Assembly (NCBI GenBank): GCA_020891255.1
Contig: BQFW01000004.1
Coordinates: 930,001-994,000 of the forward strand
DNA length: 64,000 nt
Reading direction: 5' to 3'
From: Entomortierella parvispora E1425
Taxonomy: Eukaryota > Fungi > Mortierellomycota
In this document: one piece after another, positions 1 to 64,000 of the stretch
How the letters are laid out: the number at the start of each line of letters is the position of its first letter
Numbering within the stretch: position 1 is the first letter of the stretch
Translations under genes and position numbers: made by a program
The notes under the pieces: generated by a model
Database searches by the model: none
What the model was told of the DNA's origin: nothing
Seen by the model: the letters and a program-made list of their open reading frames with translations, nothing else

Positions 1-754
1 GCGGAAGCGGAGTTTGTTCTCACATGTAAACGATGACTTGCCGCCACCTCCAGAGCCTGAGCGCCCTTCGAAAGAGCTACGAGCCTCTCGAGACCGCCAG
101 GACAGGTGGAGTCAACAGTACCACCATGACCAACAACAACAGCAACCACAACCACAACGTGGACAGAACACGGACGGCCGAGACCCACCCAGACCATCGT
201 TCCACGAACAAGAACCAGAGAACACGGATCTCTGGGGAGAATACGAATCACGAACCTTGATCGAGCCGCATTATCCATCCATTGACCTCTTTGAAGAAGA
301 GGACGACGACGACGACCACCCTAATATCAACAACGATATCCACGCTAGCAACGATAGAGATTATGACGATAACAATCACCATCGGATGCCATCAACAGTG
401 GAGGATGATGAAGATGAAGAGCTTTTGGAGCTCGGTGAAGACGGAGTCTTTCGTCGAGCCCATCAATCGCGTACCAGCATTCACCATCATCAGCAACTAC
501 AACAGCAAGTTTGGATGGTGGACGAGTGGGAGGAAGACCTCGAAAGCGAGATGGACGAGCTGTTGGACTGGGCCGAGGACGAGGAACTCCACCTGTTGGA
601 ACGCTTTGAACGGTTGCAAAAGTCAAGTAAAGACATGGGCTCTGAAGATGAGCAACTTCGTGACCAGGAAAGTTCGCTCCGTAACTTTGTCCTCGAAGAC
701 GAAGACGAAGCCAGCCCGTTCGAAAGGATCTTTTCAGAATCCTGGCTCTTCTAA
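1..754 (+). CDS. 3' part of an acidic, low-complexity (D/E/Q/H-rich) hypothetical protein; 5' end lies outside the window
   Basis: Open frame from the window edge to TAA at 752-754. D/E-rich disordered composition ending in SPFERIFSESWLF, followed by T-rich 3' UTR-like sequence. Confidence 0.6.
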   Translation, partial: RKRSLFSHVNDDLPPPPEPERPSKELRASRDRQDRWSQQYHHDQQQQQPQPQRGQNTDGRDPPRPSFHEQEPENTDLWGEYESRTLIEPHYPSIDLFEEEDDDDDHPNINNDIHASNDRDYDDNNHHRMPSTVEDDEDEELLELGEDGVFRRAHQSRTSIHHHQQLQQQVWMVDEWEEDLESEMDELLDWAEDEELHLLERFERLQKSSKDMGSEDEQLRDQESSLRNFVLEDEDEASPFERIFSESWLF

Positions 755-1605
755 AAGAGTCATGAGAATGTGTCCCACGAAGCGGAGCAGAGGGAATGCA
801 AGGGCCCTTGTGAACCCTCGGATGGATCAAGTACATGTATGGCCCCATCCATAACCTTCAAGTCTTGGGCTCACTGACACACTCTCACAACCCTCGTCGC
901 CTAATCCATCGTCTTGGTTTCGTTCCAATCTTTCTTTGCTTCCCAACCTTGCTTTACTTTGCTTTTTTTTTATTCCTGTGCTTCCTGCCTTCTTGTCTCT
1001 CCGTGAACACGCTCAACATCCTAGTCAATCGTATATACCATTTTGCCTCTTTATGTGGCGCTCTCTACCTGTAAATATTTTTTTCTATTTTTTCTCTTTT
1101 CTTATCCAACCAGTTCTTTCTTCCTCTCAGAACACGCGGTCGCTGTTTATTCCTCCGTTGATGTCAATCCTCGGCAAAGACGTTTGCCCCCTCTCCCTTC
1201 TTCTTCTATCTCTCTTGCCTCCCTGTTGTGATAGAAACTCCCACACAGGGAAGCGGCTTGGCCCCACTCCTTTCCCTCCCCCGGGTTTCATAGTTCAAAC
1301 AATTGTCGCCGGCCGAAGAGAGAACAATTGGCAGGCCCAATTGTCCTCCTCGTCCTCCCTCCCTCCCTCCCTCCCTCTCCTCCCCCCCTTTTTTTTGTTT
1401 GTGGCAGTTAATAGCTAGTAGCTTAGTCAACTCTTTCTGCAGCAACAAACAAGATGTTCAATCCCTTCAACATGGTCCCGCCAATTTCTCTAGACTGTGC
1501 ATATGCAAGATGAAAAACGCGTAAAACAAAAAATTGGTGTTTTTTGGGGGAGTGAAGACAAGCCCAAATTTATTATGGAGTTGTATCAAGCTGGGGGCGA
1601 TTGAT

Positions 1606-2064
1606 TTAATCGAAGAGACCGAATCCCATATCGTCATCAGACTCCTCCTTGGCCTCCTCCTTCTTCTCCTCGGCCTTCTCGGCAGCGGCAGCGGCACCAC
1701 CGGCAGCGGGGGCAGCGGCAGCGGAAGCACCACCAGCGGGGACGGAAGCGAGCTTGGAGGAACCCTCAGCGATGAGCTAGTCAAAGGGAAAAGTTTAAAA
1801 AAAAAGATACAGTCCTTGTTAGCAAAGACTTTCACTCCAGCCAATTTTTTTTTTTTTTGCCATCAAGTTGAGTCGCTTCGTTTTGATCGATTGTTCGCCA
1901 TATACCTCGTTGATGTCCTTGCCGGCGAGCTGGGCAATCAAAGCCTCAACGCGCTCAGACTCGGTCTCGACACCGACGGTGGCGAGGAGAGCCGAGATAT
2001 CGGAAGCAGCGGGGGCAGTGTTGCCACCGATGGTGAGCAAAAGGTAAGCAGCGAGGTACTTCAT
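1606..2064 (-). CDS. RPP2: 60S acidic ribosomal protein P2, join(1906..2064,1606..1776), about 109 aa
   Basis: Starts [10 protein letters not shown]...GKDINE. After a GT..AG intron it continues [13 protein letters not shown], an Ala-rich hinge and the diagnostic [14 protein letters not shown]-terminus. Confidence 0.97.
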
Positions 2065-2832
2065 TGTGCTGTAAAGGTCGAGATAACGGTAAAAAGAGGA
2101 AAGAAAACTGTTAGTGGAATGATCTGACTAAAAGAAAGTGAAGAGATTCCTGTGGGTTTTAAGCAAAGCTGTCCTTGATCCCATCCTGTCCTAGTCGTTG
2201 AAGCGAATCGACTCCGGCAGGCGACTCCGGCAGGTAAGTCCCACAGACAAAGAAAAGAAAAAAGGAAAGAAAAAAAAAAGGCAAAGCCTCGTTGGATGGA
2301 TCACTCGCAAGGGGTTGACTCCGCCGTCCATATTCCCGCTGAGAACATGATTCTAATGCGGTAGGCAGTGTGGCTAGAGTCACCCAAGGAGGCCAGGAAG
2401 TTTTTCTGGAGAAAGTGAATTTGGTTTGGTGCAAAGTGGAATGGAGATCCTGATCATCGACGATCCGTTGGTCGGGGGGGTTTTTTTTTCTGGTTCCTTT
2501 ATGTGTTGACACAGATGCTGATGCCAATGAAGGTATGCCGTAACGGATCCAGAAAGCAATGCCTGACGGTTGGATGGATCGATGGATTCTGGGACCGATG
2601 GATCTGAGTCAAATCAACGGATGGATGTCCTTACAAATGGATGAATTCAAGAGGAAGAGCTATTGGCACACGGACTAGGGCGAAATTTATACTGCGTGGA
2701 ATCGCAATTGATCACGTGATGAAATGGAATGGGCATTTTCCGTTGCTCTCCCGACCGTCTCCCAGGCATTGCGTGCAACTGCAGAGGTGATCTCATTCAA
2801 ACCCTCGACACATTCCTACCGCACTATACATC

Positions 2833-3947
2833 ATGGCCACCGCACTCAGGCCCACCCTGGTCCGCGCCACGCGCCGCGCGGCTGTAACCCGACCCTCTGC
2901 CTTTATCAACTCCATCTCTCTTACTTCTCAGCCATTCAGCACATCCGCACATGCAGCACAAGCAAACGAAGGCACCACCCCTCCTTCAAGTTCAGAGTCC
3001 CACCCTCCTCTTCGCCTTTCAAAAGAGCAACGCGAGATGCTTGAGGAGATGATTCGAGTCGATCAAGCTGGAGAGCTAGGCGCCAACTGGATCTATCGCG
3101 GACAGTATGCCGTCCTGGGTTCAGACAAGAAGGTCGGCCCCCTGCTTCAGGTGAGTGTTGGATGTAATGGTATTGGTGGCGGGTACCCTTGTCTTGTGGC
3201 AGAAAGTGACTATGTTTTCTGAAATATGCTCTTGTTCTCCTTCACTTCTAGCACATGTGGGACCAGGAAAAGCACCACTTGAAGGTGTTTGATGGAATTG
3301 TCAGCCAATATCGCGTTCGTCCCACCGCCTTGAGGCCCATCTGGGAAATGGCCGGATTTGCTCTTGGTGCAGGCACCGCCCTCATGGGCAAAGAGGCCGC
3401 CATGGCATGCACAGAGGCCGTGGAAACCGTCATTGGCGGTCATTACAACGAGTAAGTTTGATAGGACCTTGACCTCTCAACGCGACAAAAAAAAAAAAAA
3501 GCATAGCAATTAGTATTCTGACATGCATGGTATCTCTCTCTATAGTCAATTACGCGAGCTGTTGAAAATCGACCACCCAGATATCGCCGAGTTGCGAAAA
3601 GTAAGGCCCAATGGTTGCGTTTTTGATATTGTTTGAGCTCTAGTTCTGACCCTCACCTCCATCGGTACCGTCCTTGCTCGTTTTCTTTAGGTTGTCAAGC
3701 AGTTCCGAGACGAAGAACTCGAGCATCTCGAGACGGCCATTGAGCACGACGCTCAAAAGGTAAGATTGGGCTTTTTGTTGTTCCCTTGATCAGCCCATGT
3801 CATGCCTTCAGACTTTGTTACACAGTGATCTACATCCTAATCGTGCGTCTTGTATTTCACCCATGACAGGCTCCTCAACATGAGCTCTTGAGCAACGCCA
3901 TTAAGCAAGGATGCAAGGCGGCCATTTGGATCTCCAGCAAAGTATAA
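2833..3947 (+). CDS. COQ7: 5-demethoxyubiquinone hydroxylase (di-iron, ubiquinone biosynthesis), about 5 exons
   Basis: Mitochondrial-type presequence, then [39 protein letters not shown] and [15 protein letters not shown] motifs across GT..AG-bounded exons. Confidence 0.95.
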
Positions 3948-4182
3948 TTGACCCCTCCATCTGTTTCTTCTCGCCCACCTGGCGTGGAGGAAATAGGGCA
4001 AGTGCAAACTGTTGGTCGACTTTTGTGCAACCCAGTGTATTCTCGACTATGCATCTTCAAGCGTGAAATAAAGGCTACATTTTTTTTGAGTTATATAACA
4101 GAAGGAAGAAACACACCCTTTTCTCGGTAAAATCGCCGACATCTCCCACCCTACCCCTTTCTCCGAGTTCACAAAAAAAAAG

Positions 4183-5467
4183 ATGTTGGTCGTCCCCTAC
4201 ACAGCCCCGCACTCCACCGGAGACAAGAGACTCTCCATGCAATTCCAAGCCAATTCATTTATCAAATTGAGACACGATACCGTTCTTGTCTATTTTGGCA
4301 CCCTGAACACCCCTGCGGTCGTGCTAGGTGAAGCCATCCTGGAAATCGATCGAGAGTGCGAAGGCGCGACTCATCTCGAAGTGAACTATTCGCTGACTGC
4401 AGGACTCAACGGAGAAAGTAAGGCGTGTAGAAATATATGAGCGTTCACATGATGTTACCTTCGGTCATGTCTCCAGCGTCATATGTTCTCACACACGCCT
4501 GCTGTATTGTCACTCTACACCTAGTCGATCCTCAGTTTGCTGTCCGTTTTTTTCAAGAAAAAGTCTATCAAAGAAAGCAGTGGAAGCTAGATTTGGATCC
4601 CACGAAAAGCGGCAAGATAGGTCCTGGCACCTACCGACGGCCCGTTGCGACCACGATCGATCCTCTGTGGCCCTCCTCCTTTGATCAAGAAGGGCCGAAC
4701 GGGACCAGGGTGTGTTGGATTCGTTACCATTTCCACGTCAAATTCCATGTTCATTCAGGAAAGATGGGCGATCGCGTAGCCCTTGAAAAGACGTTTGAAG
4801 TTTGGATCTTGAACTCCCTGGAGCCGTCACCGATGCCCTCCCCTTCTTCAAAACTCTTGTATCAAAAGATGATAACCAAGAAATCAGGCTTGACGGTCTC
4901 TCTGTCGATTCCTGCGGAGGGAAGAGTGGAAATTGGTCAAGTCTTGCCGGTGACGCTTCGAGTCCCTCCCTTTGAAAAGAGCAAATTCCGAGGATTGGCA
5001 CCTCTCTTGACAGAGTGTGTGTTCAAGCTGAGAGAGGAGGCGGTGGGAAAAACCAAGGTCGCCCTAGGTCGTACAACCAGAATTCCCAAGGATATCTACA
5101 CACTTGCTTTGCTCACAGACGACTGGCCTAAAGACGGGTACAGTGGCTTGGAGCGAGTGATCAGCATATCCCTTCCAGGGTATCCTACCATGAGTACATC
5201 TTCACAAACACAATGGCTCGATGTGGCGTACGTTCTGGAAGTGTCCATGAAGATCAGAGCGGAAGGACAAAAGGAGAAGGAGGCCGAGGCCCTCAAAGCA
5301 CAGTGTAAGAAACGCGTCAGCCTGAGCAATAACTGAACGAACGCGTCTGCTTTTCGGCCTTGATACTAATATTGACAATGTCGTATCCGCCCATAGTTTT
5401 ACTCAATGTCGTTGCTCCACATCATGTCATTGCACCTCACGGAGACCAGTTGCCCGCCTACGAGTAG
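4183..5467 (+). CDS. Alpha-arrestin-like protein, copy 1 (3 exons)
   Basis: Arrestin_N-like start (VYFGTLNTPAVVLGEAILEIDRECEG, GPGTYRRP) and arrestin_C-like segment (LDVAYVLEVSMKI). Spliced C-terminus ends ...GDQLPAYE* with an LPxY motif. Start codon uncertain. Confidence 0.75.
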
Positions 5468-6071
5468 ATTGTACTAGAGTCCATAAAAATGTTTTCCTCG
5501 ACATCTTCTCTGACACCGTTTGAACAAGAGAACCTGCGTATGTACCTTTTATTTCAGTACCTCTCTTTTTATCGCCAAAACAGACCTTATTCACATTAAT
5601 GCATGCTCCCACCATGGACTGTCAGTGCGCAAAGTCTGCAAGGGAAATATCACCATCCGGCTCGACGAGTCAACAGGGCTCTTTGGGTCAACTGACAAGG
5701 TCGGCTTCACCCTTGGCCAGCGAGGGAACTCAACGTAAAAAATGAACGCCCAGTTTGCCACCGAGGGGAAACACAAACACAAAAACAATGAACAAGAAAA
5801 TCCAGGATGATGATGGCCTGAATCGACTCTTGTGCAACGTTCCCAAAAAAAAAAATGCGGCCATCCTTGACTGCTCTGTCTCTCTCCCTCTCTGTGCGAC
5901 CTTCTTTCCTTCTTTTTTTCTTTTCCTATAAAGCAAAGGGGCCTCAGCTCATAAATAAGCACCGCTCACCCCACTCCCCACTCACCACCAGTCAACCATT
6001 ACCTCATTCCCCTTCCTCGTTCCAGAGTTGCAGAAGCACTTTACAAGAAGCGTTCAACCCCTCCCATCAAA

Positions 6072-7345
6072 ATGGTTCAAGACAAAAGGTTTACGTTTGG
6101 TATCAGTTCAAGTTCTGCCGAGGGCAAGAAACTGTCCATGGAATTCCAAGCAGACTCCTTTATCAAATTAGGAGAAGAGCTCGTGCCTGTCTACTTTGGT
6201 ACCTTGGACGTCCCGGCCTTTATCAGTGGCGAGGTCATGCTGGAAGTGGACCGCGAATGTGAAGGGGCCAGTCTCGAAATCACGTTCTCGGCGGCTGCAG
6301 GTCTCAAAGTTGAAGGTAAACCAACTTTTTTTTCTTTTTTCTTTGCTTCTGTGGAGAAGGAGCGCGCAGCTCTTGGAGTCCATGGACTCACGTATCTTGC
6401 ACCAAAATAGTGCTAGCCCAGGCTGTCGTCTCTATGACCAAAGAGAAGGCCTTTCAAAAGAAACGATGGACAACAGACTTGGACCCCACCAAAACAGGAA
6501 AGGTCGGTCCAGGCACTTATCGACGGGCGGTCGGGGCAACGGTCGATCCTCTTTGGCCCTCTTCTTTCAAACATGATGCGAATGGGTCCAGACTGTGCTG
6601 GATCAGTTATCTCTTTGATGTCAAATTCTACACCCCAGAAGGAAAGATGGGCAAGAGCGTCATTGTTGAAAAGACTTTTGAGGTGTGGGTTATGAATTCT
6701 CTCGACCCATCCCCACCTCCCCCTCCCTCCTCGACGCTCTTGTATCAACCCATGAAGACTAAAAAATCCGGTCTGGCCGTCTCCTTCTCGCTCCCTGCTG
6801 AGGGACGGGTGGAAGTGGGTCAGGTTCTGCCAGTGACGCTTCAAGTACCTCCGTTTGAGAAGGGCAAGTTCCACGGCCAGGCACCCGTCTTGAGCGAGTG
6901 TGTATTCAAACTGAGGCAGGATATCTTGGGCAAAACAAAAGACTGCAGGGGCATCAACACAAAGATTCACAAGCTTTTGTGTACGCTTCCGTTGCTCACG
7001 GACGATTGGCCAAAGGACGAACACAATGGAATCGAGGTTGTGATCAATATGAGTCTCCCTGGCTATCCAAGAATGAGTCCATCGGCCAAGACGCAGTGGC
7101 TGGATGTATCCTATGCTCTCGAGATTTCCCTAAAGATCAGAGCTCAGGAACAAAAAGAAAGGGAAGCCGAAACCATTGTAGCAGAATGTAAGAATGGTAT
7201 AATGAAAGGAATAGAAAGAAAAAAAATGTGGACGCTCGTTTTTGACTAACTGTGGATCATCCCTCGATCGTTAGTACCTCTCGATGTCGTTTCTCCACAT
7301 CATATCTTGTCGCTTGATGGAGAACAACTCCCAGCCTATCAATAA
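6072..7345 (+). CDS. Alpha-arrestin-like protein, copy 2 (3 exons), tandem paralog of copy 1
   Basis: Colinear with copy 1, with the same intron positions. Motifs VYFGTLDVPAFISGEVMLEVDRECEG, GPGTYRRA and LDVSYALEISLKI; ends ...GEQLPAYQ*. Confidence 0.78.
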
Positions 7346-7600
7346 GATCTACTTGGCCCCGATACCCTATTATTAAAGACGTTTTGAAGACCTATCATCG
7401 TGAAAAAAAAGACAGACTCGCTGGTTTTTCCATCTGGGACGAACATTTGTAGTAATGAAAGAGAACATTTTCTTGCCCGTCCGGACCGGTGGTGAGTTTC
7501 CATCACAAATGGTTGCTTTCTCAGGAGAGAAATGAAAACATGTCTGTGCCTCGTGTTCCTTCTCAATAGATTCCAAACCAGACTCTATAACGCAGCATGT

Positions 7601-7768
7601 GTCCTCAACATTGAGTAGCTCGCGTATCAACCCTCCCAGAATGTCCTCAACATTGAGTAGCTCGCGTATCAACCCTCCCAGAATGTCCTCAACATTGAGT
7701 AGCTCGCGTATCAACCCTCCCAGAATGTCCTCAACATTGAGTTGCTCGCGTATCAACCCTGCCAGAAT
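7601..7768. repeat. Minisatellite, 4 x 42 bp direct tandem repeat
   Basis: Unit gtcctcaacattgagtagctcgcgtatcaaccctcccagaat at 7601, 7643, 7685 and 7727; the last copy has 2 substitutions. Confidence 0.95.
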
Positions 7769-10700
7769 GTTCCATAATGAGCTTCTGACAAGAAAAAAGG
7801 TCAACTTTTGCTGGCTCCATCCATTTCCCTGGGATCCGCTCGATTTTTGCGTGACTGTGCGCGATCTTGTCATTTCCCGTATCACCAGGGCATGATCCGG
7901 GAAAGAAAGAGAAAACGCGCTCCTGTTTGGCCTTACTCACAATTGAGCCGCTTCGTCCTCTGTATGCTTCAAAAACTCGGTAAGCCTTGACGTCGCTGCT
8001 CCACGACTAGTCGTGGCACCCCCCAGATCGAGGCTCGATAGTTTTCTGCTTGAAGGACCGTTTTTTTTTTCAAAAGCAAAAAAAAAAAGCCCTTCCCCCA
8101 CCCCCAATGAGGCGGGCTTTTTCTGGATAGTTCCATCAGAGGGACAGCAAGGCGAGAATCCCAACATCTACGGTTCAACCTTTTTAGTACGGGTCACACA
8201 AGGGAGAATTTCTTCTGCTCTTGGCCCAATGAGCGATTCTCCATGTGTCTGACCTTTGTTTGGTCGTACAAAGAGCACATAAATGATACACCCTTCCGCC
8301 AAGAAAGGGCGAGTGAAAAAAGGCGCGCGTTGAGTCGTGTTGTTCTTGAGAGATTGGCTTTGACTCTGTCGCCTTGAACACACAAGGTGAGTCTTCAGCT
8401 CAAGGATGGGTGCAGGGTATCTGAACATGAAAAGAAGGAGATACACAGCGACCAGCAGCGAGCCATCGACTCTATCGCGGCGAGTTTTGAGGCATATTGA
8501 GCTATACTATCGCACTCTACACGACCAGGACGAGAAAGTAGAACGTTAGTAAGGGGAAGCTCAGGACAGTGGACTGGACGGTGTTCATCAAGGTATTCAG
8601 GTGAGTCGAGGGCATCCAAGTCAGGGCGAACAAAGGTCCCTTCTCGGTCTTTTGTCCCTCGCCCAAGAACGGGCTGATTTTTTTGAAGTCGGTCCAGATG
8701 GCTCAGATAGACTCTCAGCCAATCAGAATCGATGGTTGAACTTGTGATTTTTTTCTCCTTTTTGTAAACCCCTTTCTGCGACCTGCAGCAGTGCAGGTCG
8801 CCAGTCTCTCTTTTTTTCTTCTTTTCGGTTTCGGACTCACATCCGGCAAAGAGCGGGTTCATGAGAAGTGGCAACGATGGAGGGAAATAACAGGGTGGCA
8901 GCGAGATGACATCCAAATACAGGACAAGTGCGCCTGTGCTGCGGGAGAGAGGGGGGGGGGAGAGGTCCTAGGATCAAGCTTTTTCTTTTTTTGTAGGAAG
9001 GCCCATGAAGTCTCCTTGCAAGGGGCAAAGTCGGTGATGCTTTGTGTGGAAACACGGAGAGATCATCTGTTGCAATGTGTTGCACCACAATCCTTGAGAT
9101 ACCTTCGCGTGTGGATTTTGATTGCAAGTTGTGATAGAGGACCTGAGAGACTGGGTCATACGGTTGGCCAGAGGTCATTCGGAACAGCTGCAAATTGAGG
9201 CCCGGGACCCGAAGATCCTACGATAAGAGAAGCTAGACTCCCTCCATCTTAGCCCATCCATGGGCTTTCTGCCCCCTTCCTTCGCTCCCAACAAAAGAGT
9301 TATTTGATGTGTATCGATAGGGGGCGAGGGCGATCTGAACCCCTCCCCTCAGGCATGGGTCTTTCGCCTCTGTATTTACACACACAACCTTAGTTTCAAA
9401 GAATCGCAGTACAACCGTTTGTCTCCCTTGAGTATTCCTCCGATATTGTGGTTCAGTTGTGTCGATGGTGGCTGAACAATAGCCAAACAGTTTTTTTTTT
9501 TTAAAAAAAAGCAGCGCTGAAAAAAAGAGGGTGAGGGCAGACTGCAACAAGGAAAGGCTAGCCTGTTCTCTTTGCTCTATCTATTTTGATTTTTTTGTCA
9601 TTTATCTTGCTTCACTGAGCTGGATTTGAGCCCATGTGAGATGACGATAGTGCCTTTGCCACGCGAAGAAGGAAAAAAGAATCGCTGCCGTTTGTCAAAG
9701 CCTGTATGATACCAGTGAGAAATGCCCAAGGTAAGGGGTAAAGGGGAAGGGGGAAAAAAAGTAAAAAGGTAAAAATGCGATGAAGGGCAAGGTGCGGGCA
9801 GAATGTCCCTTTGACTTTCGATGCAGCACAAAACAGGCAAGAACATACGCCTGTTTCTTAATTTTTGCTAGGGATGGTGGAATGCAGTACAACCTACTCC
9901 CCCACCTGCAGTACCCATTCTACCGATGAACTGGCTCTTCTCCAAGAATCACTTTTTTTTCAAAAAGAACTGAGCGGATAAAAGCTGAAGCGCGTTCGGT
10001 CTTCGGGTCTAGGTCAAAAATACACAAAAAAAGTATATCGTTTCACGTCATCAAAAAAAACTTGGTCTGTGGTGAGGGCCCTTTGAACACAGAGAGAACC
10101 CATTTCAGGAGGATCCCTAATCATCCTTGATCTTCATCAAAGGGCTGCGATCATCCAGATGGCCTGTCCTCCTGACAATAACTGCCCTGCTTCGTTACGA
10201 CATACAGAGATCAAATGGCCATGTTTTTTTTAAAAAAAAATATGAACAGTGACGGGCAGTGCGCCCTGTCCCCCCTTCTCCCTCTCTCCCCAACAAACAC
10301 ATCAGCGTAGTCTTCAACAGAACGCGTGTTGCGCGCAGTCAAGCCATTCCGTCTCTCCTTTCCCTCAGACTTTATTTTGTTGTTGCCTACGAAGGTTAGT
10401 CTTTGTTGGTAGTAGCTGGTTGTTCAAGAAAGCGATCGTTGTCAAAAGAACAAGGAACAAACTGTTGAGCTCAAAACTCAATCGATCGGGAAGTGAACCT
10501 CGCGGGATGTTTTTATTTTTTCAATTTTTTTCATTTTGCTGGTTGCCCTGTCGGAAAGATCTTCACCATTCTATAGTAAGCTTTTGCATGGCTGAGCAGT
10601 GGCGACTGCAACGGCCTTGAGCGCGAGGTCATGGTGAACAGAGAACGGGCCATGAACAGAGGGGGACAGAACATACCCCCTTCCTCGTCACTTTGTTTTT

Positions 10701-11785
10701 TCGGCTAATGTACGCCGCACTCATAGAAAGTACGTGTTGCGCAAGCCCTTCTTTCATTAATAATGGCCCTACCCCTCTGGTCAGCAAAGACAGAGTCGGC
10801 ACAAAATTGGTTCTGAGGATGCCCTTGTCAGAGGACTGAATGATCTTTGACTCGTCTTTACCTCTATTGCTCTCCTCTTATGGCGAGTACATCGTTTTCG
10901 TTTTTCAAGGAGGCACTATCTCGTTTCGGGCAAAAGGTGAACAAAGAGGAGTGACATATTAAGAAAAAAAAAAAGAAAAAAAAAGGCCGTAGAACGATGG
11001 CCACCACTATGTGGTATCCTCCTTGATTGCAAACCAGAAAATAAACCATGTGCAGAGCCAGGAACGATTGCAAGAGGTTTTTCCTTTCTCACAACGACTT
11101 TGTTATATTTGTTCAGGATGGCGTATGGTTTTGAGTGCTAGGCGTCTCATCACTTGGATATCAGGTCTTCACTCAAGGTGCAGGGCTTATCATCTGCGCT
11201 CGTTCATGAAAGAGTCAAAGTGTGTGGGGCCGTGTCTATGGAAGGCTGATATCCATTCTTGCGCTGATGAACCGAGAAGGACTCTATTGAACATCAGGGC
11301 TGGGTAGGGAGATTAACCGAGAATGGGCTACGACACAACTATGGCTGATGACGATGGCGATGGAATTGTAAAGGGTTATAGTCTGGAGCTTGGCCCTGCC
11401 CATGGACGATACCAGAGTATAGAAAGAACTGAGCCTCGATCTATACTCCAGGAGCGCCAAGGGCTGCGCCTTTGAGAAACAAAAATCCATCGTCTGCTTT
11501 GGTCAATACGGTGGTTCTATCAAAAGGAAATAACTGCAGCGGAGGCACAAATACTTTACCGAAGAGAGTCAGAAGGCAAGAGGACAATGAGGGGTACGAG
11601 TTGAAGGCACTGTAGCTGTAGAGGGATTGGCGTGTTCGAGAACAAAGGCGTACCGGGGACGACGCGCAGCGGATGAGCTGTTGCCGTTGGGGATAGTGGC
11701 GACAGACCGAGATGGAGGATGGGGAGAGGGCGTAAGCAGGAGAGGGAGGGTGGCGACCTGGGGCCGACAGGGCTGGCAGGTAGGT

Positions 11786-11868
11786 CAGGCAAGGCAAGTC
11801 AAGGCAAGGCCAACAGACAAAAAGACATGGCAAGACAAGACAAGGCAAGGCAAGGCAAGGCAAGGCAC
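11786..11868. repeat. (CAAGG)n-type pentanucleotide microsatellite, imperfect
   Basis: caagacaagacaaggcaaggcaaggcaaggcaaggc run, with further caaggc units just upstream. Confidence 0.85.
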
Positions 11869-12166
11869 GCTGCTCTGGCCAAAGAAGATCAAAACGAGTC
11901 TGAGGAACGAAAAGAGTGACAGCCACCATAAAAATGGACAGCGGACGCAGAAATCTTTTTTTTTCTCCTCTCTTCTCTCCTCTCTCTCTCGACTTTCGAC
12001 ACGTCCTTGTTTGTATTCAGTCATTCAGTCGCTATTCATTCCGATGTAAGTGAAAGAAAGGGCCGCTCAGTCACGGAGTAACCGATGCACCTCGTCCATT
12101 CATTCATACATACAGCCATACTTACTTACAGACTACGGCCATCTCGCTGATATCCTCGCTCTTGGC

Positions 12167-12212
12167 TGTCTCTCTCTCTCTCTCTCTCTATCTCTCTGTC
12201 TCTCTCTGTCTC
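12167..12212. repeat. (CT)n microsatellite, imperfect
   Basis: Interrupted tctctctc... run. Confidence 0.8.
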
Positions 12213-13909
12213 TTGCTAACACCTATCTGTTCTTCCTCCTTTCTGGCATCTTCTCTCTAGATCTCTCCTCTATTCTTCCGACATCGCATTCGACCTTTTC
12301 TGCACCCTAAAAAAAGAGTGTAAGTGATCGTCCGCCTTTCAGCTGGATTGCACGTTGCTTTTCTGGCTGTCCGGCCTTCTTTTTGCTACTTCTTTGCTCT
12401 TGTCCCCATCCCTCCCTCTCTTTCACAGCCTTGGCCCGTCCCTTGCGGATCTTGCTCAGTGATGACCAAAGAGATTTTATTGCTTCTTTTCTTCTTTTTG
12501 CTGCATTTTTGTCCTATATCTTGCATGGACTTGACCACTTTGTCGTCTTTTTTTACCTGTTCCCCCTTATCCACCCCTCTTGATGAGGATAGATGAGGGA
12601 CAAGCCTTTACCTTTCTTCAGTGATCAAATGTCTCTTGACAAGGCTTAAGGGAGGGGAGAGGGGGGAAGGGTGGTCCATGTGGATCTTGATGCTGAGGAC
12701 GGTTGGATCCACCACCATTCATATCTTTTTTGAGTGATTTGTCATGGCGGGTGCTTCGGAAGAGGGGTAAAATAATCATCGGTCAAAGGACCCAAGCCCC
12801 GGCTTGTTGACAACAGACCCGCCACTTGGCTGAGCATTCAAAAAAAAAAAAAAAAAAAGAAGCCCAAGGAAGAGGGGAAGAGACCATGGAGATTGCGTGT
12901 GGGGTGTTTTTGATGGGAATACGAGTCCTTTGAGAAAGCTGGAAATGGAGAGTCTGAAGAGGAGTTGGGCTCTCTGCTGTTGAGAACCTTTTGCTCTCGA
13001 GAGTGGCAGCAGCAATAACAGAATAACAGCATACAGCAATGTCCACCAGCAGCAACAGTTGCAGTGGCAGCAAAAAGGAAAAAAAAAAGAACGCAACCCG
13101 ACCGACTGCCGTTGAGTTGGGTGATCCAGACGCCATGGCGGGGATGTCTGGGCAGGCGCCCTTTCCACTGGCCATGCAAGGGTAGTCATCCCATCCGAGG
13201 GTGGCTAGTTCCACAGGCGACGGAGAAAGAGAGAACGAGGGCGAGGGAGAGAACACAATATCTGTAAAAGAGTCGTGTGGGCCAGGACCATCCATGGCTG
13301 TGTTGAAGTGGTCGCTGTTAATGTTGGTGTGTTGCCCCTGTTGCTCGTGCTCGGTGGTGCTGCAAGACGGTCCGTCCATCCATGGTCTCGTCTGTTCATC
13401 TGTGTGGATGACTGTCAGTCATCCAGGGTGCAGCTGCACCTCTGCCTTTCTTTCTCTGTCGGGTGGTTGGAGGAGTGGCTTTGGTCTTGGGATCTACAAA
13501 CCCTGTGGGCAGATGAGAGGAACAGAACAACAACAACAACACCCACACAATCGTCATCACCTTCACCACTATCATCATCATCATCATCATTGCCCATCAT
13601 CGTTCCTCGGACTTGTCCTGCTAGTCCAAGTGGGCACAGACGATAACACAAATTAAAAAGAGTGGTCGTAGCGGCATGGATCTCTTTCCTCGTTGGACGT
13701 GGATGTGACCAGTAGTGCCCGGGTGTGGCCAGAGTTCCTTGGCGCGACCATTCTACTCCTCCCTCCCCCTTGTGCCCTTCCTTGAATGGACCTCCGTGGG
13801 CAAGTCGGACACATATCTCGCTCACTATCGGTCTATTGACTTTGCTGACCCCTTTTTTTCCTTCATCCGTCTCCATAGTTTCCTTCACCAGCGCGCCCGC
13901 CCCCTCGCC

Positions 13910-16900
13910 ATGCAGTCAGATCAGGTCTACCAGCTGCCGATCAGCAATATTGCCTACCATGTATACAATCCCGAGGACGATCTCGAGCGCATGCAGGCCA
14001 TCTCAAGACGGGCCATGCAGCGCACTCTGGACTCTTACCACGAGCACGAGCACCTTGCAGATCTCTTCCAGGTCGAGCTCGAGAAGCGAGAGCAGCAGAT
14101 CCAAGAGCGCAAGAGACTAGACCAGCTACGCAAGCGGGAGCTCAAAGCCAGATCCAAGAAGACCACTGTTCCTACAGCAGCCACCCCACCCGCGCCTCAA
14201 GCTGCCCGTCGCCACCATCTAAGAAACTCGAGCTCCAATAGCAGCATGCAGGCTGCCAAGGCTGCCACGTTGACGGACTCTCAAGGACGCCGTGACTCGC
14301 CGTCTGACCAGAAGCGGCGGCGGCGGCTGTCTGACCTCAGCACCAGTGATATCAGTGGCTGTGGCGAAGACGAGTGGCGGTCTCGACTCGTGCCTTCACA
14401 ATCAGATCACCTTCAGTCCTCATCGGGAAGACAGCGATCAGCATCGAGCTCACCAGCAGCATTCTCACCATCTTCAAGACAATCACCCTTCGAATCAAGT
14501 CGGAATGGCAAAAGTGCGATTCTGATCAAGAACGAAGGCGAGTCGTCTCTAGTCCCCGCCCCTTTCTCTTCGGAAGCGACAGCAGCAGGATCCCCGGACA
14601 CACTCGCATCGCCCTCGTTAGCACAGCCTTCTGGACAAACAGCAGGGAGTGGGCGCAGGAAACGAAAGCAGGCCATTCCTGTCCACCCTTCAATTGTCGC
14701 CCGTATCCCTGGCATCACTCTCCGCATGCAACGGGAGCACCAAGGGGATCAGATGCAGGTCGAGATTCTCAAGGACCTAAGCGACTACAGCACCACCCAA
14801 GAAACACAGGCTGGCGATGGTCCTCACAGTGGGAGCAACATTGAAAGCAGTGGTCAGAGCCCCGACTGGAACCTCCAGGCGAAACAGGATATTCGCAAGG
14901 TCAAGGAATCCATCGACTCTGCTCGCTTTGGATACGCCTCCTATGCCCCGCCCTCCGCCTCCTCGCACCCTCTGCCCACCTCGTCAGCAGTAATGGCTCC
15001 ATCGACCACGGGACCCCAGTTCCCTCAACATCCGTTCGTCACACAGTCGCCGTCAAACATGTCGTCATCAACCTTTGACCTTCGGGAATTGGACCTGAAT
15101 CAGTCCAGGCGTAGGAGTTTCGACCGGGACCGGGACCGACACCTGTCAAACTCCACTGACAGTCTTGCCTGGACCGGCTCAAATGCCAACTCAACAGGCT
15201 CCCTGAACGCACTAGTGGATCCACGGGTACTACCCCTTACCTGGGAAAACTTTTCCACGCGGGAATGTACCGTCAACAAAGTGGTGGGAAAGCACAATCA
15301 GGAACTTGAGGACCTGGAGGAAGCAGTTCAGGAGACGATTTCGAGGCAGTACTATACCCAATCAAGCGATCTGCCCCGCCCTCACCGCCTCCAGCCTGAA
15401 CGCGAGAATAGATCCCTTCGACGAGCTGATGCCACCATGCCAAGTGACTCAAAGACTGGTTCCTCCCCTAGCGGCGCACGAGCCTCCAATTCTGCCGCAA
15501 CTTCTCCAACAAACAACAATGGCAATGGTAGTGACAACAAACGCACCGCCCCAACCCGCGCTACTCGCAGTCGTACACATATTGCTGCAGACGAAAGAGA
15601 TCGAGGTCGTGCAACGACCAGATTGGTGGCGCATGACGACATTGAGCTTATCCTCAAGAAGAAGAGACAGGAAAAGATGGAGGAGCGGCGAAGACAGTCC
15701 AGCAAGGAGATGTCCAACGATCTGGATGATGACAGCCATGCAGGACACAGAAGCCGCTCCAGGAGATCGAGCACGAGCTCTAGTAGTGCACCAACACCGT
15801 CCAGGTCTGAAGCGTCTGGCGTCGATGTCGACATGGAGCCACGGTCGGGACTGAGGAGACGTGAGAAACGTTCATCGAGTCACCAAGACGACGACGAGCT
15901 GGAGAATGAACGAAACGATCGAGACATTGACATGGACGGCGACGTATTGATGAGAAGTAGCAAGCGGTCATCGAATACAGCCGAGGATGCTGGAGCCGCT
16001 TATTCAACTCGATCTTTCAAAGGAAACCAGTCTGCCACCAAATCGCCCTTCAAAGTGCCAGCCCTTCCGACATCCACGACGCACCTCCCCATTGCCAGCA
16101 ATACGCAGAGAAAGTCGGTGCAATCTCGGGAAGACAATACTACCATGGACTCTAGCACTGCTACCTCAAGCGATGAACACGATGACGCCGATGACGATGA
16201 CTACCGAGCGACCTACAGAAGTAACCCTCGAAAACAGCGCCGCTCTGTTCCACTCGCAGCAACCAAGCCAACGGCCAAGCAAGGCAAATCCATCTCTCCA
16301 AAGTCAGCAAAGACCCGCGATGTTCTGGATCATCGAACTCTGGCACACCAGCCCTCAAGGCTCTCCACCTTGCCAATGATTCAGCCTTCTCCTCCATCCA
16401 CCCGACATTTGCCTGTCTCACCATCACCGTCGCCCTCTCCGTTGCCACTCTCTCCCAAAAAGCAAAGTCTTGCAGTGACATCGCTAAGCAGCCCGGCATT
16501 GAACAAGGGCAAGGCAGCAGAGCATGTGAGGAGGACTAAAAAGTCGTGGAATCATAGAGGACGCAACACTCGAAAGGAGGATGAAGTTGTGGACACCACC
16601 AGCGACGATAGTGAGGATGAGAATAAGGCTGAGCGTTTGCAAGCCAGGCGGAGAAGCAGTTCTAGCGTGGGTCTGGAGGACAGGAACGCCGCTGATTCGG
16701 GTCCTGTTGTACCTCATATCCAAACGACTCGAACACCAGGAACAGGCATGTCGTCAGAGTCGACTGAAGCAAAAAAGGAAAGGAATGCCGTAGAATCGGT
16801 ATCGACACCCATCTCTGCCCCAGTCGCCAGCGACACAGCAGAGTCGGGGGGTCGGACCAGGGCGCGGGCACGGTCATTCTCGAGCAGTATGATCAAGCCC

Positions 16901-17536
16901 AGCGACAAGACCAACTTTTTTGAATCGGCTCTGGAGGTGATTGAACAAAAGCGTCGCGAGACGTTGGCCAAGAGGAAAGCGGCGGCGGCGCACCTGGCAG
17001 AAGTGGCCGAGGAGGAGGAAGCCGAAAAGAAGAGAAAGGAGGAGACCTTGGCATTGGAAAAGATATCGAGAGCTGAAAAGTCAGAGGCCAGCAACTTGCC
17101 AAAGTCGTCCAAATCCTTGCCAGGCAGGGTGTTGAGAAGATCTCATCATCACCCTCTTGGCGTGAATGTGGGCGGTGAAGGTGGCGCCGGGTTGGAGATG
17201 GAGGAAGATCCCGACTGCACTTCTTGCCGCATGGAACTATCGAGCGCAGAGAAGGCCGCCTGGCGCACCTCATTGCCAACATCGACCCCTACCTCCTCCA
17301 GTGGGCAAGAATCAGACAAGTCGTTACCCACCTCACCCGTTTTACGGATTCAGTTGCCAAAGACCTGGGGATCACATGCGATTTTGTGCAGTACCTGTCG
17401 TGCCCAGTACCTGGAGCATCACATGCGATGTACCGCGTGCTTTTACGTACCTTCTCAGGAAGAACTGGCCAGCTCACCCTCCAACTGCAGTCGATGCAAG
17501 GCTGGCACTTGGTTGCGGGAGGTCTCTCTAGCTTAG
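13910..17536 (+). CDS. Large intronless, S/R-rich disordered protein (about 1,208 aa) with a C-terminal cluster of four CxxC pairs; putative Zn-binding nuclear protein
   Basis: Uninterrupted 3.6-kb ORF, likely starting at MQSDQVYQLP. N-terminal coiled-coil-like segment and basic NLS-like tracts (GRRKRKQ, KKKRQEK). C-terminal CTSC...CSTC...CTAC...CSRC. Confidence 0.8.
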   Translation: MQSDQVYQLPISNIAYHVYNPEDDLERMQAISRRAMQRTLDSYHEHEHLADLFQVELEKREQQIQERKRLDQLRKRELKARSKKTTVPTAATPPAPQAARRHHLRNSSSNSSMQAAKAATLTDSQGRRDSPSDQKRRRRLSDLSTSDISGCGEDEWRSRLVPSQSDHLQSSSGRQRSASSSPAAFSPSSRQSPFESSRNGKSAILIKNEGESSLVPAPFSSEATAAGSPDTLASPSLAQPSGQTAGSGRRKRKQAIPVHPSIVARIPGITLRMQREHQGDQMQVEILKDLSDYSTTQETQAGDGPHSGSNIESSGQSPDWNLQAKQDIRKVKESIDSARFGYASYAPPSASSHPLPTSSAVMAPSTTGPQFPQHPFVTQSPSNMSSSTFDLRELDLNQSRRRSFDRDRDRHLSNSTDSLAWTGSNANSTGSLNALVDPRVLPLTWENFSTRECTVNKVVGKHNQELEDLEEAVQETISRQYYTQSSDLPRPHRLQPERENRSLRRADATMPSDSKTGSSPSGARASNSAATSPTNNNGNGSDNKRTAPTRATRSRTHIAADERDRGRATTRLVAHDDIELILKKKRQEKMEERRRQSSKEMSNDLDDDSHAGHRSRSRRSSTSSSSAPTPSRSEASGVDVDMEPRSGLRRREKRSSSHQDDDELENERNDRDIDMDGDVLMRSSKRSSNTAEDAGAAYSTRSFKGNQSATKSPFKVPALPTSTTHLPIASNTQRKSVQSREDNTTMDSSTATSSDEHDDADDDDYRATYRSNPRKQRRSVPLAATKPTAKQGKSISPKSAKTRDVLDHRTLAHQPSRLSTLPMIQPSPPSTRHLPVSPSPSPSPLPLSPKKQSLAVTSLSSPALNKGKAAEHVRRTKKSWNHRGRNTRKEDEVVDTTSDDSEDENKAERLQARRRSSSSVGLEDRNAADSGPVVPHIQTTRTPGTGMSSESTEAKKERNAVESVSTPISAPVASDTAESGGRTRARARSFSSSMIKPSDKTNFFESALEVIEQKRRETLAKRKAAAAHLAEVAEEEEAEKKRKEETLALEKISRAEKSEASNLPKSSKSLPGRVLRRSHHHPLGVNVGGEGGAGLEMEEDPDCTSCRMELSSAEKAAWRTSLPTSTPTSSSGQESDKSLPTSPVLRIQLPKTWGSHAILCSTCRAQYLEHHMRCTACFYVPSQEELASSPSNCSRCKAGTWLREVSLA

Positions 17537-17761
17537 TCTTTTGTCCAGATAAATAATAAAGAACCAGAGAGTTTTGCCACCAAAAACTCGCGTCACGTCC
17601 GCGGGATGGCTGTGCGTTTTGATTGGTGGCGCTGTGCCACCAACCCTTCAAACACAAGTAGATATTTTTTTGTGGTTTTTTTTTATTTTATTTTTTATGG
17701 ACAGTGCTCGAGTCCTACTGTAGCAACCCTGCTTTCCAATACGATATTCTTAAGAGTTCTT

Positions 17762-20700
17762 TTACAACTGGCTCAAACGTTCCTGGGACAACTCCTCGGG
17801 CAACTTCTCTCCAAAGTGAGAGTACAACTTCTTGGCAAACAAGGCGACAATCTCGGGCAGTCGCATGTTATCGATGGGCATGGCCTCCTGAGCCTTGCCC
17901 TCAGTCTCGCTGCGGGCGTGCTCCATCAAGGCCTGACCGGACTGGTCATCCAGACGCATGAAGCCTTCCAGCTCGTGGGGGGCGTTCTGCCATCCTCCGA
18001 CGTGCAGAGACACCCAGGCGCGGGGGCGCTGGACTTGGCGGGGCAGCAGATCAATGGGCAGCTCGCGGTAGGTCTGAGCGGTGCCAGAGCGGTAATCAAT
18101 CACACCATCGGGGGCTCCAGTATCCACATTCATTCCAACTTCTCCTAACTCGGGCAAGCTTGCGACTGATGATAAAAAGATAAAAAAAATAATGACCATA
18201 TCAGTAAAGCTGAAAAAAAAGTGACGATGTCCAACAACAATAATGGGATATTCAATAAAATCCTTACAGAAAGTAGACTTCTCTTTCTCGACATCGGTGC
18301 TCGAAGAGCTTGCACCGCCAGAGCGACGTCTGGCAGCTTCGGCCTCGGCGTGGGCGATAGCCTCAAACTGAGCCTGGGACAGGGTCGAAGAGATAACAGC
18401 ACCAGTGGGAGCTCCAGCAGCACGTTCTTGAGTCACAGTCTGCTCCGTCGATGAACGAACAACAGTGTCATCATGGGACGACGTCACAGACTGCTCAGTC
18501 AACACAACCTTGTCGGCTTCAATCACCTGGCGTTCACGGGCCACGATCGTCTTTTCCTCATAATCCTCAACGACCTCCTCAATCTCCTCGGTCTCCTCGA
18601 AGGTCTCATAAGTCTTGACCTCATACGACCAAGCATCTAGAAACAAATAAATTTACAAAAAATGAGTAACCGAATCATAGAAACTCATCACACCACCCTG
18701 GCTAAATATGCTTACCATTGACGGCGGTCTCGCGCTCAGTCCACCGCACTCCAAACTTGTCATGGTAAGTGACCTGGAAAGCAGTCTTGGCCTCCTCGAT
18801 GGTCTTGTGGGGTCCCTCAAGCTTGTAGTCAGTCTCGCCCCAGCGGACGTAGACATAGTAAACGCTCTCGGTGCTGTTGTACAACAACTGGGTAATGTAG
18901 GTAACGCCAGTCGACTTCTCGGTCAGGACGGCATCATACACCTCGTCGTCGTAGTAGACATAGGAGGTCTTGGCAATGGGGCAGACCTTGTCGACGTGAG
19001 CCTTGCGGGTGGTAAGCACCTGGACAGTGCGCTTCCAGACGCCATCGACCTGAGTCAAGGCACCAGAGGCAGCAGCACCAGCACCAGAAGCCAGGCGACG
19101 GAACCATGAGGACTTCTTGGAAACAGCAGGCACGGCAACAACTCCAGTCTCATGGGTGGTGACGACCTCCTTGATGACCTCAACACCTTCAGTAACAACG
19201 GCCTCCTCCTTAACATGCTCCACAACAACCTCACCTTCCTGAGTAGTCGTGGTCGTATAGGTCGTGGTAGTAGAGCCAGCAAGACCATCAACTCCTGAAA
19301 CAGTAGACTGCTCCCGGCTCACAATGGTGGAGACCTCCTTCTCGTCAACGACCTCTTCAATCTCTTCAGTCTCCTCGAAGGTCTCATAAGTCTTCGCCTC
19401 GTATGACCAGGTATCTAGAAACAAATGAATTTACAAAATATTAGTAACCGAATAATTGTAACCCATCACACCGTGCTGCTGACTACGCTTACCATTGACG
19501 GCGGTCTCGCGCTCAGTCCACTGCACTCCAAACTTGTCTTGGTAGGTAACCTGGAAAGCAGACTTGGCGGCCTCAATAGTCCTGTGGGGTCCCTCGAGCT
19601 TGTAATCAGTCTCACCCCAGCGGATGTAGACGTAATACACGCTCTCAGAGGTGTTGTACAACAACTGGGTGATATAGGTGACACCAGTCGACTTTTCGGT
19701 CAACACGGCATCATACACCTCATCATCATAGTAGACATAGGAAGTCTTGGCAATAGGGCAGATCTTATCGACATGGGCCTTGCGGGTGGTAAGGACCTGG
19801 ACAGTACGCTTCCAGACGCCATCGACCTGAGTCAATGCACCCGAAGCAGCAGCACCAGCACCAGAGGCAATGCGACGGAACCAGGAAGATCCCTTGGAAA
19901 CAGCAGGTTGAGCAATCACTCCCTTTCCAGTTGTGATGACAGTGACCTCAATAGGCTGTTCCTCAGTGATGGAGGTCTTTTCAACGATATGCTCAACGGT
20001 AGTTTCGACATTGACAACATCCTCTTCAGTCGTCGAGATCACAACCTCCTTTGACTTAACCTGATCATCAACAACAATGGCCTTCCCTTGAACCTCTTCC
20101 ACAACAACATCGTCCTTGACTGTTACTTCAACCGAGGCATGCTCAACGGTGGATTGGTCAACCACCGGTGTGGCGTCACGATGGGTGATAGTTTCGACTT
20201 CAACAGCGTCAACAACCTCCTCCATCTCCTCAGTCTCATCAAAAGCTTCATAAGTCTTAACTTCATAGCTCCAAGAATCTATAGACAATAAATAGTAAAT
20301 TAGAAACTTGACCTCGATTGCAAGACAGTATTAATATAAAAGGCAATCAAACTAAATCATACCGCTGACGGCAGTCTCGCGCTCAGTCCACTGGACACCG
20401 AACTTGTCATGGTAAGTAACTTGGAAAGCGGATTTGGCCTCCTCGATGGTCTTGTGGGGTCCCTCAAGCTTGTAGTCAGTCTCGCCCCAGCGGACGTAGA
20501 CGTAGTAAACGCTCTCGGTGCTGTTGTACAACAACTGGGTAATATAGGTAACGCCAGTCGACTTCTCGGTCAGGACGGCATCATACACCTCGTCGTCGTA
20601 GTAGACATAGGAGGTCTTGGCAATGGGGCAGACCTTGTCAACATGGGCCTTGCGGATGGTAAGGACCTGGACAGTGCGCTTCCAGACGCCATCGACCTGA

Positions 20701-23700
20701 GTCAAGGCACCAACAGCAGCAACTCCAGCACCAGTGGCAAGACGACGGAACCAGGAAGATCCCTTGGAAACGGCAGGCTTGGCAACGACACCAGTCTCCT
20801 TGGTAATGACGGTCTCCTTGGCACCCTCCTCGACGATGACATCCTCCTTGGTGGTGTGCTCGAGAACAACCTCCTCGGTGGTGGTAGTGGTAGAGGTGTG
20901 CTTCTCGACCTCAACCTGATCATCCTTCTTCTCAACAATCTCCTCGCGGGTAACCTCGGTGGTGATGGCAGTCTCGTCGACAACCTCTTCAATCTCCTCG
21001 GTCTCCTCGAAGGTCTCGTAGGTCTTCACTTCATAGGTGAAGGAATCGTTGACGGCAGTCTCGCGCTCAGTCCACTCAACTCCGAACTTGTCATGGTAAG
21101 TAACCTGGAAAGCAGTCTTGGCCTCCTCAATGGTCTTGTGAGGTCCCTCGAGCTTGTAGTCAGTCTCGCCCCAGCGGACGTAGACGTAGTAAACGCTCTC
21201 GGTGCTGTTGTACAACAACTGGGTAATGTAGGTAACGCCAGTCGACTTCTCGGTCAGGACGGCATCATACACCTCGTCGTCGTAGTAGACATAGGAGGTC
21301 TTGGCAATGGGGCAGACCTTGTCAACATGGGCCTTGCGGGTGGTAAGGACCTGGACAGTGCGCTTCCAGACGCCATCGACCTGAGTCAAGGCACCAACAG
21401 CAGCAACACCAGCACCAGTGGCAAGGCGACGGAACCAGGAAGATCCCTTGGAAACGGCAGGCTTGGCAACGACACCAGTCTCCTTGGTAATGACGGTCTC
21501 CTTGGCACCCTCCTCGACGATGACATCCTCCTTGGTGGTATGCTCGAGAACAACCTCCTCGGTGGTGGTGGCAGTGGAGGTGTGCTTCTCGACCTCGACC
21601 TGCTCGTCCTTCTTCTCAACAATCTCCTCGCGGGCAACCTCGGTGGTGATGGCAGTCTCATCGACGACCTCTTCAATCTCCTCGGTCTCCTCGAAGGTCT
21701 CGTAAGTCTTGACCTCATAGGTGAAGGAATCTAGTTATAAAAAGAGAAATTAATAAGGAGAATCCATGGCAAGCAGTCGATTTGAGTGCTCGTCTGTATT
21801 GTTCTTACCATTGACAGCAGTCTCGCGCTCAGTCCACTGGACACCAAACTTGTCGTGGTAAGTGACCTGGAAAGCAGACTTGGCCTCCTCGATGGTCTTG
21901 TGGGGTCCCTCGAGCTTGTAGTCAGTCTCGCCCCAGCGGACGTAGACGTAGTAAACGCTCTCGGTGCTGTTGTACAACAACTGGGTAATGTAGGTAACGC
22001 CAGTCGACTTCTCAGTCAAAACAGCATCGTACACCTCATCGTCGTAGTAGACATAGGAGGTCTTGGCAATGGGGCAGACCTTGTCAACATGGGCCTTGCG
22101 GGTGGTAAGGACCTGGACAGTGCGCTTCCAGACGCCATCGACCTGAGTCAAGGCACCAGCAGCAGCAACACCAGCACCAGTGGCAAGGCGACGGAACCAG
22201 GAAGATCCCTTGGAAACGGCAGGCTTGGCAACGACACCAGTCTCCTTGGTAATGACGGTCTCCTTGGCACCCTCCTCGACGATGACATTCTCCTTGGTGG
22301 TGTGCTCGAGAACGACCTCCTCGGTGGTGGTAGTGGTAGAGGTGTGCTTCTCGACCTCAACCTGATCATCCTTCTTCTCAACAATCTCCTCGCGGGCAAC
22401 CTCGGTGGTGATGGCAGTCTCGTCGACAACCTCTTCAATCTCCTCGGTCTCCTCGAAGGTCTCGTAAGTCTTGACCTCATAGGTGAAGGAATCTAGTTAT
22501 AAGAAGAGAAATTAATAAGGAGAAATCATGGCAAGCAGTCGATTTGAGTGCTCGTCTGTATTGTTCTTACCATTGACAGCAGTCTCGCGCTCAGTCCACT
22601 GGACACCAAAATTGTCGTGGTAAGTAACTTGGAAAGCAGTCTTGGCCTCCTCAATGGTCTTGTGGGGTCCCTCGAGCTTGTAGTCAGTCTCGCCCCAGCG
22701 GACGTAGACGTAGTAAACGCTCTCGGTGCTGTTGTACAACAACTGGGTAATGTAGGTAACGCCAGTCGACTTCTCGGTCAGGACGGCATCGTACACCTCG
22801 TCGTCGTAGTAGACATAGGAGGTCTTGGCAATGGGGCAGACCTTGTCAACATGGGCCTTGCGGGTGGTAAGGACCTGGACAGTGCGCTTCCAGACGCCAT
22901 CGACCTGAGTCAAGGCACCAGCAGCAGCAACACCAGCACCAGTGGCAAGGCGACGGAACCAGGAAGATCCCTTGGAAACGGCAGGCTTGGCAACGACACC
23001 AGTCTCCTTGGTAATGACGGTCTCCTTGGCACCCTCCTCGACGATGACATCCTCCTTGGTGGTATGCTCGAGAACAACCTCCTCGGTGGCGGTGGCAGTG
23101 GAGGTGTGCTTCTCGACCTCAACCTGATCATCCTTCTTCTCAACAGTCTCCTCACGGACAACCTCGGTGGTGATGGCAGTCTCATCCACGATCTCCTCAA
23201 TTTCCTCAGTCTCCTCGAAGGTCTCGTAAGTCTTGACCTCATAAGTGAAGGAATCTAGTTATAAAAAGAGAAATTAATAAGGACAATCCATGGCAAGCAG
23301 GCCGATTTGAGTGTTCGTCTGTATTGCTCTTACCATTGACAGCAGTCTCGCGCTCAGTCCACTCAACTCCGAACTTGTCATGGTAAGTAACCTGGAAAGC
23401 AGACTTGGCCTCCTCAATGGTCTTGTGGGGTCCCTCGAGCTTGTAGTCAGTCTCGCCCCAGCGGACGTAGACGTAGTAAACGCTCTCGGTGCTGTTGTAC
23501 AACAACTGGGTAATGTAGGTAACGCCAGTCGACTTCTCGGTCAAGACGGCATCATACACCTCGTCGTCGTAGTAGACATAGGAGGTCTTGGCAATGGGGC
23601 AGACCTTGTCAACATGGGCCTTGCGGATGGTAAGGACCTGGACAGTGCGCTTCCAGACGCCATCGACCTGAGTCAAGGCACCAGCAGCAGCAACTCCAGC

Positions 23701-26700
23701 ACCAGTGGCAAGACGACGGAACCAGGAAGATCCCTTGGAAACGGCAGGCTTGGCAACGACACCAGTCTCCTTGGTAATGACGGTCTCCTTGGCACCCTCC
23801 TCGACGATGACATCCTCCTTGGTGGTGTGCTCGAGAACAACCTCCTCGGTGGTGGTGACAGTGGAGGTGTGCTTCTCGATCTCGACCTGCTCGTCCTTCT
23901 TCTCAACAGTCTCCTCACGGACAACCTCGGTGGTAATAGCGGTCTCATCCACGATCTCCTCAATCTCCTCGGTCTCCTCGAAGGTTTCGTAGGTCTTCAC
24001 TTCATAGGTGAAGGAATCGTTGACGGCAGTCTCGCGCTCAGTCCACTCAACTCCGAACTTGTCTTGGTAGGTAACCTGGAAAGCAGTCTTGGCCTCCTCG
24101 ATGGTCTTGTGGGGTCCCTCAAGCTTGTAGTCAGTCTCGCCCCAGCGGACGTAGACATAGTAAACGCTCTCGGTGCTGTTGTACAACAACTGGGTAATGT
24201 AGGTAACGCCAGTCGACTTCTCGGTCAAGACGGCATCGTACACCTCGTCGTCGTAGTAGACATAGGAGGTCTTGGCAATGGGGCAGACCTTGTCAACATG
24301 GGCCTTGCGGGTGGTAAGGACCTGGACAGTGCGCTTCCAGACGCCATCGACCTGAGTCAAGGCACCAACAGCAGCAACTCCAGCACCAGTGGCAAGACGA
24401 CGGAACCAGGAAGATCCCTTGGAAACGGCGGGCTTGGCAACGACACCGGTCTCCTTGGTAATGACGGTCTCCTTGGCACCCTCCTCGACGATGACATCCT
24501 CCTTGTTGGTATGCTCGAGAACAACCTCCTCGGTGGTGGTGGCAGTGGAGGTGTGCTTCTCCACCTCAACCTGCTCGTCCTTCTTCTGAACAGTCTCCTC
24601 GCGGACAACCTCGGTGGTGATGGCAGTCTCGTCGACAACCTCTTCAATCTCCTCGGTCTCCTCGAAGGTCTCGTAAGTCTTGACCTCATATGTGAAAGAA
24701 TCTAGTTGTAAAAATTGAAAAAAAATTAGGCAACATTATCAGATAAGGTATTTCTGTACTCGTCTCTAATTATCTTACCATTGACGGCAGTCTCGCGCTC
24801 AGTCCACTGGACACCGAACTTGTCGTGGTAAGTAACCTGGAAAGCGGATTTGGCCTCCTCGATGGTCTTGTGGGGTCCCTCAAGCTTGTAGTCAGTCTCG
24901 CCCCAGCGGACGTAGACGTAGTAAACGCTCTCGGTGCTGTTGTACAACAACTGGGTAATGTAGGTAACGCCAGTCGACTTCTCGGTCAGGACGGCATCAT
25001 ACACCTCGTCGTCGTAGTAGACATAGGAGGTCTTGGCAATGGGGCAGACCTTGTCAACATGGGCCTTGCGGGTGGTAAGGACCTGGACAGTGCGCTTCCA
25101 GACGCCATCGACCTGAGTCAAGGCACCAGCAGCAGCAACTCCAGCACCAGTGGCAAGACGACGGAACCAGGAAGATCCCTTGGAAACGGCAGGCTTGGCA
25201 ACGACACCAGTCTCCTTGGTAATGACGGTCTCCTTGGCACCCTCCTCGACGATGACATCCTCCTTGGTGGTATGCTCGAGAACAACCTCCTCGGTGGTGG
25301 TGACAGTGGAGGTGTGCTTCTCGACCTCGACCTGCTCGTCCTTCTTCTCAACAATCTCCTCGCGGGCAACCTCGGTGGTGATGGCAGTCTCGTCGACAAT
25401 CTCTTCAATCTCCTCAGTCTCCTCGAAGGTCTCGTAGGTCTTCACTTCATAGGTGAAGGAATCGTTGACGGCAGTCTCGCGCTCAGTCCACTCAACTCCG
25501 AACTTGTCATGGTAAGTAACCTGGAAAGCAGACTTGGCCTCCTCGATGGTCTTGTGGGGTCCCTCAAGCTTGTAGTCAGTCTCGCCCCAGCGGACGTAGA
25601 CGTAGTAAACGCTCTCGGTGCTGTTGTACAACAACTGGGTAATGTAGGTAACGCCAGTCGACTTCTCGGTCAGGACGGCATCATACACCTCGTCGTCGTA
25701 GTAGACATAGGAGGTCTTGGCAATGGGGCAGACCTTGTCAACATGGGCCTTGCGGATGGTAAGGACCTGGACAGTGCGCTTCCAGACGCCATCGACCTGA
25801 GTCAAGGCACCAGCAGCAGCAACTCCAGCACCAGTGGCAAGACGACGGAACCAGGAAGATCCCTTGGAAACGGCAGGCTTGGCAACGACACCAGTCTCCT
25901 TGGTAATGACGGTCTCCTTGGCACCCTCCTCGACGATGACATCCTCCTTGTTGGTATGCTCGAGAACAACCTCCTCGGTGGTGGTGGCAGTGGAGGTGTG
26001 CTTCTCGACCTCAACCTGATCATCCTTCTTCTCAACAGTCTCCTCACGGACAACCTCGGTGGTGATGGCAGTCTCATCCACGATCTCCTCAATTTCCTCA
26101 GTCTCCTCGAAGGTCTCGTAAGTCTTGACCTCATAAGTGAAGGAATCTAGTTATAAAAAGAGAAATTAATAAGGACAATCCATGGCAAGCAGGCCGATTT
26201 GAGTGTTCGTCTGTATTGCTCTTACCATTGACAGCAGTCTCGCGCTCAGTCCACTCAACTCCGAACTTGTCATGGTAAGTAACCTGGAAAGCAGACTTGG
26301 CCTCCTCAATGGTCTTGTGGGGTCCCTCGAGCTTGTAGTCAGTCTCGCCCCAGCGGACGTAGACATAGTAAACGCTCTCGGTGCTGTTGTACAACAACTG
26401 GGTAATGTAGGTAACGCCAGTCGACTTCTCGGTCAAGACGGCATCGTACACCTCGTCGTCGTAGTAGACATAGGAGGTCTTGGCAATGGGGCAGACCTTG
26501 TCAACATGGGCCTTGCGGATGGTAAGGACCTGGACAGTGCGCTTCCAGACGCCATCGACCTGAGTCAAGGCACCAACAGCAGCAACTCCAGCACCAGTGG
26601 CAAGACGACGGAACCAGGAAGATCCCTTGGAAACGGCGGGCTTGGCAACGACACCGGTCTCCTTGGTAATGACGGTCTCCTTGGCACCCTCCTCGACGAT

Positions 26701-29700
26701 GACATCCTCCTTGTTGGTATGCTCGAGAACAACCTCCTCGGTGGTGGTGGCAGTGGAGGTGTGCTTCTCCACCTCAACCTGCTCGTCCTTCTTCTGAACA
26801 GTCTCCTCGCGGACAACCTCGGTGGTGATGGCAGTCTCGTCGACAACCTCTTCAATCTCCTCGGTCTCCTCGAAGGTCTCGTAAGTCTTGACCTCATATG
26901 TGAAAGAATCTAGTTGTAAAAATTGAAAAAAAATTAGGCAACATTATCAGATAAGGTATTTCTGTACTCGTCTCTAATTATCTTACCATTGACGGCAGTC
27001 TCGCGCTCAGTCCACTGGACACCGAACTTGTCGTGGTAAGTAACCTGGAAAGCGGATTTGGCCTCCTCGATGGTCTTGTGGGGTCCCTCAAGCTTGTAGT
27101 CAGTCTCGCCCCAGCGGACGTAGACGTAGTAAACGCTCTCGGTGCTGTTGTACAACAACTGGGTAATGTAGGTAACGCCAGTCGACTTCTCGGTCAAGAC
27201 GGCATCATACACCTCGTCGTCGTAGTAGACATAGGAGGTCTTGGCAATGGGGCAGACCTTGTCAACATGGGCCTTGCGGGTGGTAAGGACCTGGACAGTG
27301 CGCTTCCAGACGCCATCGACCTGAGTCAAGGCACCAGCAGCAGCAACTCCAGCACCAGTGGCAAGACGACGGAACCAGGAAGATCCCTTGGAAACGGCAG
27401 GCTTGGCAACGACACCAGTCTCCTTGGTAATGACGGTCTCCTTGGCACCCTCCTCGACGATGACATCCTCCTTGGTGGTATGCTCGAGAACAACCTCCTC
27501 GGTGGTGGTGACAGTGGAGGTGTGCTTCTCGACCTCGATCTGCTCGTCCTTCTTCTCAACAATCTCCTCGCGGGCAACCTCGGTGGTGATGGCAGTCTCG
27601 TCGACAATCTCTTCAATCTCCTCAGTCTCCTCGAAGGTCTCGTAGGTCTTCACTTCATAGGTGAAGGAATCGTTGACGGCAGTCTCGCGCTCAGTCCACT
27701 CAACTCCGAACTTGTCATGGTAAGTAACCTGGAAAGCAGACTTGGCCTCCTCGATGGTCTTGTGGGGTCCCTCAAGCTTGTAGTCAGTCTCGCCCCAGCG
27801 GACGTAGACGTAGTAAACGCTCTCGGTGCTGTTGTACAACAACTGGGTAATGTAGGTAACGCCAGTCGACTTCTCGGTCAAGACGGCATCATACACCTCG
27901 TCGTCGTAGTAGACATAGGAGGTCTTGGCAATGGGGCAGACCTTGTCAACATGGGCCTTGCGGATGGTAAGGACCTGGACAGTGCGCTTCCAGACGCCAT
28001 CGACCTGAGTCAAGGCACCAGCAGCAGCAACTCCAGCACCAGTGGCAAGGCGACGGAACCAGGAAGATCCCTTGGAAACGGCAGGCTTGGCAACGACACC
28101 AGTCTCCTTGGTAATGACGGTCTCCTTGGCACCCTCCTCGACGATGACATCCTCCTTGGTGGTATGCTCGAGAACAACCTCCTCGGTGGTGGTGGCAGTG
28201 GAGGTGTGCTTCTCGACCTCAACCTGATCATCCTTCTTCTCAACAATCTCCTCGCGGGCAACCTCGGTGGTGATGGCAGTCTCATCCACGATTTCCTCAA
28301 TTTCCTCAGTCTCCTCGAAGGTCTCGTAAGTCTTGACCTCATAGGTGAAGGAATCTAGTTATAAAAAGAGAAATTAATAAGGAAAATTCATGGCAAGCAG
28401 GCCGATTTGAGTGTTCGTCTGTATTGCTCTTACCATTGACAGCAGTCTCGCGCTCAGTCCACTCAACTCCGAACTTGTCATGGTAAGTAACCTGGAAAGC
28501 AGTCTTGGCCTCCTCAATGGTCTTGTGGGGTCCTTCGAGCTTGTAGTCAGTCTCGCCCCAGCGGACGTAGACGTAGTAAACGCTCTCGGTGCTGTTGTAC
28601 AACAACTGGGTAATGTAGGTAACGCCAGTCGACTTCTCGGTCAAGACGGCATCATACACCTCGTCGTCGTAGTAGACATAGGAGGTCTTGGCAATGGGGC
28701 AGACCTTGTCAACATGGGCCTTGCGGGTGGTAAGGACCTGGACAGTGCGCTTCCAGACGCCATCGACCTGAGTCAAGGCACCAGCAGCAGCAACTCCAGC
28801 ACCAGTGGCAAGACGACGGAACCAGGAAGATCCCTTGGAAACGGCAGGCTTGGCAACGACACCAGTCTCCTTGGTAATGACGGTCTCCTTGGCACCCTCC
28901 TCGACGATGACATTCTCCTTGGTGGTGTGCTCGAGAACAACCTCCTCGGTGGTGGTGACAGTGGAGGTGTGCTTCTCGACCTCGACCTGCTCGTCCTTCT
29001 TCTCAACAGTCTCCTCACGGACAACCTCGGTGGTAATAGCGGTCTCATCCACGATCTCCTCAATTTCCTCAGTCTCTTCGAAGGTCTCGTAGGTCTTGAC
29101 CTCATATGTGAAAGAATCTAGTTGTAAAAATTGAAAAAAATTAGGCAACATTATCAGATAAGGTATTTCTGTACTCGTCTCTAATTATCTTACCATTGAC
29201 GGCAGTCTCGCGCTCAGTCCACTGGACACCGAACTTGTCATGGTAAGTAACTTGGAAAGCAGTCTTGGCCTCCTCAATGGTCTTGTGGGGTCCCTCGAGC
29301 TTGTAGTCAGTCTCGCCCCAGCGGACGTAGACGTAGTAAACGCTCTCGGTGCTGTTGTACAACAACTGGGTAATGTAGGTAACGCCAGTCGACTTCTCGG
29401 TCAGGACGGCATCATACACCTCGTCGTCGTAGTAAACATAGGAGGTCTTGGCAATGGGGCAGACCTTGTCAACATGGGCCTTGCGGGTGGTAAGGACCTG
29501 GACAGTGCGCTTCCAGACGCCATCGACCTGAGTCAAGGCACCAACAGCAGCAATTCCAGCACCAGTGGCAAGACGACGGAACCAGGAAGATCCCTTGGAA
29601 ACGGCAGGCTTGGTAACGACACCAGTCTCCTTGGTAATGACGGTCTCCTTGGCACCCTCCTCGACGATGACATCCTCCTTGGTGGTATGCTCGAGAACAA

Positions 29701-32700
29701 CCTCCTCGGTGGTGGTGGCAGTGGAGGTGTGCTTCTCGACCTCGACCTGCTCGTCCTTCTTCTCAACAATCTCCTCGCGGGCAACCTCGGTGGTGATGGC
29801 AGTCTCATCGACGACCTCTTCAATCTCCTCGGTCTCCTCGAAGGTCTCGTAAGTCTTGACCTCATAGGTGAAGGAATCTAGTTATAAAAAGAGAAATTAA
29901 TAAGGATAATTCATGGCAAGCAGGCCGATTTGAGTGCTCGTCTGTATTGCTCTTACCATTGACAGCAGTCTCGCGCTCAGTCCACTCAACTCCGAACTTG
30001 TCATGGTAAGTAACCTGGAAAGCAGTCTTGGCCTCCTCAATGGTCTTGTGGGGTCCTTCGAGCTTGTAGTCAGTCTCGCCCCAGCGGACGTAGACATAGT
30101 AAACGCTCTCGGTGCTGTTGTACAACAACTGGGTAATGTAGGTAACGCCAGTCGACTTCTCAGTCAAAACAGCATCGTACACCTCATCGTCGTAGTAGAC
30201 ATAGGAGGTCTTGGCAATGGGGCAGACCTTGTCAACATGGGCCTTGCGGGTGGTAAGGACCTGGACAGTGCGCTTCCAGACGCCATCGACCTGAGTCAAG
30301 GCACCAACAGCAGCAACTCCAGCACCAGTGGCAAGACGACGGAACCAGGAAGATCCCTTGGAAACGGCGGGCTTGGCAACGACACCAGTCTCCTTGGTAA
30401 TGACGGTCTCCTTGGCACCCTCCTCGACGATGACATCCTCCTTGGTGGTGTGCTCGAGAACGACCTCCTGGGTGGTGGTAGTGGTAGAGGTGTGCTTCTC
30501 GACCTCAACCTGATCATCCTTCTTCTCAACAATCTCCTCGCGGGCAACCTCGGTGGTGATGGCAGTCTCGTCGACAACCTCTTCAATCTCCTCGGTCTCC
30601 TCGAAGGTCTCGTAAGTCTTGACCTCATAGGTGAAGGAATCTAGTCATAAAAAGAGAAATTAATAAGGAAAGTTCATGGCAAGCAGCCGATTTGAGTGCT
30701 CGTCTGTATTGTTCTTACCATTGACAGCAGTCTCGCGCTCAGTCCACTCAACTCCGAACTTGTCATGGTAAGTGACCTGGAAAGCAGTCTTGGCCTCCTC
30801 GATGGTCTTGTGGGGTCCCTCGAGCTTGTAGTCAGTCTCGCCCCAGCGGACGTAGACATAGTAAACGCTCTCGGTGCTGTTGTACAACAACTGGGTAATG
30901 TAGGTAACGCCAGTCGACTTCTCGGTCAGGACGGCATCATACACCTCGTCGTCGTAGTAGACATAGGAGGTCTTGGCAATGGGGCAGACCTTGTCAACAT
31001 GGGCCTTGCGGGTGGTAAGGACCTGGACAGTGCGCTTCCAGACGCCATCGACCTGAGTCAAGGCACCAGCAGCAGCAACTCCAGCACCAGTGGCAAGACG
31101 ACGGAACCAGGAAGATCCCTTGGAAACGGCAGGCTTGGCAACGACACCAGTCTCCTTGGTAATGACGGTCTCCTTGGCACCCTCCTCGACGATGACATTC
31201 TCCTTGGTGGTGTGCTCGAGAACAACCTCCTCGGTGGTGGTGACAGTGGAGGTGTGCTTCTCGACCTCGACCTGCTCGTCCTTCTTCTCAACAGTCTCCT
31301 CACGGACAACCTCGGTGGTAATAGCGGTCTCATCCACGATCTCCTCAATTTCCTCAGTCTCTTCGAAGGTCTCGTAGGTCTTGACCTCATATGTGAAAGA
31401 ATCTAGTTGTAAAAATTGAAAAAAATTAGGCAACATTATCAGATAAGGTATTTCTGTACTCGTCTCTAATTATCTTACCATTGACGGCAGTCTCGCGCTC
31501 AGTCCACTGGACACCGAACTTGTCATGGTAAGTAACTTGGAAAGCAGTCTTGGCCTCCTCAATGGTCTTGTGGGGTCCCTCGAGCTTGTAGTCAGTCTCG
31601 CCCCAGCGGACGTAGACATAGTAAACGCTCTCGGTGCTGTTGTACAACAACTGGGTAATATAGGTAACGCCAGTCGACTTCTCGGTCAAGACGGCATCGT
31701 ACACCTCGTCGTCGTAGTAGACATAGGAGGTCTTGGCAATGGGGCACACCTTGTCGACGTGAGCCTTGCGGGTAGTAAGAACCTGGACAGTGCGCTTCCA
31801 GACGCCATCGACCTGAGTCAAGGCACCCACTGCAGCAACACCAGCGCCAGTGGCAAGGCGGCGGAACCAGGAAGATCCCTTGGAAACAGCGGGCTTGGTC
31901 ACAACACCACCCTCCTTGACCACAACCTGCTCAGTGGTCGTGACATCTGCAATAGCTTGCTGCTCCTTCTTCAGCTCCTCAACCTTGGACTCTTCGACGA
32001 CCTCCTCAATCTCCTCGGTCTCCTCGAAGGTCTCGTAAGTCTTGACCTCATAGGTGAAGGAATTGTTCATAGCAGTTTCACGCTCAGTCCACTCAACTCC
32101 GAACTTGTCATGGTAAGTAACTTGGAAAGCAGTCTTCGCCTCCTCGATGGTCTTGTGAGGTCCCTCGAGCTTGTAGTCAGTCTCGCCCCAGCGGACGTAG
32201 ACGTAGTAAACGCTCTCGGTGCTGTTGTACAACAACTGGGTAATGTAGGTAACGCCAGTCGACTTCTCGGTCAGGACGGCATCGTACACCTCGTCGTCGT
32301 AGTAGACATAGGAGGTCTTGGCAATGGGGCAGACCTTGTCAACATGGGCCTTGCGGGTGGTAAGGACCTGGACAGTGCGCTTCCAGACGCCATCGACCTG
32401 AGTCAAGGCACCAACAGCAGCAACTCCAGCACCAGTGGCAAGACGACGGAACCAGGAAGATCCCTTGGAAACGGCAGGCTTGGCAACGACACCAGTCTCC
32501 TTGGTAATGACGGTCTCCTTGGCACCCTCCTCGACGATGACATCCTCCTTGGTGGTATGCTCGAGAACAACCTCCTCGGTGGTGGTGGCAGTGGAGGGGT
32601 GCTTCTCGACCTCGACCTGCTCGTCCTTCTTCTCAACAGTCTCCTCGCGGACAACCTCGGTAGTGATGGCAGTCTCGTCGACAACCTCTTCAATCTCCTC

Positions 32701-35700
32701 GGTCTCCTCGAAGGTCTCGTAAGTCTTGACCTCATAAGTGAAGGAATCTAGTCATAAAAAGAGAAATTAATAAGGAGAAATCATGGCAAGAAACCGATTT
32801 GAGTACTCGTCTGTATTGCTCTTACCATTGACAGCAGTCTCGCGCTCAGTCCACTGGACACCAAACTTGTCATGGTAAGTAACTTGGAAAGCAGTCTTGG
32901 CCTCCTCAATGGTCTTGTGAGGTCCCTCGAGCTTGTAGTCAGTCTCGCCCCAGCGGACGTAGACGTAGTAAACGCTCTCGGTGCTGTTGTACAACAACTG
33001 GGTAATGTAGGTAACGCCAGTCGACTTCTCGGTCAAGACGGCATCGTACACCTCGTCGTCGTAGTAGACATAGGAGGTCTTGGCAATGGGGCAGACCTTG
33101 TCGACGTGAGCCTTACGAGTAGTAAGAACCTGGACAGTGCGCTTCCAGACACCATCGACCTGAGTGAAGGCACCCACTGCAGCAACACCAGCGCCAGTAG
33201 CAAGGCGGCGGAACCAGGAAGATCCCTTGGAAACAGCGGGCTTGGTCACCACACCACCCTCCTTAACCACAACCTTCTCAGTGGTCTTGACATCTGCAGT
33301 AGCCTGCTGCTCCTTCTTCAGCTCCTCAACCTTGGACTCTTCGACGACCTCCTCAATCTCCTCGGTCTCCTCGAAGGTCTCGTATGTCTTGACCTCATAG
33401 GTGAAGGAATCGTTCACAGCAGTTTCACGCTCAGTCCACTCAACTCCGAACTTGTCATGGTAAGTAACCTGGAAAGCAGACTTGGCCTCCTCAATGGTCT
33501 TGTGGGGTCCCTCAAGCTTGTAGTCAGTCTCGCCCCAGCGGACGTAGACGTAGTAAACGCTCTCGGTGCTGTTGTACAACAACTGGGTAATGTAGGTAAC
33601 GCCAGTCGACTTCTCGGTCAGGACGGCATCATACACCTCGTCGTCGTAGTAGACATAGGAGGTCTTGGCAATGGGGCAGACCTTGTCAACATGGGCCTTG
33701 CGCGTGGTAAGGACCTGGACAGTGCGCTTCCAGACGCCATCGACCTGAGTCAAGGCACCAACAGCAGCAACTCCAGCACCAGTGGCAAGACGACGGAACC
33801 AGGAAGATCCCTTGGAAACGGCAGGCTTGGCAACGACACCAGTCTCCTTGGTAATGACGGTCTCCTTGGCACCCTCCTCGACGATCACATCCTCCTTGGT
33901 GGTATGCTCGAGAACAACCTCCTCGGTGGTGGTGGCAGTGGAGGGGTGCTTCTCCACCTCAACCTGCTCGTCCTTCTTCTCAACAGTCTCCTCGTCGACA
34001 ATTTCCTCGATCTCCTCGGTTTCCTCGAAGGTCTCGTAGGTCTTGACCTCATAGGTGAATGAATCGTTGACGGCAGTCTCGCGCTCAGTCCACTGGACAC
34101 CGAACTTGTCATGGTAAGTAACCTGGAAAGCAGACTTGGCCTCCTCAATGGTCTTGTGGGGTCCCTCGAGCTTGTAGTCAGTCTCGCCCCAGCGGACGTA
34201 GACGTAGTAAACGCTCTCGGTGCTGTTGTACAACAACTGGGTAATGTAGGTAACGCCAGTCGACTTCTCGGTCAGGACGGCATCGTACACCTCGTCGTCG
34301 TAGTAGACATAGGAGGTCTTGGCAATGGGGCAGACCTTGTCAACATGGGCCTTGCGGGTGGTAAGGACCTGGACAGTGCGCTTCCAGACGCCATCGACCT
34401 GAGTCAAGGCACCAGCAGCAGCAACTCCAGCACCAGTGGCAAGACGACGGAACCAGGAAGATCCCTTGGAAACGGCAGGCTTGGCAACGACACCAGTCTC
34501 CTTGGTAATGACGGTCTCCTTGGCACCCTCCTCGACGAGGACATCCTCCTTGGTGGTATGCTCGAGAACAACTTCCTCGGTGGTGGTGGCAGTGGAGGTG
34601 TGCTTCTCGACCTCAACCTGATCATCCTTCTTCTCAACAATCTCCTCGCGGGCAACCTCGGTGGTGATGGCAGTCTCGTCGACAACCTCTTCAATCTCCT
34701 CGGTCTCCTCGAAGGTCTCGTAAGTCTTGACCTCATAGGTGAAGGAATCTAGTTATAAAAAGAGAAATTAATAAGGAGAAATCATGGCAAGCAGCCGATT
34801 TGAGTGCTCGTCTGTATTGTTCTTACCATTGACAGCAGTCTCGCGCTCAGTCCACTCAACTCCGAACTTGTCATGGTAAGTGTCCTGGAAAGCAGTCTTG
34901 GCCTCCTCGATGGTCTTGTGGGGTCCCTCGAGCTTGTAGTCAGTCTCGCCCCAGCGGACGTAGACATAGTAAACGCTCTCGGTGCTGTTGTACAACAACT
35001 GGGTAATGTAGGTAACGCCAGTCGACTTCTCGGTCAAGACGGCATCATACACCTCATCGTCGTAGTAGACATAGGAGGTCTTGGCAATGGGGCAGACCTT
35101 GTCAACATGGGCCTTGCGGGTGGTAAGGACCTGGACAGTGCGCTTCCAGACGCCATCGACCTGAGTCAAGGCACCAGCAGCAGCAACTCCAGCACCAGTG
35201 GCAAGGCGACGGAACCAGGAAGATCCCTTGGAAACGGCAGGCTTGGCAACGACACCAGTCTCCTTGGTAATGACGGTCTCCTTGGCACCCTCCTCGACGA
35301 TGACATTCTCCTTGGTGGTGTGCTCGAGAACAACCTCCTCGGTGGTGGTGGCAGTGGAGGTGTGCTTCTCGACCTCGACCTGCTCGTCCTTCTTCTCAAC
35401 AGTCTCCTCACGGACAACCTCGGTGGTAATAGCGGTCTCATCCACGATCTCCTCAATTTCCTCAGTCTCTTCGAAGGTCTCGTAGGTCTTGACCTCATAT
35501 GTGAAAGAATCTAGTTGTAAAAATTGAAAAAAATTAGGCAACATTATCAGATAAGGTATTTCTGTACTCGTCTCTAATTATCTTACCATTGACGGCAGTC
35601 TCGCGCTCAGTCCACTGGACACCGAACTTGTCATGGTAAGTAACTTGGAAAGCAGTCTTGGCCTCCTCAATGGTCTTGTGGGGTCCCTCGAGCTTGTAGT

Positions 35701-38700
35701 CAGTCTCGCCCCAGCGGACGTAGACGTAGTAAACGCTCTCGGTGCTGTTGTACAACAACTGGGTAATGTAGGTAACGCCAGTCGACTTCTCGGTCAAGAC
35801 GGCATCGTACACCTCGTCGTCGTAGTAGACATAGGAGGTCTTGGCAATGGGGCACACCTTGTCGACGTGAGCCTTGCGGGTAGTAAGGACCTGGACAGTG
35901 CGCTTCCAGACGCCATCGACCTGAGTCAAGGCACCAGCAGCAGCAACTCCAGCACCAGTGGCAAGGCGACGGAACCAGGAAGATCCCTTGGAAACGGCAG
36001 GCTTGGCAACGACACCAGTCTCCTTGGTAATGACGGTCTCCTTGGCACCCTCCTCGACGATGACATCCTCCTTGGTGGTGTGCTCGAGAACAACCTCCTC
36101 GGTGGTGGTAGTGGTAGAGGTGTGCTTCTCGACCTCAACCTGATCATCCTTCTTCTCAACAATCTCCTCGCGGGTAACCTCGGTGGTGATGGCAGTCTCG
36201 TCGACAACCTCTTCAATCTCCTCGGTCTCCTCGAAGGTCTCGTAGGTCTTCACTTCATAGGTGAAGGAATCGTTGACGGCAGTCTCGCGCTCAGTCCACT
36301 CAACTCCGAACTTGTCATGGTAAGTAACCTGGAAAGCAGTCTTGGCCTCCTCAATGGTCTTGTGAGGTCCCTCGAGCTTGTAGTCAGTCTCGCCCCAGCG
36401 GACGTAGACGTAGTAAACGCTCTCGGTGCTGTTGTACAACAACTGGGTAATGTAGGTAACGCCAGTCGACTTCTCGGTCAGGACGGCATCATACACCTCG
36501 TCGTCGTAGTAGACATAGGAGGTCTTGGCAATGGGGCAGACCTTGTCAACATGGGCCTTGCGGGTGGTAAGGACCTGGACAGTGCGCTTCCAGACGCCAT
36601 CGACCTGAGTCAAGGCACCAGCAGCAGCAACTCCAGCACCAGTGGCAAGACGACGGAACCAGGAAGATCCCTTGGAAACGGCGGGCTTGGCAACGACACC
36701 GGTCTCCTTGGTAATGACGGTCTCCTTGGCACCCTCCTCGACGATGACATCCTCCTTGGTGGTATGCTCGAGAACAACCTCCTCGGTGGTGGTGACAGTG
36801 GAGGTGTGCTTCTCGACCTCGATCTGCTCGTCCTTCTTCTCAACAATCTCCTCGCGGATAACCTCGGTGGTGATGGCAGTCTCGTCGACAACCTCTTCAA
36901 TCTCCTCGGTCTCCTCGAAGGTCTCGTAAGTCTTGACCTCATAGGTGAAGGAATCTAGTTATAAAAAGAGAAATTAATAAGGAGAATCCATGGCAAGCAG
37001 TCGATGTGAGTGCTCGTCTGTATTGCTCTTACCATTGACAGCAGTCTCGCGCTCAGTCCACTGGACACCAAACTTGTCGTGGTAAGTGACCTGGAAAGCA
37101 GTCTTGGCCTCCTCAATGGTCTTGTGGGGTCCCTCGAGCTTGTAGTCAGTCTCGCCCCAGCGGACGTAGACGTAGTAAACGCTCTCGGTGCTGTTGTACA
37201 ACAACTGGGTAATGTAGGTAACGCCAGTCGACTTCTCAGTCAAAACGGCATCGTACACCTCATCATCATAGTAGACATAGGAGGTCTTGGCAATGGGGCA
37301 GACCTTGTCAACATGGGCCTTGCGGGTAGTAAGGACCTGGACAGTACGCTTCCAGACGCCATCGACCTGAGTCAAGGCACCCACTGCAGCAACACCAGCG
37401 CCAGTGGCAAGGCGGCGGAACCAGGAAGATCCCTTGGAAACAGCGGGCTTGGTCACAACACCACCCTCCTTAACCACAACCTTCTCAGTGGTCTTGACAT
37501 CTGCAGTAGCCTGCTGCTCCTTCTTCAGCTCCTCAACCTTGGACTCTTCGACGACCTCCTCAATCTCCTCGGTCTCCTCGAAGGTCTCGTAAGTCTTTAC
37601 CTCATAGGTGAAGGAATCGTTCACAGCAGTTTCACGCTCAGTCCACTGAACTCCGAACTTGTCATGGTAGGTAACCTGGAAAGCAGACTTGGCCTCCTCG
37701 ATAGTCTTGTGGGGTCCCTCGAGCTTGTAGTCAGTCTCGCCCCAGCGGACGTAGACGTAGTAAACGCTCTCGGTGCTGTTGTACAACAACTGGGTAATGT
37801 AGGTAACGCCAGTCGACTTCTCAGTCAAAACAGCATCGTACACCTCATCGTCGTAGTAGACATAGGAGGTCTTGGCAATGGGGCAGACCTTGTCAACATG
37901 GGCCTTGCGGGTAGTAAGAACCTGGACAGTGCGCTTCCAGACGCCATCGACCTGAGTCAAGGCACCCACTGCAGCAACACCGGCACCGGTAGCAAGACGG
38001 CGGAACCAGGAAGATCCCTTTGAAACGGCTGGCTTGGCAATAACACCGACCTCCTTTGTTGTGGTGGCTTCGGTGGTAGTGCCAGTCGACTTGATATCGG
38101 AAACATCGACCTCAGTGTTCACACTTTCGACTGTAGTCTCGATGGTGACATCCACGCCAGAAGTGCTGGTCTCGACAGCCTCCTTGTTAATGACTTGGTT
38201 GTCGACAGCGACAGTCTCGCCCTGGATAGTGCTCAAAACGGTGTTGTCTTGAATGACCGTAGTGGAAGTCTCAGTCTTCTTGACGTTTTCCTCGACGCCA
38301 ATTTCTCGCTCGCGGTTGATGATAGTCGCAGCCTCCTCTTCGTCATATACCTCCTCGACCTCCTCGATCTCCTCAAAGGTCTCGTAGGTCTTGACCTCAT
38401 AGGCCCAGGTGTCGCTGACAGTTGTCTCGCGCTCAGTCCACTGGACACCGAACTTGTCGTGGTAAGTAACCTGGAAAGCGGTCTTGGCCTCCTCGATGGT
38501 CTTGTGAGGTCCCTCGAGCTTGTAGTCAGTCTCGCCCCAGCGGACGTAGACGTAGTAGACACTCTCGGTGCTGTTGTACAACAATTGGGTAATGTAGGTA
38601 ACGCCAGTCGACTTCTCAGTCAAAACGGCATCGTAAACCTCGTTGTCGTAGTAGACATAGGAAGTCTTGGCAATGGGGCACACCTTGTCGACGTGAGCCT

Positions 38701-41700
38701 TGCGGGTAGTAAGAACCTGGACGGTACGCTTCCAGACGCCATCGACCTGAATCAAGGCACCAGCAGCGGCAACACCCGCACCAGTAGCAAGACGACGGAA
38801 CCAAGAAGATCCCTTGGAAACAGCAGGCTTGTTGATCTCAAGAACTGAGGTGGTTGATTCAGTGGTGGTCTTCTGCTCCTTGGAGGCTTCATCCTTGACA
38901 ACTGTCTCGACAACTTGGTGATGAGTGATTGTGTTGTCCTCGGTGGAAACACCAGTGCGCTCCCCACTGACGATTGTGGTAATCTCCTCAACATCATCAT
39001 CAGCCTCAGTGATGTACTGCTCCTCAGTCTCGAAGTCGTGATGCACGATCAACCACTCAGCTATTATTGAAGGAAGCAGTGGAGTCAGTAACTACATTGC
39101 CGCACACTTTTCTGGAACCATACATCATTTCATAATTCGGCTTCCTTACTGTTCGTCACAATGGCACGCTCCTCCCAGGCGACACCAAAAGTCTCGCGGT
39201 ACTTTGTGGTGAAGACAGACTTGGCCTGGTCAACGGTCTCGTAAGGTCCATCAAGAGTGTAATCGCTCTCGTCCCAGCGGAGGTATACGTAGTAAGTCTT
39301 GGTGACAGTGTTGTACAACATCTGGGAGACATAGGTTACGCCAGTTGATCGTTGGGTGAGAATGGTGTGGTAGCTTTCGCTGTCCTTGTAGACCTGAACC
39401 TGATCGGCAATGGGGCACACGGAATCGACCAAAGAGTGGTGGGTGGATGTGGTTGAGCTAATGGAGGTTCCAACCTGCTTTCGAGCCACCTCTCCGCCAG
39501 AGCTCTCCTCGCGGTTTTCGGTGACAGTCTCGTAGGCGATCTCCTCGGTTGACCAGCTCTCGCCGAGAGCGACGGGGTTGTTACGCTCGCTCCACTCAAT
39601 GCCGATCTTATCCGCAAAGGTTTCCTTGTAGGCGATCTCGGCGGCCTCAACGGTCTTGTAAGGACCCTCCAATGAGCCGTTGGTTGAGCCCCACTGGACG
39701 TAGACGTAGTATACCTTCTCGGTGTTATCCAAGAGGAGCTGCATCTCATAGCTCACGTTGGTACCTGCCTCCACCAGGTGAGTTGCCCAGACAGTTCCGT
39801 CACGCTCCACGACAGTGGCATTCTCCAAAGAGCACTGGGGATGAACACGGACAATGTAGCGGGTGATGGTACGGGTGGTGGTGGTCGTGATGGTGTACTT
39901 GGTAATGTACTGGACATAACGAGTGTACACGGTTCTGTACTCCGTAATTTCGCGCTCGATTTCTAAATCAAAATATAAAGATATCGTCAGAACAAAATTC
40001 CTGTTGCATTCTAGTATGAAGCAGTGAGGACATACCATTGTAGTCAGAAGTGTTCTCGGACGCCAACCATCCAAAGTTGGTGGTCTCGTACAACCCTAGG
40101 ATAAAAATATGCCAACAAGTTAGTTCTCTTGCTCATTTAACAGCAGTCACTCTTGCCACCAGAAGGCTCTTCTTACAGACAGTCTGAGAAGCAGATCGGT
40201 CAACCAAGACAGCCTTCTCATTGATAAAATCGACGACGTGGCTGGTGTTGGAGACCAAGGACAATTCTCCTTGCTCAGAGAACTGCCACATCTGACGAGA
40301 AGAGTCCGATTGCTATTAATTGAAAGTAGAGAATGGATCAGTTTGGAGTTCAAAGGAAATGATTAAAAGTGTCCCTTTGAATCACGAACCTTGGAGGCGA
40401 GGATCAAGCCACCCTCAACCGTAGCAGTCAGATAAAGACCGGTCAAACGGTTAATGATGTAAGAATCAACCAACTTCCAGAGCTGAAGCTCAACCAAGGC
40501 ATGGCGCTCTGCAGACGAGAAGCGCTTCTGGACATCAAGGAGAATCGAGGCTCCCTCAGCTCCCTTCTCAAGGAGTTGAGTAGAAGAAATGGAGGCGACC
40601 TTGTTGCCGGCAACGAGGTAGAACCAGGACTCCCTGGGAGCAACGACGTACTGCTCAGTTTCAGCATACTCAATAACCTCATCAGCTATGAACGACGAAA
40701 AGAATGTTAGTCTGACATCAAAAATTAAAGCACAAACTGCCATAATCATGCTGAAACGGAATACATACCACCAGCAGATGATCGCATGACGACCTCCTCG
40801 AACTCCTCGTAGAACTCGTAATCCTCTCTGTTCTCGACCTCGAGGTAAACAACCTCGGTCCAGATGAGCCAAGAGAAGGAAACCTCATACACCAACCCTA
40901 TTGAGATTATAGACACAATTAGTAGCCTTTTCGATTTCAAAAAATAAATAGTGAAGGTACACGCAGGGGTTGCCTTACAGGTAATGGCGGTAGTGCGCTC
41001 AACAAGGGTGACAGATCCATCACGAACATTGAGAGCCAAGTCCGAGTGACCAACAGGGAAGATGTATCCACCCTCAATGGTCCACTTGATGGAGTTCTTG
41101 TGCAAAGCCTGAACCAAACGGGCTCCCTGCTTAGCATCTCCCTCAATGGTCAAGGCAAGACCAGTACGCTTGTTGATCAGGTAGCCATCCTTAAGGGTCC
41201 AGAGCTGGATATCAAGGAGAGCATGCTGGTTGGCAGAAGCGGCGGTGGTCTGGGGGTGGACCGTAGCATAGGCGCCAACCTTCATGTGGTTCTTGCCAAA
41301 GCCGTGGTCGATATCAATAACGTAGCCGTTAGAGGTGCGGATGAAGAAGTACGAGCACTCGGAGAACTTCTCTATCTTGCGGGTAACAGCCTTCTCTCTG
41401 GCCAAGAAGGTGACTTCGCTCTCGTTCAAGGTGTCGAGTTGTTCCTCGACCTGCTCGGTGACAATGGGCTCCAATGTCAACCAAGAGAAATGAACCTCGG
41501 CAAAACTCCCTAGAAGTAGATCCGTTTATCAGTCAATTATTCATTCTTGAGAAATATGCAGAAAGCTCTCGCAATTGCGATTCATCGCGTGATATCTTAC
41601 AGCTGTGGAGGATCTCTCCGCGACGCTCCTTGCGGATGAAGGCGCGGGATCCCTGGCGACCATAAGACAAAAAGAGAACAAACTCCTTGCGGGCAGCGAG

Positions 41701-44700
41701 GCGAATAACTCCGTTTTCAATAATCCAGCGCTGAGTGTCGGCGCCAGTTTTTGTGGTCTGGATCAACTTGGCGTTACCCTCAACTAATGAAACGTTATAA
41801 TTGACAAAAGTCCGTTAGAACTAAGATCCTTTCCTTGCGATTACAGTAATAAGCATGTGCCTGAAAACTCGAACAAAAAGATGAATCCTTACTCTTATCA
41901 ACAGCAAGCGCAAGGTTGGAGCGACGGTTAATGATGAGACCATCCTGGAAGCGCCAAAGCTGGAGCTCAAGAAGGGCATGCGAGTGCTTTCCAGACTTGA
42001 GCTTCTGGTGGGCAAGGTGCACATGAGTGCCGGCTTTAAGATGCTGGATCTGACGACCATGCTCAAGCTCGAGGACAAGATCGCTAATTCCAGACTTCAG
42101 GTAGAACCAGCAGTTGGTTGGGGGGGTCGAGTGCTCGACCACGCGAGCGAGGTGAGTAGTCTCGTATTCCTTCAACAACTCGACATCAGTCTCGACGGAG
42201 GAGTAGTCTCTCTCGGTCTTGAGCCAGGTGAAGTGAACAGCCTCGAATGACCCTATGGGTTGCGAATTAAAAAAAAGGAGCAAGTAGAAACAAATGATGG
42301 TCAATTGATCGCCCTTTTGTTACTGCTTTCCATTCGATCCGACATCTCGAAACTTACAGCGCTGGTCCAAGTTCTTCTTCTCCTTGCGCTCCTTGATGGA
42401 CAACTTAGCACCATCGCGGGTACCATCACCGTCGATATCGAGGACCAAGTTAGGGCGGGACTTCAAATGAATGAAGCCATTTGTGACGGCCCACTGCTGG
42501 TTCTCGTTGTTCTCAGACTTGCGGCTCCACTGGATCACACGGGTGCCGGTAAGCAATGTGGCCTGGGCAACATCAAGAACAAGACCAGTGCGACGGTTGA
42601 TCACGAATCCATCCTGGAACTTCCAGAGCTGAAGCTCGAGAAGAGCATGTCGCTTGGCTGAAGCACGGAGCTTCTGGTGGTTGAGCTCAATGTTGGCACC
42701 GGGCTTGGAGTGGTCACGTAAGAAGCCGTGCTCAACATCCAAGACAAAGCCAGAGGCCTTGGACTTGATATAGAACCAGGCCTCGGTGGGGAACGAAGCG
42801 TGGATGGAGATCTTGGCCTCCTCCATGCCCTCGGTGTAGGAAGCGGAGCGGGAGGGGATTCTCTCGTGGGCTAAGAAAGACGCACGAGCAACCTCCAAGG
42901 TCCCTATTTGATTAAAAAAAAAAGGGCATAAAGCACATCAGTGATCAGAATCGTGACATTAGAACATGAGCAGACCTTTAAGCGATCAGCAAAATAAGCT
43001 TCCTGTGATTATTTTTCGTACAGGCGTTGGTGGTGATCTTGGTGGTCTTGTTCTCGACCAACTGGACACGGGAGCCATCCTTGTTGGACTCGACGTTGAT
43101 GATGAGCTTGGGGTTGTGGCGCAACTGAATGTTGCCGTCGACGAGGTTCCAGAGCTGGTTGTGAAGACCATCCTCCTGTTTCGACAATGTCGGAAAAGAA
43201 GAATCAGTAACCACATCTCATAACATATCGTCAAAACCTGAAACAGCGCATCCTTCAAAAGAGTGTTTCATTACCTCGGTCGTTGCCTTGTGGTGCTGAA
43301 CGAGCTTGACGCCAACGACAGCAGATCGACCATAAATGTCAATGACATAGTTGGTCCTGCGGTTGATGAAGTAGCCATCCTCGTATCTCCAAAGCTGACG
43401 CTCGACAAGGCTCTTGTCCGAGTCCTCCAGCGAACGCTGCTTCTTCATGGAGATGTAAGCACCCACATCAGTAGGGGAGGTGATCCAGCCAGCCTCAAGA
43501 TCCATGACCAAACCGGAAGCAGACTTGATGTAGAACCAGTCATTGCTCTGGATCTCCACCACCTGGGACTTGGTGACAGTTTCTGTGAATGAAAAAAATG
43601 GAAGATTTTTTAGGTCAGAAATCGGGTACACGAAGGTTATTTGCTTTCAAGTCTTTGGGACAATCACGACATGTTCAAATTCTTACCGATGATGGTGCGG
43701 GTGATAATGCGGTCAGAGGACAACCACTCGTATGTGGCCAATTGGAAGACCCCTATTGTACAATGAAAGGCTAGGTGTTAGGCAGGATCGTTTTTGAGAA
43801 TGAAATATGATAGGAGCCTCTTGCTGCTCATAAAAAAAAAGCATCCGAGATTTACATTGCTGGTCGAGGTTGTTCTGGGCCTTGGGGCGCTGCAACGACA
43901 AACGAGAGCCAGCCTTGGAGCCATCGCCCTCGATATCGATCGCGAACGTGGGCTTGCCCTGGATGACCAAAGCTCCGTTGACAGACTCCCAGCGCTGGTG
44001 CTGGGCCTCCTTTCCTTGCTTGGACACAGCCTGCATGAGGCGGGCGCCATAGCGGACAACACCCTGCTTGCAGTCAAGCACATATCCCGATCTCCTGTTG
44101 ATCAACTGACCATCCTGGTACCGCCAGAGCTGGGACTCGATTGCGGCATTGTCACCGTTGGTGGCGGTCGTCGCCTGGGTGCTGGTGATGACCAGGTTGG
44201 GTGCCATCGAGTCACCTTCGACATCAATGACATGACCAGAGGAGAGCGACTTGATATAGAACCAGCCATTGAGGGGCAAGGTGGTCGTAGTCGTGGATTG
44301 CACGGGGGCGGGGACAACGACTGTGGTAAAAAATAAAAGGATAAAAAAAAAAGTTCAGCAAGGGCTGAGTGATCCGATGGCATTGATGCGGAATTTAACC
44401 AAGATTGTGGTCATGGCTCTTACTTTCACGCTGCTGAACCTCGATTGTGCTGGTGCTTGCGGGGGCAACCAACCATGCAAATCTGGCCTCCTCGAGGATC
44501 CCTAGTTGAGAGAGAAAAAAGAAAAAAAAAACGGGAAAGAAGGAATGCACGTTCTAATATTAGGCTTCGGCTCTGAATGTCTCGACCTTCCCGCTTGCCT
44601 CGCTCACAGGTTCGGTGCAATCAAGCGATTAAGCGCAGAAAAAAAAAGTAAAAGGACCACTGCTTACATTGCTGGTCTGCGTTAGCGGTTGCCTTGCGCT

Positions 44701-46517
44701 CGCCAATGGCAATCTTGGCACCATCCCTGGAACCATCTCCGTCAATGTCCAAAACGAGACGGGAGTTGTAAACGTTGGCAATAAAGCCGTTCTCGTAGAA
44801 CCAGTGCTGGTTATGGGCATCCTATACAAGTCAACGAGGGAAAAAAATGCACCCCAAAAGTTAATTAAGGCCCTCCTCCATGGTAAAGCAATGCACAGAA
44901 TCGAGAACATTCTGTTGATCTGTACCTTTCCAGACTTGCGCTGCCACTGAACAACACGGGCGGCAAGTTTGAGAGTGCCTGCAAGTGAAGATTTAAAGAA
45001 TGGGAATAATGAGGTGTAAGCCACGGGTCATCAAAGCTCAATGACATGAGCACATGAACAAGATGCATACCTCCTTGGATATCAAGAACAAAACCAGTGC
45101 GACGGTTGATCAAGAAACCAGACTCATACCGCCAGAGCTGGAGCTCAAGAAGCGAATGCCGACCATCACCATTGTCGATCTTTTGGTGGTTCATCTCTGC
45201 GCGGGCACCGGCCTTCATGGGATCGGTGAAGTAGCCGTGCTCAATATCGACAACAAGACCAGAGGCCTTGGACTTGATGTAGAACCAGCTGGTGGGGAAG
45301 TTATCTGGTCTGATCGAGAGGGACTCTGCTCTGGAAGGTGAAGGCGAGGCGGGACGGCTGTCTCCACCACCATTGTAGTACCCTGGATAGATTCAAAAGG
45401 CGATATGAGCATGAGCATGAGTAAGAGCAGAACCAGCCGTTGTGAGCACCCATTTCATCGTTTTCTGCTTCCAGAGCACCCTTTGCTCTGTCAGCACTGC
45501 AGCTGCAGTGCTGATGCAGTTCAAAGAATGACAAACAAAGCTCCAGAAGAGCAGACAGACTATTGTCGGTCTGCTCTTTTTTTTTTTTTTGTCCATTCTT
45601 ACATTTTTGCCTCTCGTTGTATGCCTTCTTCTCTTGGATGATGATACGGGTGCCGTGGCGAGAGGGGTCACCGTCAACGGTGACAACGAACTTTGTGTTG
45701 CTAGCCAAGGTCAGCACACCGTCGTCATTGAGCCAGTGTTGACCAGCAGCGTCCTATAGGATACCAACAGTGTCGAAAGTGCCTGTGTGAGTGATCTTGC
45801 GCAGGATGACCATGTTGTGGGGGTTTTTTTTTTCTCTTCTTTTACCTTGCCAGTCTTGCGAACGTTTTGAATGACACGCGAGCCATTGTGGACCCCACCT
45901 GTAATTGGAGTAGATGATACTTGGGGGTCAGCTTACTCAAGCACAACATAGTATTCACAATCGTACGCACAGAAACAGATCCTGCTCAGCGGCTTCTTCT
46001 GGCGTCTTCTTCCCGTCCCCTGAATTTTCATGCATGCAACTTTTTTCGATAGAAAACACAAGGAATCTCCTCTTGGTCCAAAGGGGATTCCCACGGGTCA
46101 TCCGTTGAACAGTCAACTGTCCTCAGAAAAGGGGATGAAAAATGCCTGCATCCATGGTCCCATGCTCTCTGTTGGAATAATCCTCGGTCTTCAATTGAGA
46201 CAAAAAAAGGCACAGAAGAGCACTGAATCTTTTTTTTTTTTACCTTGGACATCCAAGACGTGACCAGTTCTCACGTTCACAATATAACCATCCTCTGTCC
46301 TCCAGAGCTGCTGCTCCAGCAAGGGAATGGAATCTGCGCTGCTCTTGATAGGCTTGCGGTTGTTCAACTCAACACGCGCGTTGGCCTTGAGGGGATCCTT
46401 CAGGAACCCAGACTCAATATCGAGAACGAGTCCGGAACCTGATTGGATATAAAAAGTGCCCGAGGGGAAGGACAAGACTCTGCTAGATCTAGCCGAGGAT
46501 GAAGGGGAGCCTGCCAT
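17762..46517 (-). CDS. Giant multi-exon protein (about 8,000+ aa): 8 ricin-type beta-trefoil domains, 30 WGR-like domains and a unique C-terminal domain; Gellin-like
   Basis: Start MAGSPSSS at 46517. Successive minus-strand exons join in frame across GT..AG introns down to TAA at 17762, with no intervening stop/start or intergenic gap visible. Not every small exon in the 40-46.5 kb part was fully resolved. Confidence 0.8.
18640..39060 (-). repeat. Coding tandem array of 28 near-identical units (684 bp coding standard unit, about 585 bp short variant, about 762 bp with intron), one WGR-like domain per unit
   Basis: 28 copies of ...YVYVRWGETDYKLEGPHKTIEEAK.AFQVTY.DKFGV.WTERE counted from about 18835 to about 38530. 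Confidence 0.95.
39150..39860 (-). other. Two divergent WGR-like domains preceding the homogeneous array
   Basis: VHPQCSL...YEMQLLLDNTEKVYYVYVQWGSTNGSLEGPYKTVEAAEIAYKETFADKIGIEW and VDSVCPIA...YVSQMLYNTVTKTYYVYLRWDESDYTLDGPYETVDQAKSVFTTKYRETFGVAW. Confidence 0.8.
40100..46470 (-). other. Eight tandem ricin B/CBM13-type beta-trefoil domains (coding part of the giant gene)
   Basis: Recurring pattern WFYIKS.SG.V.D.E.G ... LLE.QLW.Y.DG..INRRTG.VLD ... Q.W...NG.I......VLDIDGD. Domains start near 46460, 45290, 44270, 43540, 42780, 42100, 41350 and 40625. Confidence 0.85.
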
Positions 46518-49500
46518 GTTTGTTGTGGTTTTCTTTTTTTTGGCTTTTGTGTTCTTTTTGGGTGGGTTCTTTTTGAATGACTTTTTTGTGGTTTTTTTTT
46601 AAGAAAAGATGGTTCTTGTTCGCCGGAAGGATCGAGTCGAGTAAGCGGTTCTTTTTCTTTGGAAAGGGAGGGTCCTAAGTATGTACAGTAGATACAGGTC
46701 TTTTCGAAAAAAGAATTGGTTTTTTTTTGGAGGGTTTGAAGGGAGGTTTCGTTAAAAGAAGAGGGTTAGTCTGTTAGTAGAAACGCGTTTTTTTTTTCTT
46801 GGGAGGGATTGTGCTTTTTGTTGGTGGTGATAGTAGTTTCCTGTCGAGTGCGTTCGATAAGAGGGGGGAGAAAAGGAGGAAGGTGAAGGAATGGGAGGGG
46901 AAGGATGAATGAGGAGAATGAGAGGATGTCTCTTCTTGAATTCAGTGCACAATGTCAAGACAAGGTGATGCGAACAAGGAAGAAGGGAGAAAAGAGGAGA
47001 AAAGAAGAAAAAAAGAAAGAGGGCAGAAACGAAGAAAAGAGTATGGTCTCGACGGGAAGCGATGGGACGGCGATGGGATGAATGGGCACCATTGAGAGCC
47101 GTTGTGTTGGTTTACGGTCTGCCAAACCTGGCTGCACAGTGGAGAGGGTCTGGTGGTCTGGCCTGCAAGCCTGACTCAATGGGTTGTTCAAATGAGTTCA
47201 GTTGCCCACTTCCTTAGATTCTTTCTTTCTTTTCTGTCCTCTTTATTCAATGGGGCCTATTGTCAATTATGTACCAAAGTGGGGGGATGCACCTTGGACC
47301 ATGCAAGCCATCATGACACCATGGGGCACATTGTTTTACTTATCCCTCTCTTGTCCCCACTCTCCCTTCCTTTCCCTTTCTCGCTCACCTTCACTCACCC
47401 ATCCTGTCTTCTTTCGCCCCTTCCGATGCAAACCAAGACGCGTCAAAAAGAAGGGCCAGGTGTTGTCTCGATCATCTTCCCCGACAAAAGATGGACAAAA
47501 ACGGATGCCAGCGTGTGGTAAGCAACCCAAAAAAAATAGTCCACAGAACGCCCAAACACAAACACAAAATCCCATGCCCATTGCCTTTGTCGCACAATTA
47601 TTGACCATTGGATCTCTATCTACCTTTTGCCATTTCTTCGCCTGTTGCCGCCAACTGACTCAAGCTGTTGCAGACCTTTTTTCACAAAAAATTGAAAAAA
47701 CAACAAGCACCTTTTCGCCTACTTGGATGTTCGCCATTCCTTGGAGGTTTCTTGACCTCTTTTCTCTCTGGGAAGACGGAGAGAAGAGGGGAGTGCCAAA
47801 AGAATGGAGTTGGCTTTGAATACACTACTGGAGGGACTACCTTCCTTTTGCTTTCCTCGGAGGTGAGAAAGTCCACGATGGACAAGCGCGATGGGGCGGT
47901 TGGAGGAGCTCAATTGATTCTCTACTGTGTACTCTCCGGCCTTTTTTTTTCAATTGGGAAGTTTTTTTTTTTTTTTCTTGTTGAGAGCAATGGGACATCT
48001 CGTTTTTATTTTGCGATCGAAGCGGGAGGGTTGTTCTTTCAGTCTTGTTTGTACCTCTGGGATGCCGTGGCGGATAATAGATAATAATGATGACTTTTTC
48101 TGGGAACGAAACATCATCTGCTGGTCAGGGGGGAGGGAAGCATGAAAAAGAGCACTGCTCAGACTTTGGTAATGGCAACCAGACTCCATTGCTAACGATG
48201 GTAGCTTGCGTGCTATTCTTCTTTAGCAACGTGCTTAACTGGGTAGGAAAAGGCAAAGAAGAAAAGAGAGAGAAAGGTACGAAATGGGATTCAGCATGCA
48301 GGATCACTTTCGCCTCATCGCGCGTCTTGCTCCTTTCTTTCTCCTCTCCTTTCTCGCTATTCTCTCCTTCTTTCTCAAAGAGACGCACACTGAACCCTCA
48401 ACCAAACGCGTCCGAGTCACGCTCTAAAATTGTGGGAAAAAACACGAGAGGATGGGATGGGAGATCATCCTCCTCCCTGTGGTTCGAGTCGTCCAAGAAT
48501 GAACACACCCGTGACAAGATCAAGAAATCAACATCAAACACCAACACCGTCCACCATCATCATGCAGACCGGTTCTTGAAATATAAATAAAAAGAAAAGG
48601 GAAGAAATGAGGTTGTGGACAAGCAACAGAAGAAGGAGGTGACAACCCCTTCAACACGTTCACGTACCTCGATGCTAGTCTCGATGGCTTTGGCCCATAT
48701 CGCGAGCGAAACACACAGCGTGTGGTTTCAGGACTTTCTGTTTTCTCGTCCCTCTCACCCTCTCACGAGTCGCGTTTTTCTCGTTTTTTTTTTTTGTTGT
48801 TGCTGGCTGTAACAGGGTTGCATGATGGATATATTTTTTTTTTTGGCACTGGCACGTCCCTCATCTACCCGCGCTTTCACGCCTGCCCCCAGCGTGAAAA
48901 CGACTTTTCAATCTGGGCGATTGAATAGGCAAGAGCAATACAATCTGGAATCTGTTCACCTTGCAGCATGCGCACAGGCTTGACCCGCCTGCAGAGCGTT
49001 CAATTCCTGCTGCTTTAGCTCAAAGATCGTCAGCACGAGCGCTTGGACTCCTCTTGGGAGATAAAGTCCCACTGTCCAAGCCTTGAACCACCAAAAAAAC
49101 ACGAAAACGCGAAAACGGCAAACGTGACGGAAAAGCCAGAATCTGCTTACCAATGAAGCAAAAAAGAACAAGAATGAACTGCGTTTGAATGTCGAAACTC
49201 ATTCCTCTCTGAATAATCTACCTTTTGTTGCGTTCTTTTTCCTTCCCTTCACTTTCACGAGGAAAAGAACGCAGAAAAAATAAATGATGATATCGAACGT
49301 ACACATTTGCTTATTCCATCAATCGACCAGGGATTACGCGACACTTTGGCTAAGGTTACTGCCTTCCTGGAGGTTCCCGAGGGGGGGGGAGAAAAGAAGG
49401 GGGGCATCTTCTTTGGTGAACCCGCGGAAATTTTAGTTGTTTGAATCCCTGTGCAACAGAAAATATGCCACGCTCTTTTTTCAATTGAACATAGTCTACA

Positions 49501-50047
49501 AATACATCAAAACACCACAACAAACTTGAACTTTTTTTTTTTTTTTTTTGTTTGCGCTTGTGTGGGAATCTCTGGAGCAATTTTTTGACCTTTGTCCGCT
49601 GCCAAGCAGAGAACAGCGCAGACAGGCAAAGAAAGGAGCGAGGAAGGGAAGGATGGAGGGAAGAGAAAGTTGAGAAAACTCAGCAGCTTCCCAGCAGAAG
49701 CTCTCCGTCCTTTTTTTTTTTTCATGCGCTCTCATGTCCGTCCCTTTTGGACCCTCGCTCTTTTTGCTCTCCGGCATTGGCCCCATTGCATAATCGCATG
49801 TTAAACCTCGGTCTCTTTAAGAGAAAAAGAGACTATGTATGGTACATACACCATCCGTCTAGTTTGCGCATGTCAAACAAGGCGGGCGTAGTAAGTTGAC
49901 CTCTGCCCCAAATCCTCCGTCACCTTTCTCGATCGCTGATTGGACAACGACAATTTAAAGTCCGACCATCTGGGTTGGTCACGTGATTGTGGCTGATGGT
50001 GCTGGGGTCAAAAGCCAAGAAAAAAAAATTGAAACAATCTGAAATCA

Positions 50048-50118
50048 GGGGTGTTGGTTAAGGGGTATAATCCTTTGTTCGGGTCAAAGGGGCCCGGGTT
50101 CGAGTCCCGGACACCCCC
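50048..50118 (+). tRNA. tRNA-Pro (anticodon CGG), intronless
   Basis: Cloverleaf by hand: acceptor GGGGTGT/ACACCCC, D arm GTTA-AGGGGTA-TAAT, anticodon stem CTTTG/CAAAG with loop TT-CGG-GT, T arm CCGGG-TTCGAGT-CCCGG. Downstream TTTTT Pol III terminator. Confidence 0.93.
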
Positions 50119-50511
50119 ACAGTTGTTTCAGTTTTTATATTTGACGGGTTTAGAGAGAGAGAGATACGCGTCGCGTTTCCTTTTGGCAAAGTTGTCGTTT
50201 TTTTTTTTTTTTTGTTGAGAGAGTGGTTGGCAAGCATCGGCGACTATTTTTCTCTCTTCCGTGTCGCATCGCGCCCGTCGGTGGAATGGATCAAAGCGTC
50301 CGCCATTTAGAACGGACGATCCTGGCGCGTTGGTTTCTTTTTTTTTTTTTTTTTTTGGTTCAACTTTTCCTACTTTCACCTATCGTAGAGTTGTAAACAC
50401 CATGGCAGGATTACGTGTTGTGAGATTGCTTTAATATGTCCATGTGAGAGAAGGACAGCAGGGACACAGTCCACACTCATCCGTAGGATGACAAACTATG
50501 AAAATCTGGAT

Positions 50512-51378
50512 CTAATCGTTCTTCAAATCAGTTTTCCAGGTCAAGGCGAGTTTCGCAACAATATCAAAGTTGGCGTTCCGGATCAAGACGTCCGTGACAA
50601 AGAGGTTGTTGCCAGTCGCTCTTCCTCCTGTCACCGATCCAATGCCGGGTGTAGTGGTAGAAGTGTCTTTGTTGACAGTAGATCCTGAGTTGGAGGATGA
50701 CGCCTTTTCTTTCGCTAGATCAGCTTCGAGCTCTTGTGCTAATGGACTGATGCAACTCTTCCGAAGAGCCTCCTCAGAGACGGTAGCACTGGCCGTCAGC
50801 AATCCTCGCGCAACTCTGACATACTCCACTTGGATATTGGTCAGGATGGCCCTATCTTTCTTTCCGAGGAGTGTGAAGAGAGCCAAAGCTCCGACAGTCT
50901 CGCCAAAGGTCACCAGGGCACCGGCATGGACCGATCGAAAGGGGTTGGAGACTTGTTTTGTCTCCTGTGAATGACGAACGTGAGAATATTAATACAAGCC
51001 AGGGAGGGCAAAAAGAGAAGCAGATCGACGGTATCAAAGATGGACTGTGAAGCATAGAACATCTAGAAGATGCAGCTTGGTACACGTTACCCTCATGACT
51101 CCGCGCGCCTGGCCCTTCCTTACTTCTGTAAAGCGGCAGTTGATGGATCGACTGTATGGGTTTGCGATCCCGAGAGCATAAGAGAACAGCCAGGCTCTGA
51201 TCCGTACGGGCAAATACTCGAACCCTTGGATACGATCCCAAACTACCAGAGGATCACGTAGAGTTGCTGTGTGCTTGACAAGGACGACGGCGATGAAGAC
51301 CAGGGCGAAGGCGAGACCACAGGCGGCAAGGATAACCAGCATCGTCAGCGGATGGAGATCTGTGACTGATGACAGCAT
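50512..51378 (-). CDS. HotDog-fold thioesterase-like protein (PaaI/DUF4442 type) with an N-terminal transmembrane segment; 2 exons
   Basis: Hydrophobic N-terminus, then NPYSRSINCRF, and NPFRSVHAGALVTFGETVGALA (PaaI-like H-x-G...E motif) followed by ILTNIQVEYVRVARG. Confidence 0.8.
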
Positions 51379-51956
51379 GACAGGACAGGGAGAAATACGG
51401 CGTTCCTGACTACAGGATGGGCGGGACAAGAGAGAAAGGGGTAAAGGAAAGAGAGAGAAAGAAAGAGAGAGAGAGAGGAAGAGAGAAAGAGACAAAAAAA
51501 GGAGCGAGAGAGAGAACAAAAGGGCAGACCCCTTCTTCCCTCCAACCCAGCAACGGCCCGACTCTGGCCAGCCGACCAGTCTCCGGACGAGGACGTCGTG
51601 TGCAGAAGAGAAAGAAGGGAAGGGAGTGTGGAAAGGAGCACTGTGCTCTGATCTGCCGTGAGACGTGAACGTGACGAAGAGACGCCACCAAAATGAGTCG
51701 ACGTGTATTTAATGTACTGCCACCTACTGCCACCTGCAACCACTCGCAGCACAGCCAGCACAGGCTGGGCTTGGCACGCACAGACAAGAGACAAGAGAGG
51801 GGACTGCCAAGCGTTGGTCACCTTGCCTTCATGCGAGTGAGTGAGTGTGTGTCCTTTTTTCTCTTTGTATATTGCATTGCATTCCCTTCACCTCTCTGCC
51901 ATTCATTCATTCATTCATTCATTTAATCATTCATTTAATCATTTCGCAAGGAGAGC

Positions 51957-54439
51957 ATGAGCCAGGACACTCACGACCAGGACCACCATCGCTTCGGTCA
52001 GGACGACGACGGGGACGAAGGTCCATCTCCGCCATCCTATGAAGAAGCCATCAGTCAGGACCTCTCCTCTGCCGACCCTGTGCCCAATAGCCGCACCATC
52101 GACGATCCTCTCCAGGGTTCCGAGCAAGGGACCCCTGCATCCTCGTTTGCTCTCCCAAGTGCGCCGACCCCAGCCCAGGTTCAGCAACCCTCAGCTCCTC
52201 CTGCGCCACCAAGCTCAAACCCAGACTCTGCGACAGGGATAGAGTCTGCTCCTAATCATGACGATACTCACTCTGCGCATCAACAGAGTCATCCGCATCC
52301 TTCGCACTTTGGGCACCGCCAGGGCCCGTTCTCGTCCCAACATCACGATCCCCTAGGACAGTTCCAGGATCCGTTCATGCGCCACCGTCATCATCAGCAT
52401 CCGCTTGCTCACCCACAGCTTCACCAAGGACCTTACAAGCACCCTTCGTTCCCATATGGACCAGGACCGTCAGGATCATCATCATCATCACCTTCGTCTT
52501 TTCCTTTTGCAACATCACCACCGTCAACATCAGAGGCATCAGGAGAGGCAGCAGGAACTGCTCCAGCAAGTCATTCGACCTCAGAGTCTAGTTTTTCAGA
52601 GCCTGGAAACTTTGGAGGGATGCCACGGCCACCTTCCTCCTTTCCTTCTTTTCCTCCCTTTCCTGGCTTCCCTCCTTCACCATTTGGTGGCCCAACGCCT
52701 CCATTCCCAGGGTTCGGTCGAGGGCCACTACCAGAGGGTGGGATCCCAGGATTTGTACCGGGGATGGGCCCAGGACCCATAGGCAGAATGATGGGACCAA
52801 TGCCGGTATTTCCACCTCCAGGGATGCACGCGGGATTCATAGGTTCGATGCCCACAGCCTCTCCTCACCTTCCAGCAACAAGCGGAGCCGATCAGACCAG
52901 CCATATACCCACAGGAGGTTCATCCGGATCATCCTCAATAGACGCCATGGTTCCTCCGGCCCCGCCACGGCCTCCAGCTCCAGCTCCACCTGTACCGCCC
53001 ATGCCTACGAAATTAGAGACTGAGGGACAAAAAGCCATCCCTACAGCCCCACCTGCTTCTGAAGCACCACCGATTTCAGCATTTCCAGGAATACCTCCAT
53101 TATCCATGCTATCTACAGCAGGCAGTTCTTCCAGTGCAGGGAATGAAGGATCTTCAGTAGGGGGATCTGGATCAAACAGATTTGCACACCGTAGAGGCGA
53201 TTCAAACCACCTTCCCACTGCAAGTGCGGAAACCTCTGCATTTTCAGCAGCATCAGTCACAGGTCCTGGATTCGGATACCCTCCTTTGGTGCCTACAGAG
53301 CCTCTGGGAGCCTTGTCAGCAGCGCAAACTAGCACGGCAGGACTTGTCAAGGCTCAAGATATATCGCAGGCGTTGATCAAGCGGAAAGCCCAGGGCGTGA
53401 TTGAGAGTCAGGATGCGTTGCTGGAGGATCCATTTCAGTTGTATCGGTTCTTTGTCGCTCACAACGATAAGCCCTCGATGCATGTCTTGATTACAGGTAA
53501 ATATCAAGGAATTTCTTGTGGATGAAAAAAAAAAAAAAAAAAAAAAAAAAGGTTGATCCTCTTTTCCCTCTCTCCTCCTGTTCTTACTGATCTTTTTATT
53601 CGTTTCATTCTTTTAATTTACTCATATTAGGATCGCACGTTGAAAAGAGAACATCTGAAAAAAAGAAACCGGACGGGACAACTCAGACTGTGCAACAAAA
53701 GGTCAAGGTCCATGACTTTAAGATTGATTTCGATTTGACGCCGTATATCAATGCGTCAGGTACCATCACAACTCTGCCAGACCCACAGTCAGGAAAACGA
53801 CCTACCTTGAGAGAGGTGATGGAAGAGCATGTCGAGGATGAGAACCCTTTCAAGAAACTATACATGCCCAAAGTAAGTGCTTTGCTCTATTGCTCTATTA
53901 TCTTTTTCTTTCTTTCCTTTTTTTCTTTCATTACCTCGTTACCGAAGATATGCTTTCTCTTTTTAAAGTTTTTCCGCCATGTACTGATCATTGACCTTCT
54001 CTTGGTTTTAGAAAATCAATTGGGACTATGAGGACTTGACGAGGGCGATTACACATGCGATTCGATCCGTTAATTATCGGTACATGATTGAAATCTCTTA
54101 TCCTGTCACCAACCACATGGTCCAGGTCAAGTCCAGTTCTCCTCTGGCAACGTTTGTGGAAAGCAGCTGGGCCACATCTCTTTTTGTCTCGTGCTTTGGC
54201 TTTGTCTTTTATCCTGTGGTAAGAAATCTCTTTTTTTTTTTTGTTCGATTCGACGGTTGGAAAAAAAAAAAAACTTGATCTGCTCTTTACTCACCCATCA
54301 TTGTCTTGAATAGCGTGCCATGGTGAACAGGGTCAAGGACAAAACTATCCAGTCCGAGTTTGACATGACCATTACAACGCGTGAATTTTTCCTTCACAAC
54401 TACTGGAGTATCATTGATCAAGTCAAATACAAGTCCTAA
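51957..54439 (+). CDS. Pro/Ser-rich protein with N-terminal PPSY motif and a conserved-looking fungal C-terminal domain; about 4 exons
   Basis: 522-codon first exon (PPSYEEAI; ...DPFQLYRFFVAHNDKPSMHVLITG). Later exons encode FKIDFDLTPYI, NPFKKLYMPK, a hydrophobic segment and ...IIDQVKYKS*. Confidence 0.75.
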
Positions 54440-54483
54440 ACCTCCAGTAATATACCTTTTTGCACAAATTCTACAAAGAAACC

Positions 54484-54521
<38 letters not shown>

Positions 54522-54615
54522 TTCAACAGTGTTGAGAAGTTATGATGACTATGTGGTTATGATATGAACAATACAAGGCGATGGGGGAAAGGATAAAAAA
54601 ATGAATGACATCTCC

Positions 54616-56989
54616 TTAATGATGGAAGAGACGGAGGTTGGTGTGGGCAACAACCATATCGTGCGAGTCAGCAGCAGCAATGACGAGATCATCCTGGATG
54701 GATCCGCTGGGGGCAGCAATGAACTTGACACCGGACTGGTGAGCTCTCTGGATGTTGTCAGTGAAGGGGAAGAAGGCATCCGAGGACACGACAACGTCCT
54801 TCAAGGCCTTCATGTGCTCCTCACGCTCCTGCTCGGTCAAAGCAGCAGGGACGGTCTCGAACTGAGACTCCCAAGCCAAACGCTCCTCACCGCGGCCAAT
54901 CTTGTCGATAATGTACAAATCAATGGCGTTGGACTTGTCAGCACGCTTGGTCTCCTTCTTGAAGTCAAAGGCCAAGACCTTGGGGTGGTGGCGCATCCAC
55001 CAGTTGTCGGCCTTGTCACCGGCAAGACGGGTGCAGTGAATACGGGACTGCTGCCCGGCGCCCAAACCGACAACCATACCGTTCTTGGCATAGCACACAG
55101 AGTTGGACTGGGTATACTTCAAGGCGATCGTGGCAACAATCAAGTCGCGAACGGCATCCTCAGTGAGCTAAACAAAAAAAAAAAAAAAAAAGAAGATACA
55201 TAAGTGAACGATCCTTTCTCCTACACCTATGAAATTGACCAAAAAGACTCTTCAAATCAACTTACGTTCTTGTTCTTGGAAACCAAGTTCTTGAACAAGC
55301 TGGCATCAATCTGAACATTGTTGCGCTTCTGCTGAAGGGAAAGACCATAGACCTGGCGAGTCTCCAACTCCTGGGGCTCGTAGTTGGGGTCCATCTGCAA
55401 GACGGTGTACTTGCCGCCCTTCTTCTTTCTCAACAACTCCAAAGCATCGGCATCATAGGCGGGGGCAATGATACCGTCAGAGACCTCACGCGAGATGATC
55501 TTGGCAGTGACCAAATCGACGGTGGAGGAGATGGCGATCCAGTCGCCAAAGGAGCTCATGCGGTCAGCACCACGGGCGCGAGCATAGGCAGAGGCGACGG
55601 GGGTGAGAGGAAGCTTCAAGTCATCAACGTGGTAGACCTTCTTCTCAATATCGTTCAAGGGAACGGCAACGGCAGCACCAGCGGGGGAGACGTGCTTGAA
55701 TGAGGCAGCGGCGGGGAGACCCAAAGCCTGGGTGAGCTCCTTGACCAAGGGCCAGGCGTTCAAGGCATCCAACAAGTTGATGTAGCCAGGGGAACCAGAC
55801 AAGACTATTTTGTATAGAGAGGAAACAGTTTAGAAGACCAATTGAAAAAAATATGGCGAACGTCGAGTCATCGCTCCGAAGAAGCCCAAAAAGGAAAAGA
55901 GCGGGGTAAAAACAACACCTCGTTCAAAGTCCGTTTTCGTTTTTTCACTTTACCTTTGATGGGGAGGTCGCCGTTCTTGATAAAGACCTGGGCGGGCTTC
56001 TGGTGGGGGTTTGCGCCGTAGCGGAGGGTGAGCTGCTGGGTACCGGCGGCGTACTGCTGACGGAGGTAGTTGGAGATGGCCTCGTCGTACTCGGAGGTCT
56101 GGTTGAAGGCCTTGAGGGCAAGCTTCTGGCGAGTCTCGTCCGAGACCTTGTTGTTCTCCTTGAGCTGGGCAACAACGGTGGCATAGTCCTTGGGGTCCGA
56201 GAGGATGCTGACACGGATGTGGTTCTTGGCAGCAGCACGGAGAAGGGTGACTCCACCTATGATCACAAAAAGACAACACGATCCGGTTATTGGGTCTGGT
56301 CAAAATATTCTCTGCAAAAGAAAAAAAAAGAATAGCCACTTGGTTCCTGAACATACCGATATCGATCTCCTCAACAGCCTCAGCAATGGTGACTCCCTCC
56401 TTGGCAACGGTCTCCTTGAAGGGGTACAAGTTGCAGGCGACAATGTCGACCTTCTCAATGGCCTGGGCGGCCAAGTCGGCCTCGTCCGAAGGAATATCAC
56501 GGGCCAAGATACCACCGTGGACAGCAGGGTGGAGGGTCTTGACACGTCCGCCGAGGATCTCGGGAGCCTTGGTGATGGCCGAGACATCCCTGTTTGTTTT
56601 CAATGGAGTGAGAGGATTGACAATCGGTCAGCTTTCTGCTGGTTTTTTTTTAACAAAAGCCCCGGAGCAAAATAGAAGGTCCCTCTGTCCGTGTAGGTCC
56701 TGAACAGTGTGTTAATAAACGTACTCGACAGGGAGACCAGCGGCAGCAATGGCCTTGGAGGTGCCACCGGAAGCAAGGATGCGGACGTTCAAGGCAACGA
56801 GCTCCTTGGCAAAGTCGATGAGGCCAGTCTTGTCATAGACGGAAAGGATAGCTAGAGAAAGAAGAGCGACGGCGACAGTCAGTCTTTTGAAGCGAGACGA
56901 TGAATCCAAGAGCGACATGAATGAATAACGCCAAGTCAGCCAAGTCAGGCATGAGGAGGTGATCGGGGCATACCAATCTTCTGGGCCAT
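54616..56989 (-). CDS. ADE17: Bifunctional AICAR transformylase/IMP cyclohydrolase (PurH/ATIC), multi-exon
   Basis: [93 protein letters not shown] and [11 protein letters not shown]16 versus ADE17 cannot be distinguished. Confidence 0.97.
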
Positions 56990-57653
56990 GGCGGAAGTGT
57001 CGGTGGTGGTGATGAGTGAAAAGGGGAGAGGACGTGCGGGTGAGGAACAAAGAAAAGAAGAAGAGAGAAGGAAAGAAAATAAAGGGAATCATCTCACACA
57101 ACAGGCGCGGGAACAGCGATCACCGTTCACCGCTCACCGCTCACTCTCTTCTCTCACACTTCACACTTCACACTTCACACTGTCTTTCTTTATCAGCAGT
57201 CACCCCTCCGCGTGGGATGTTCCTTCCCACGAAGAAGTCTTTTTTCTTGTTTCCTTCTTTTGTCTTTTCTGTGCTGTCCTCTGTCTGCTGTCTTCCATCT
57301 TCTGTCTTTCATCTTCTGTCTTCCATCTACGCTGCTAATACCTCTCTTCATAGTCCATGCTCGCTCTCTTTAATGCGCTTGCTGCAGTATCCCCCGTTTG
57401 CCCGCTGGCTTGATCCGATACCTGGACCTCTCGATCTATCTGTGACCTCTGTCTGATTGGCCCAAAAATGCGGAGAAGCGTCAACCACCACACACTGAAC
57501 CCGCTCTCCTCCATGTCGGACCTGGTTCTTCAAAAGCTAAAAGGGTATCCCTATCGACTCATTCATGTGCAGTTCCACGTATTGTAGTGTTATCGGTGAT
57601 CGCTGGCTCTCGCTTTTATTGAATCTGAAGAAGAAAAAAAAATTGGCGTCTGC

Positions 57654-60600
57654 CTAGGCACCCACAGAGCTTTCCTCACTCACAATACTAGTTCTTTCCA
57701 TCAGATCAACAAGTCCCACCAATCTCTCGTCTCCCTTGTACCTGCTGAGGAGGGATTCGTGTCGTGGTTTCCGGATCTTGGGGCAGATGCACAGACTCGA
57801 GAGCAGTTTCGGGTCTTCTTTCAGTCGCGCGAGGGTCGCTACAGAGACCTCCTTTCGAAGATCTTCAATGTGCACACCCTTGGCAGACGCCATCGTCTCA
57901 CCATGAATCTTGAACTTGCACATCATCTCTGGCAGGTCATTGTCCATGGTGAGGGACGGCAGTAGCAACGGTCCATGGTTACGCACAGGCTTGTCCAGTC
58001 CCAGTTTCTTCAGAACTTGGTCGCTCTGGCTGAGGGTCGCGCTCTTGCTGTGCTCAAACTCAAAGCTCAGGCACCCAAGAGCTTGCAGGGTTTCGAGGAG
58101 GAGCTTGTTGGGATGGACCACAATGCTCTCAAAGTTCACATGTTTGTCCAAGAAGGGCCGGATCAAGCGGTCAAACAGGTCGGACACCACTTCAAAATTG
58201 AACCCAGAGTCCACAAACACGGCACCCAGCGTGCTCTCCACAAGGTCTCCAAGTACTTTGGGCATGATGATGTCGCTCCAGTACTCACCCGATGTTTCGC
58301 CTCTTTCCTTCTTGGCTTCCACAGTCACCGCTGCTCGGGCAATGGCGTGAATGAGCGATGGAGAGTAGTGTACCAAATACGGGTGCAATTCCCATTGAAG
58401 ACATAACGCACCCAATATCTGGTTGTTGACCGATGCATCCTTGATGAGCGTGATCACTCCTGGTGGCGCGGTGCTGTACTTGTGATAATAGTACCGCACA
58501 ACCTGAAAATCGAGAACCGCATCGCCAAGGAACTCGAGTCGTTGGTAACAGACAGAGTCGGCTCGGATGTGCGATGCATGGGTCATGGCCTCAAAGAACA
58601 GGTCTGGATTCTTGAACTTGTATCCAATTGTCCGCTCGACTGCATTGAGCGACTGAATCTGGTGCGGAGTCGTTGTCAGCACTTTATCCGTCGCTCGCCC
58701 GTTCATATACACCGCATGAAAGTCCTCCCATAGTTCAAACTCTTCAAAGGGAACTCCAAGAGCCTTGGCGGCCGCAAGACCATTAGTCACGCCGCCACAT
58801 AGATAGGCAGCACCCAAAATGGCTTCGACAAAATCGGCCAAGGTCTTGTTGGAGAGCATGTGCTGTTGCTCGCTGTCCCATGTTTTGTTGTCCACTACGA
58901 ACCGGGCTGGTCGCCACGATTTCCGGTGAAAGGGTGTGCTGCAGGCGTAGCGGTACAGTTGTTGCTTTTTGGCGATCCCAAGAAGTGCTCGATTGGAGAT
59001 AATGCGAATACGGTTCGCATGAAGCTGTCCTTCATCTTTGACAGGATTGACAATATACAGGCGGATCGTAGATGAAAACTTGAGAAATGAATCGCCCAGA
59101 AGCTCAAGTCGTTCGTACTGAAAATCGCGGTTTGCCGAAGAGGTCGTGAAGGCTTCTTGAAGAAGCGTCAAGCGAATCGATCGTAGTCCAAGCCTCTCAC
59201 TCACTTCATGCACAAGAAGAGTAGAATCCAGACTGAAGAGTACCGATGGGAGCAGCTGACACATTCGCAAGACGTCGGCCCCGACAGAGCTCCTAACACA
59301 CTGACTAAGTGGGAGAGCCAGGCTACCCTTGTCCTTTCTGCTCTCTTCCTCCTTGCGGACAGCAGGCTGAAGATGGTTGCGCATCTTCCGAACTCGTTCG
59401 ACCTGTAGGATAACATCATCTTGTGTGGCAGCGACATGGAATTTTGACTGAAAATATGCTGCAAATGTTTGTCCAGAGCCTCCAGCGGCAAGACTTCCTC
59501 CAGAGGTCTTTGTCTCTGAAGCCTTTAGTTCATCGAGGGCAAAGCTGAAGGTTTCCTCGGGCATGAGGTCATGGGCCTTGTACTGCCTGAGAACCTTGCG
59601 AATGAAAAATTCGCGTCCATGGTCGGTTTTCAAGGAGATAACTGATCCCAAAAGATTATGATCATCCGTTAGCGGACTGGTATCGGTGGTTAAGCCAAGA
59701 ATCACGTCGGTCCAGGAAATCATGTCGCCAAGATCCTTGCTCGAATCGCTATTCTTTTTTAGTGGCGCAATAAAGTACGGCATGGTCTCCGCCTCGCAAT
59801 CGAATGGCTTGCGACAAATGCGTTTAAAGGTGGTCAAGGTGAAGAGCCTCAAATATTCGACCTGGTCCCTCCCGACGCTTACAACCGACTGAACAGCCTT
59901 GACAGAGACTTGACGCGCAGCACCATCTATATACAGGCTGAATGCCTCGACAGCGCAGGGTAACGGCTGTCGTGTCAACAGGCACAAGGTTCTATATCGC
60001 TCACTGCCACCAAGATGTTCGAGCCCTTCTGCACAAAGTTCAATGGTCGAGCCGAACAGCGTGTCAGGTGTACTCGGGGTATCCTGCCAAAGTTGGGGCG
60101 AACTGAGAGGATAAAAAACATTTTTGTTTTCCTTGTCGGTAGGCGAGACATTTTCTATGTTGTCTTCCTCGTTCTTGAAAACAATCGGCAATAGATTGTC
60201 GTCCAGTGCCCCCAACTGATGCAGTAGCTCGCACGCCTTGTAAGCCGCAGATTTTTTCGCCATGGATTTTGTGGAGGTACGGTCGGACTGTAGCAGCCTT
60301 ATGGGGGCATTGGCTGGTAAGGTAAGGTCGCAGATGAACCCTGCATCATCGCTGGATATGATCTCAAACTCTGGGCGAGGCGTGCAATACTCGTCTCTTG
60401 TCAGTGTGTTGCAGTAGTGATTCAGAAGGCTAATCGCAGAGTGGATAGTGAGCAACGCACCCGTCGATTCCACCTTGTATATCTGATAGGATAGGTCATC
60501 CAGACTGTTGTCATAGTCACAGTCGTCCACAGGGTCGCTCATAAGACGGTCCGAAGTGAGGCTGTGGCACCATTCTTTCATAGATTCTTCACCAAACTTC

Positions 60601-62814
60601 AGTTTTCCTAGTGTCGTCTCCTCTGCTCGACTATCAATGTCCTGCATCATGATGTAGCGCGAGTTTTTTCTCCGAGCTCGACCACGAGACTGAATGTGGC
60701 TGATAGTTGTGGTCGCGGGGTCGAACCTTTGGAAGATATATTTAAAAATAAAGTAAACCGACTTTAGTTTCAAAGATATCGGTCATGTTAATCACTTTTC
60801 TTTGCGAGTGACCCTTTACCTAATGACGACGTTGCACGGCTGGATGTCAAGGCCTTCCTCAGCGACACTAGTGGCTACCAAGAGGTTGTAGTCTTTTTCG
60901 CGAAAGCCAGATATGATGGCATTTTGTTGATGAAATGACATTTTCAAGAGGGCATCGCCGTCATTGGAGTGACCTGCGAGCACCATGACCCTGAGTTTGT
61001 CCTGGAATTCTTCCATTTCACTCAGTAAAAGATATAACGCCGTGGCAGTATCGCGTGTTTGTACAAAGATGATGCCACAAAAGTCGTCCTTTAAGGCCTT
61101 TCCAGATGCACGAAGGAGTTGTATGAGCTTCATCACCTTGGGTGACATGTAGCGAATGTCGACCTTAGGCGGTAAAAATGGCCAAAAGCTGACAATGTCG
61201 ATGGCGATCGAACAGTCCTCCGCCATGGTGTCCAGTGCCGCAGTGGGACCCCTCTTCATGCCCAACACTGTCGCTTTCCAGAGCCGGTCGACACACCATG
61301 GCCCGAGATGCCCGAGGTTGGTAACCATGCCTCCAAAGAGCTGCGAAATCTTTGTGATCATCCCACATTCGTCATGCAATTTCGCGGTGAGTGCTGTTCT
61401 CTGGTACTTTAGAGCAGAGTTGTACTGGACAACAAGCTCATGCGGTTTTTCCACATGCATCTTGACCTTTGTTGAATCGACCGTAAATACTTTTGAATTC
61501 AGTAGTCGCTCAAGATCTCTATAGATGGAGCAACAGAAAGTCATCAAGTAGTCAGGATAGGTACGACATGTCAGGATAGTTAATGAGCTCTGTCTTGGAC
61601 TTTCACTTACTCCGCAGAGGTGTGTAGTTTTGATCCAATATCAGATGATGGAGAGGCGGTCATGCCAAATATCTTTGGCCTGCTGGCATTGACGCCATCA
61701 CGTCTGGAGTGATAAAAGTCTCTCATGATGCGCGCAAAAGGGTGGCCTTTGCGAGCATGATGACACTCATCAAAGATCAGCAAGTGAATCTAAAAATGGG
61801 TTCCCAAGTCAAGTTGGTAAAAGTTAGACACTGGGGCATTGGGTCAAGTATGTGTGAAGGCGTTCTACATCTGTCTTACCTTGGACATTTGGATGAATCC
61901 ATGAAATAGTAGGTCAAGCAAGATCTGAGCCGTGAGCACGACCACATCTGTGGTCTCGTAAACCTTTTCCCACAGGGTGTTCGAGAATTTCTTGTCCGCA
62001 ATCTTTTCTCCAGACAACTCTAGGACCTTCATGCCGCAATTGGCCCGAATCACAGCGGCTTGCTGGTAGACAAGGGGTACATTGTTGACAACAAAGAAGC
62101 ATAGCTTTTTCTGCAGAGGAATAATAACAACCGCCAGGGAAACAATAAGTCTGTGAATTTTAGTGGTGTAACAAAAGGATCCATTCTTCTCACCTCCTCC
62201 TTGGGCCTCTGGGCTGCTCGCTCGCGGTCAAGCATTTCCTTGATGAGCATGACTGAAACAAGAGTCTTTCCGCTTCCGGTGTCCATGACGGCGATGACAT
62301 TCCCATCTCGCGCCTTTGCGAATAGCTCTTTCTGGTACTGTCTCGGCGTCATTTCAAAGCCCTCTGAAGTTTTGGGCACCACCGCGTTCTGCACAGGGGG
62401 TTCAATGGGAGAAGGGCTCAGGGGTATCGTTGCCGGGGAGGCATGGGTGTTGGTAAGCATGGTGATTGGTCTGTTCGTAGGAAAGGCCGAGGGTATCTGG
62501 GAGTTGTGGATGGGAATCTGTGGCAGGCTTGGGTGCACGGGACTGGTCAGCGCGGCCACGGAGGTGGCGACGCGTTGTGGAACAAGGACTGCTGAGGACA
62601 GGGGCGGGATGGGATCAGTCCACAGGCAATCGTTGTTGATGTTTTTATTGCTGTTGCTGCCGAGCGAAGCCGCTGTCAAGCCGACGGGGACTGGCACAGC
62701 CGCGGCTGGCGGCCGCGGGATAGACGGGGGCAGGGGCGGCGGTAAAGAGCGGGCAGCGAGGCTGTCTTCGTCCCCCCAAAGGAGCAAATCGACCGCTGAC
62801 TCGCCCTTTGTCAT
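57654..62814 (-). CDS. DCL: Dicer-like protein (DExD helicase, helicase-C, Dicer dimerisation domain, PAZ-region, 2 x RNase III, C-terminal dsRBD-like domain)
   Basis: PRQYQKELF...[92 protein letters not shown] and [12 protein letters not shown]. Likely start MTKGESAV at 62814. Confidence 0.95.
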
Positions 62815-63874
62815 TGTGAAATGAGGAGGAGAGGAGATTGTATTGTGGGCTGGGGCGGATTCGTTGGGATGGTGCAGGAAACTGCCAGGGGGATTAGGCG
62901 CTGAACATGTGAGTAAGCAGAGGGGAGGGGAATGAAGAGAGACAAACAAAAGGCAAAGGAAGGCAAAGGAGGCAAAGAAAAGGCAAAGATGGAGATAAAG
63001 GGGACGTGTGCATGCTAGTATGTGTTCACATGGATGGCATGCAAAAAAAAAAAGGGACCAGGGGACGATTTGCCACCAAAACACGCATGGGTATGCACGT
63101 GACTTGGACTTGGGACTTCGAGCGAGGGCCTTGCCGCACTTGCGCCGCGTCCCTTGGAAGGTCCGTCGCAATGTTACAAAATCCCTTTGCACGGCCCAAG
63201 GCCCGCTGGCAGTGCACCGTTGTTGTTTTTGTTGCGGCTGCACTGTTGCGCTGCACCGCATTGCTTCCGCCGTTTGTTCCTGAAAGCGAAAAACTGTGTT
63301 CTGGGCGCGGCCTCTTTTTCCTTCGCTTTCTGTGCTCAGTCCTCCTCTTCATCGTCTCGTTGTCTCTTTTGTTGAGTTGAGAGCGCGCTCCTCTTCCTCT
63401 CTTGTCCTCTCCCCTCTCTTCTCTCTTTTCTTTTCTTTCCACCCCCAGCAGTCTGCGTTTATCCCCTGCCCTGCCTTTGCGTTTCGGTCATTGTTCATCT
63501 TTCCTCTTCCTCATCTTGATTCCTCTTTCCACCTCTTTCTCATTCATCCACACTATGCTGTCTTCCTCCAGGTAGACCACAGTTTTCCTTCCTTCTCTTC
63601 TTCTTTTCTGTGTCTAGTTCTTTCCCACTAGTCCACTACTAGTGTAAACGGAACTGCTCTGCACTGCACTCAGCTCAGCACAAATCTATCGGATTCGCCT
63701 CCTTCTCTCCACGTCCTCTTAACCACAGCCAAGCTCTTGACAAACCCCCTTGACTTTGGCACTAAAAAATCGATCGACATTCCCTCCTCGTTCGCCTCGA
63801 CCTCTTCTCCTCGGACTCAACACCCACCCCTTACCCATTTACCACCACAACACAAACAAAGTTACAAATCGATC

Positions 63875-64000
63875 ATGGCCCAGAAGAGGTTTGGTGTGAC
63901 CAGCCACTTCGTGGCCTCAATTGCTCTTGCGCTCCTCGCCGTTTCCTCTGTTGTTGCCCAAACACAAACAAAGCCCTCTTCGACCGCCGTTCCTGCAAAA
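63875..64000 (+). CDS. 5' end of a secreted or membrane protein (signal peptide); truncated by the window edge
   Basis: MAQKRFGVTSHFVASIALALLAVSSVVAQTQTKPSSTAVPAK shows n-/h-/c-region pattern with a VVA|Q cleavage site and a CT-rich leader upstream. Confidence 0.65.
   Translation, partial: MAQKRFGVTSHFVASIALALLAVSSVVAQTQTKPSSTAVPAK

Follow-up and report, generated by a model that had tools for sequence, protein, structure and literature searches.

A predicted Gellin-like giant of Entomortierella parvispora with beta-trefoils and a 30-copy array of PARP-type WGR modules

Within a 64,000-nt window of the genome of Entomortierella parvispora E1425, a soil fungus of the Mortierella family (the whole stretch of DNA analysed, from contig BQFW01000004.1), the minus strand raises the question of whether one gene can encode a protein of several thousand residues composed of beta-trefoils and WGR domains, and of what such a protein might do. 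A preliminary description of the locus had proposed a single spliced frame and a Gellin-family or related scaffold as its product. In this report, we trace the gene, its relatives and its repeats, and we weigh the roles that the predicted protein may play.

Gene model and conservation

Our gene model, built by dynamic programming with GT-AG introns and codon log-odds scoring and refined against orthologues, gives a single stop-free coding sequence of 24,909 nt (8,303 aa) at 17762-46517 on the minus strand, from an ATG at 46517-46515 to a TAA at 17764-17762. These ends are exactly those of the preliminary description, and the single open frame claimed there is upheld: it is stop-free across 40 exons and 39 introns, with the same domain order in the orthologues. 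In this splice model, all 39 introns are GT-AG and 35 of them are in phase 1; the phase-1 introns are placed at domain borders. The predicted protein (about 937 kDa, pI 4.8, net charge about -550) comprises, from the N- to the C-terminus, eight beta-trefoils, 30 WGR-fold modules and a unique tail, and no signal peptide-like N-terminus is present in its 8,303 residues. The predicted features show a cytoplasmic, very acidic modular giant. Both domain counts had been proposed before, and own-genome searches and a motif count bear them out.

The orthologue protein models, themselves predictions, agree with this structure. The N-terminal splice junctions match those of five orthologue proteins, and the N-terminal 1,700 aa align with five annotated orthologues without indels at the junctions. 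At the trefoil-WGR junction (39061-40176, minus strand), the model places introns 40176-40096, 40035-39963 and 39149-39061 around a 60-nt exon and an 813-nt exon carrying WGR modules 1 and 2; this sequence, too, is kept without indels in five orthologues. The start and end of the coding sequence agree with those of P0213, a complete annotated orthologue of 2,663 aa that has the same start, eight trefoils, five WGR modules and the same tail. In the tail, a 102-nt in-frame intron (18166-18267, minus strand; GTAAGG...CATCAG) would, if unspliced, leave a hydrophobic insert that the orthologues do not have. Comparison of the predicted proteins shows that the trefoil, WGR and tail regions are one conserved Mortierellaceae gene.

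The tail ends in a conserved 133-aa domain (17765-18163, minus strand) that is confined to this gene and its orthologues; in an alignment of 22 sequences, column identity averages 69%. A Pfam search of this domain found no match, and its AlphaFold model (pLDDT 55) was unusable. The same overall architecture is present in at least 25 Mortierellaceae species. The preliminary description had asked whether it was on record for this family; it is, in GenBank entries for many Mortierellaceae, filed as "hypothetical protein, partial", and our literature search found no paper describing a trefoil-WGR architecture.

The trefoil array and its relatives

All eight trefoils lie on the minus strand. Trefoil 1 (45381-46472; aa 16-160) contains three introns and is followed by trefoil 2 (44497-45305; aa 186-334), trefoil 3 (43751-44282; aa 372-514; Pfam Ricin_B_lectin 31.6 bits, RicinB_lectin_2 36.3 bits) and trefoil 4 (43023-43556; aa 545-689). 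Trefoil 5 (42251-42796; aa 726-872), a whole domain in one exon (42903-42358), gives the best RicinB_lectin_2 score, 51.5 bits against a cut-off of 25.6 bits. Trefoil 6 (41508-42127; aa 914-1053), trefoil 7 (40896-41369; aa 1100-1230; RicinB_lectin_2 23.8 bits, under the cut-off) and trefoil 8 (40094-40644; aa 1287-1417), the most divergent, complete the array. Judged by the RicinB_lectin_2 score of 51.5 bits, Ricin_B_lectin scores of about 31.6-36.3 bits and three Q-x-W motifs in trefoil 5 (Q-L-W, Q-Q-W and Q-R-W), these domains qualify in sequence as R-type lectin/CBM13 domains of the ricin B fold. When the trefoil-5 exon was searched against the whole 38.9-Mb genome, all eight trefoils were recovered and no match was found elsewhere; the gene is therefore this genome's only candidate Gellin.

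Outside the Mortierellaceae, the closest relatives of the trefoils are giant Mucorales proteins of 3,000-6,400 aa with exactly ten trefoils at conserved positions. Among 1.84 billion representatives, the trefoil-5 exon retrieved Mortierellaceae orthologues and fragments, next the Mucorales ten-trefoil giants, and ordinary lectins all lower; the ranking of the giants above ordinary lectins supports the kinship first proposed. The first trefoil of the Mucorales giants matches PDB entry 6LCI ("mdaA-1") at E 1.4e-67, or about 1.3 bits per residue, so that 6LCI probably represents this very domain in a different species of Mucorales. The same entry is the best natural PDB sequence match of trefoil 5 (E 3.3e-9, end to end).

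From their ten-domain count, the match to 6LCI and what is reported of the Gellins, we take the Mucorales giants to be the published Gellins. Each Gellin is reportedly built of ten related Gll domains, every one with its own conserved identity. Gellin loss is said to cause uncontrolled protoplasmic bleeding, and the Gll domains reportedly unfold under flow and make sheets, with hydrophobic motifs that bind membranes. The reference for the Mucorales Gellins is Nguyen et al. (2021, Curr Biol 31:271), cited in PMC10873517 and PMC12712441.

The kinship does not extend to orthology. In a tree of the domains, the trefoils of the Mortierellaceae group together in a single clade (99/93 support) apart from each of the Gll1-10 clades, and the nearest sisters of the eight trefoils are small single-trefoil Mucoromycota proteins. 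A colinear best-match pattern with Gll1-10 was sought in a BLAST score matrix, and no diagonal was seen. Nor are the C-terminal domains of the Mucorales and Mortierellaceae proteins related (hhalign probability 0.2). With eight trefoils in a clade of their own, no one-to-one match to Gll1-10 and unrelated C-termini, the protein is rejected as an orthologue of the ten-Gll Gellins. What stands of the proposed Gellin membership is homology to the Mucorales giants and 6LCI, a relationship supported at the domain level; the predicted protein is a Gellin-like relative whose WGR array is specific to its lineage.

All orthologues found are from Mortierellaceae, and so from within the Mucoromycota, to which Gellins have been described as restricted. 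The chytrids Cladochytrium and Nowakowskiella also have giant multi-trefoil relatives; thus, this restriction may not hold.

The WGR modules and their array

WGR is the DNA-break sensor domain of PARP enzymes. A profile of 39 modules matched only the WGR domains of PARP1/2/3 in the PDB, with PARP2 at E 7e-9 over the full domain. The AlphaFold model of 36197-36685 has pLDDT >90 across the WGR core and superposes on the PARP2 WGR domain; its best 30 Foldseek matches are all PARP WGR domains (TM 0.76, rmsd 2.2 Å), and the closest folds in the ESM Atlas all belong to eukaryotic PARPs. The PARP-type assignment of the preliminary description is thus solid at the level of profiles and models. The outcome with Pfam WGR (PF05406; cut-off 22 bits) is divided: module 1 passes at 23.4 bits, whereas the scores along a three-module exon add up to 26.6 bits but no individual stretch is above the cut-off.

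PARP2 contacts DNA through N127, N128, K130, Y132, W151, R153, Q159, K179, K183 and Y201 (PMC6294510). Mapped onto the module through a HMMER alignment, three of these ten residues are kept (W151, Y132 and K183) and seven are lost (N127 deleted; N128T, K130V, R153E, Q159D, K179T, Y201F/W), including those for the 5'-phosphate. The W-G-R motif is itself changed to W-G-E, with a Glu (E99) that is nearly invariant among the 39 module sequences. With that motif and so few contacts, the modules were rejected as canonical, DNA-break-contacting WGR domains. Likewise, the protein is not a poly(ADP-ribose) polymerase, as none of the exons scanned with Pfam showed a regulatory or a catalytic PARP domain; the genome's canonical PARP (BRCT-WGR-PARP_reg-PARP), whose identity to a module is only 31%, lies on contig 7.

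These residues bear on the idea that a 30-valent WGR array captures broken DNA, RNA or poly(ADP-ribose), for instance from lysed nuclei at wounds. The modules share their fold with the DNA-break sensor of PARPs and keep the equivalents of W151, Y132 and K183, but the loss of the other contacts, the Glu in place of the Arg and the strong acidity of the array (net charge -537) make such a binder highly improbable. We infer that the WGR fold serves here as a structural or mechanical module instead of sensing DNA breaks.

A count based on RWGE(T)DY and variant forms of this motif gives 30 modules in the array, two divergent and 28 near-identical; an independent own-genome protein search found 30 module copies in the gene and three on another contig. 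The 30 modules of the gene are all on the minus strand. Module 1 (39568-39852; QWGSTNG) is 42% identical to an array module, and module 2 (39151-39435; RWDESDY) was recognised by motif and own-genome search. Modules 3-28 (20364-38698) were delimited by own-genome search and unit comparison, and modules 29 (19494-19778) and 30 (18717-19001) are 91% and 96% identical in the own-genome search. An intron-free reference unit of 684 nt, or 228 aa (35588-36271, minus strand), consists of a connector strand (DSFTYEVKTYETF), an acidic, V/E/T-rich spacer of about 75 aa (90 aa and net charge -19 with the connector), a Gly/Ala-rich hydrophobic segment (SSWFRRLATGAGVAAAGAL) and a WGR fold of about 110 aa. 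Such a Gly/Ala-rich segment precedes most WGR modules. The 228-aa length is typical, some units having 195, 218 or 262-269 aa, and most units, not all, carry a 76-84-nt phase-1 intron at one fixed site. A higher-order repeat occupies 24560-29570 (minus strand), in which a 2,208-nt block (three units and two introns) recurs at 98-100% identity; the open reading frames show periodicity as well. Tandem Repeats Finder gave no report on the array because its longest period is only 500.

Twenty full-length units have a mean DNA identity of 96%. The units are under purifying selection, since their codon differences are mostly synonymous (3,607 vs 1,319 non-synonymous; 1,758 vs 475 in the WGR part alone). 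Variation is limited to 25 of the 228 columns; the changes are for the most part conservative and fall largely in the spacer, and no hypervariable patch was found across the units. Arrays of such similarity are hard to assemble, and almost every public orthologue breaks off at the end of a contig; one might suspect that the frame merges more than one gene, that it is a pseudogene in decay, or that the assembler inflated the repeat. We regard such an artefact as very unlikely, given a 24.9-kb spliced frame free of stops, the synonymous excess, and an assembly of only 20 contigs for 38.9 Mb. Further, units vary in length, carry substitutions and have or lack the intron, a pattern not to be expected from collapsed or duplicated reads, and the orthologues, one of them complete, share a colinear order.

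No WGR was found in the Mucorales and chytrid trefoil relatives, which makes it plausible that the array was gained in the Mortierellaceae lineage, as had been proposed. Other proteins of the Mortierellaceae carry this WGR module behind VIT-vWA, GTPase and ARM_5-NACHT heads, and this hints at a biology other than gelation. The trefoils, being lectin-like, and the WGR modules could be ligand-binding and assembly modules of an NLR-like defence repertoire, in which case the giant would not be a wound gel but would use its many modules to trap endobacteria, viruses or damaged organelles, or to act as a platform for them. Consistent with this, the module, and in some cases the trefoil type as well, lies behind ARM_5-NACHT, dynamin/MMR_HSR1-type GTPase and VIT-vWA heads (P0054, P0237, P0057, P0039 and P0044). 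The C-termini of fungal NLRs typically carry highly similar tandem repeats. Nonetheless, Pfam found no NTPase domain in the gene, purifying selection acts on its repeats, which have no hypervariable patch, and in its own genome the modules are limited to this gene and one VIT-vWA gene; an immune scaffold is therefore an unlikely reading. Having neither a NACHT/NB-ARC NTPase nor a hypervariable cluster in its repeats, the protein is rejected as a fungal NLR/STAND protein.

Proposed function and comparison with known systems

The reading that we favour, and to which we give nearly an even chance, is that the Mortierellaceae have in this protein their equivalent of the Mucorales Gellins, a scaffold that gels protoplasm in response to flow or wounding. 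Force lability and membrane binding of the Gellin type would be the part of the trefoils. The WGR array would take the place of the long V/E/T/K-rich low-complexity region of the Mucorales Gellins as a beads-on-a-string tether; in the Mucorales giants this region covers 2,000-4,000 aa and is similar in composition to the Mortierellaceae spacers. In resting cytoplasm, the acidic spacers may hold the chain expanded and soluble. Shear, perhaps together with charge neutralisation by Ca2+ entering at a wound, would extend the chain; its domains would then unfold, and some 28 Gly/Ala-rich segments and beta-prone strands could cross-link chains and trap organelles. The union of such trefoils with thirty WGR modules in one gene suggests that the PARP sensor fold has been turned into a component of a cytoplasmic scaffold.

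Alternatively, the protein could be a constitutive spring or tether, a titin-like elastic or viscosity-setting component. Within coenocytic hyphae it would organise organelles or oppose cytoplasmic streaming, and it would have no particular function in wounding. Its giant size and family-wide conservation would suit such a role, and its beads on a string with acidic V/E/T-rich spacers recall folded domains with PEVK-type spacers. We think this improbable, as no cytoskeleton- or motor-binding domain is among the Pfam matches and those relatives of the trefoil array that have been characterised are all active at wounds (PMC10873517, PMC12712441). A broader and equally doubtful extension of the gelling scaffold is that the WGR fold was exapted in Mortierellaceae as a non-DNA-binding structural or assembly module, 30-fold in the Gellin-like giant and common to VIT-vWA, GTPase and NACHT proteins, which together would form a cytoplasmic clotting or damage-response network. 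Such a network would be coagulation's analogue inside the cell, and the WGR module common to its members would recruit partners to the gel.

Titin-type giants and von Willebrand factor, like the Mortierellaceae protein, join many small folded domains with charged extensible spacers. The proposed response to tension or shear is alike, but the likeness is a functional analogy only, with no kinship in sequence or fold to this cytoplasmic fungal protein. The WGR domains of PARP1, PARP2 and PARP3 (PDB 6F5B, 6F1K, 2EOC and 2CR9) have the fold of the modules at about 26% identity, and the profile match spans the whole domain, including the closing C-terminal strand. The modules match the eukaryotic PARP type and not the bacterial type. 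They differ in a loop four residues shorter and in W-G-E for W-G-R, and in standing thirty in tandem, whereas PARPs have one copy.

The same module recurs in the VIT-vWA, GTPase and ARM_5-NACHT proteins (for example, Linnemannia hyalina KI688_007577; in the own genome, locus L010 on contig 11). In the own-genome paralogue the module is complete at 140 aa, with both the connector strand and the Gly/Ala segment, and is 83-94% identical. These proteins have different heads, one to three modules instead of thirty and no 133-aa tail domain, and the own-genome VIT-vWA paralogue has no trefoil array.

The Mucorales proteins that we take to be Gellins (such as Phycomyces KAL0083561.1, Rhizopus RCI07331.1 and Radiomyces XP_051428040.1) share with the Mortierellaceae giant a homologous N-terminal beta-trefoil array (summed E 1e-84 to 1e-50; 33-37% identity), in which a W-F-[FY]-I-K motif starts the trefoils. 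In both, an acidic, V/E/T(K)-rich region of several thousand residues follows the trefoils, and both are giants without signal peptides from aseptate Mucoromycota. They differ in trefoil number (ten in the Mucorales giants, eight here) and at the C-terminus, which is a HAD-like domain in the Mucorales giants and the unrelated 133-aa domain in the Mortierellaceae protein. Further, 30 WGR-fold domains are interspersed in the acidic region of the Mortierellaceae protein, against none in that of the Mucorales giants.

Structure and conservation of the giant gene

The minus strand of the window from 17.7 to 46.6 kb carries a chain of open segments whose frame shifts at intervals of a few hundred to two thousand bases; short introns with the fungal consensus at their ends account for the breaks. 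All introns of the repeat region read AAT G/GTAAGA...CTAG/AT, are 76-79 nt long and lie in phase 1. A splice parse by dynamic programming (scored by codon log-odds, with GT-AG introns limited to 45-500 nt and in-frame stops disallowed) gave a complete path from an ATG at 46517 to a stop after 17765. Comparison with orthologous proteins then reset three introns, where the first parse had taken a short donor (19471), left an in-frame tail intron unspliced and used an acceptor at 40292. In its final form the model comprises 40 exons, 39 introns (35 in phase 1) and a coding sequence of 24,909 nt that specifies 8,303 aa (937 kDa and pI 4.81, both computed). The preliminary description had placed the gene at 17762-46517, exactly the start and stop codons of the splice model, and its count of eight trefoils and 30 WGR modules in a single open frame is borne out by the predicted 8,303-aa product.

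The eight beta-trefoils (minus strand; Pfam and splice model) occupy residues 16-1417. Each begins with a W/Y-F-Y-I-K-S-type strand and closes on a Q-x-W whose Trp codon is interrupted by a phase-1 intron; trefoil 5 scores 51.5 bits with Pfam RicinB_lectin_2. The thirty WGR modules, with the signature R-W-G-E-T-D-Y, follow on the same strand at residues 1474-8046. The two leading modules are divergent (42-48% identical to the rest of the array), and the remaining 28 share 91-100% protein identity. The 228-aa unit comprises a connector strand, a V/E/T-rich spacer, a Gly/Ala-rich hydrophobic segment and a folded portion (about 110 aa). Connector and spacer together (90 aa) have a net charge of -19, and the net charge of the array is about -537. 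A unique tail makes up the last 232 residues, the final 133 of which are conserved. The tail domain found no match in Pfam and no usable one in the ESM Atlas, and its AlphaFold model (pLDDT 55) was too low in confidence for a structure search; it is present only in orthologues of the giant. Convergent with the 3' end of the gene is a 1,273-aa open reading frame on the plus strand (13715-17536), which is Ser/Arg/Ala-rich, sits in a stretch of high GC content (0.565) and has no Pfam match.

Within the array (window 20364-37033), a three-unit block of 2,208 nt is repeated at 98-100% identity, and from its sequence we regard it as a very recent duplication. Of the 26 unit boundaries tabulated in the same interval, 18 carry a phase-1 intron at the identical position and the others lack it. 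Each of these observations suggests that unequal exchange or gene conversion is still under way. Tandem Repeats Finder returned zero rows for the repeat region because the unit is longer than its 500-nt limit.

Across 20 full-length units, we counted 3,607 synonymous versus 1,319 non-synonymous codon differences (1,758 versus 475 in the WGR part only), and 25 of the 228 columns per unit are variable. The synonymous excess and the small number of variable columns indicate purifying selection on every unit, which is not expected of a pseudogene or an assembly artefact. Further, the order of eight trefoils and then WGR modules recurs in annotated proteins of at least 25 species, spread over some dozen Mortierellaceae genera. 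Nearly all of these orthologues are cut off at contig ends, where short-read assemblies break inside the array. EDD11_010109 of Mortierella claussenii (2,663 aa) is complete, with the N-terminus, eight trefoils, five WGR modules and a tail as in the giant. The model aligned with five orthologues through every junction of its first 1,700 residues, the trefoil-WGR junction included. An artefact is thus unlikely, and these comparisons indicate one real, conserved Mortierellaceae gene. A JGI match (P0021) was rejected as a transcript; it is a soil metagenome DNA contig with introns. In the trefoil region, the nearest orthologue is that of Gryganskiella cystojenkinii (86%), with Entomortierella species at 70-72%; these identities, which come from a single gene, fit poorly with the species name Entomortierella parvispora.

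The WGR module and its other carriers

The match of the module to Pfam WGR is marginal (cut-off 22 bits): module 1 passes with 23.4 bits, and the array modules pass only when summed (26.6 bits for three). A profile built from 39 modules of many Mortierellaceae matched only the WGR domains of PARP2, PARP3 and PARP1 in the PDB, covering the whole PARP2 domain at E 7e-9. The AlphaFold model of the module has a pLDDT above 90 throughout the core, and its best 30 Foldseek matches are all PARP WGR domains (top TM 0.76, rmsd 2.2 A). In the ESM Atlas, both the closest folds and the closest neighbours by features are eukaryotic PARPs throughout. Because these three approaches all point to PARP WGR, the fold assignment is secure, and the PARP-type identity proposed in the preliminary description stands.

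The DNA-contact residues of PARP2, as listed in PMC6294510, were mapped onto the module via the alignment of the profile with PARP2. Nucleic-acid binding by the array is an unlikely reading of a module that retains W151, Y132 and K183, has the N127 equivalent deleted and carries T, V, E, D, T and F/W in place of N128, K130, R153, Q159, K179 and Y201. Where W-G-R has Arg, the 39 modules have a near-invariant Glu. The body of the giant is accordingly described, at the level of sequence, as a WGR-fold array shorn of DNA-binding features, and the function of the module is probably not that of a PARP WGR. The genome also encodes a canonical PARP (BRCT-WGR-PARP_reg-PARP) on contig 7 at about 963400-965700 (2433-4705 of the extracted locus, minus strand); its WGR motif is R-W-G-R-V-G, and it is only 31% identical to the giant's module. 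A protein kinase gene adjoins it.

The module is not confined to the giant. On contig 11, at 227522-231567 (5522-9567 of the extracted locus, minus strand), a VIT-vWA head (Pfam: VIT 122.7 bits, vWA 107.8 bits) precedes three WGR modules that are 83-94% identical to the giant's, the first of them within the same uninterrupted 853-aa open reading frame as the head; trefoils and the giant's tail domain are both absent from this paralogue. In other Mortierellaceae, the module lies behind VIT-vWA, dynamin/MMR_HSR1-type GTPase and ARM_5-NACHT heads, with trefoils too in some (the GTPase- and NACHT-headed proteins are P0054, P0237, P0057, P0039, P0035 and P0050). These combinations look like domain shuffling through phase-1 introns, and the NACHT- and GTPase-headed proteins are possibly linked to NLR-like systems. 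That the giant is itself an immune or conflict scaffold is one of the main rival explanations; its NACHT and GTPase relatives point that way, but its repeats have no hypervariable sites (zero among 20 units), which weakens the idea and led to the rejection of NLR-like diversifying repeats.

Relation to Gellins

Gellins reportedly consist of ten Gll beta-trefoil domains. To our knowledge, no other molecular explanation has yet been offered for the arrest of bleeding in aseptate fungi, and work on Gellins is confined to Mucorales. When the trefoil-5 exon was searched against 1.84 billion representative proteins, the matches after Mortierellaceae orthologues and fragments were giants of 1,765-6,419 aa, some partial, from Phycomyces, Rhizopus, Gilbertella, Radiomyces, Cokeromyces, Cunninghamella, Hesseltinella, Apophysomyces and Spinellus. 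In ten of these Mucorales proteins, an iterated HMM located exactly ten trefoils each, at positions that are conserved; we take these proteins to be Gellins from their agreement with the ten-domain description. Their first trefoil matches PDB entry 6LCI ('mdaA-1', a solved structure) at E 1.4e-67, and among natural PDB sequences 6LCI also gives trefoil 5 its best match, end to end (E 3.3e-9). A search of the E. parvispora genome found this trefoil type confined to the giant.

A maximum-likelihood domain tree groups the Mortierellaceae trefoils in a single clade (99/93) and places each Mucorales Gll position in a separate one. The sister of the Mortierellaceae clade comprises small single-trefoil Mucoromycota proteins (143-206 aa; P0105, P0121, P0129, P0134 and P0189, from Calcarisporiella, Pilobolus, Umbelopsis and Mucor). 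The matrix of trefoil scores against Gll1-10 has no diagonal, and tree and matrix together reject one-to-one orthology with Gll1-10. The earlier proposal of a Gellin-family or related protein holds for trefoil homology, the best outside matches being the Mucorales ten-trefoil giants and 6LCI; the giant is not a domain-for-domain orthologue of Gellins. Giants with 8-10 related trefoils also occur in the rhizomycelial chytrids Cladochytrium replicatum (P0084, 4,921 aa, with about 3,500 V/E/T-rich residues after the trefoils) and Nowakowskiella spp. (P0079/P0239), so Gellin-like proteins may extend beyond Mucoromycota.

Taken from its predicted sequence, the giant is a conserved, cytoplasmic, acidic beads-on-a-string protein whose head shares homology with the trefoil array of Gellins. 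Functionally, it is most economically read as the Mortierellaceae counterpart of Gellins. The WGR modules would serve as foldable mechanical beads, and the approximately 28 evenly spaced Gly/Ala-rich segments would be latent cross-linking or membrane-binding elements, uncovered by flow; a Ca2+ component and cross-linking by these segments we only infer. The other main rival is that such a chain acts as a constitutive cytoplasmic tether. We rate the giant as a Gellin-like protein in which the WGR array is lineage-specific. The Mortierellaceae orthologues are already in GenBank as hypothetical proteins, and a literature search turned up no description of WGR arrays or of the trefoil-WGR architecture.

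As a Gellin counterpart, the giant would be a concrete candidate for the arrest of bleeding in Mortierellomycotina. For the PARP field, it offers a natural example of a WGR fold shorn of DNA contacts, in 30 tandem copies. Its 937-kDa chain of 38 folded beads, acidic springs and about 28 Gly/Ala-rich segments would also suit force spectroscopy in studies of materials and protein mechanics.

The Mucorales giants lack WGR modules, whereas the giant has 30; their trefoils are followed by 2,000-4,000 V/E/T/K-rich residues, which resemble the giant's spacers in composition. They end in a HAD-like domain unrelated to the giant's tail, whose profile showed no relationship with their C-termini. In P0065, P0070, P0072 and P0208, this HAD-like hydrolase occupies the C-terminal 250-300 aa, with F-D-x-x-G-T as its first motif, and that of Hesseltinella scores 29 bits with PF00702 (cut-off 26.4). 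Across lineages, the trefoil array would then prove able to couple to very different bodies: in Mucorales, low-complexity sequence that finishes in a HAD-like domain; in rhizomycelial chytrids, V/E/T-rich tails; and here, a WGR array.

What the first reader, a model, noticed from the sequence alone, without database searches (positions are those of the whole stretch)
18640..39860. WGR module appears PARP-derived but has lost its signature Arg (WGR to WGE): probable neofunctionalisation
Seen: each unit reads KAHVDKVCPIAKTSYVYYDDEVYDAVL..KSTGVTYITQLLYNSTESVYYVYVRWGETDYKLEGPHKTIEEAKTAFQVTYHDKFGVEW. Known: PARP WGR domains follow VD..C/S....AHV......Y.A.L......YY.LQLL......Y.VF..WGRVG..G......EEA...F...F..KTG..W, and the Arg contributes to DNA-break sensing and allostery. 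Here the VDxxCP lead-in is retained, Arg is replaced by Glu (Ser or Asp-Glu in the two divergent copies), and the GRVG loop is shortened. No PARP catalytic domain is visible. Inference: a nucleic-acid-sensing fold has been converted into a structural or mechanical repeat.
Basis: partly seen in the sequence, partly recalled or inferred. Interest (0 to 1): 0.78.

Follow-up and report, generated by a model that had tools for sequence, protein, structure and literature searches.

The report
Thirty Arg-less PARP-type WGR domains
A soil fungus (Mortierellomycota) has copied the DNA-break-sensing WGR domain of PARP enzymes 30 times inside one giant enzyme-free protein, after removing the residues that hold DNA. 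The same altered domain also sits on ion channels and immune-type NTPases of this phylum, so it has probably taken on a new, non-DNA role.

Summary
A minus-strand gene (ATG 46517, stop 17762-17764, about 8,600-8,750 aa) carries 30 WGR-like units: unit 1 WGS, unit 2 WDE, units 3-30 WGE.

**Fold and origin**
- A five-unit profile hits PARP2, PARP3 and PARP1 WGR in the PDB (E 1.5e-7 to 2e-4).
- No PARP regulatory or catalytic domain lies in the window.

**Loss of DNA binding**
- The Arg loss is family-wide: 1 of 84 domains keeps R.
- Two DNA-contact loops are each 4 residues shorter.
- K130, Q159 and K179 equivalents are replaced.
- The domains are acidic (median pI 4.8).

**Distribution**
- Every family member I looked up is from Mortierellomycota.
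- The cassette (hydrophobic lead, WGE domain, acidic linker) also occurs on TRP-like channels and ARM-NACHT proteins, each checked as a single ORF in genomic DNA, and in GTPase gene models.
- The giant gene's beta-trefoil head is homologous to 2,400-2,900-aa Mucorales proteins that I take to be Gellins. They lack the WGE array.

The PARP-type origin and new role are supported. A purely mechanical role is untested, and I favour a multivalent "sticker" in a gel-forming protein. The scan's note s1-190091 covers the same gene.

The parts
17762..46517 (-). Whole gene: about 8 beta-trefoils, 30 WGR-like units and a conserved C-terminal domain. About 8,600-8,750 aa. The exon model is predicted only, with no RNA support.
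   Evidence: ATG at 46517 and TAA at 17762-17764. A greedy splice model gives 36 exons and 8,756 aa, with some introns misplaced and corrected by eye. Orthologues show the same domain order.
40090..46517 (-). N-terminal region of ricin-B-type beta-trefoil domains (Gellin-like head). It is not part of the WGR finding but belongs to the same protein.
   Evidence: Pfam RicinB_lectin_2 and Ricin_B_lectin, E 1e-13 to 6e-5. Best solved relative is 6lci_A 'mdaA-1', E 2e-9 and 7e-9, over the whole domain. Mucorales homologues score E 8e-75 to 1e-51.
39565..39858 (-). WGR-like unit 1, divergent copy with WGS. It lacks the Gly/Ala-rich lead.
   Evidence: 43% identical to a canonical unit. Pfam WGR 23.5 bits for its exon. 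Its orthologues in other genera form their own clade, support 100.
39148..39441 (-). WGR-like unit 2, divergent copy with WDE.
   Evidence: 49% identical to a canonical unit. It has its own orthologue clade, support 98.
18708..38779 (-). Units 3-30: canonical WGE units with periods of 585-870 nt. Median pairwise DNA identity over the 342-nt core is 95.6%.
23956..24429 (-). Unit 23 (158 aa), the unit that was modelled. Residues 41-135 form the WGR fold (pLDDT 87-96).
   Evidence: AlphaFold2 on the 55-row family alignment A2. Foldseek, VIA-align and Atlas matches are to PARP WGR.
24358..24429 (-). Example of the lead segment that precedes each canonical domain: SSWFRR followed by a Gly/Ala/Val-rich hydrophobic stretch. 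It is predicted to be unstructured.
   Evidence: pLDDT below 50 for model residues 1-24. It is the only hydropathy peak of the period. It is conserved in the channel and NACHT cassettes.
23737..23973 (-). Example of the 79-aa Glu/Thr/Val-rich acidic linker between units, net charge -15.
   Evidence: The full 228-aa period has net charge -20 and pI 4.6.
23255..23333 (-). Example of the phase-1 inter-unit intron (GTAAG...TAG, 78-79 nt). It is present after 19 of the 30 units and absent at the same codon after the other 11.
17765..18165 (-). C-terminal domain exon (about 134 aa), preceded by a predicted 102-nt phase-1 intron at 18166-18267.
   Evidence: Conserved in orthologues at E 1e-63 to 1e-46. 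No Pfam family. AlphaFold model unusable, pLDDT 51.

Best explanation
**Shown.** Each unit is a true WGR fold of the eukaryotic PARP type. It has been cut loose from any PARP enzyme and stripped of the PARP way of holding a DNA break:
- Arg of WGR changed to Glu/Asp.
- The Asn127 loop and the loop after the motif are each shortened by 4 residues.
- Lys130 changed to Val/Ile, Gln159 to Asp/Glu, and Lys179 to Thr/Ile/Ser.
- The domain is acidic.

It forms a cassette: a short basic/hydrophobic lead (SSWFRR plus a Gly/Ala-rich stretch), the WGE domain, then a strongly acidic Glu/Thr/Val-rich linker. Every member whose source I looked up is from Mortierellomycota. The cassette has been attached to several unrelated proteins.

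**Inferred.** In this gene the cassette has been amplified to 30 near-identical copies behind a Gellin-like beta-trefoil head.
- Folded WGE domains with their hydrophobic leads act as many weak 'stickers', binding each other, membranes or a common partner.
- The polyanionic linkers (about -20 per period, roughly -550 to -600 for the array) act as 'spacers' that keep the protein soluble.
- Wounding (flow, Ca2+ entry) lets the protein form a network, as Gellins gel the protoplasm of aseptate Mucorales hyphae.
- Single or double cassettes on channels and NACHT proteins would dock those proteins to the same structure.

**My odds.** Fold, PARP-type origin and loss of break binding: about 0.9. Sticker/gelation mechanism: about 0.4.
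For: **Fold and origin**
- Profile against PDB: PARP2 1.5e-7, PARP3 2.4e-7, PARP1 2e-4.
- tblastn with a chytrid PARP: 8.5e-12, 30% identity over 133 aa.
- Model made from family sequences only: core pLDDT 87-96.
- Foldseek: top 30 hits are all PARP1/2/3 WGR, and the next hit has E 0.7.
- Atlas structural neighbours are all PARPs.
- Of the 89 next-best sequence hits, 79 carry Pfam WGR, 47 PARP_reg and 39 the PARP catalytic domain.

**Loss of DNA binding**
- PARP2 contact residues and their mutant phenotypes come from PMC6294510, mapped.
- Charge: family median -6 and pI 4.8, against +1 and pI 7.9 for PARP-type domains.

**Constraint kept**
- Non-synonymous to synonymous difference ratio 0.18.
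- The family is monophyletic, support 100.
- The acidic residues at the former Arg and Gln159 sites are 87-88% conserved, rank 36-40 of 98 columns.

**Cassette on other proteins**
-.
- Single-ORF proof for the channel and the NACHT protein.

**Gellin-like context**
-.
- Mucorales homologues lack WGE and the C-terminal domain.
- Gellin function as summarised in PMC10873517 and PMC12712441.
Against: - No experiment or expression data: no RNA run was listed.
- The sticker role rests on architecture only.
- The WG of the motif is less conserved than in PARPs (W 64%, G 71%), which would also fit a relaxed, merely structural bead.
- I could not read the Gellin paper. The equation of 6lci 'mdaA-1' and the Mucorales homologues with Gellin is from memory.
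- The GTPase fusions were not checked at DNA level and may be merged gene models.
- The copy number of 30 rests on this assembly alone. The one complete orthologue model has 5 units.
Confidence: 0.5

Rival explanations
1. Passive mechanical element. The WGE domains are only folded beads that unfold under force, and the linkers are entropic springs, like titin Ig/PEVK. There is no specific binding surface.
For: - A tandem array of near-identical units with disordered acidic linkers.
- From my memory of Nguyen et al. 2021, Gellin beta-trefoils unfold under flow.
- Conservation of the WG motif is relaxed relative to PARPs.
Against: - The same cassette occurs in one or two copies on TRP-like channel tails and after a NACHT domain, where a repeat spring has no obvious use.
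- The acidic residues that replaced Arg and Gln159 are conserved above the domain median.
- Units 1 and 2 have been kept as distinct, position-specific copies across genera.
Confidence: 0.25
2. Ligand or partner sensor. The WGE domain recognises a specific molecule (a peptide, cation or small ligand). It acts as the sensing part of the NACHT proteins and channels, and the giant array is a high-capacity binder or decoy for the same ligand.
For: - The cassette sits C-terminal to NACHT, where fungal NLR-like proteins usually carry their sensor repeats (the NLR layout is general knowledge).
- An acidic/aromatic patch is conserved at the former DNA face.
Against: - The 28 canonical units are almost identical and their differences are mostly synonymous. 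That is not the diversified pattern expected of recognition repeats.
- No ligand is suggested by any match.
Confidence: 0.12
3. Retained nucleic-acid or poly(ADP-ribose) binding. The array is a multivalent scaffold for DNA ends, RNA or PAR.
For: - The fold is retained in full.
- Tyr132, Trp151, Lys183 and probably Tyr201 equivalents are often kept (plus my reading of alignment A2).
Against: - In PARP2 each of R153A, N127A and K179A alone abolishes stable DNA binding (PMC6294510). Here all three are lost together, along with K130 and Q159.
- Domain pI is 4.8 and the period has net charge -20.
- The cassette sits in the cytosolic tail of membrane channels.
Confidence: 0.07
4. Artefact: a decaying pseudogene, or an assembly that has wrongly multiplied one unit.
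For: No RNA evidence. Most orthologue models are truncated at contig ends inside the array.
Against: - About 26 kb of coding sequence is open except at canonical GT..AG introns.
- There are 79 variable sites among the units, mostly synonymous.
- The same domain order is found in about 29 orthologues from Mortierellomycota.
Confidence: 0.02

Closest known systems
WGR domain of DNA-dependent PARPs (human PARP1, PARP2, PARP3; fungal BRCT-WGR-PARP enzymes)
   Same: - Same VDxxC lead-in, QLL strand, YY.V strand, W..R after the helix, and C-terminal Y-containing strands.
- About 25-30% identity.
   Different: - No regulatory or catalytic domain.
- Arg replaced by Glu/Asp.
- Two DNA-contact loops each 4 residues shorter.
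- K130, Q159 and K179 equivalents replaced.
- Acidic instead of neutral or basic.
- Present in 30 tandem copies.
Multi-WGR/WWE PARPs of chytrids, oomycetes and metagenomes (e.g. P0049 with 5 weak matches to my profile (4 to Pfam WGR) + 4 WWE + PARP; P0062, P0067, P0068)
   Same: They show that PARP-type WGR domains can be duplicated within one protein. They are among the best non-family hits of the unit profile.
   Different: They keep WGR (83 of 104 outgroup domains). They keep the PARP regulatory and catalytic domains. They have 2-5 copies with no acidic linkers.
Gellin, the wound-gelation protein of Mucorales (Nguyen et al. 2021, Curr Biol 31:271; architecture recalled from memory; function as cited in PMC10873517 and PMC12712441)
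   Same: A giant cytoplasmic protein with a run of related beta-trefoil domains. The head of this gene is homologous to 2,400-2,900-aa Mucorales beta-trefoil proteins (E 8e-75 to 1e-51) and to the solved 'mdaA-1' domain 6lci. The organism is likewise an aseptate filamentous fungus.
   Different: The Mucorales proteins have no WGE unit and no C-terminal domain of this kind. The array of 30 WGE units is absent from the Mucorales homologues and seen only in Mortierellomycota.
Bacterial stand-alone WGR proteins (e.g. 2ra8, Bacteroides fragilis)
   Same: A WGR-type core without a PARP enzyme.
Titin-like giant proteins (works-like comparison only; general knowledge)
   Same: Folded beads alternating with charged, Glu/Val/Lys-rich unstructured segments in a protein of many thousand residues.
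   Different: Unrelated fold and lineage. No evidence here of a force-bearing role.

Membership tests
WGR domain (Pfam PF05406; PARP-type WGR fold) | Significant sequence match to WGR profiles or known WGR domains | tested here: met
   A single canonical unit scores only 13.0-13.4 bits against the cut-off of 22. The two-unit exon scores 22.7 and the unit 1-2 exon 23.5. The family profile against PDB gives PARP2 WGR E 1.5e-7. tblastn with a chytrid PARP gives 8.5e-12.
WGR domain (Pfam PF05406; PARP-type WGR fold) | The WGR three-dimensional fold | tested here: met
   [not shown]
WGR domain (Pfam PF05406; PARP-type WGR fold) | The Trp-Gly-Arg motif that names the domain | tested here: not met
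   WGE in 28 units, WGS in one and WDE in one. Family-wide, 1 R in 84 domains, against 83 WGR in 104 PARP-type domains.
DNA-dependent PARP (PARP1/2/3 type) | PARP regulatory and catalytic domains next to the WGR | tested here: not met
   No tblastn hit below E 1 anywhere in the window. No PARP family in any Pfam scan of the gene's exons or of the orthologues.
DNA-dependent PARP (PARP1/2/3 type) | DNA-break contact residues of the WGR (PARP2 N127, K130, Y132, W151, R153, Q159, K179, K183, Y201; PMC6294510) | tested here: not met
   N127 loop deleted. K130 becomes V/I (K in 3 of 84). R153 becomes E/D (74 of 84). Q159 becomes D/E (74 of 85). K179 becomes T/I/S (K in 5 of 83). Kept in part: Y132, W151, K183.
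Gellin (Mucorales wound-gelation proteins) | Run of related beta-trefoil domains homologous to those of the Mucorales proteins | tested here: met
   P0005 residues 1-1380 against Gilbertella, Mucor, Rhizopus, Pilobolus and other proteins of 2,471-2,906 aa: E 8e-75 to 3e-61, 23-25% identity over 65% of the query. 6lci_A E 2e-9.
Gellin (Mucorales wound-gelation proteins) | That those Mucorales proteins and 6lci are the published Gellins, and that the protein gels protoplasm on wounding | not testable with these tools
   The paper is not held. No held paper names 6LCI or mdaA in this sense. The function needs wet-lab work.

The most novel reading that the evidence does not exclude
The WGE cassette is an assembly domain known so far only from Mortierellomycota, born from a PARP DNA sensor. 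It wires three things into one wound-response machine in aseptate hyphae: a 30-valent Gellin-like scaffold, TRP-like cation channels and NACHT NTPases. Ca2+ entering through the cassette-bearing channels would neutralise the polyanionic linkers and the acidic W-G-E-x-D face. That would trigger gelation and recruit the NACHT proteins.
Probability: 0.15. Interest if true: 0.85.

Novelty: new variant of a known kind. Interest (0 to 1): 0.66.

Why it matters
**What is unusual.** WGR is known almost only as the DNA-break sensor that switches PARP1-3 on. Here is a clear natural case where that fold left the enzyme, lost its DNA-binding residues together, stayed under selection, and spread as a cassette in one fungal phylum. 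It is found on a giant Gellin-like protein, on ion channels and on immune-type NTPases.

**What it offers.**
- A test bed for what else the WGR fold can do.
- A candidate component for how aseptate Mortierellomycota, which include oil-producing industrial strains, seal wounds.

**A warning for annotation.**
- Single units fall below Pfam's cut-off.
- At least one orthologue is auto-named 'NAD(+) ADP-ribosyltransferase' in UniRef although it has no catalytic domain.
- Nearly all orthologue models are truncated inside the array.

Tried and rejected
- **Tandem Repeats Finder** reported nothing, because the period exceeds its 500-nt limit. I located the units by motif instead.
- **Pfam on single canonical units** is below threshold, so I used a family profile, BLAST and structure.
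- **RNA evidence:** no run was listed for 39100-43000. Read laying was therefore not used, and the splice model is unverified.
- **Greedy splice model:** my script misplaced several inter-unit introns and read through the last one. I corrected these by reading the junctions. I give the protein length only as a range.
- **No joined sequence was searched.** All searches used single exons or unit references.
- **Domain tree:** the family is one clade, but its sister among PARPs is unresolved, support 42. No donor PARP lineage is claimed.
- **C-terminal domain:** no Pfam family. The AlphaFold model is too poor to search (pLDDT 51, 7-row alignment).
- **Gellin paper** is not held. Searches for 6LCI/mdaA and for Gellin in Mortierella gave only false hits. 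No held paper links WGR with Mortierellomycota.
- **Genome contigs** holds only bacteria and archaea, so I did not use it.
- **Rejected: a lineage-specific divergent PARP.** There is no catalytic domain.


Full report
**What is there**

The finding lies in one very large gene on the minus strand. The gene starts at ATG 46517 and stops at 17762-17764.

A motif scan finds exactly 30 WGR-like units between 18708 and 39933.
- Unit 1 reads WGS, unit 2 reads WDE, and units 3-30 read WGE.
- Periods are 585-870 nt. The 28 canonical units have a median DNA identity of 95.6% over the 342-nt core.
- Differences between them are mostly synonymous: 4822 against 860 pairwise single-base codon differences, a ratio of 0.18. 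The array is therefore a coding sequence under constraint.

A phase-1 GTAAG...TAG intron of 78-79 nt sits at the same codon after 19 of the 30 units and is absent after the other 11.

Upstream of the array are ricin-B-type beta-trefoils. Downstream is a conserved C-terminal domain of about 134 aa with no Pfam family.

A rough splice model gives about 8,600-8,750 aa (corrected by eye). No RNA run was listed, so the model is unverified.

I did not test that.

**Is it a WGR domain, and of the PARP type?**

Pfam alone is marginal. One canonical unit scores 13 bits against a cut-off of 22, and the two-unit and unit 1-2 exons score 22.7 and 23.5. Stronger tests settle the question.
- **Profile against PDB.** A five-unit profile matches PARP2, PARP3 and PARP1 WGR at E 1.5e-7, 2.4e-7 and 2e-4, over positions 2-94 of 98.
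- **BLAST.** Plain tblastn with a chytrid PARP gives 8.5e-12, with 30% identity over 133 residues.
- **Structure.** An AlphaFold2 model of a 158-aa unit was built from 55 family sequences with no PARP in the alignment and no templates. Its core has pLDDT 87-96.
  - The 30 best Foldseek matches are all PARP1/2/3 WGR, and the next hit has E 0.7.
  - ESM Atlas structural neighbours are all eukaryotic PARPs.
- **Wide sequence search.** Searching 1.84 billion representatives with the unit profile gives a close family (68 hits below 1e-10) and then only PARP-type proteins. Of ranks 62-150, 79 of 89 carry Pfam WGR, 47 PARP_reg, 39 the catalytic domain and 28 WWE.

In a domain tree the family is one side of a branch with support 100. 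It sits on a long stem (0.94 changes per site) and its sister is unresolved. PARP-type origin is well supported, but the donor lineage cannot be named.

No PARP regulatory or catalytic sequence exists anywhere in the window.

**What changed in the domain**

The Arg loss is not peculiar to this gene. Among 84 family domains the motif is WGE (30), WSE (10), YGE (8) and similar, with a single R. Among 104 PARP-type domains, 83 read WGR.

I took the PARP2-DNA contacts and mutant data from Obaji et al. 2018 (PMC6294510) and mapped them through the profile alignment.

| PARP2 contact | State in the family |
|---|---|
| N127 loop | Missing; this loop is 4 residues shorter in every member |
| K130 | V/I |
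| R153 | E/D in 74 of 84 |
| Loop after the motif | 4 residues shorter in every member |
| Q159 | D/E in 74 of 85 |
| K179 | T/I/S |
| Y132 | Often retained |
| W151 | Often retained (W 54, Y 16 of 84) |
| K183 | Often retained (48 of 83) |

In PARP2 each of R153A, N127A and K179A alone abolishes stable DNA binding. The combined loss makes PARP-style break binding very unlikely.

The domains are acidic: median net charge -6 and pI 4.8, with 1% above pI 7. PARP-type domains have +1 and pI 7.9.

The new acidic residues are themselves conserved (87-88% acidic, rank 36-40 of 98 columns). The W and G are less constrained than in PARPs. The old DNA face has been remodelled rather than simply released.

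**The cassette and where else it occurs**

A canonical 228-aa period has three parts:
- A 21-aa lead (SSWFRR plus a Gly/Ala/Val-rich hydrophobic stretch, net +3, predicted unstructured).
- A 128-aa N-extension plus WGR core (net -8).
- A 79-aa Glu/Thr/Val-rich linker (net -15).

The period sums to -20, or roughly -550 to -600 over the array.

Every family member whose source I looked up is from Mortierellomycota. That covers 20 representatives plus 29 head orthologues, from Linnemannia, Gamsiella, Haplosporangium, Lunasporangiospora, Podila, Modicella, Dissophora, Lobosporangium, Actinomortierella, Gryganskiella, Mortierella and Entomortierella.

The cassette occurs in four contexts:
1. **This gene's orthologues.** They always run beta-trefoils, unit 1, unit 2, then canonical units. 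Nearly all are cut off at contig ends. One complete model (M. claussenii) has 5 units and the C-terminal domain. Units 1 and 2 each have their own orthologue clades.
2. **TRP-like Ion_trans channels** with one or two cassettes in the C-terminal tail.
3. **ARM_5-NACHT proteins** with two cassettes.
4. **GTPase-containing gene models** in Podila. I did not check these at DNA level.

I verified in genomic DNA that the last channel helix and the cassette share one uninterrupted ORF (L001). I also verified that ARM_5, NACHT and the first cassette share one 1,329-codon open stretch (L002). An unverified note of this scan reports WGR-like domains in a VIT-vWA protein of the same genome.

**Context: a Gellin-like protein**

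The beta-trefoils match the solved domain 6lci 'mdaA-1' better than any lectin, at E 2e-9 and 7e-9 over the full domain. The orthologous head region finds Mucorales proteins of 2,471-2,906 aa at E 8e-75 to 3e-61.

From memory, these are the Gellins of Nguyen et al. 2021: ten beta-trefoil domains, some unfolding under flow and some with hydrophobic membrane-binding motifs, which gel the protoplasm of wounded aseptate hyphae. I could not read that paper and rely on two secondary accounts for the function.

The Mucorales proteins contain no WGE unit and no such C-terminal domain. The array is absent from the Mucorales homologues and seen only in Mortierellomycota.

**How it most likely works**

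- **Shown:** PARP-type WGR fold; no enzyme; DNA-contact set dismantled; acidic; conserved; reused as a cassette; amplified 30-fold here.
- **Inferred:**
  - The cassette is an interaction or targeting module.
  - In 30 copies separated by polyanionic spacers it gives a sticker-and-spacer protein suited to switch from soluble to network.
  - That fits a Gellin-like wound-gelation role.
  - Single cassettes would dock channels and NACHT proteins to the same structure.

I put about 0.9 on the shown part and about 0.4 on the mechanism.

It explains the array but not the one- and two-copy cassettes. Other rivals are a ligand sensor (0.12), retained nucleic-acid or PAR binding (0.07) and an artefact (0.02).

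**Verdict**

- I found no held paper that links WGR with Mortierellomycota.
- I class it as a new variant of a known kind.

Noticed in passing
L001:7400-8800 (+), Mortierella sp. AM989; protein P0010 (also P0053, P0054, P0021, P0057): TRP-like Ion_trans channels of Mortierellomycota carry one or two WGE cassettes in their C-terminal tail. The last pore helix and the cassette lie in one uninterrupted ORF.
   Followed up: yes
L002:1131-5117 (+), Mortierella sp. AD032; protein P0011 (also P0022, P0066): ARM_5-NACHT (NLR-like) proteins end in two WGE cassettes. ARM_5, NACHT and the first cassette share one 1,329-codon open stretch.
   Followed up: yes
P0043 (Podila verticillata), P0027 (Podila clonocystis): Gene models join dynamin/MMR_HSR1-type GTPase domains to a WGE cassette. 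They may be real fusions or merged neighbouring genes.
   Followed up: no
window 24726-26933 and 26934-29141: A three-unit block of 2,208 nt is duplicated in tandem at 98.1% identity, so the array grows by multi-unit segmental duplication.
   Followed up: partly
window 18637-39149, inter-unit junctions: The same phase-1 intron site (Asn | Asp-Ser-Phe) is occupied after 19 of 30 units and empty after 11. This is a mosaic also noted by the scan (s1-190175).
   Followed up: partly
window 19425-38848, + strand: The 209-464-aa ORFs on the + strand over the array are antisense images of the repeat (Leu/Gly/Asp-rich). They are not genes.
   Followed up: partly
window 17765-18165 (-): The C-terminal domain is conserved in orthologues (E 1e-63 to 1e-46) but has no Pfam family and no usable model. 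Here it stops 5 residues before the GPHRR end of several orthologues (four of six read GPHRR).
   Followed up: partly
window 13715-17536 (+): The neighbouring 1,273-aa open frame is Ser/Arg-rich with a Cys-rich C-terminus and has no Pfam family.
   Followed up: no
P0003 (Modicella reniformis, UniRef100_A0A9P6IJM8): An orthologue fragment with four WGE units and the C-terminal domain is auto-named 'NAD(+) ADP-ribosyltransferase' although no PARP domain is detected. This is a likely propagated misannotation.
   Followed up: partly
P0173 (Mortierella claussenii, 2,663 aa, not marked partial): The only complete orthologue model has 5 WGE units against 30 here. Either copy number varies widely or short-read assemblies collapse the array.
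   Followed up: no
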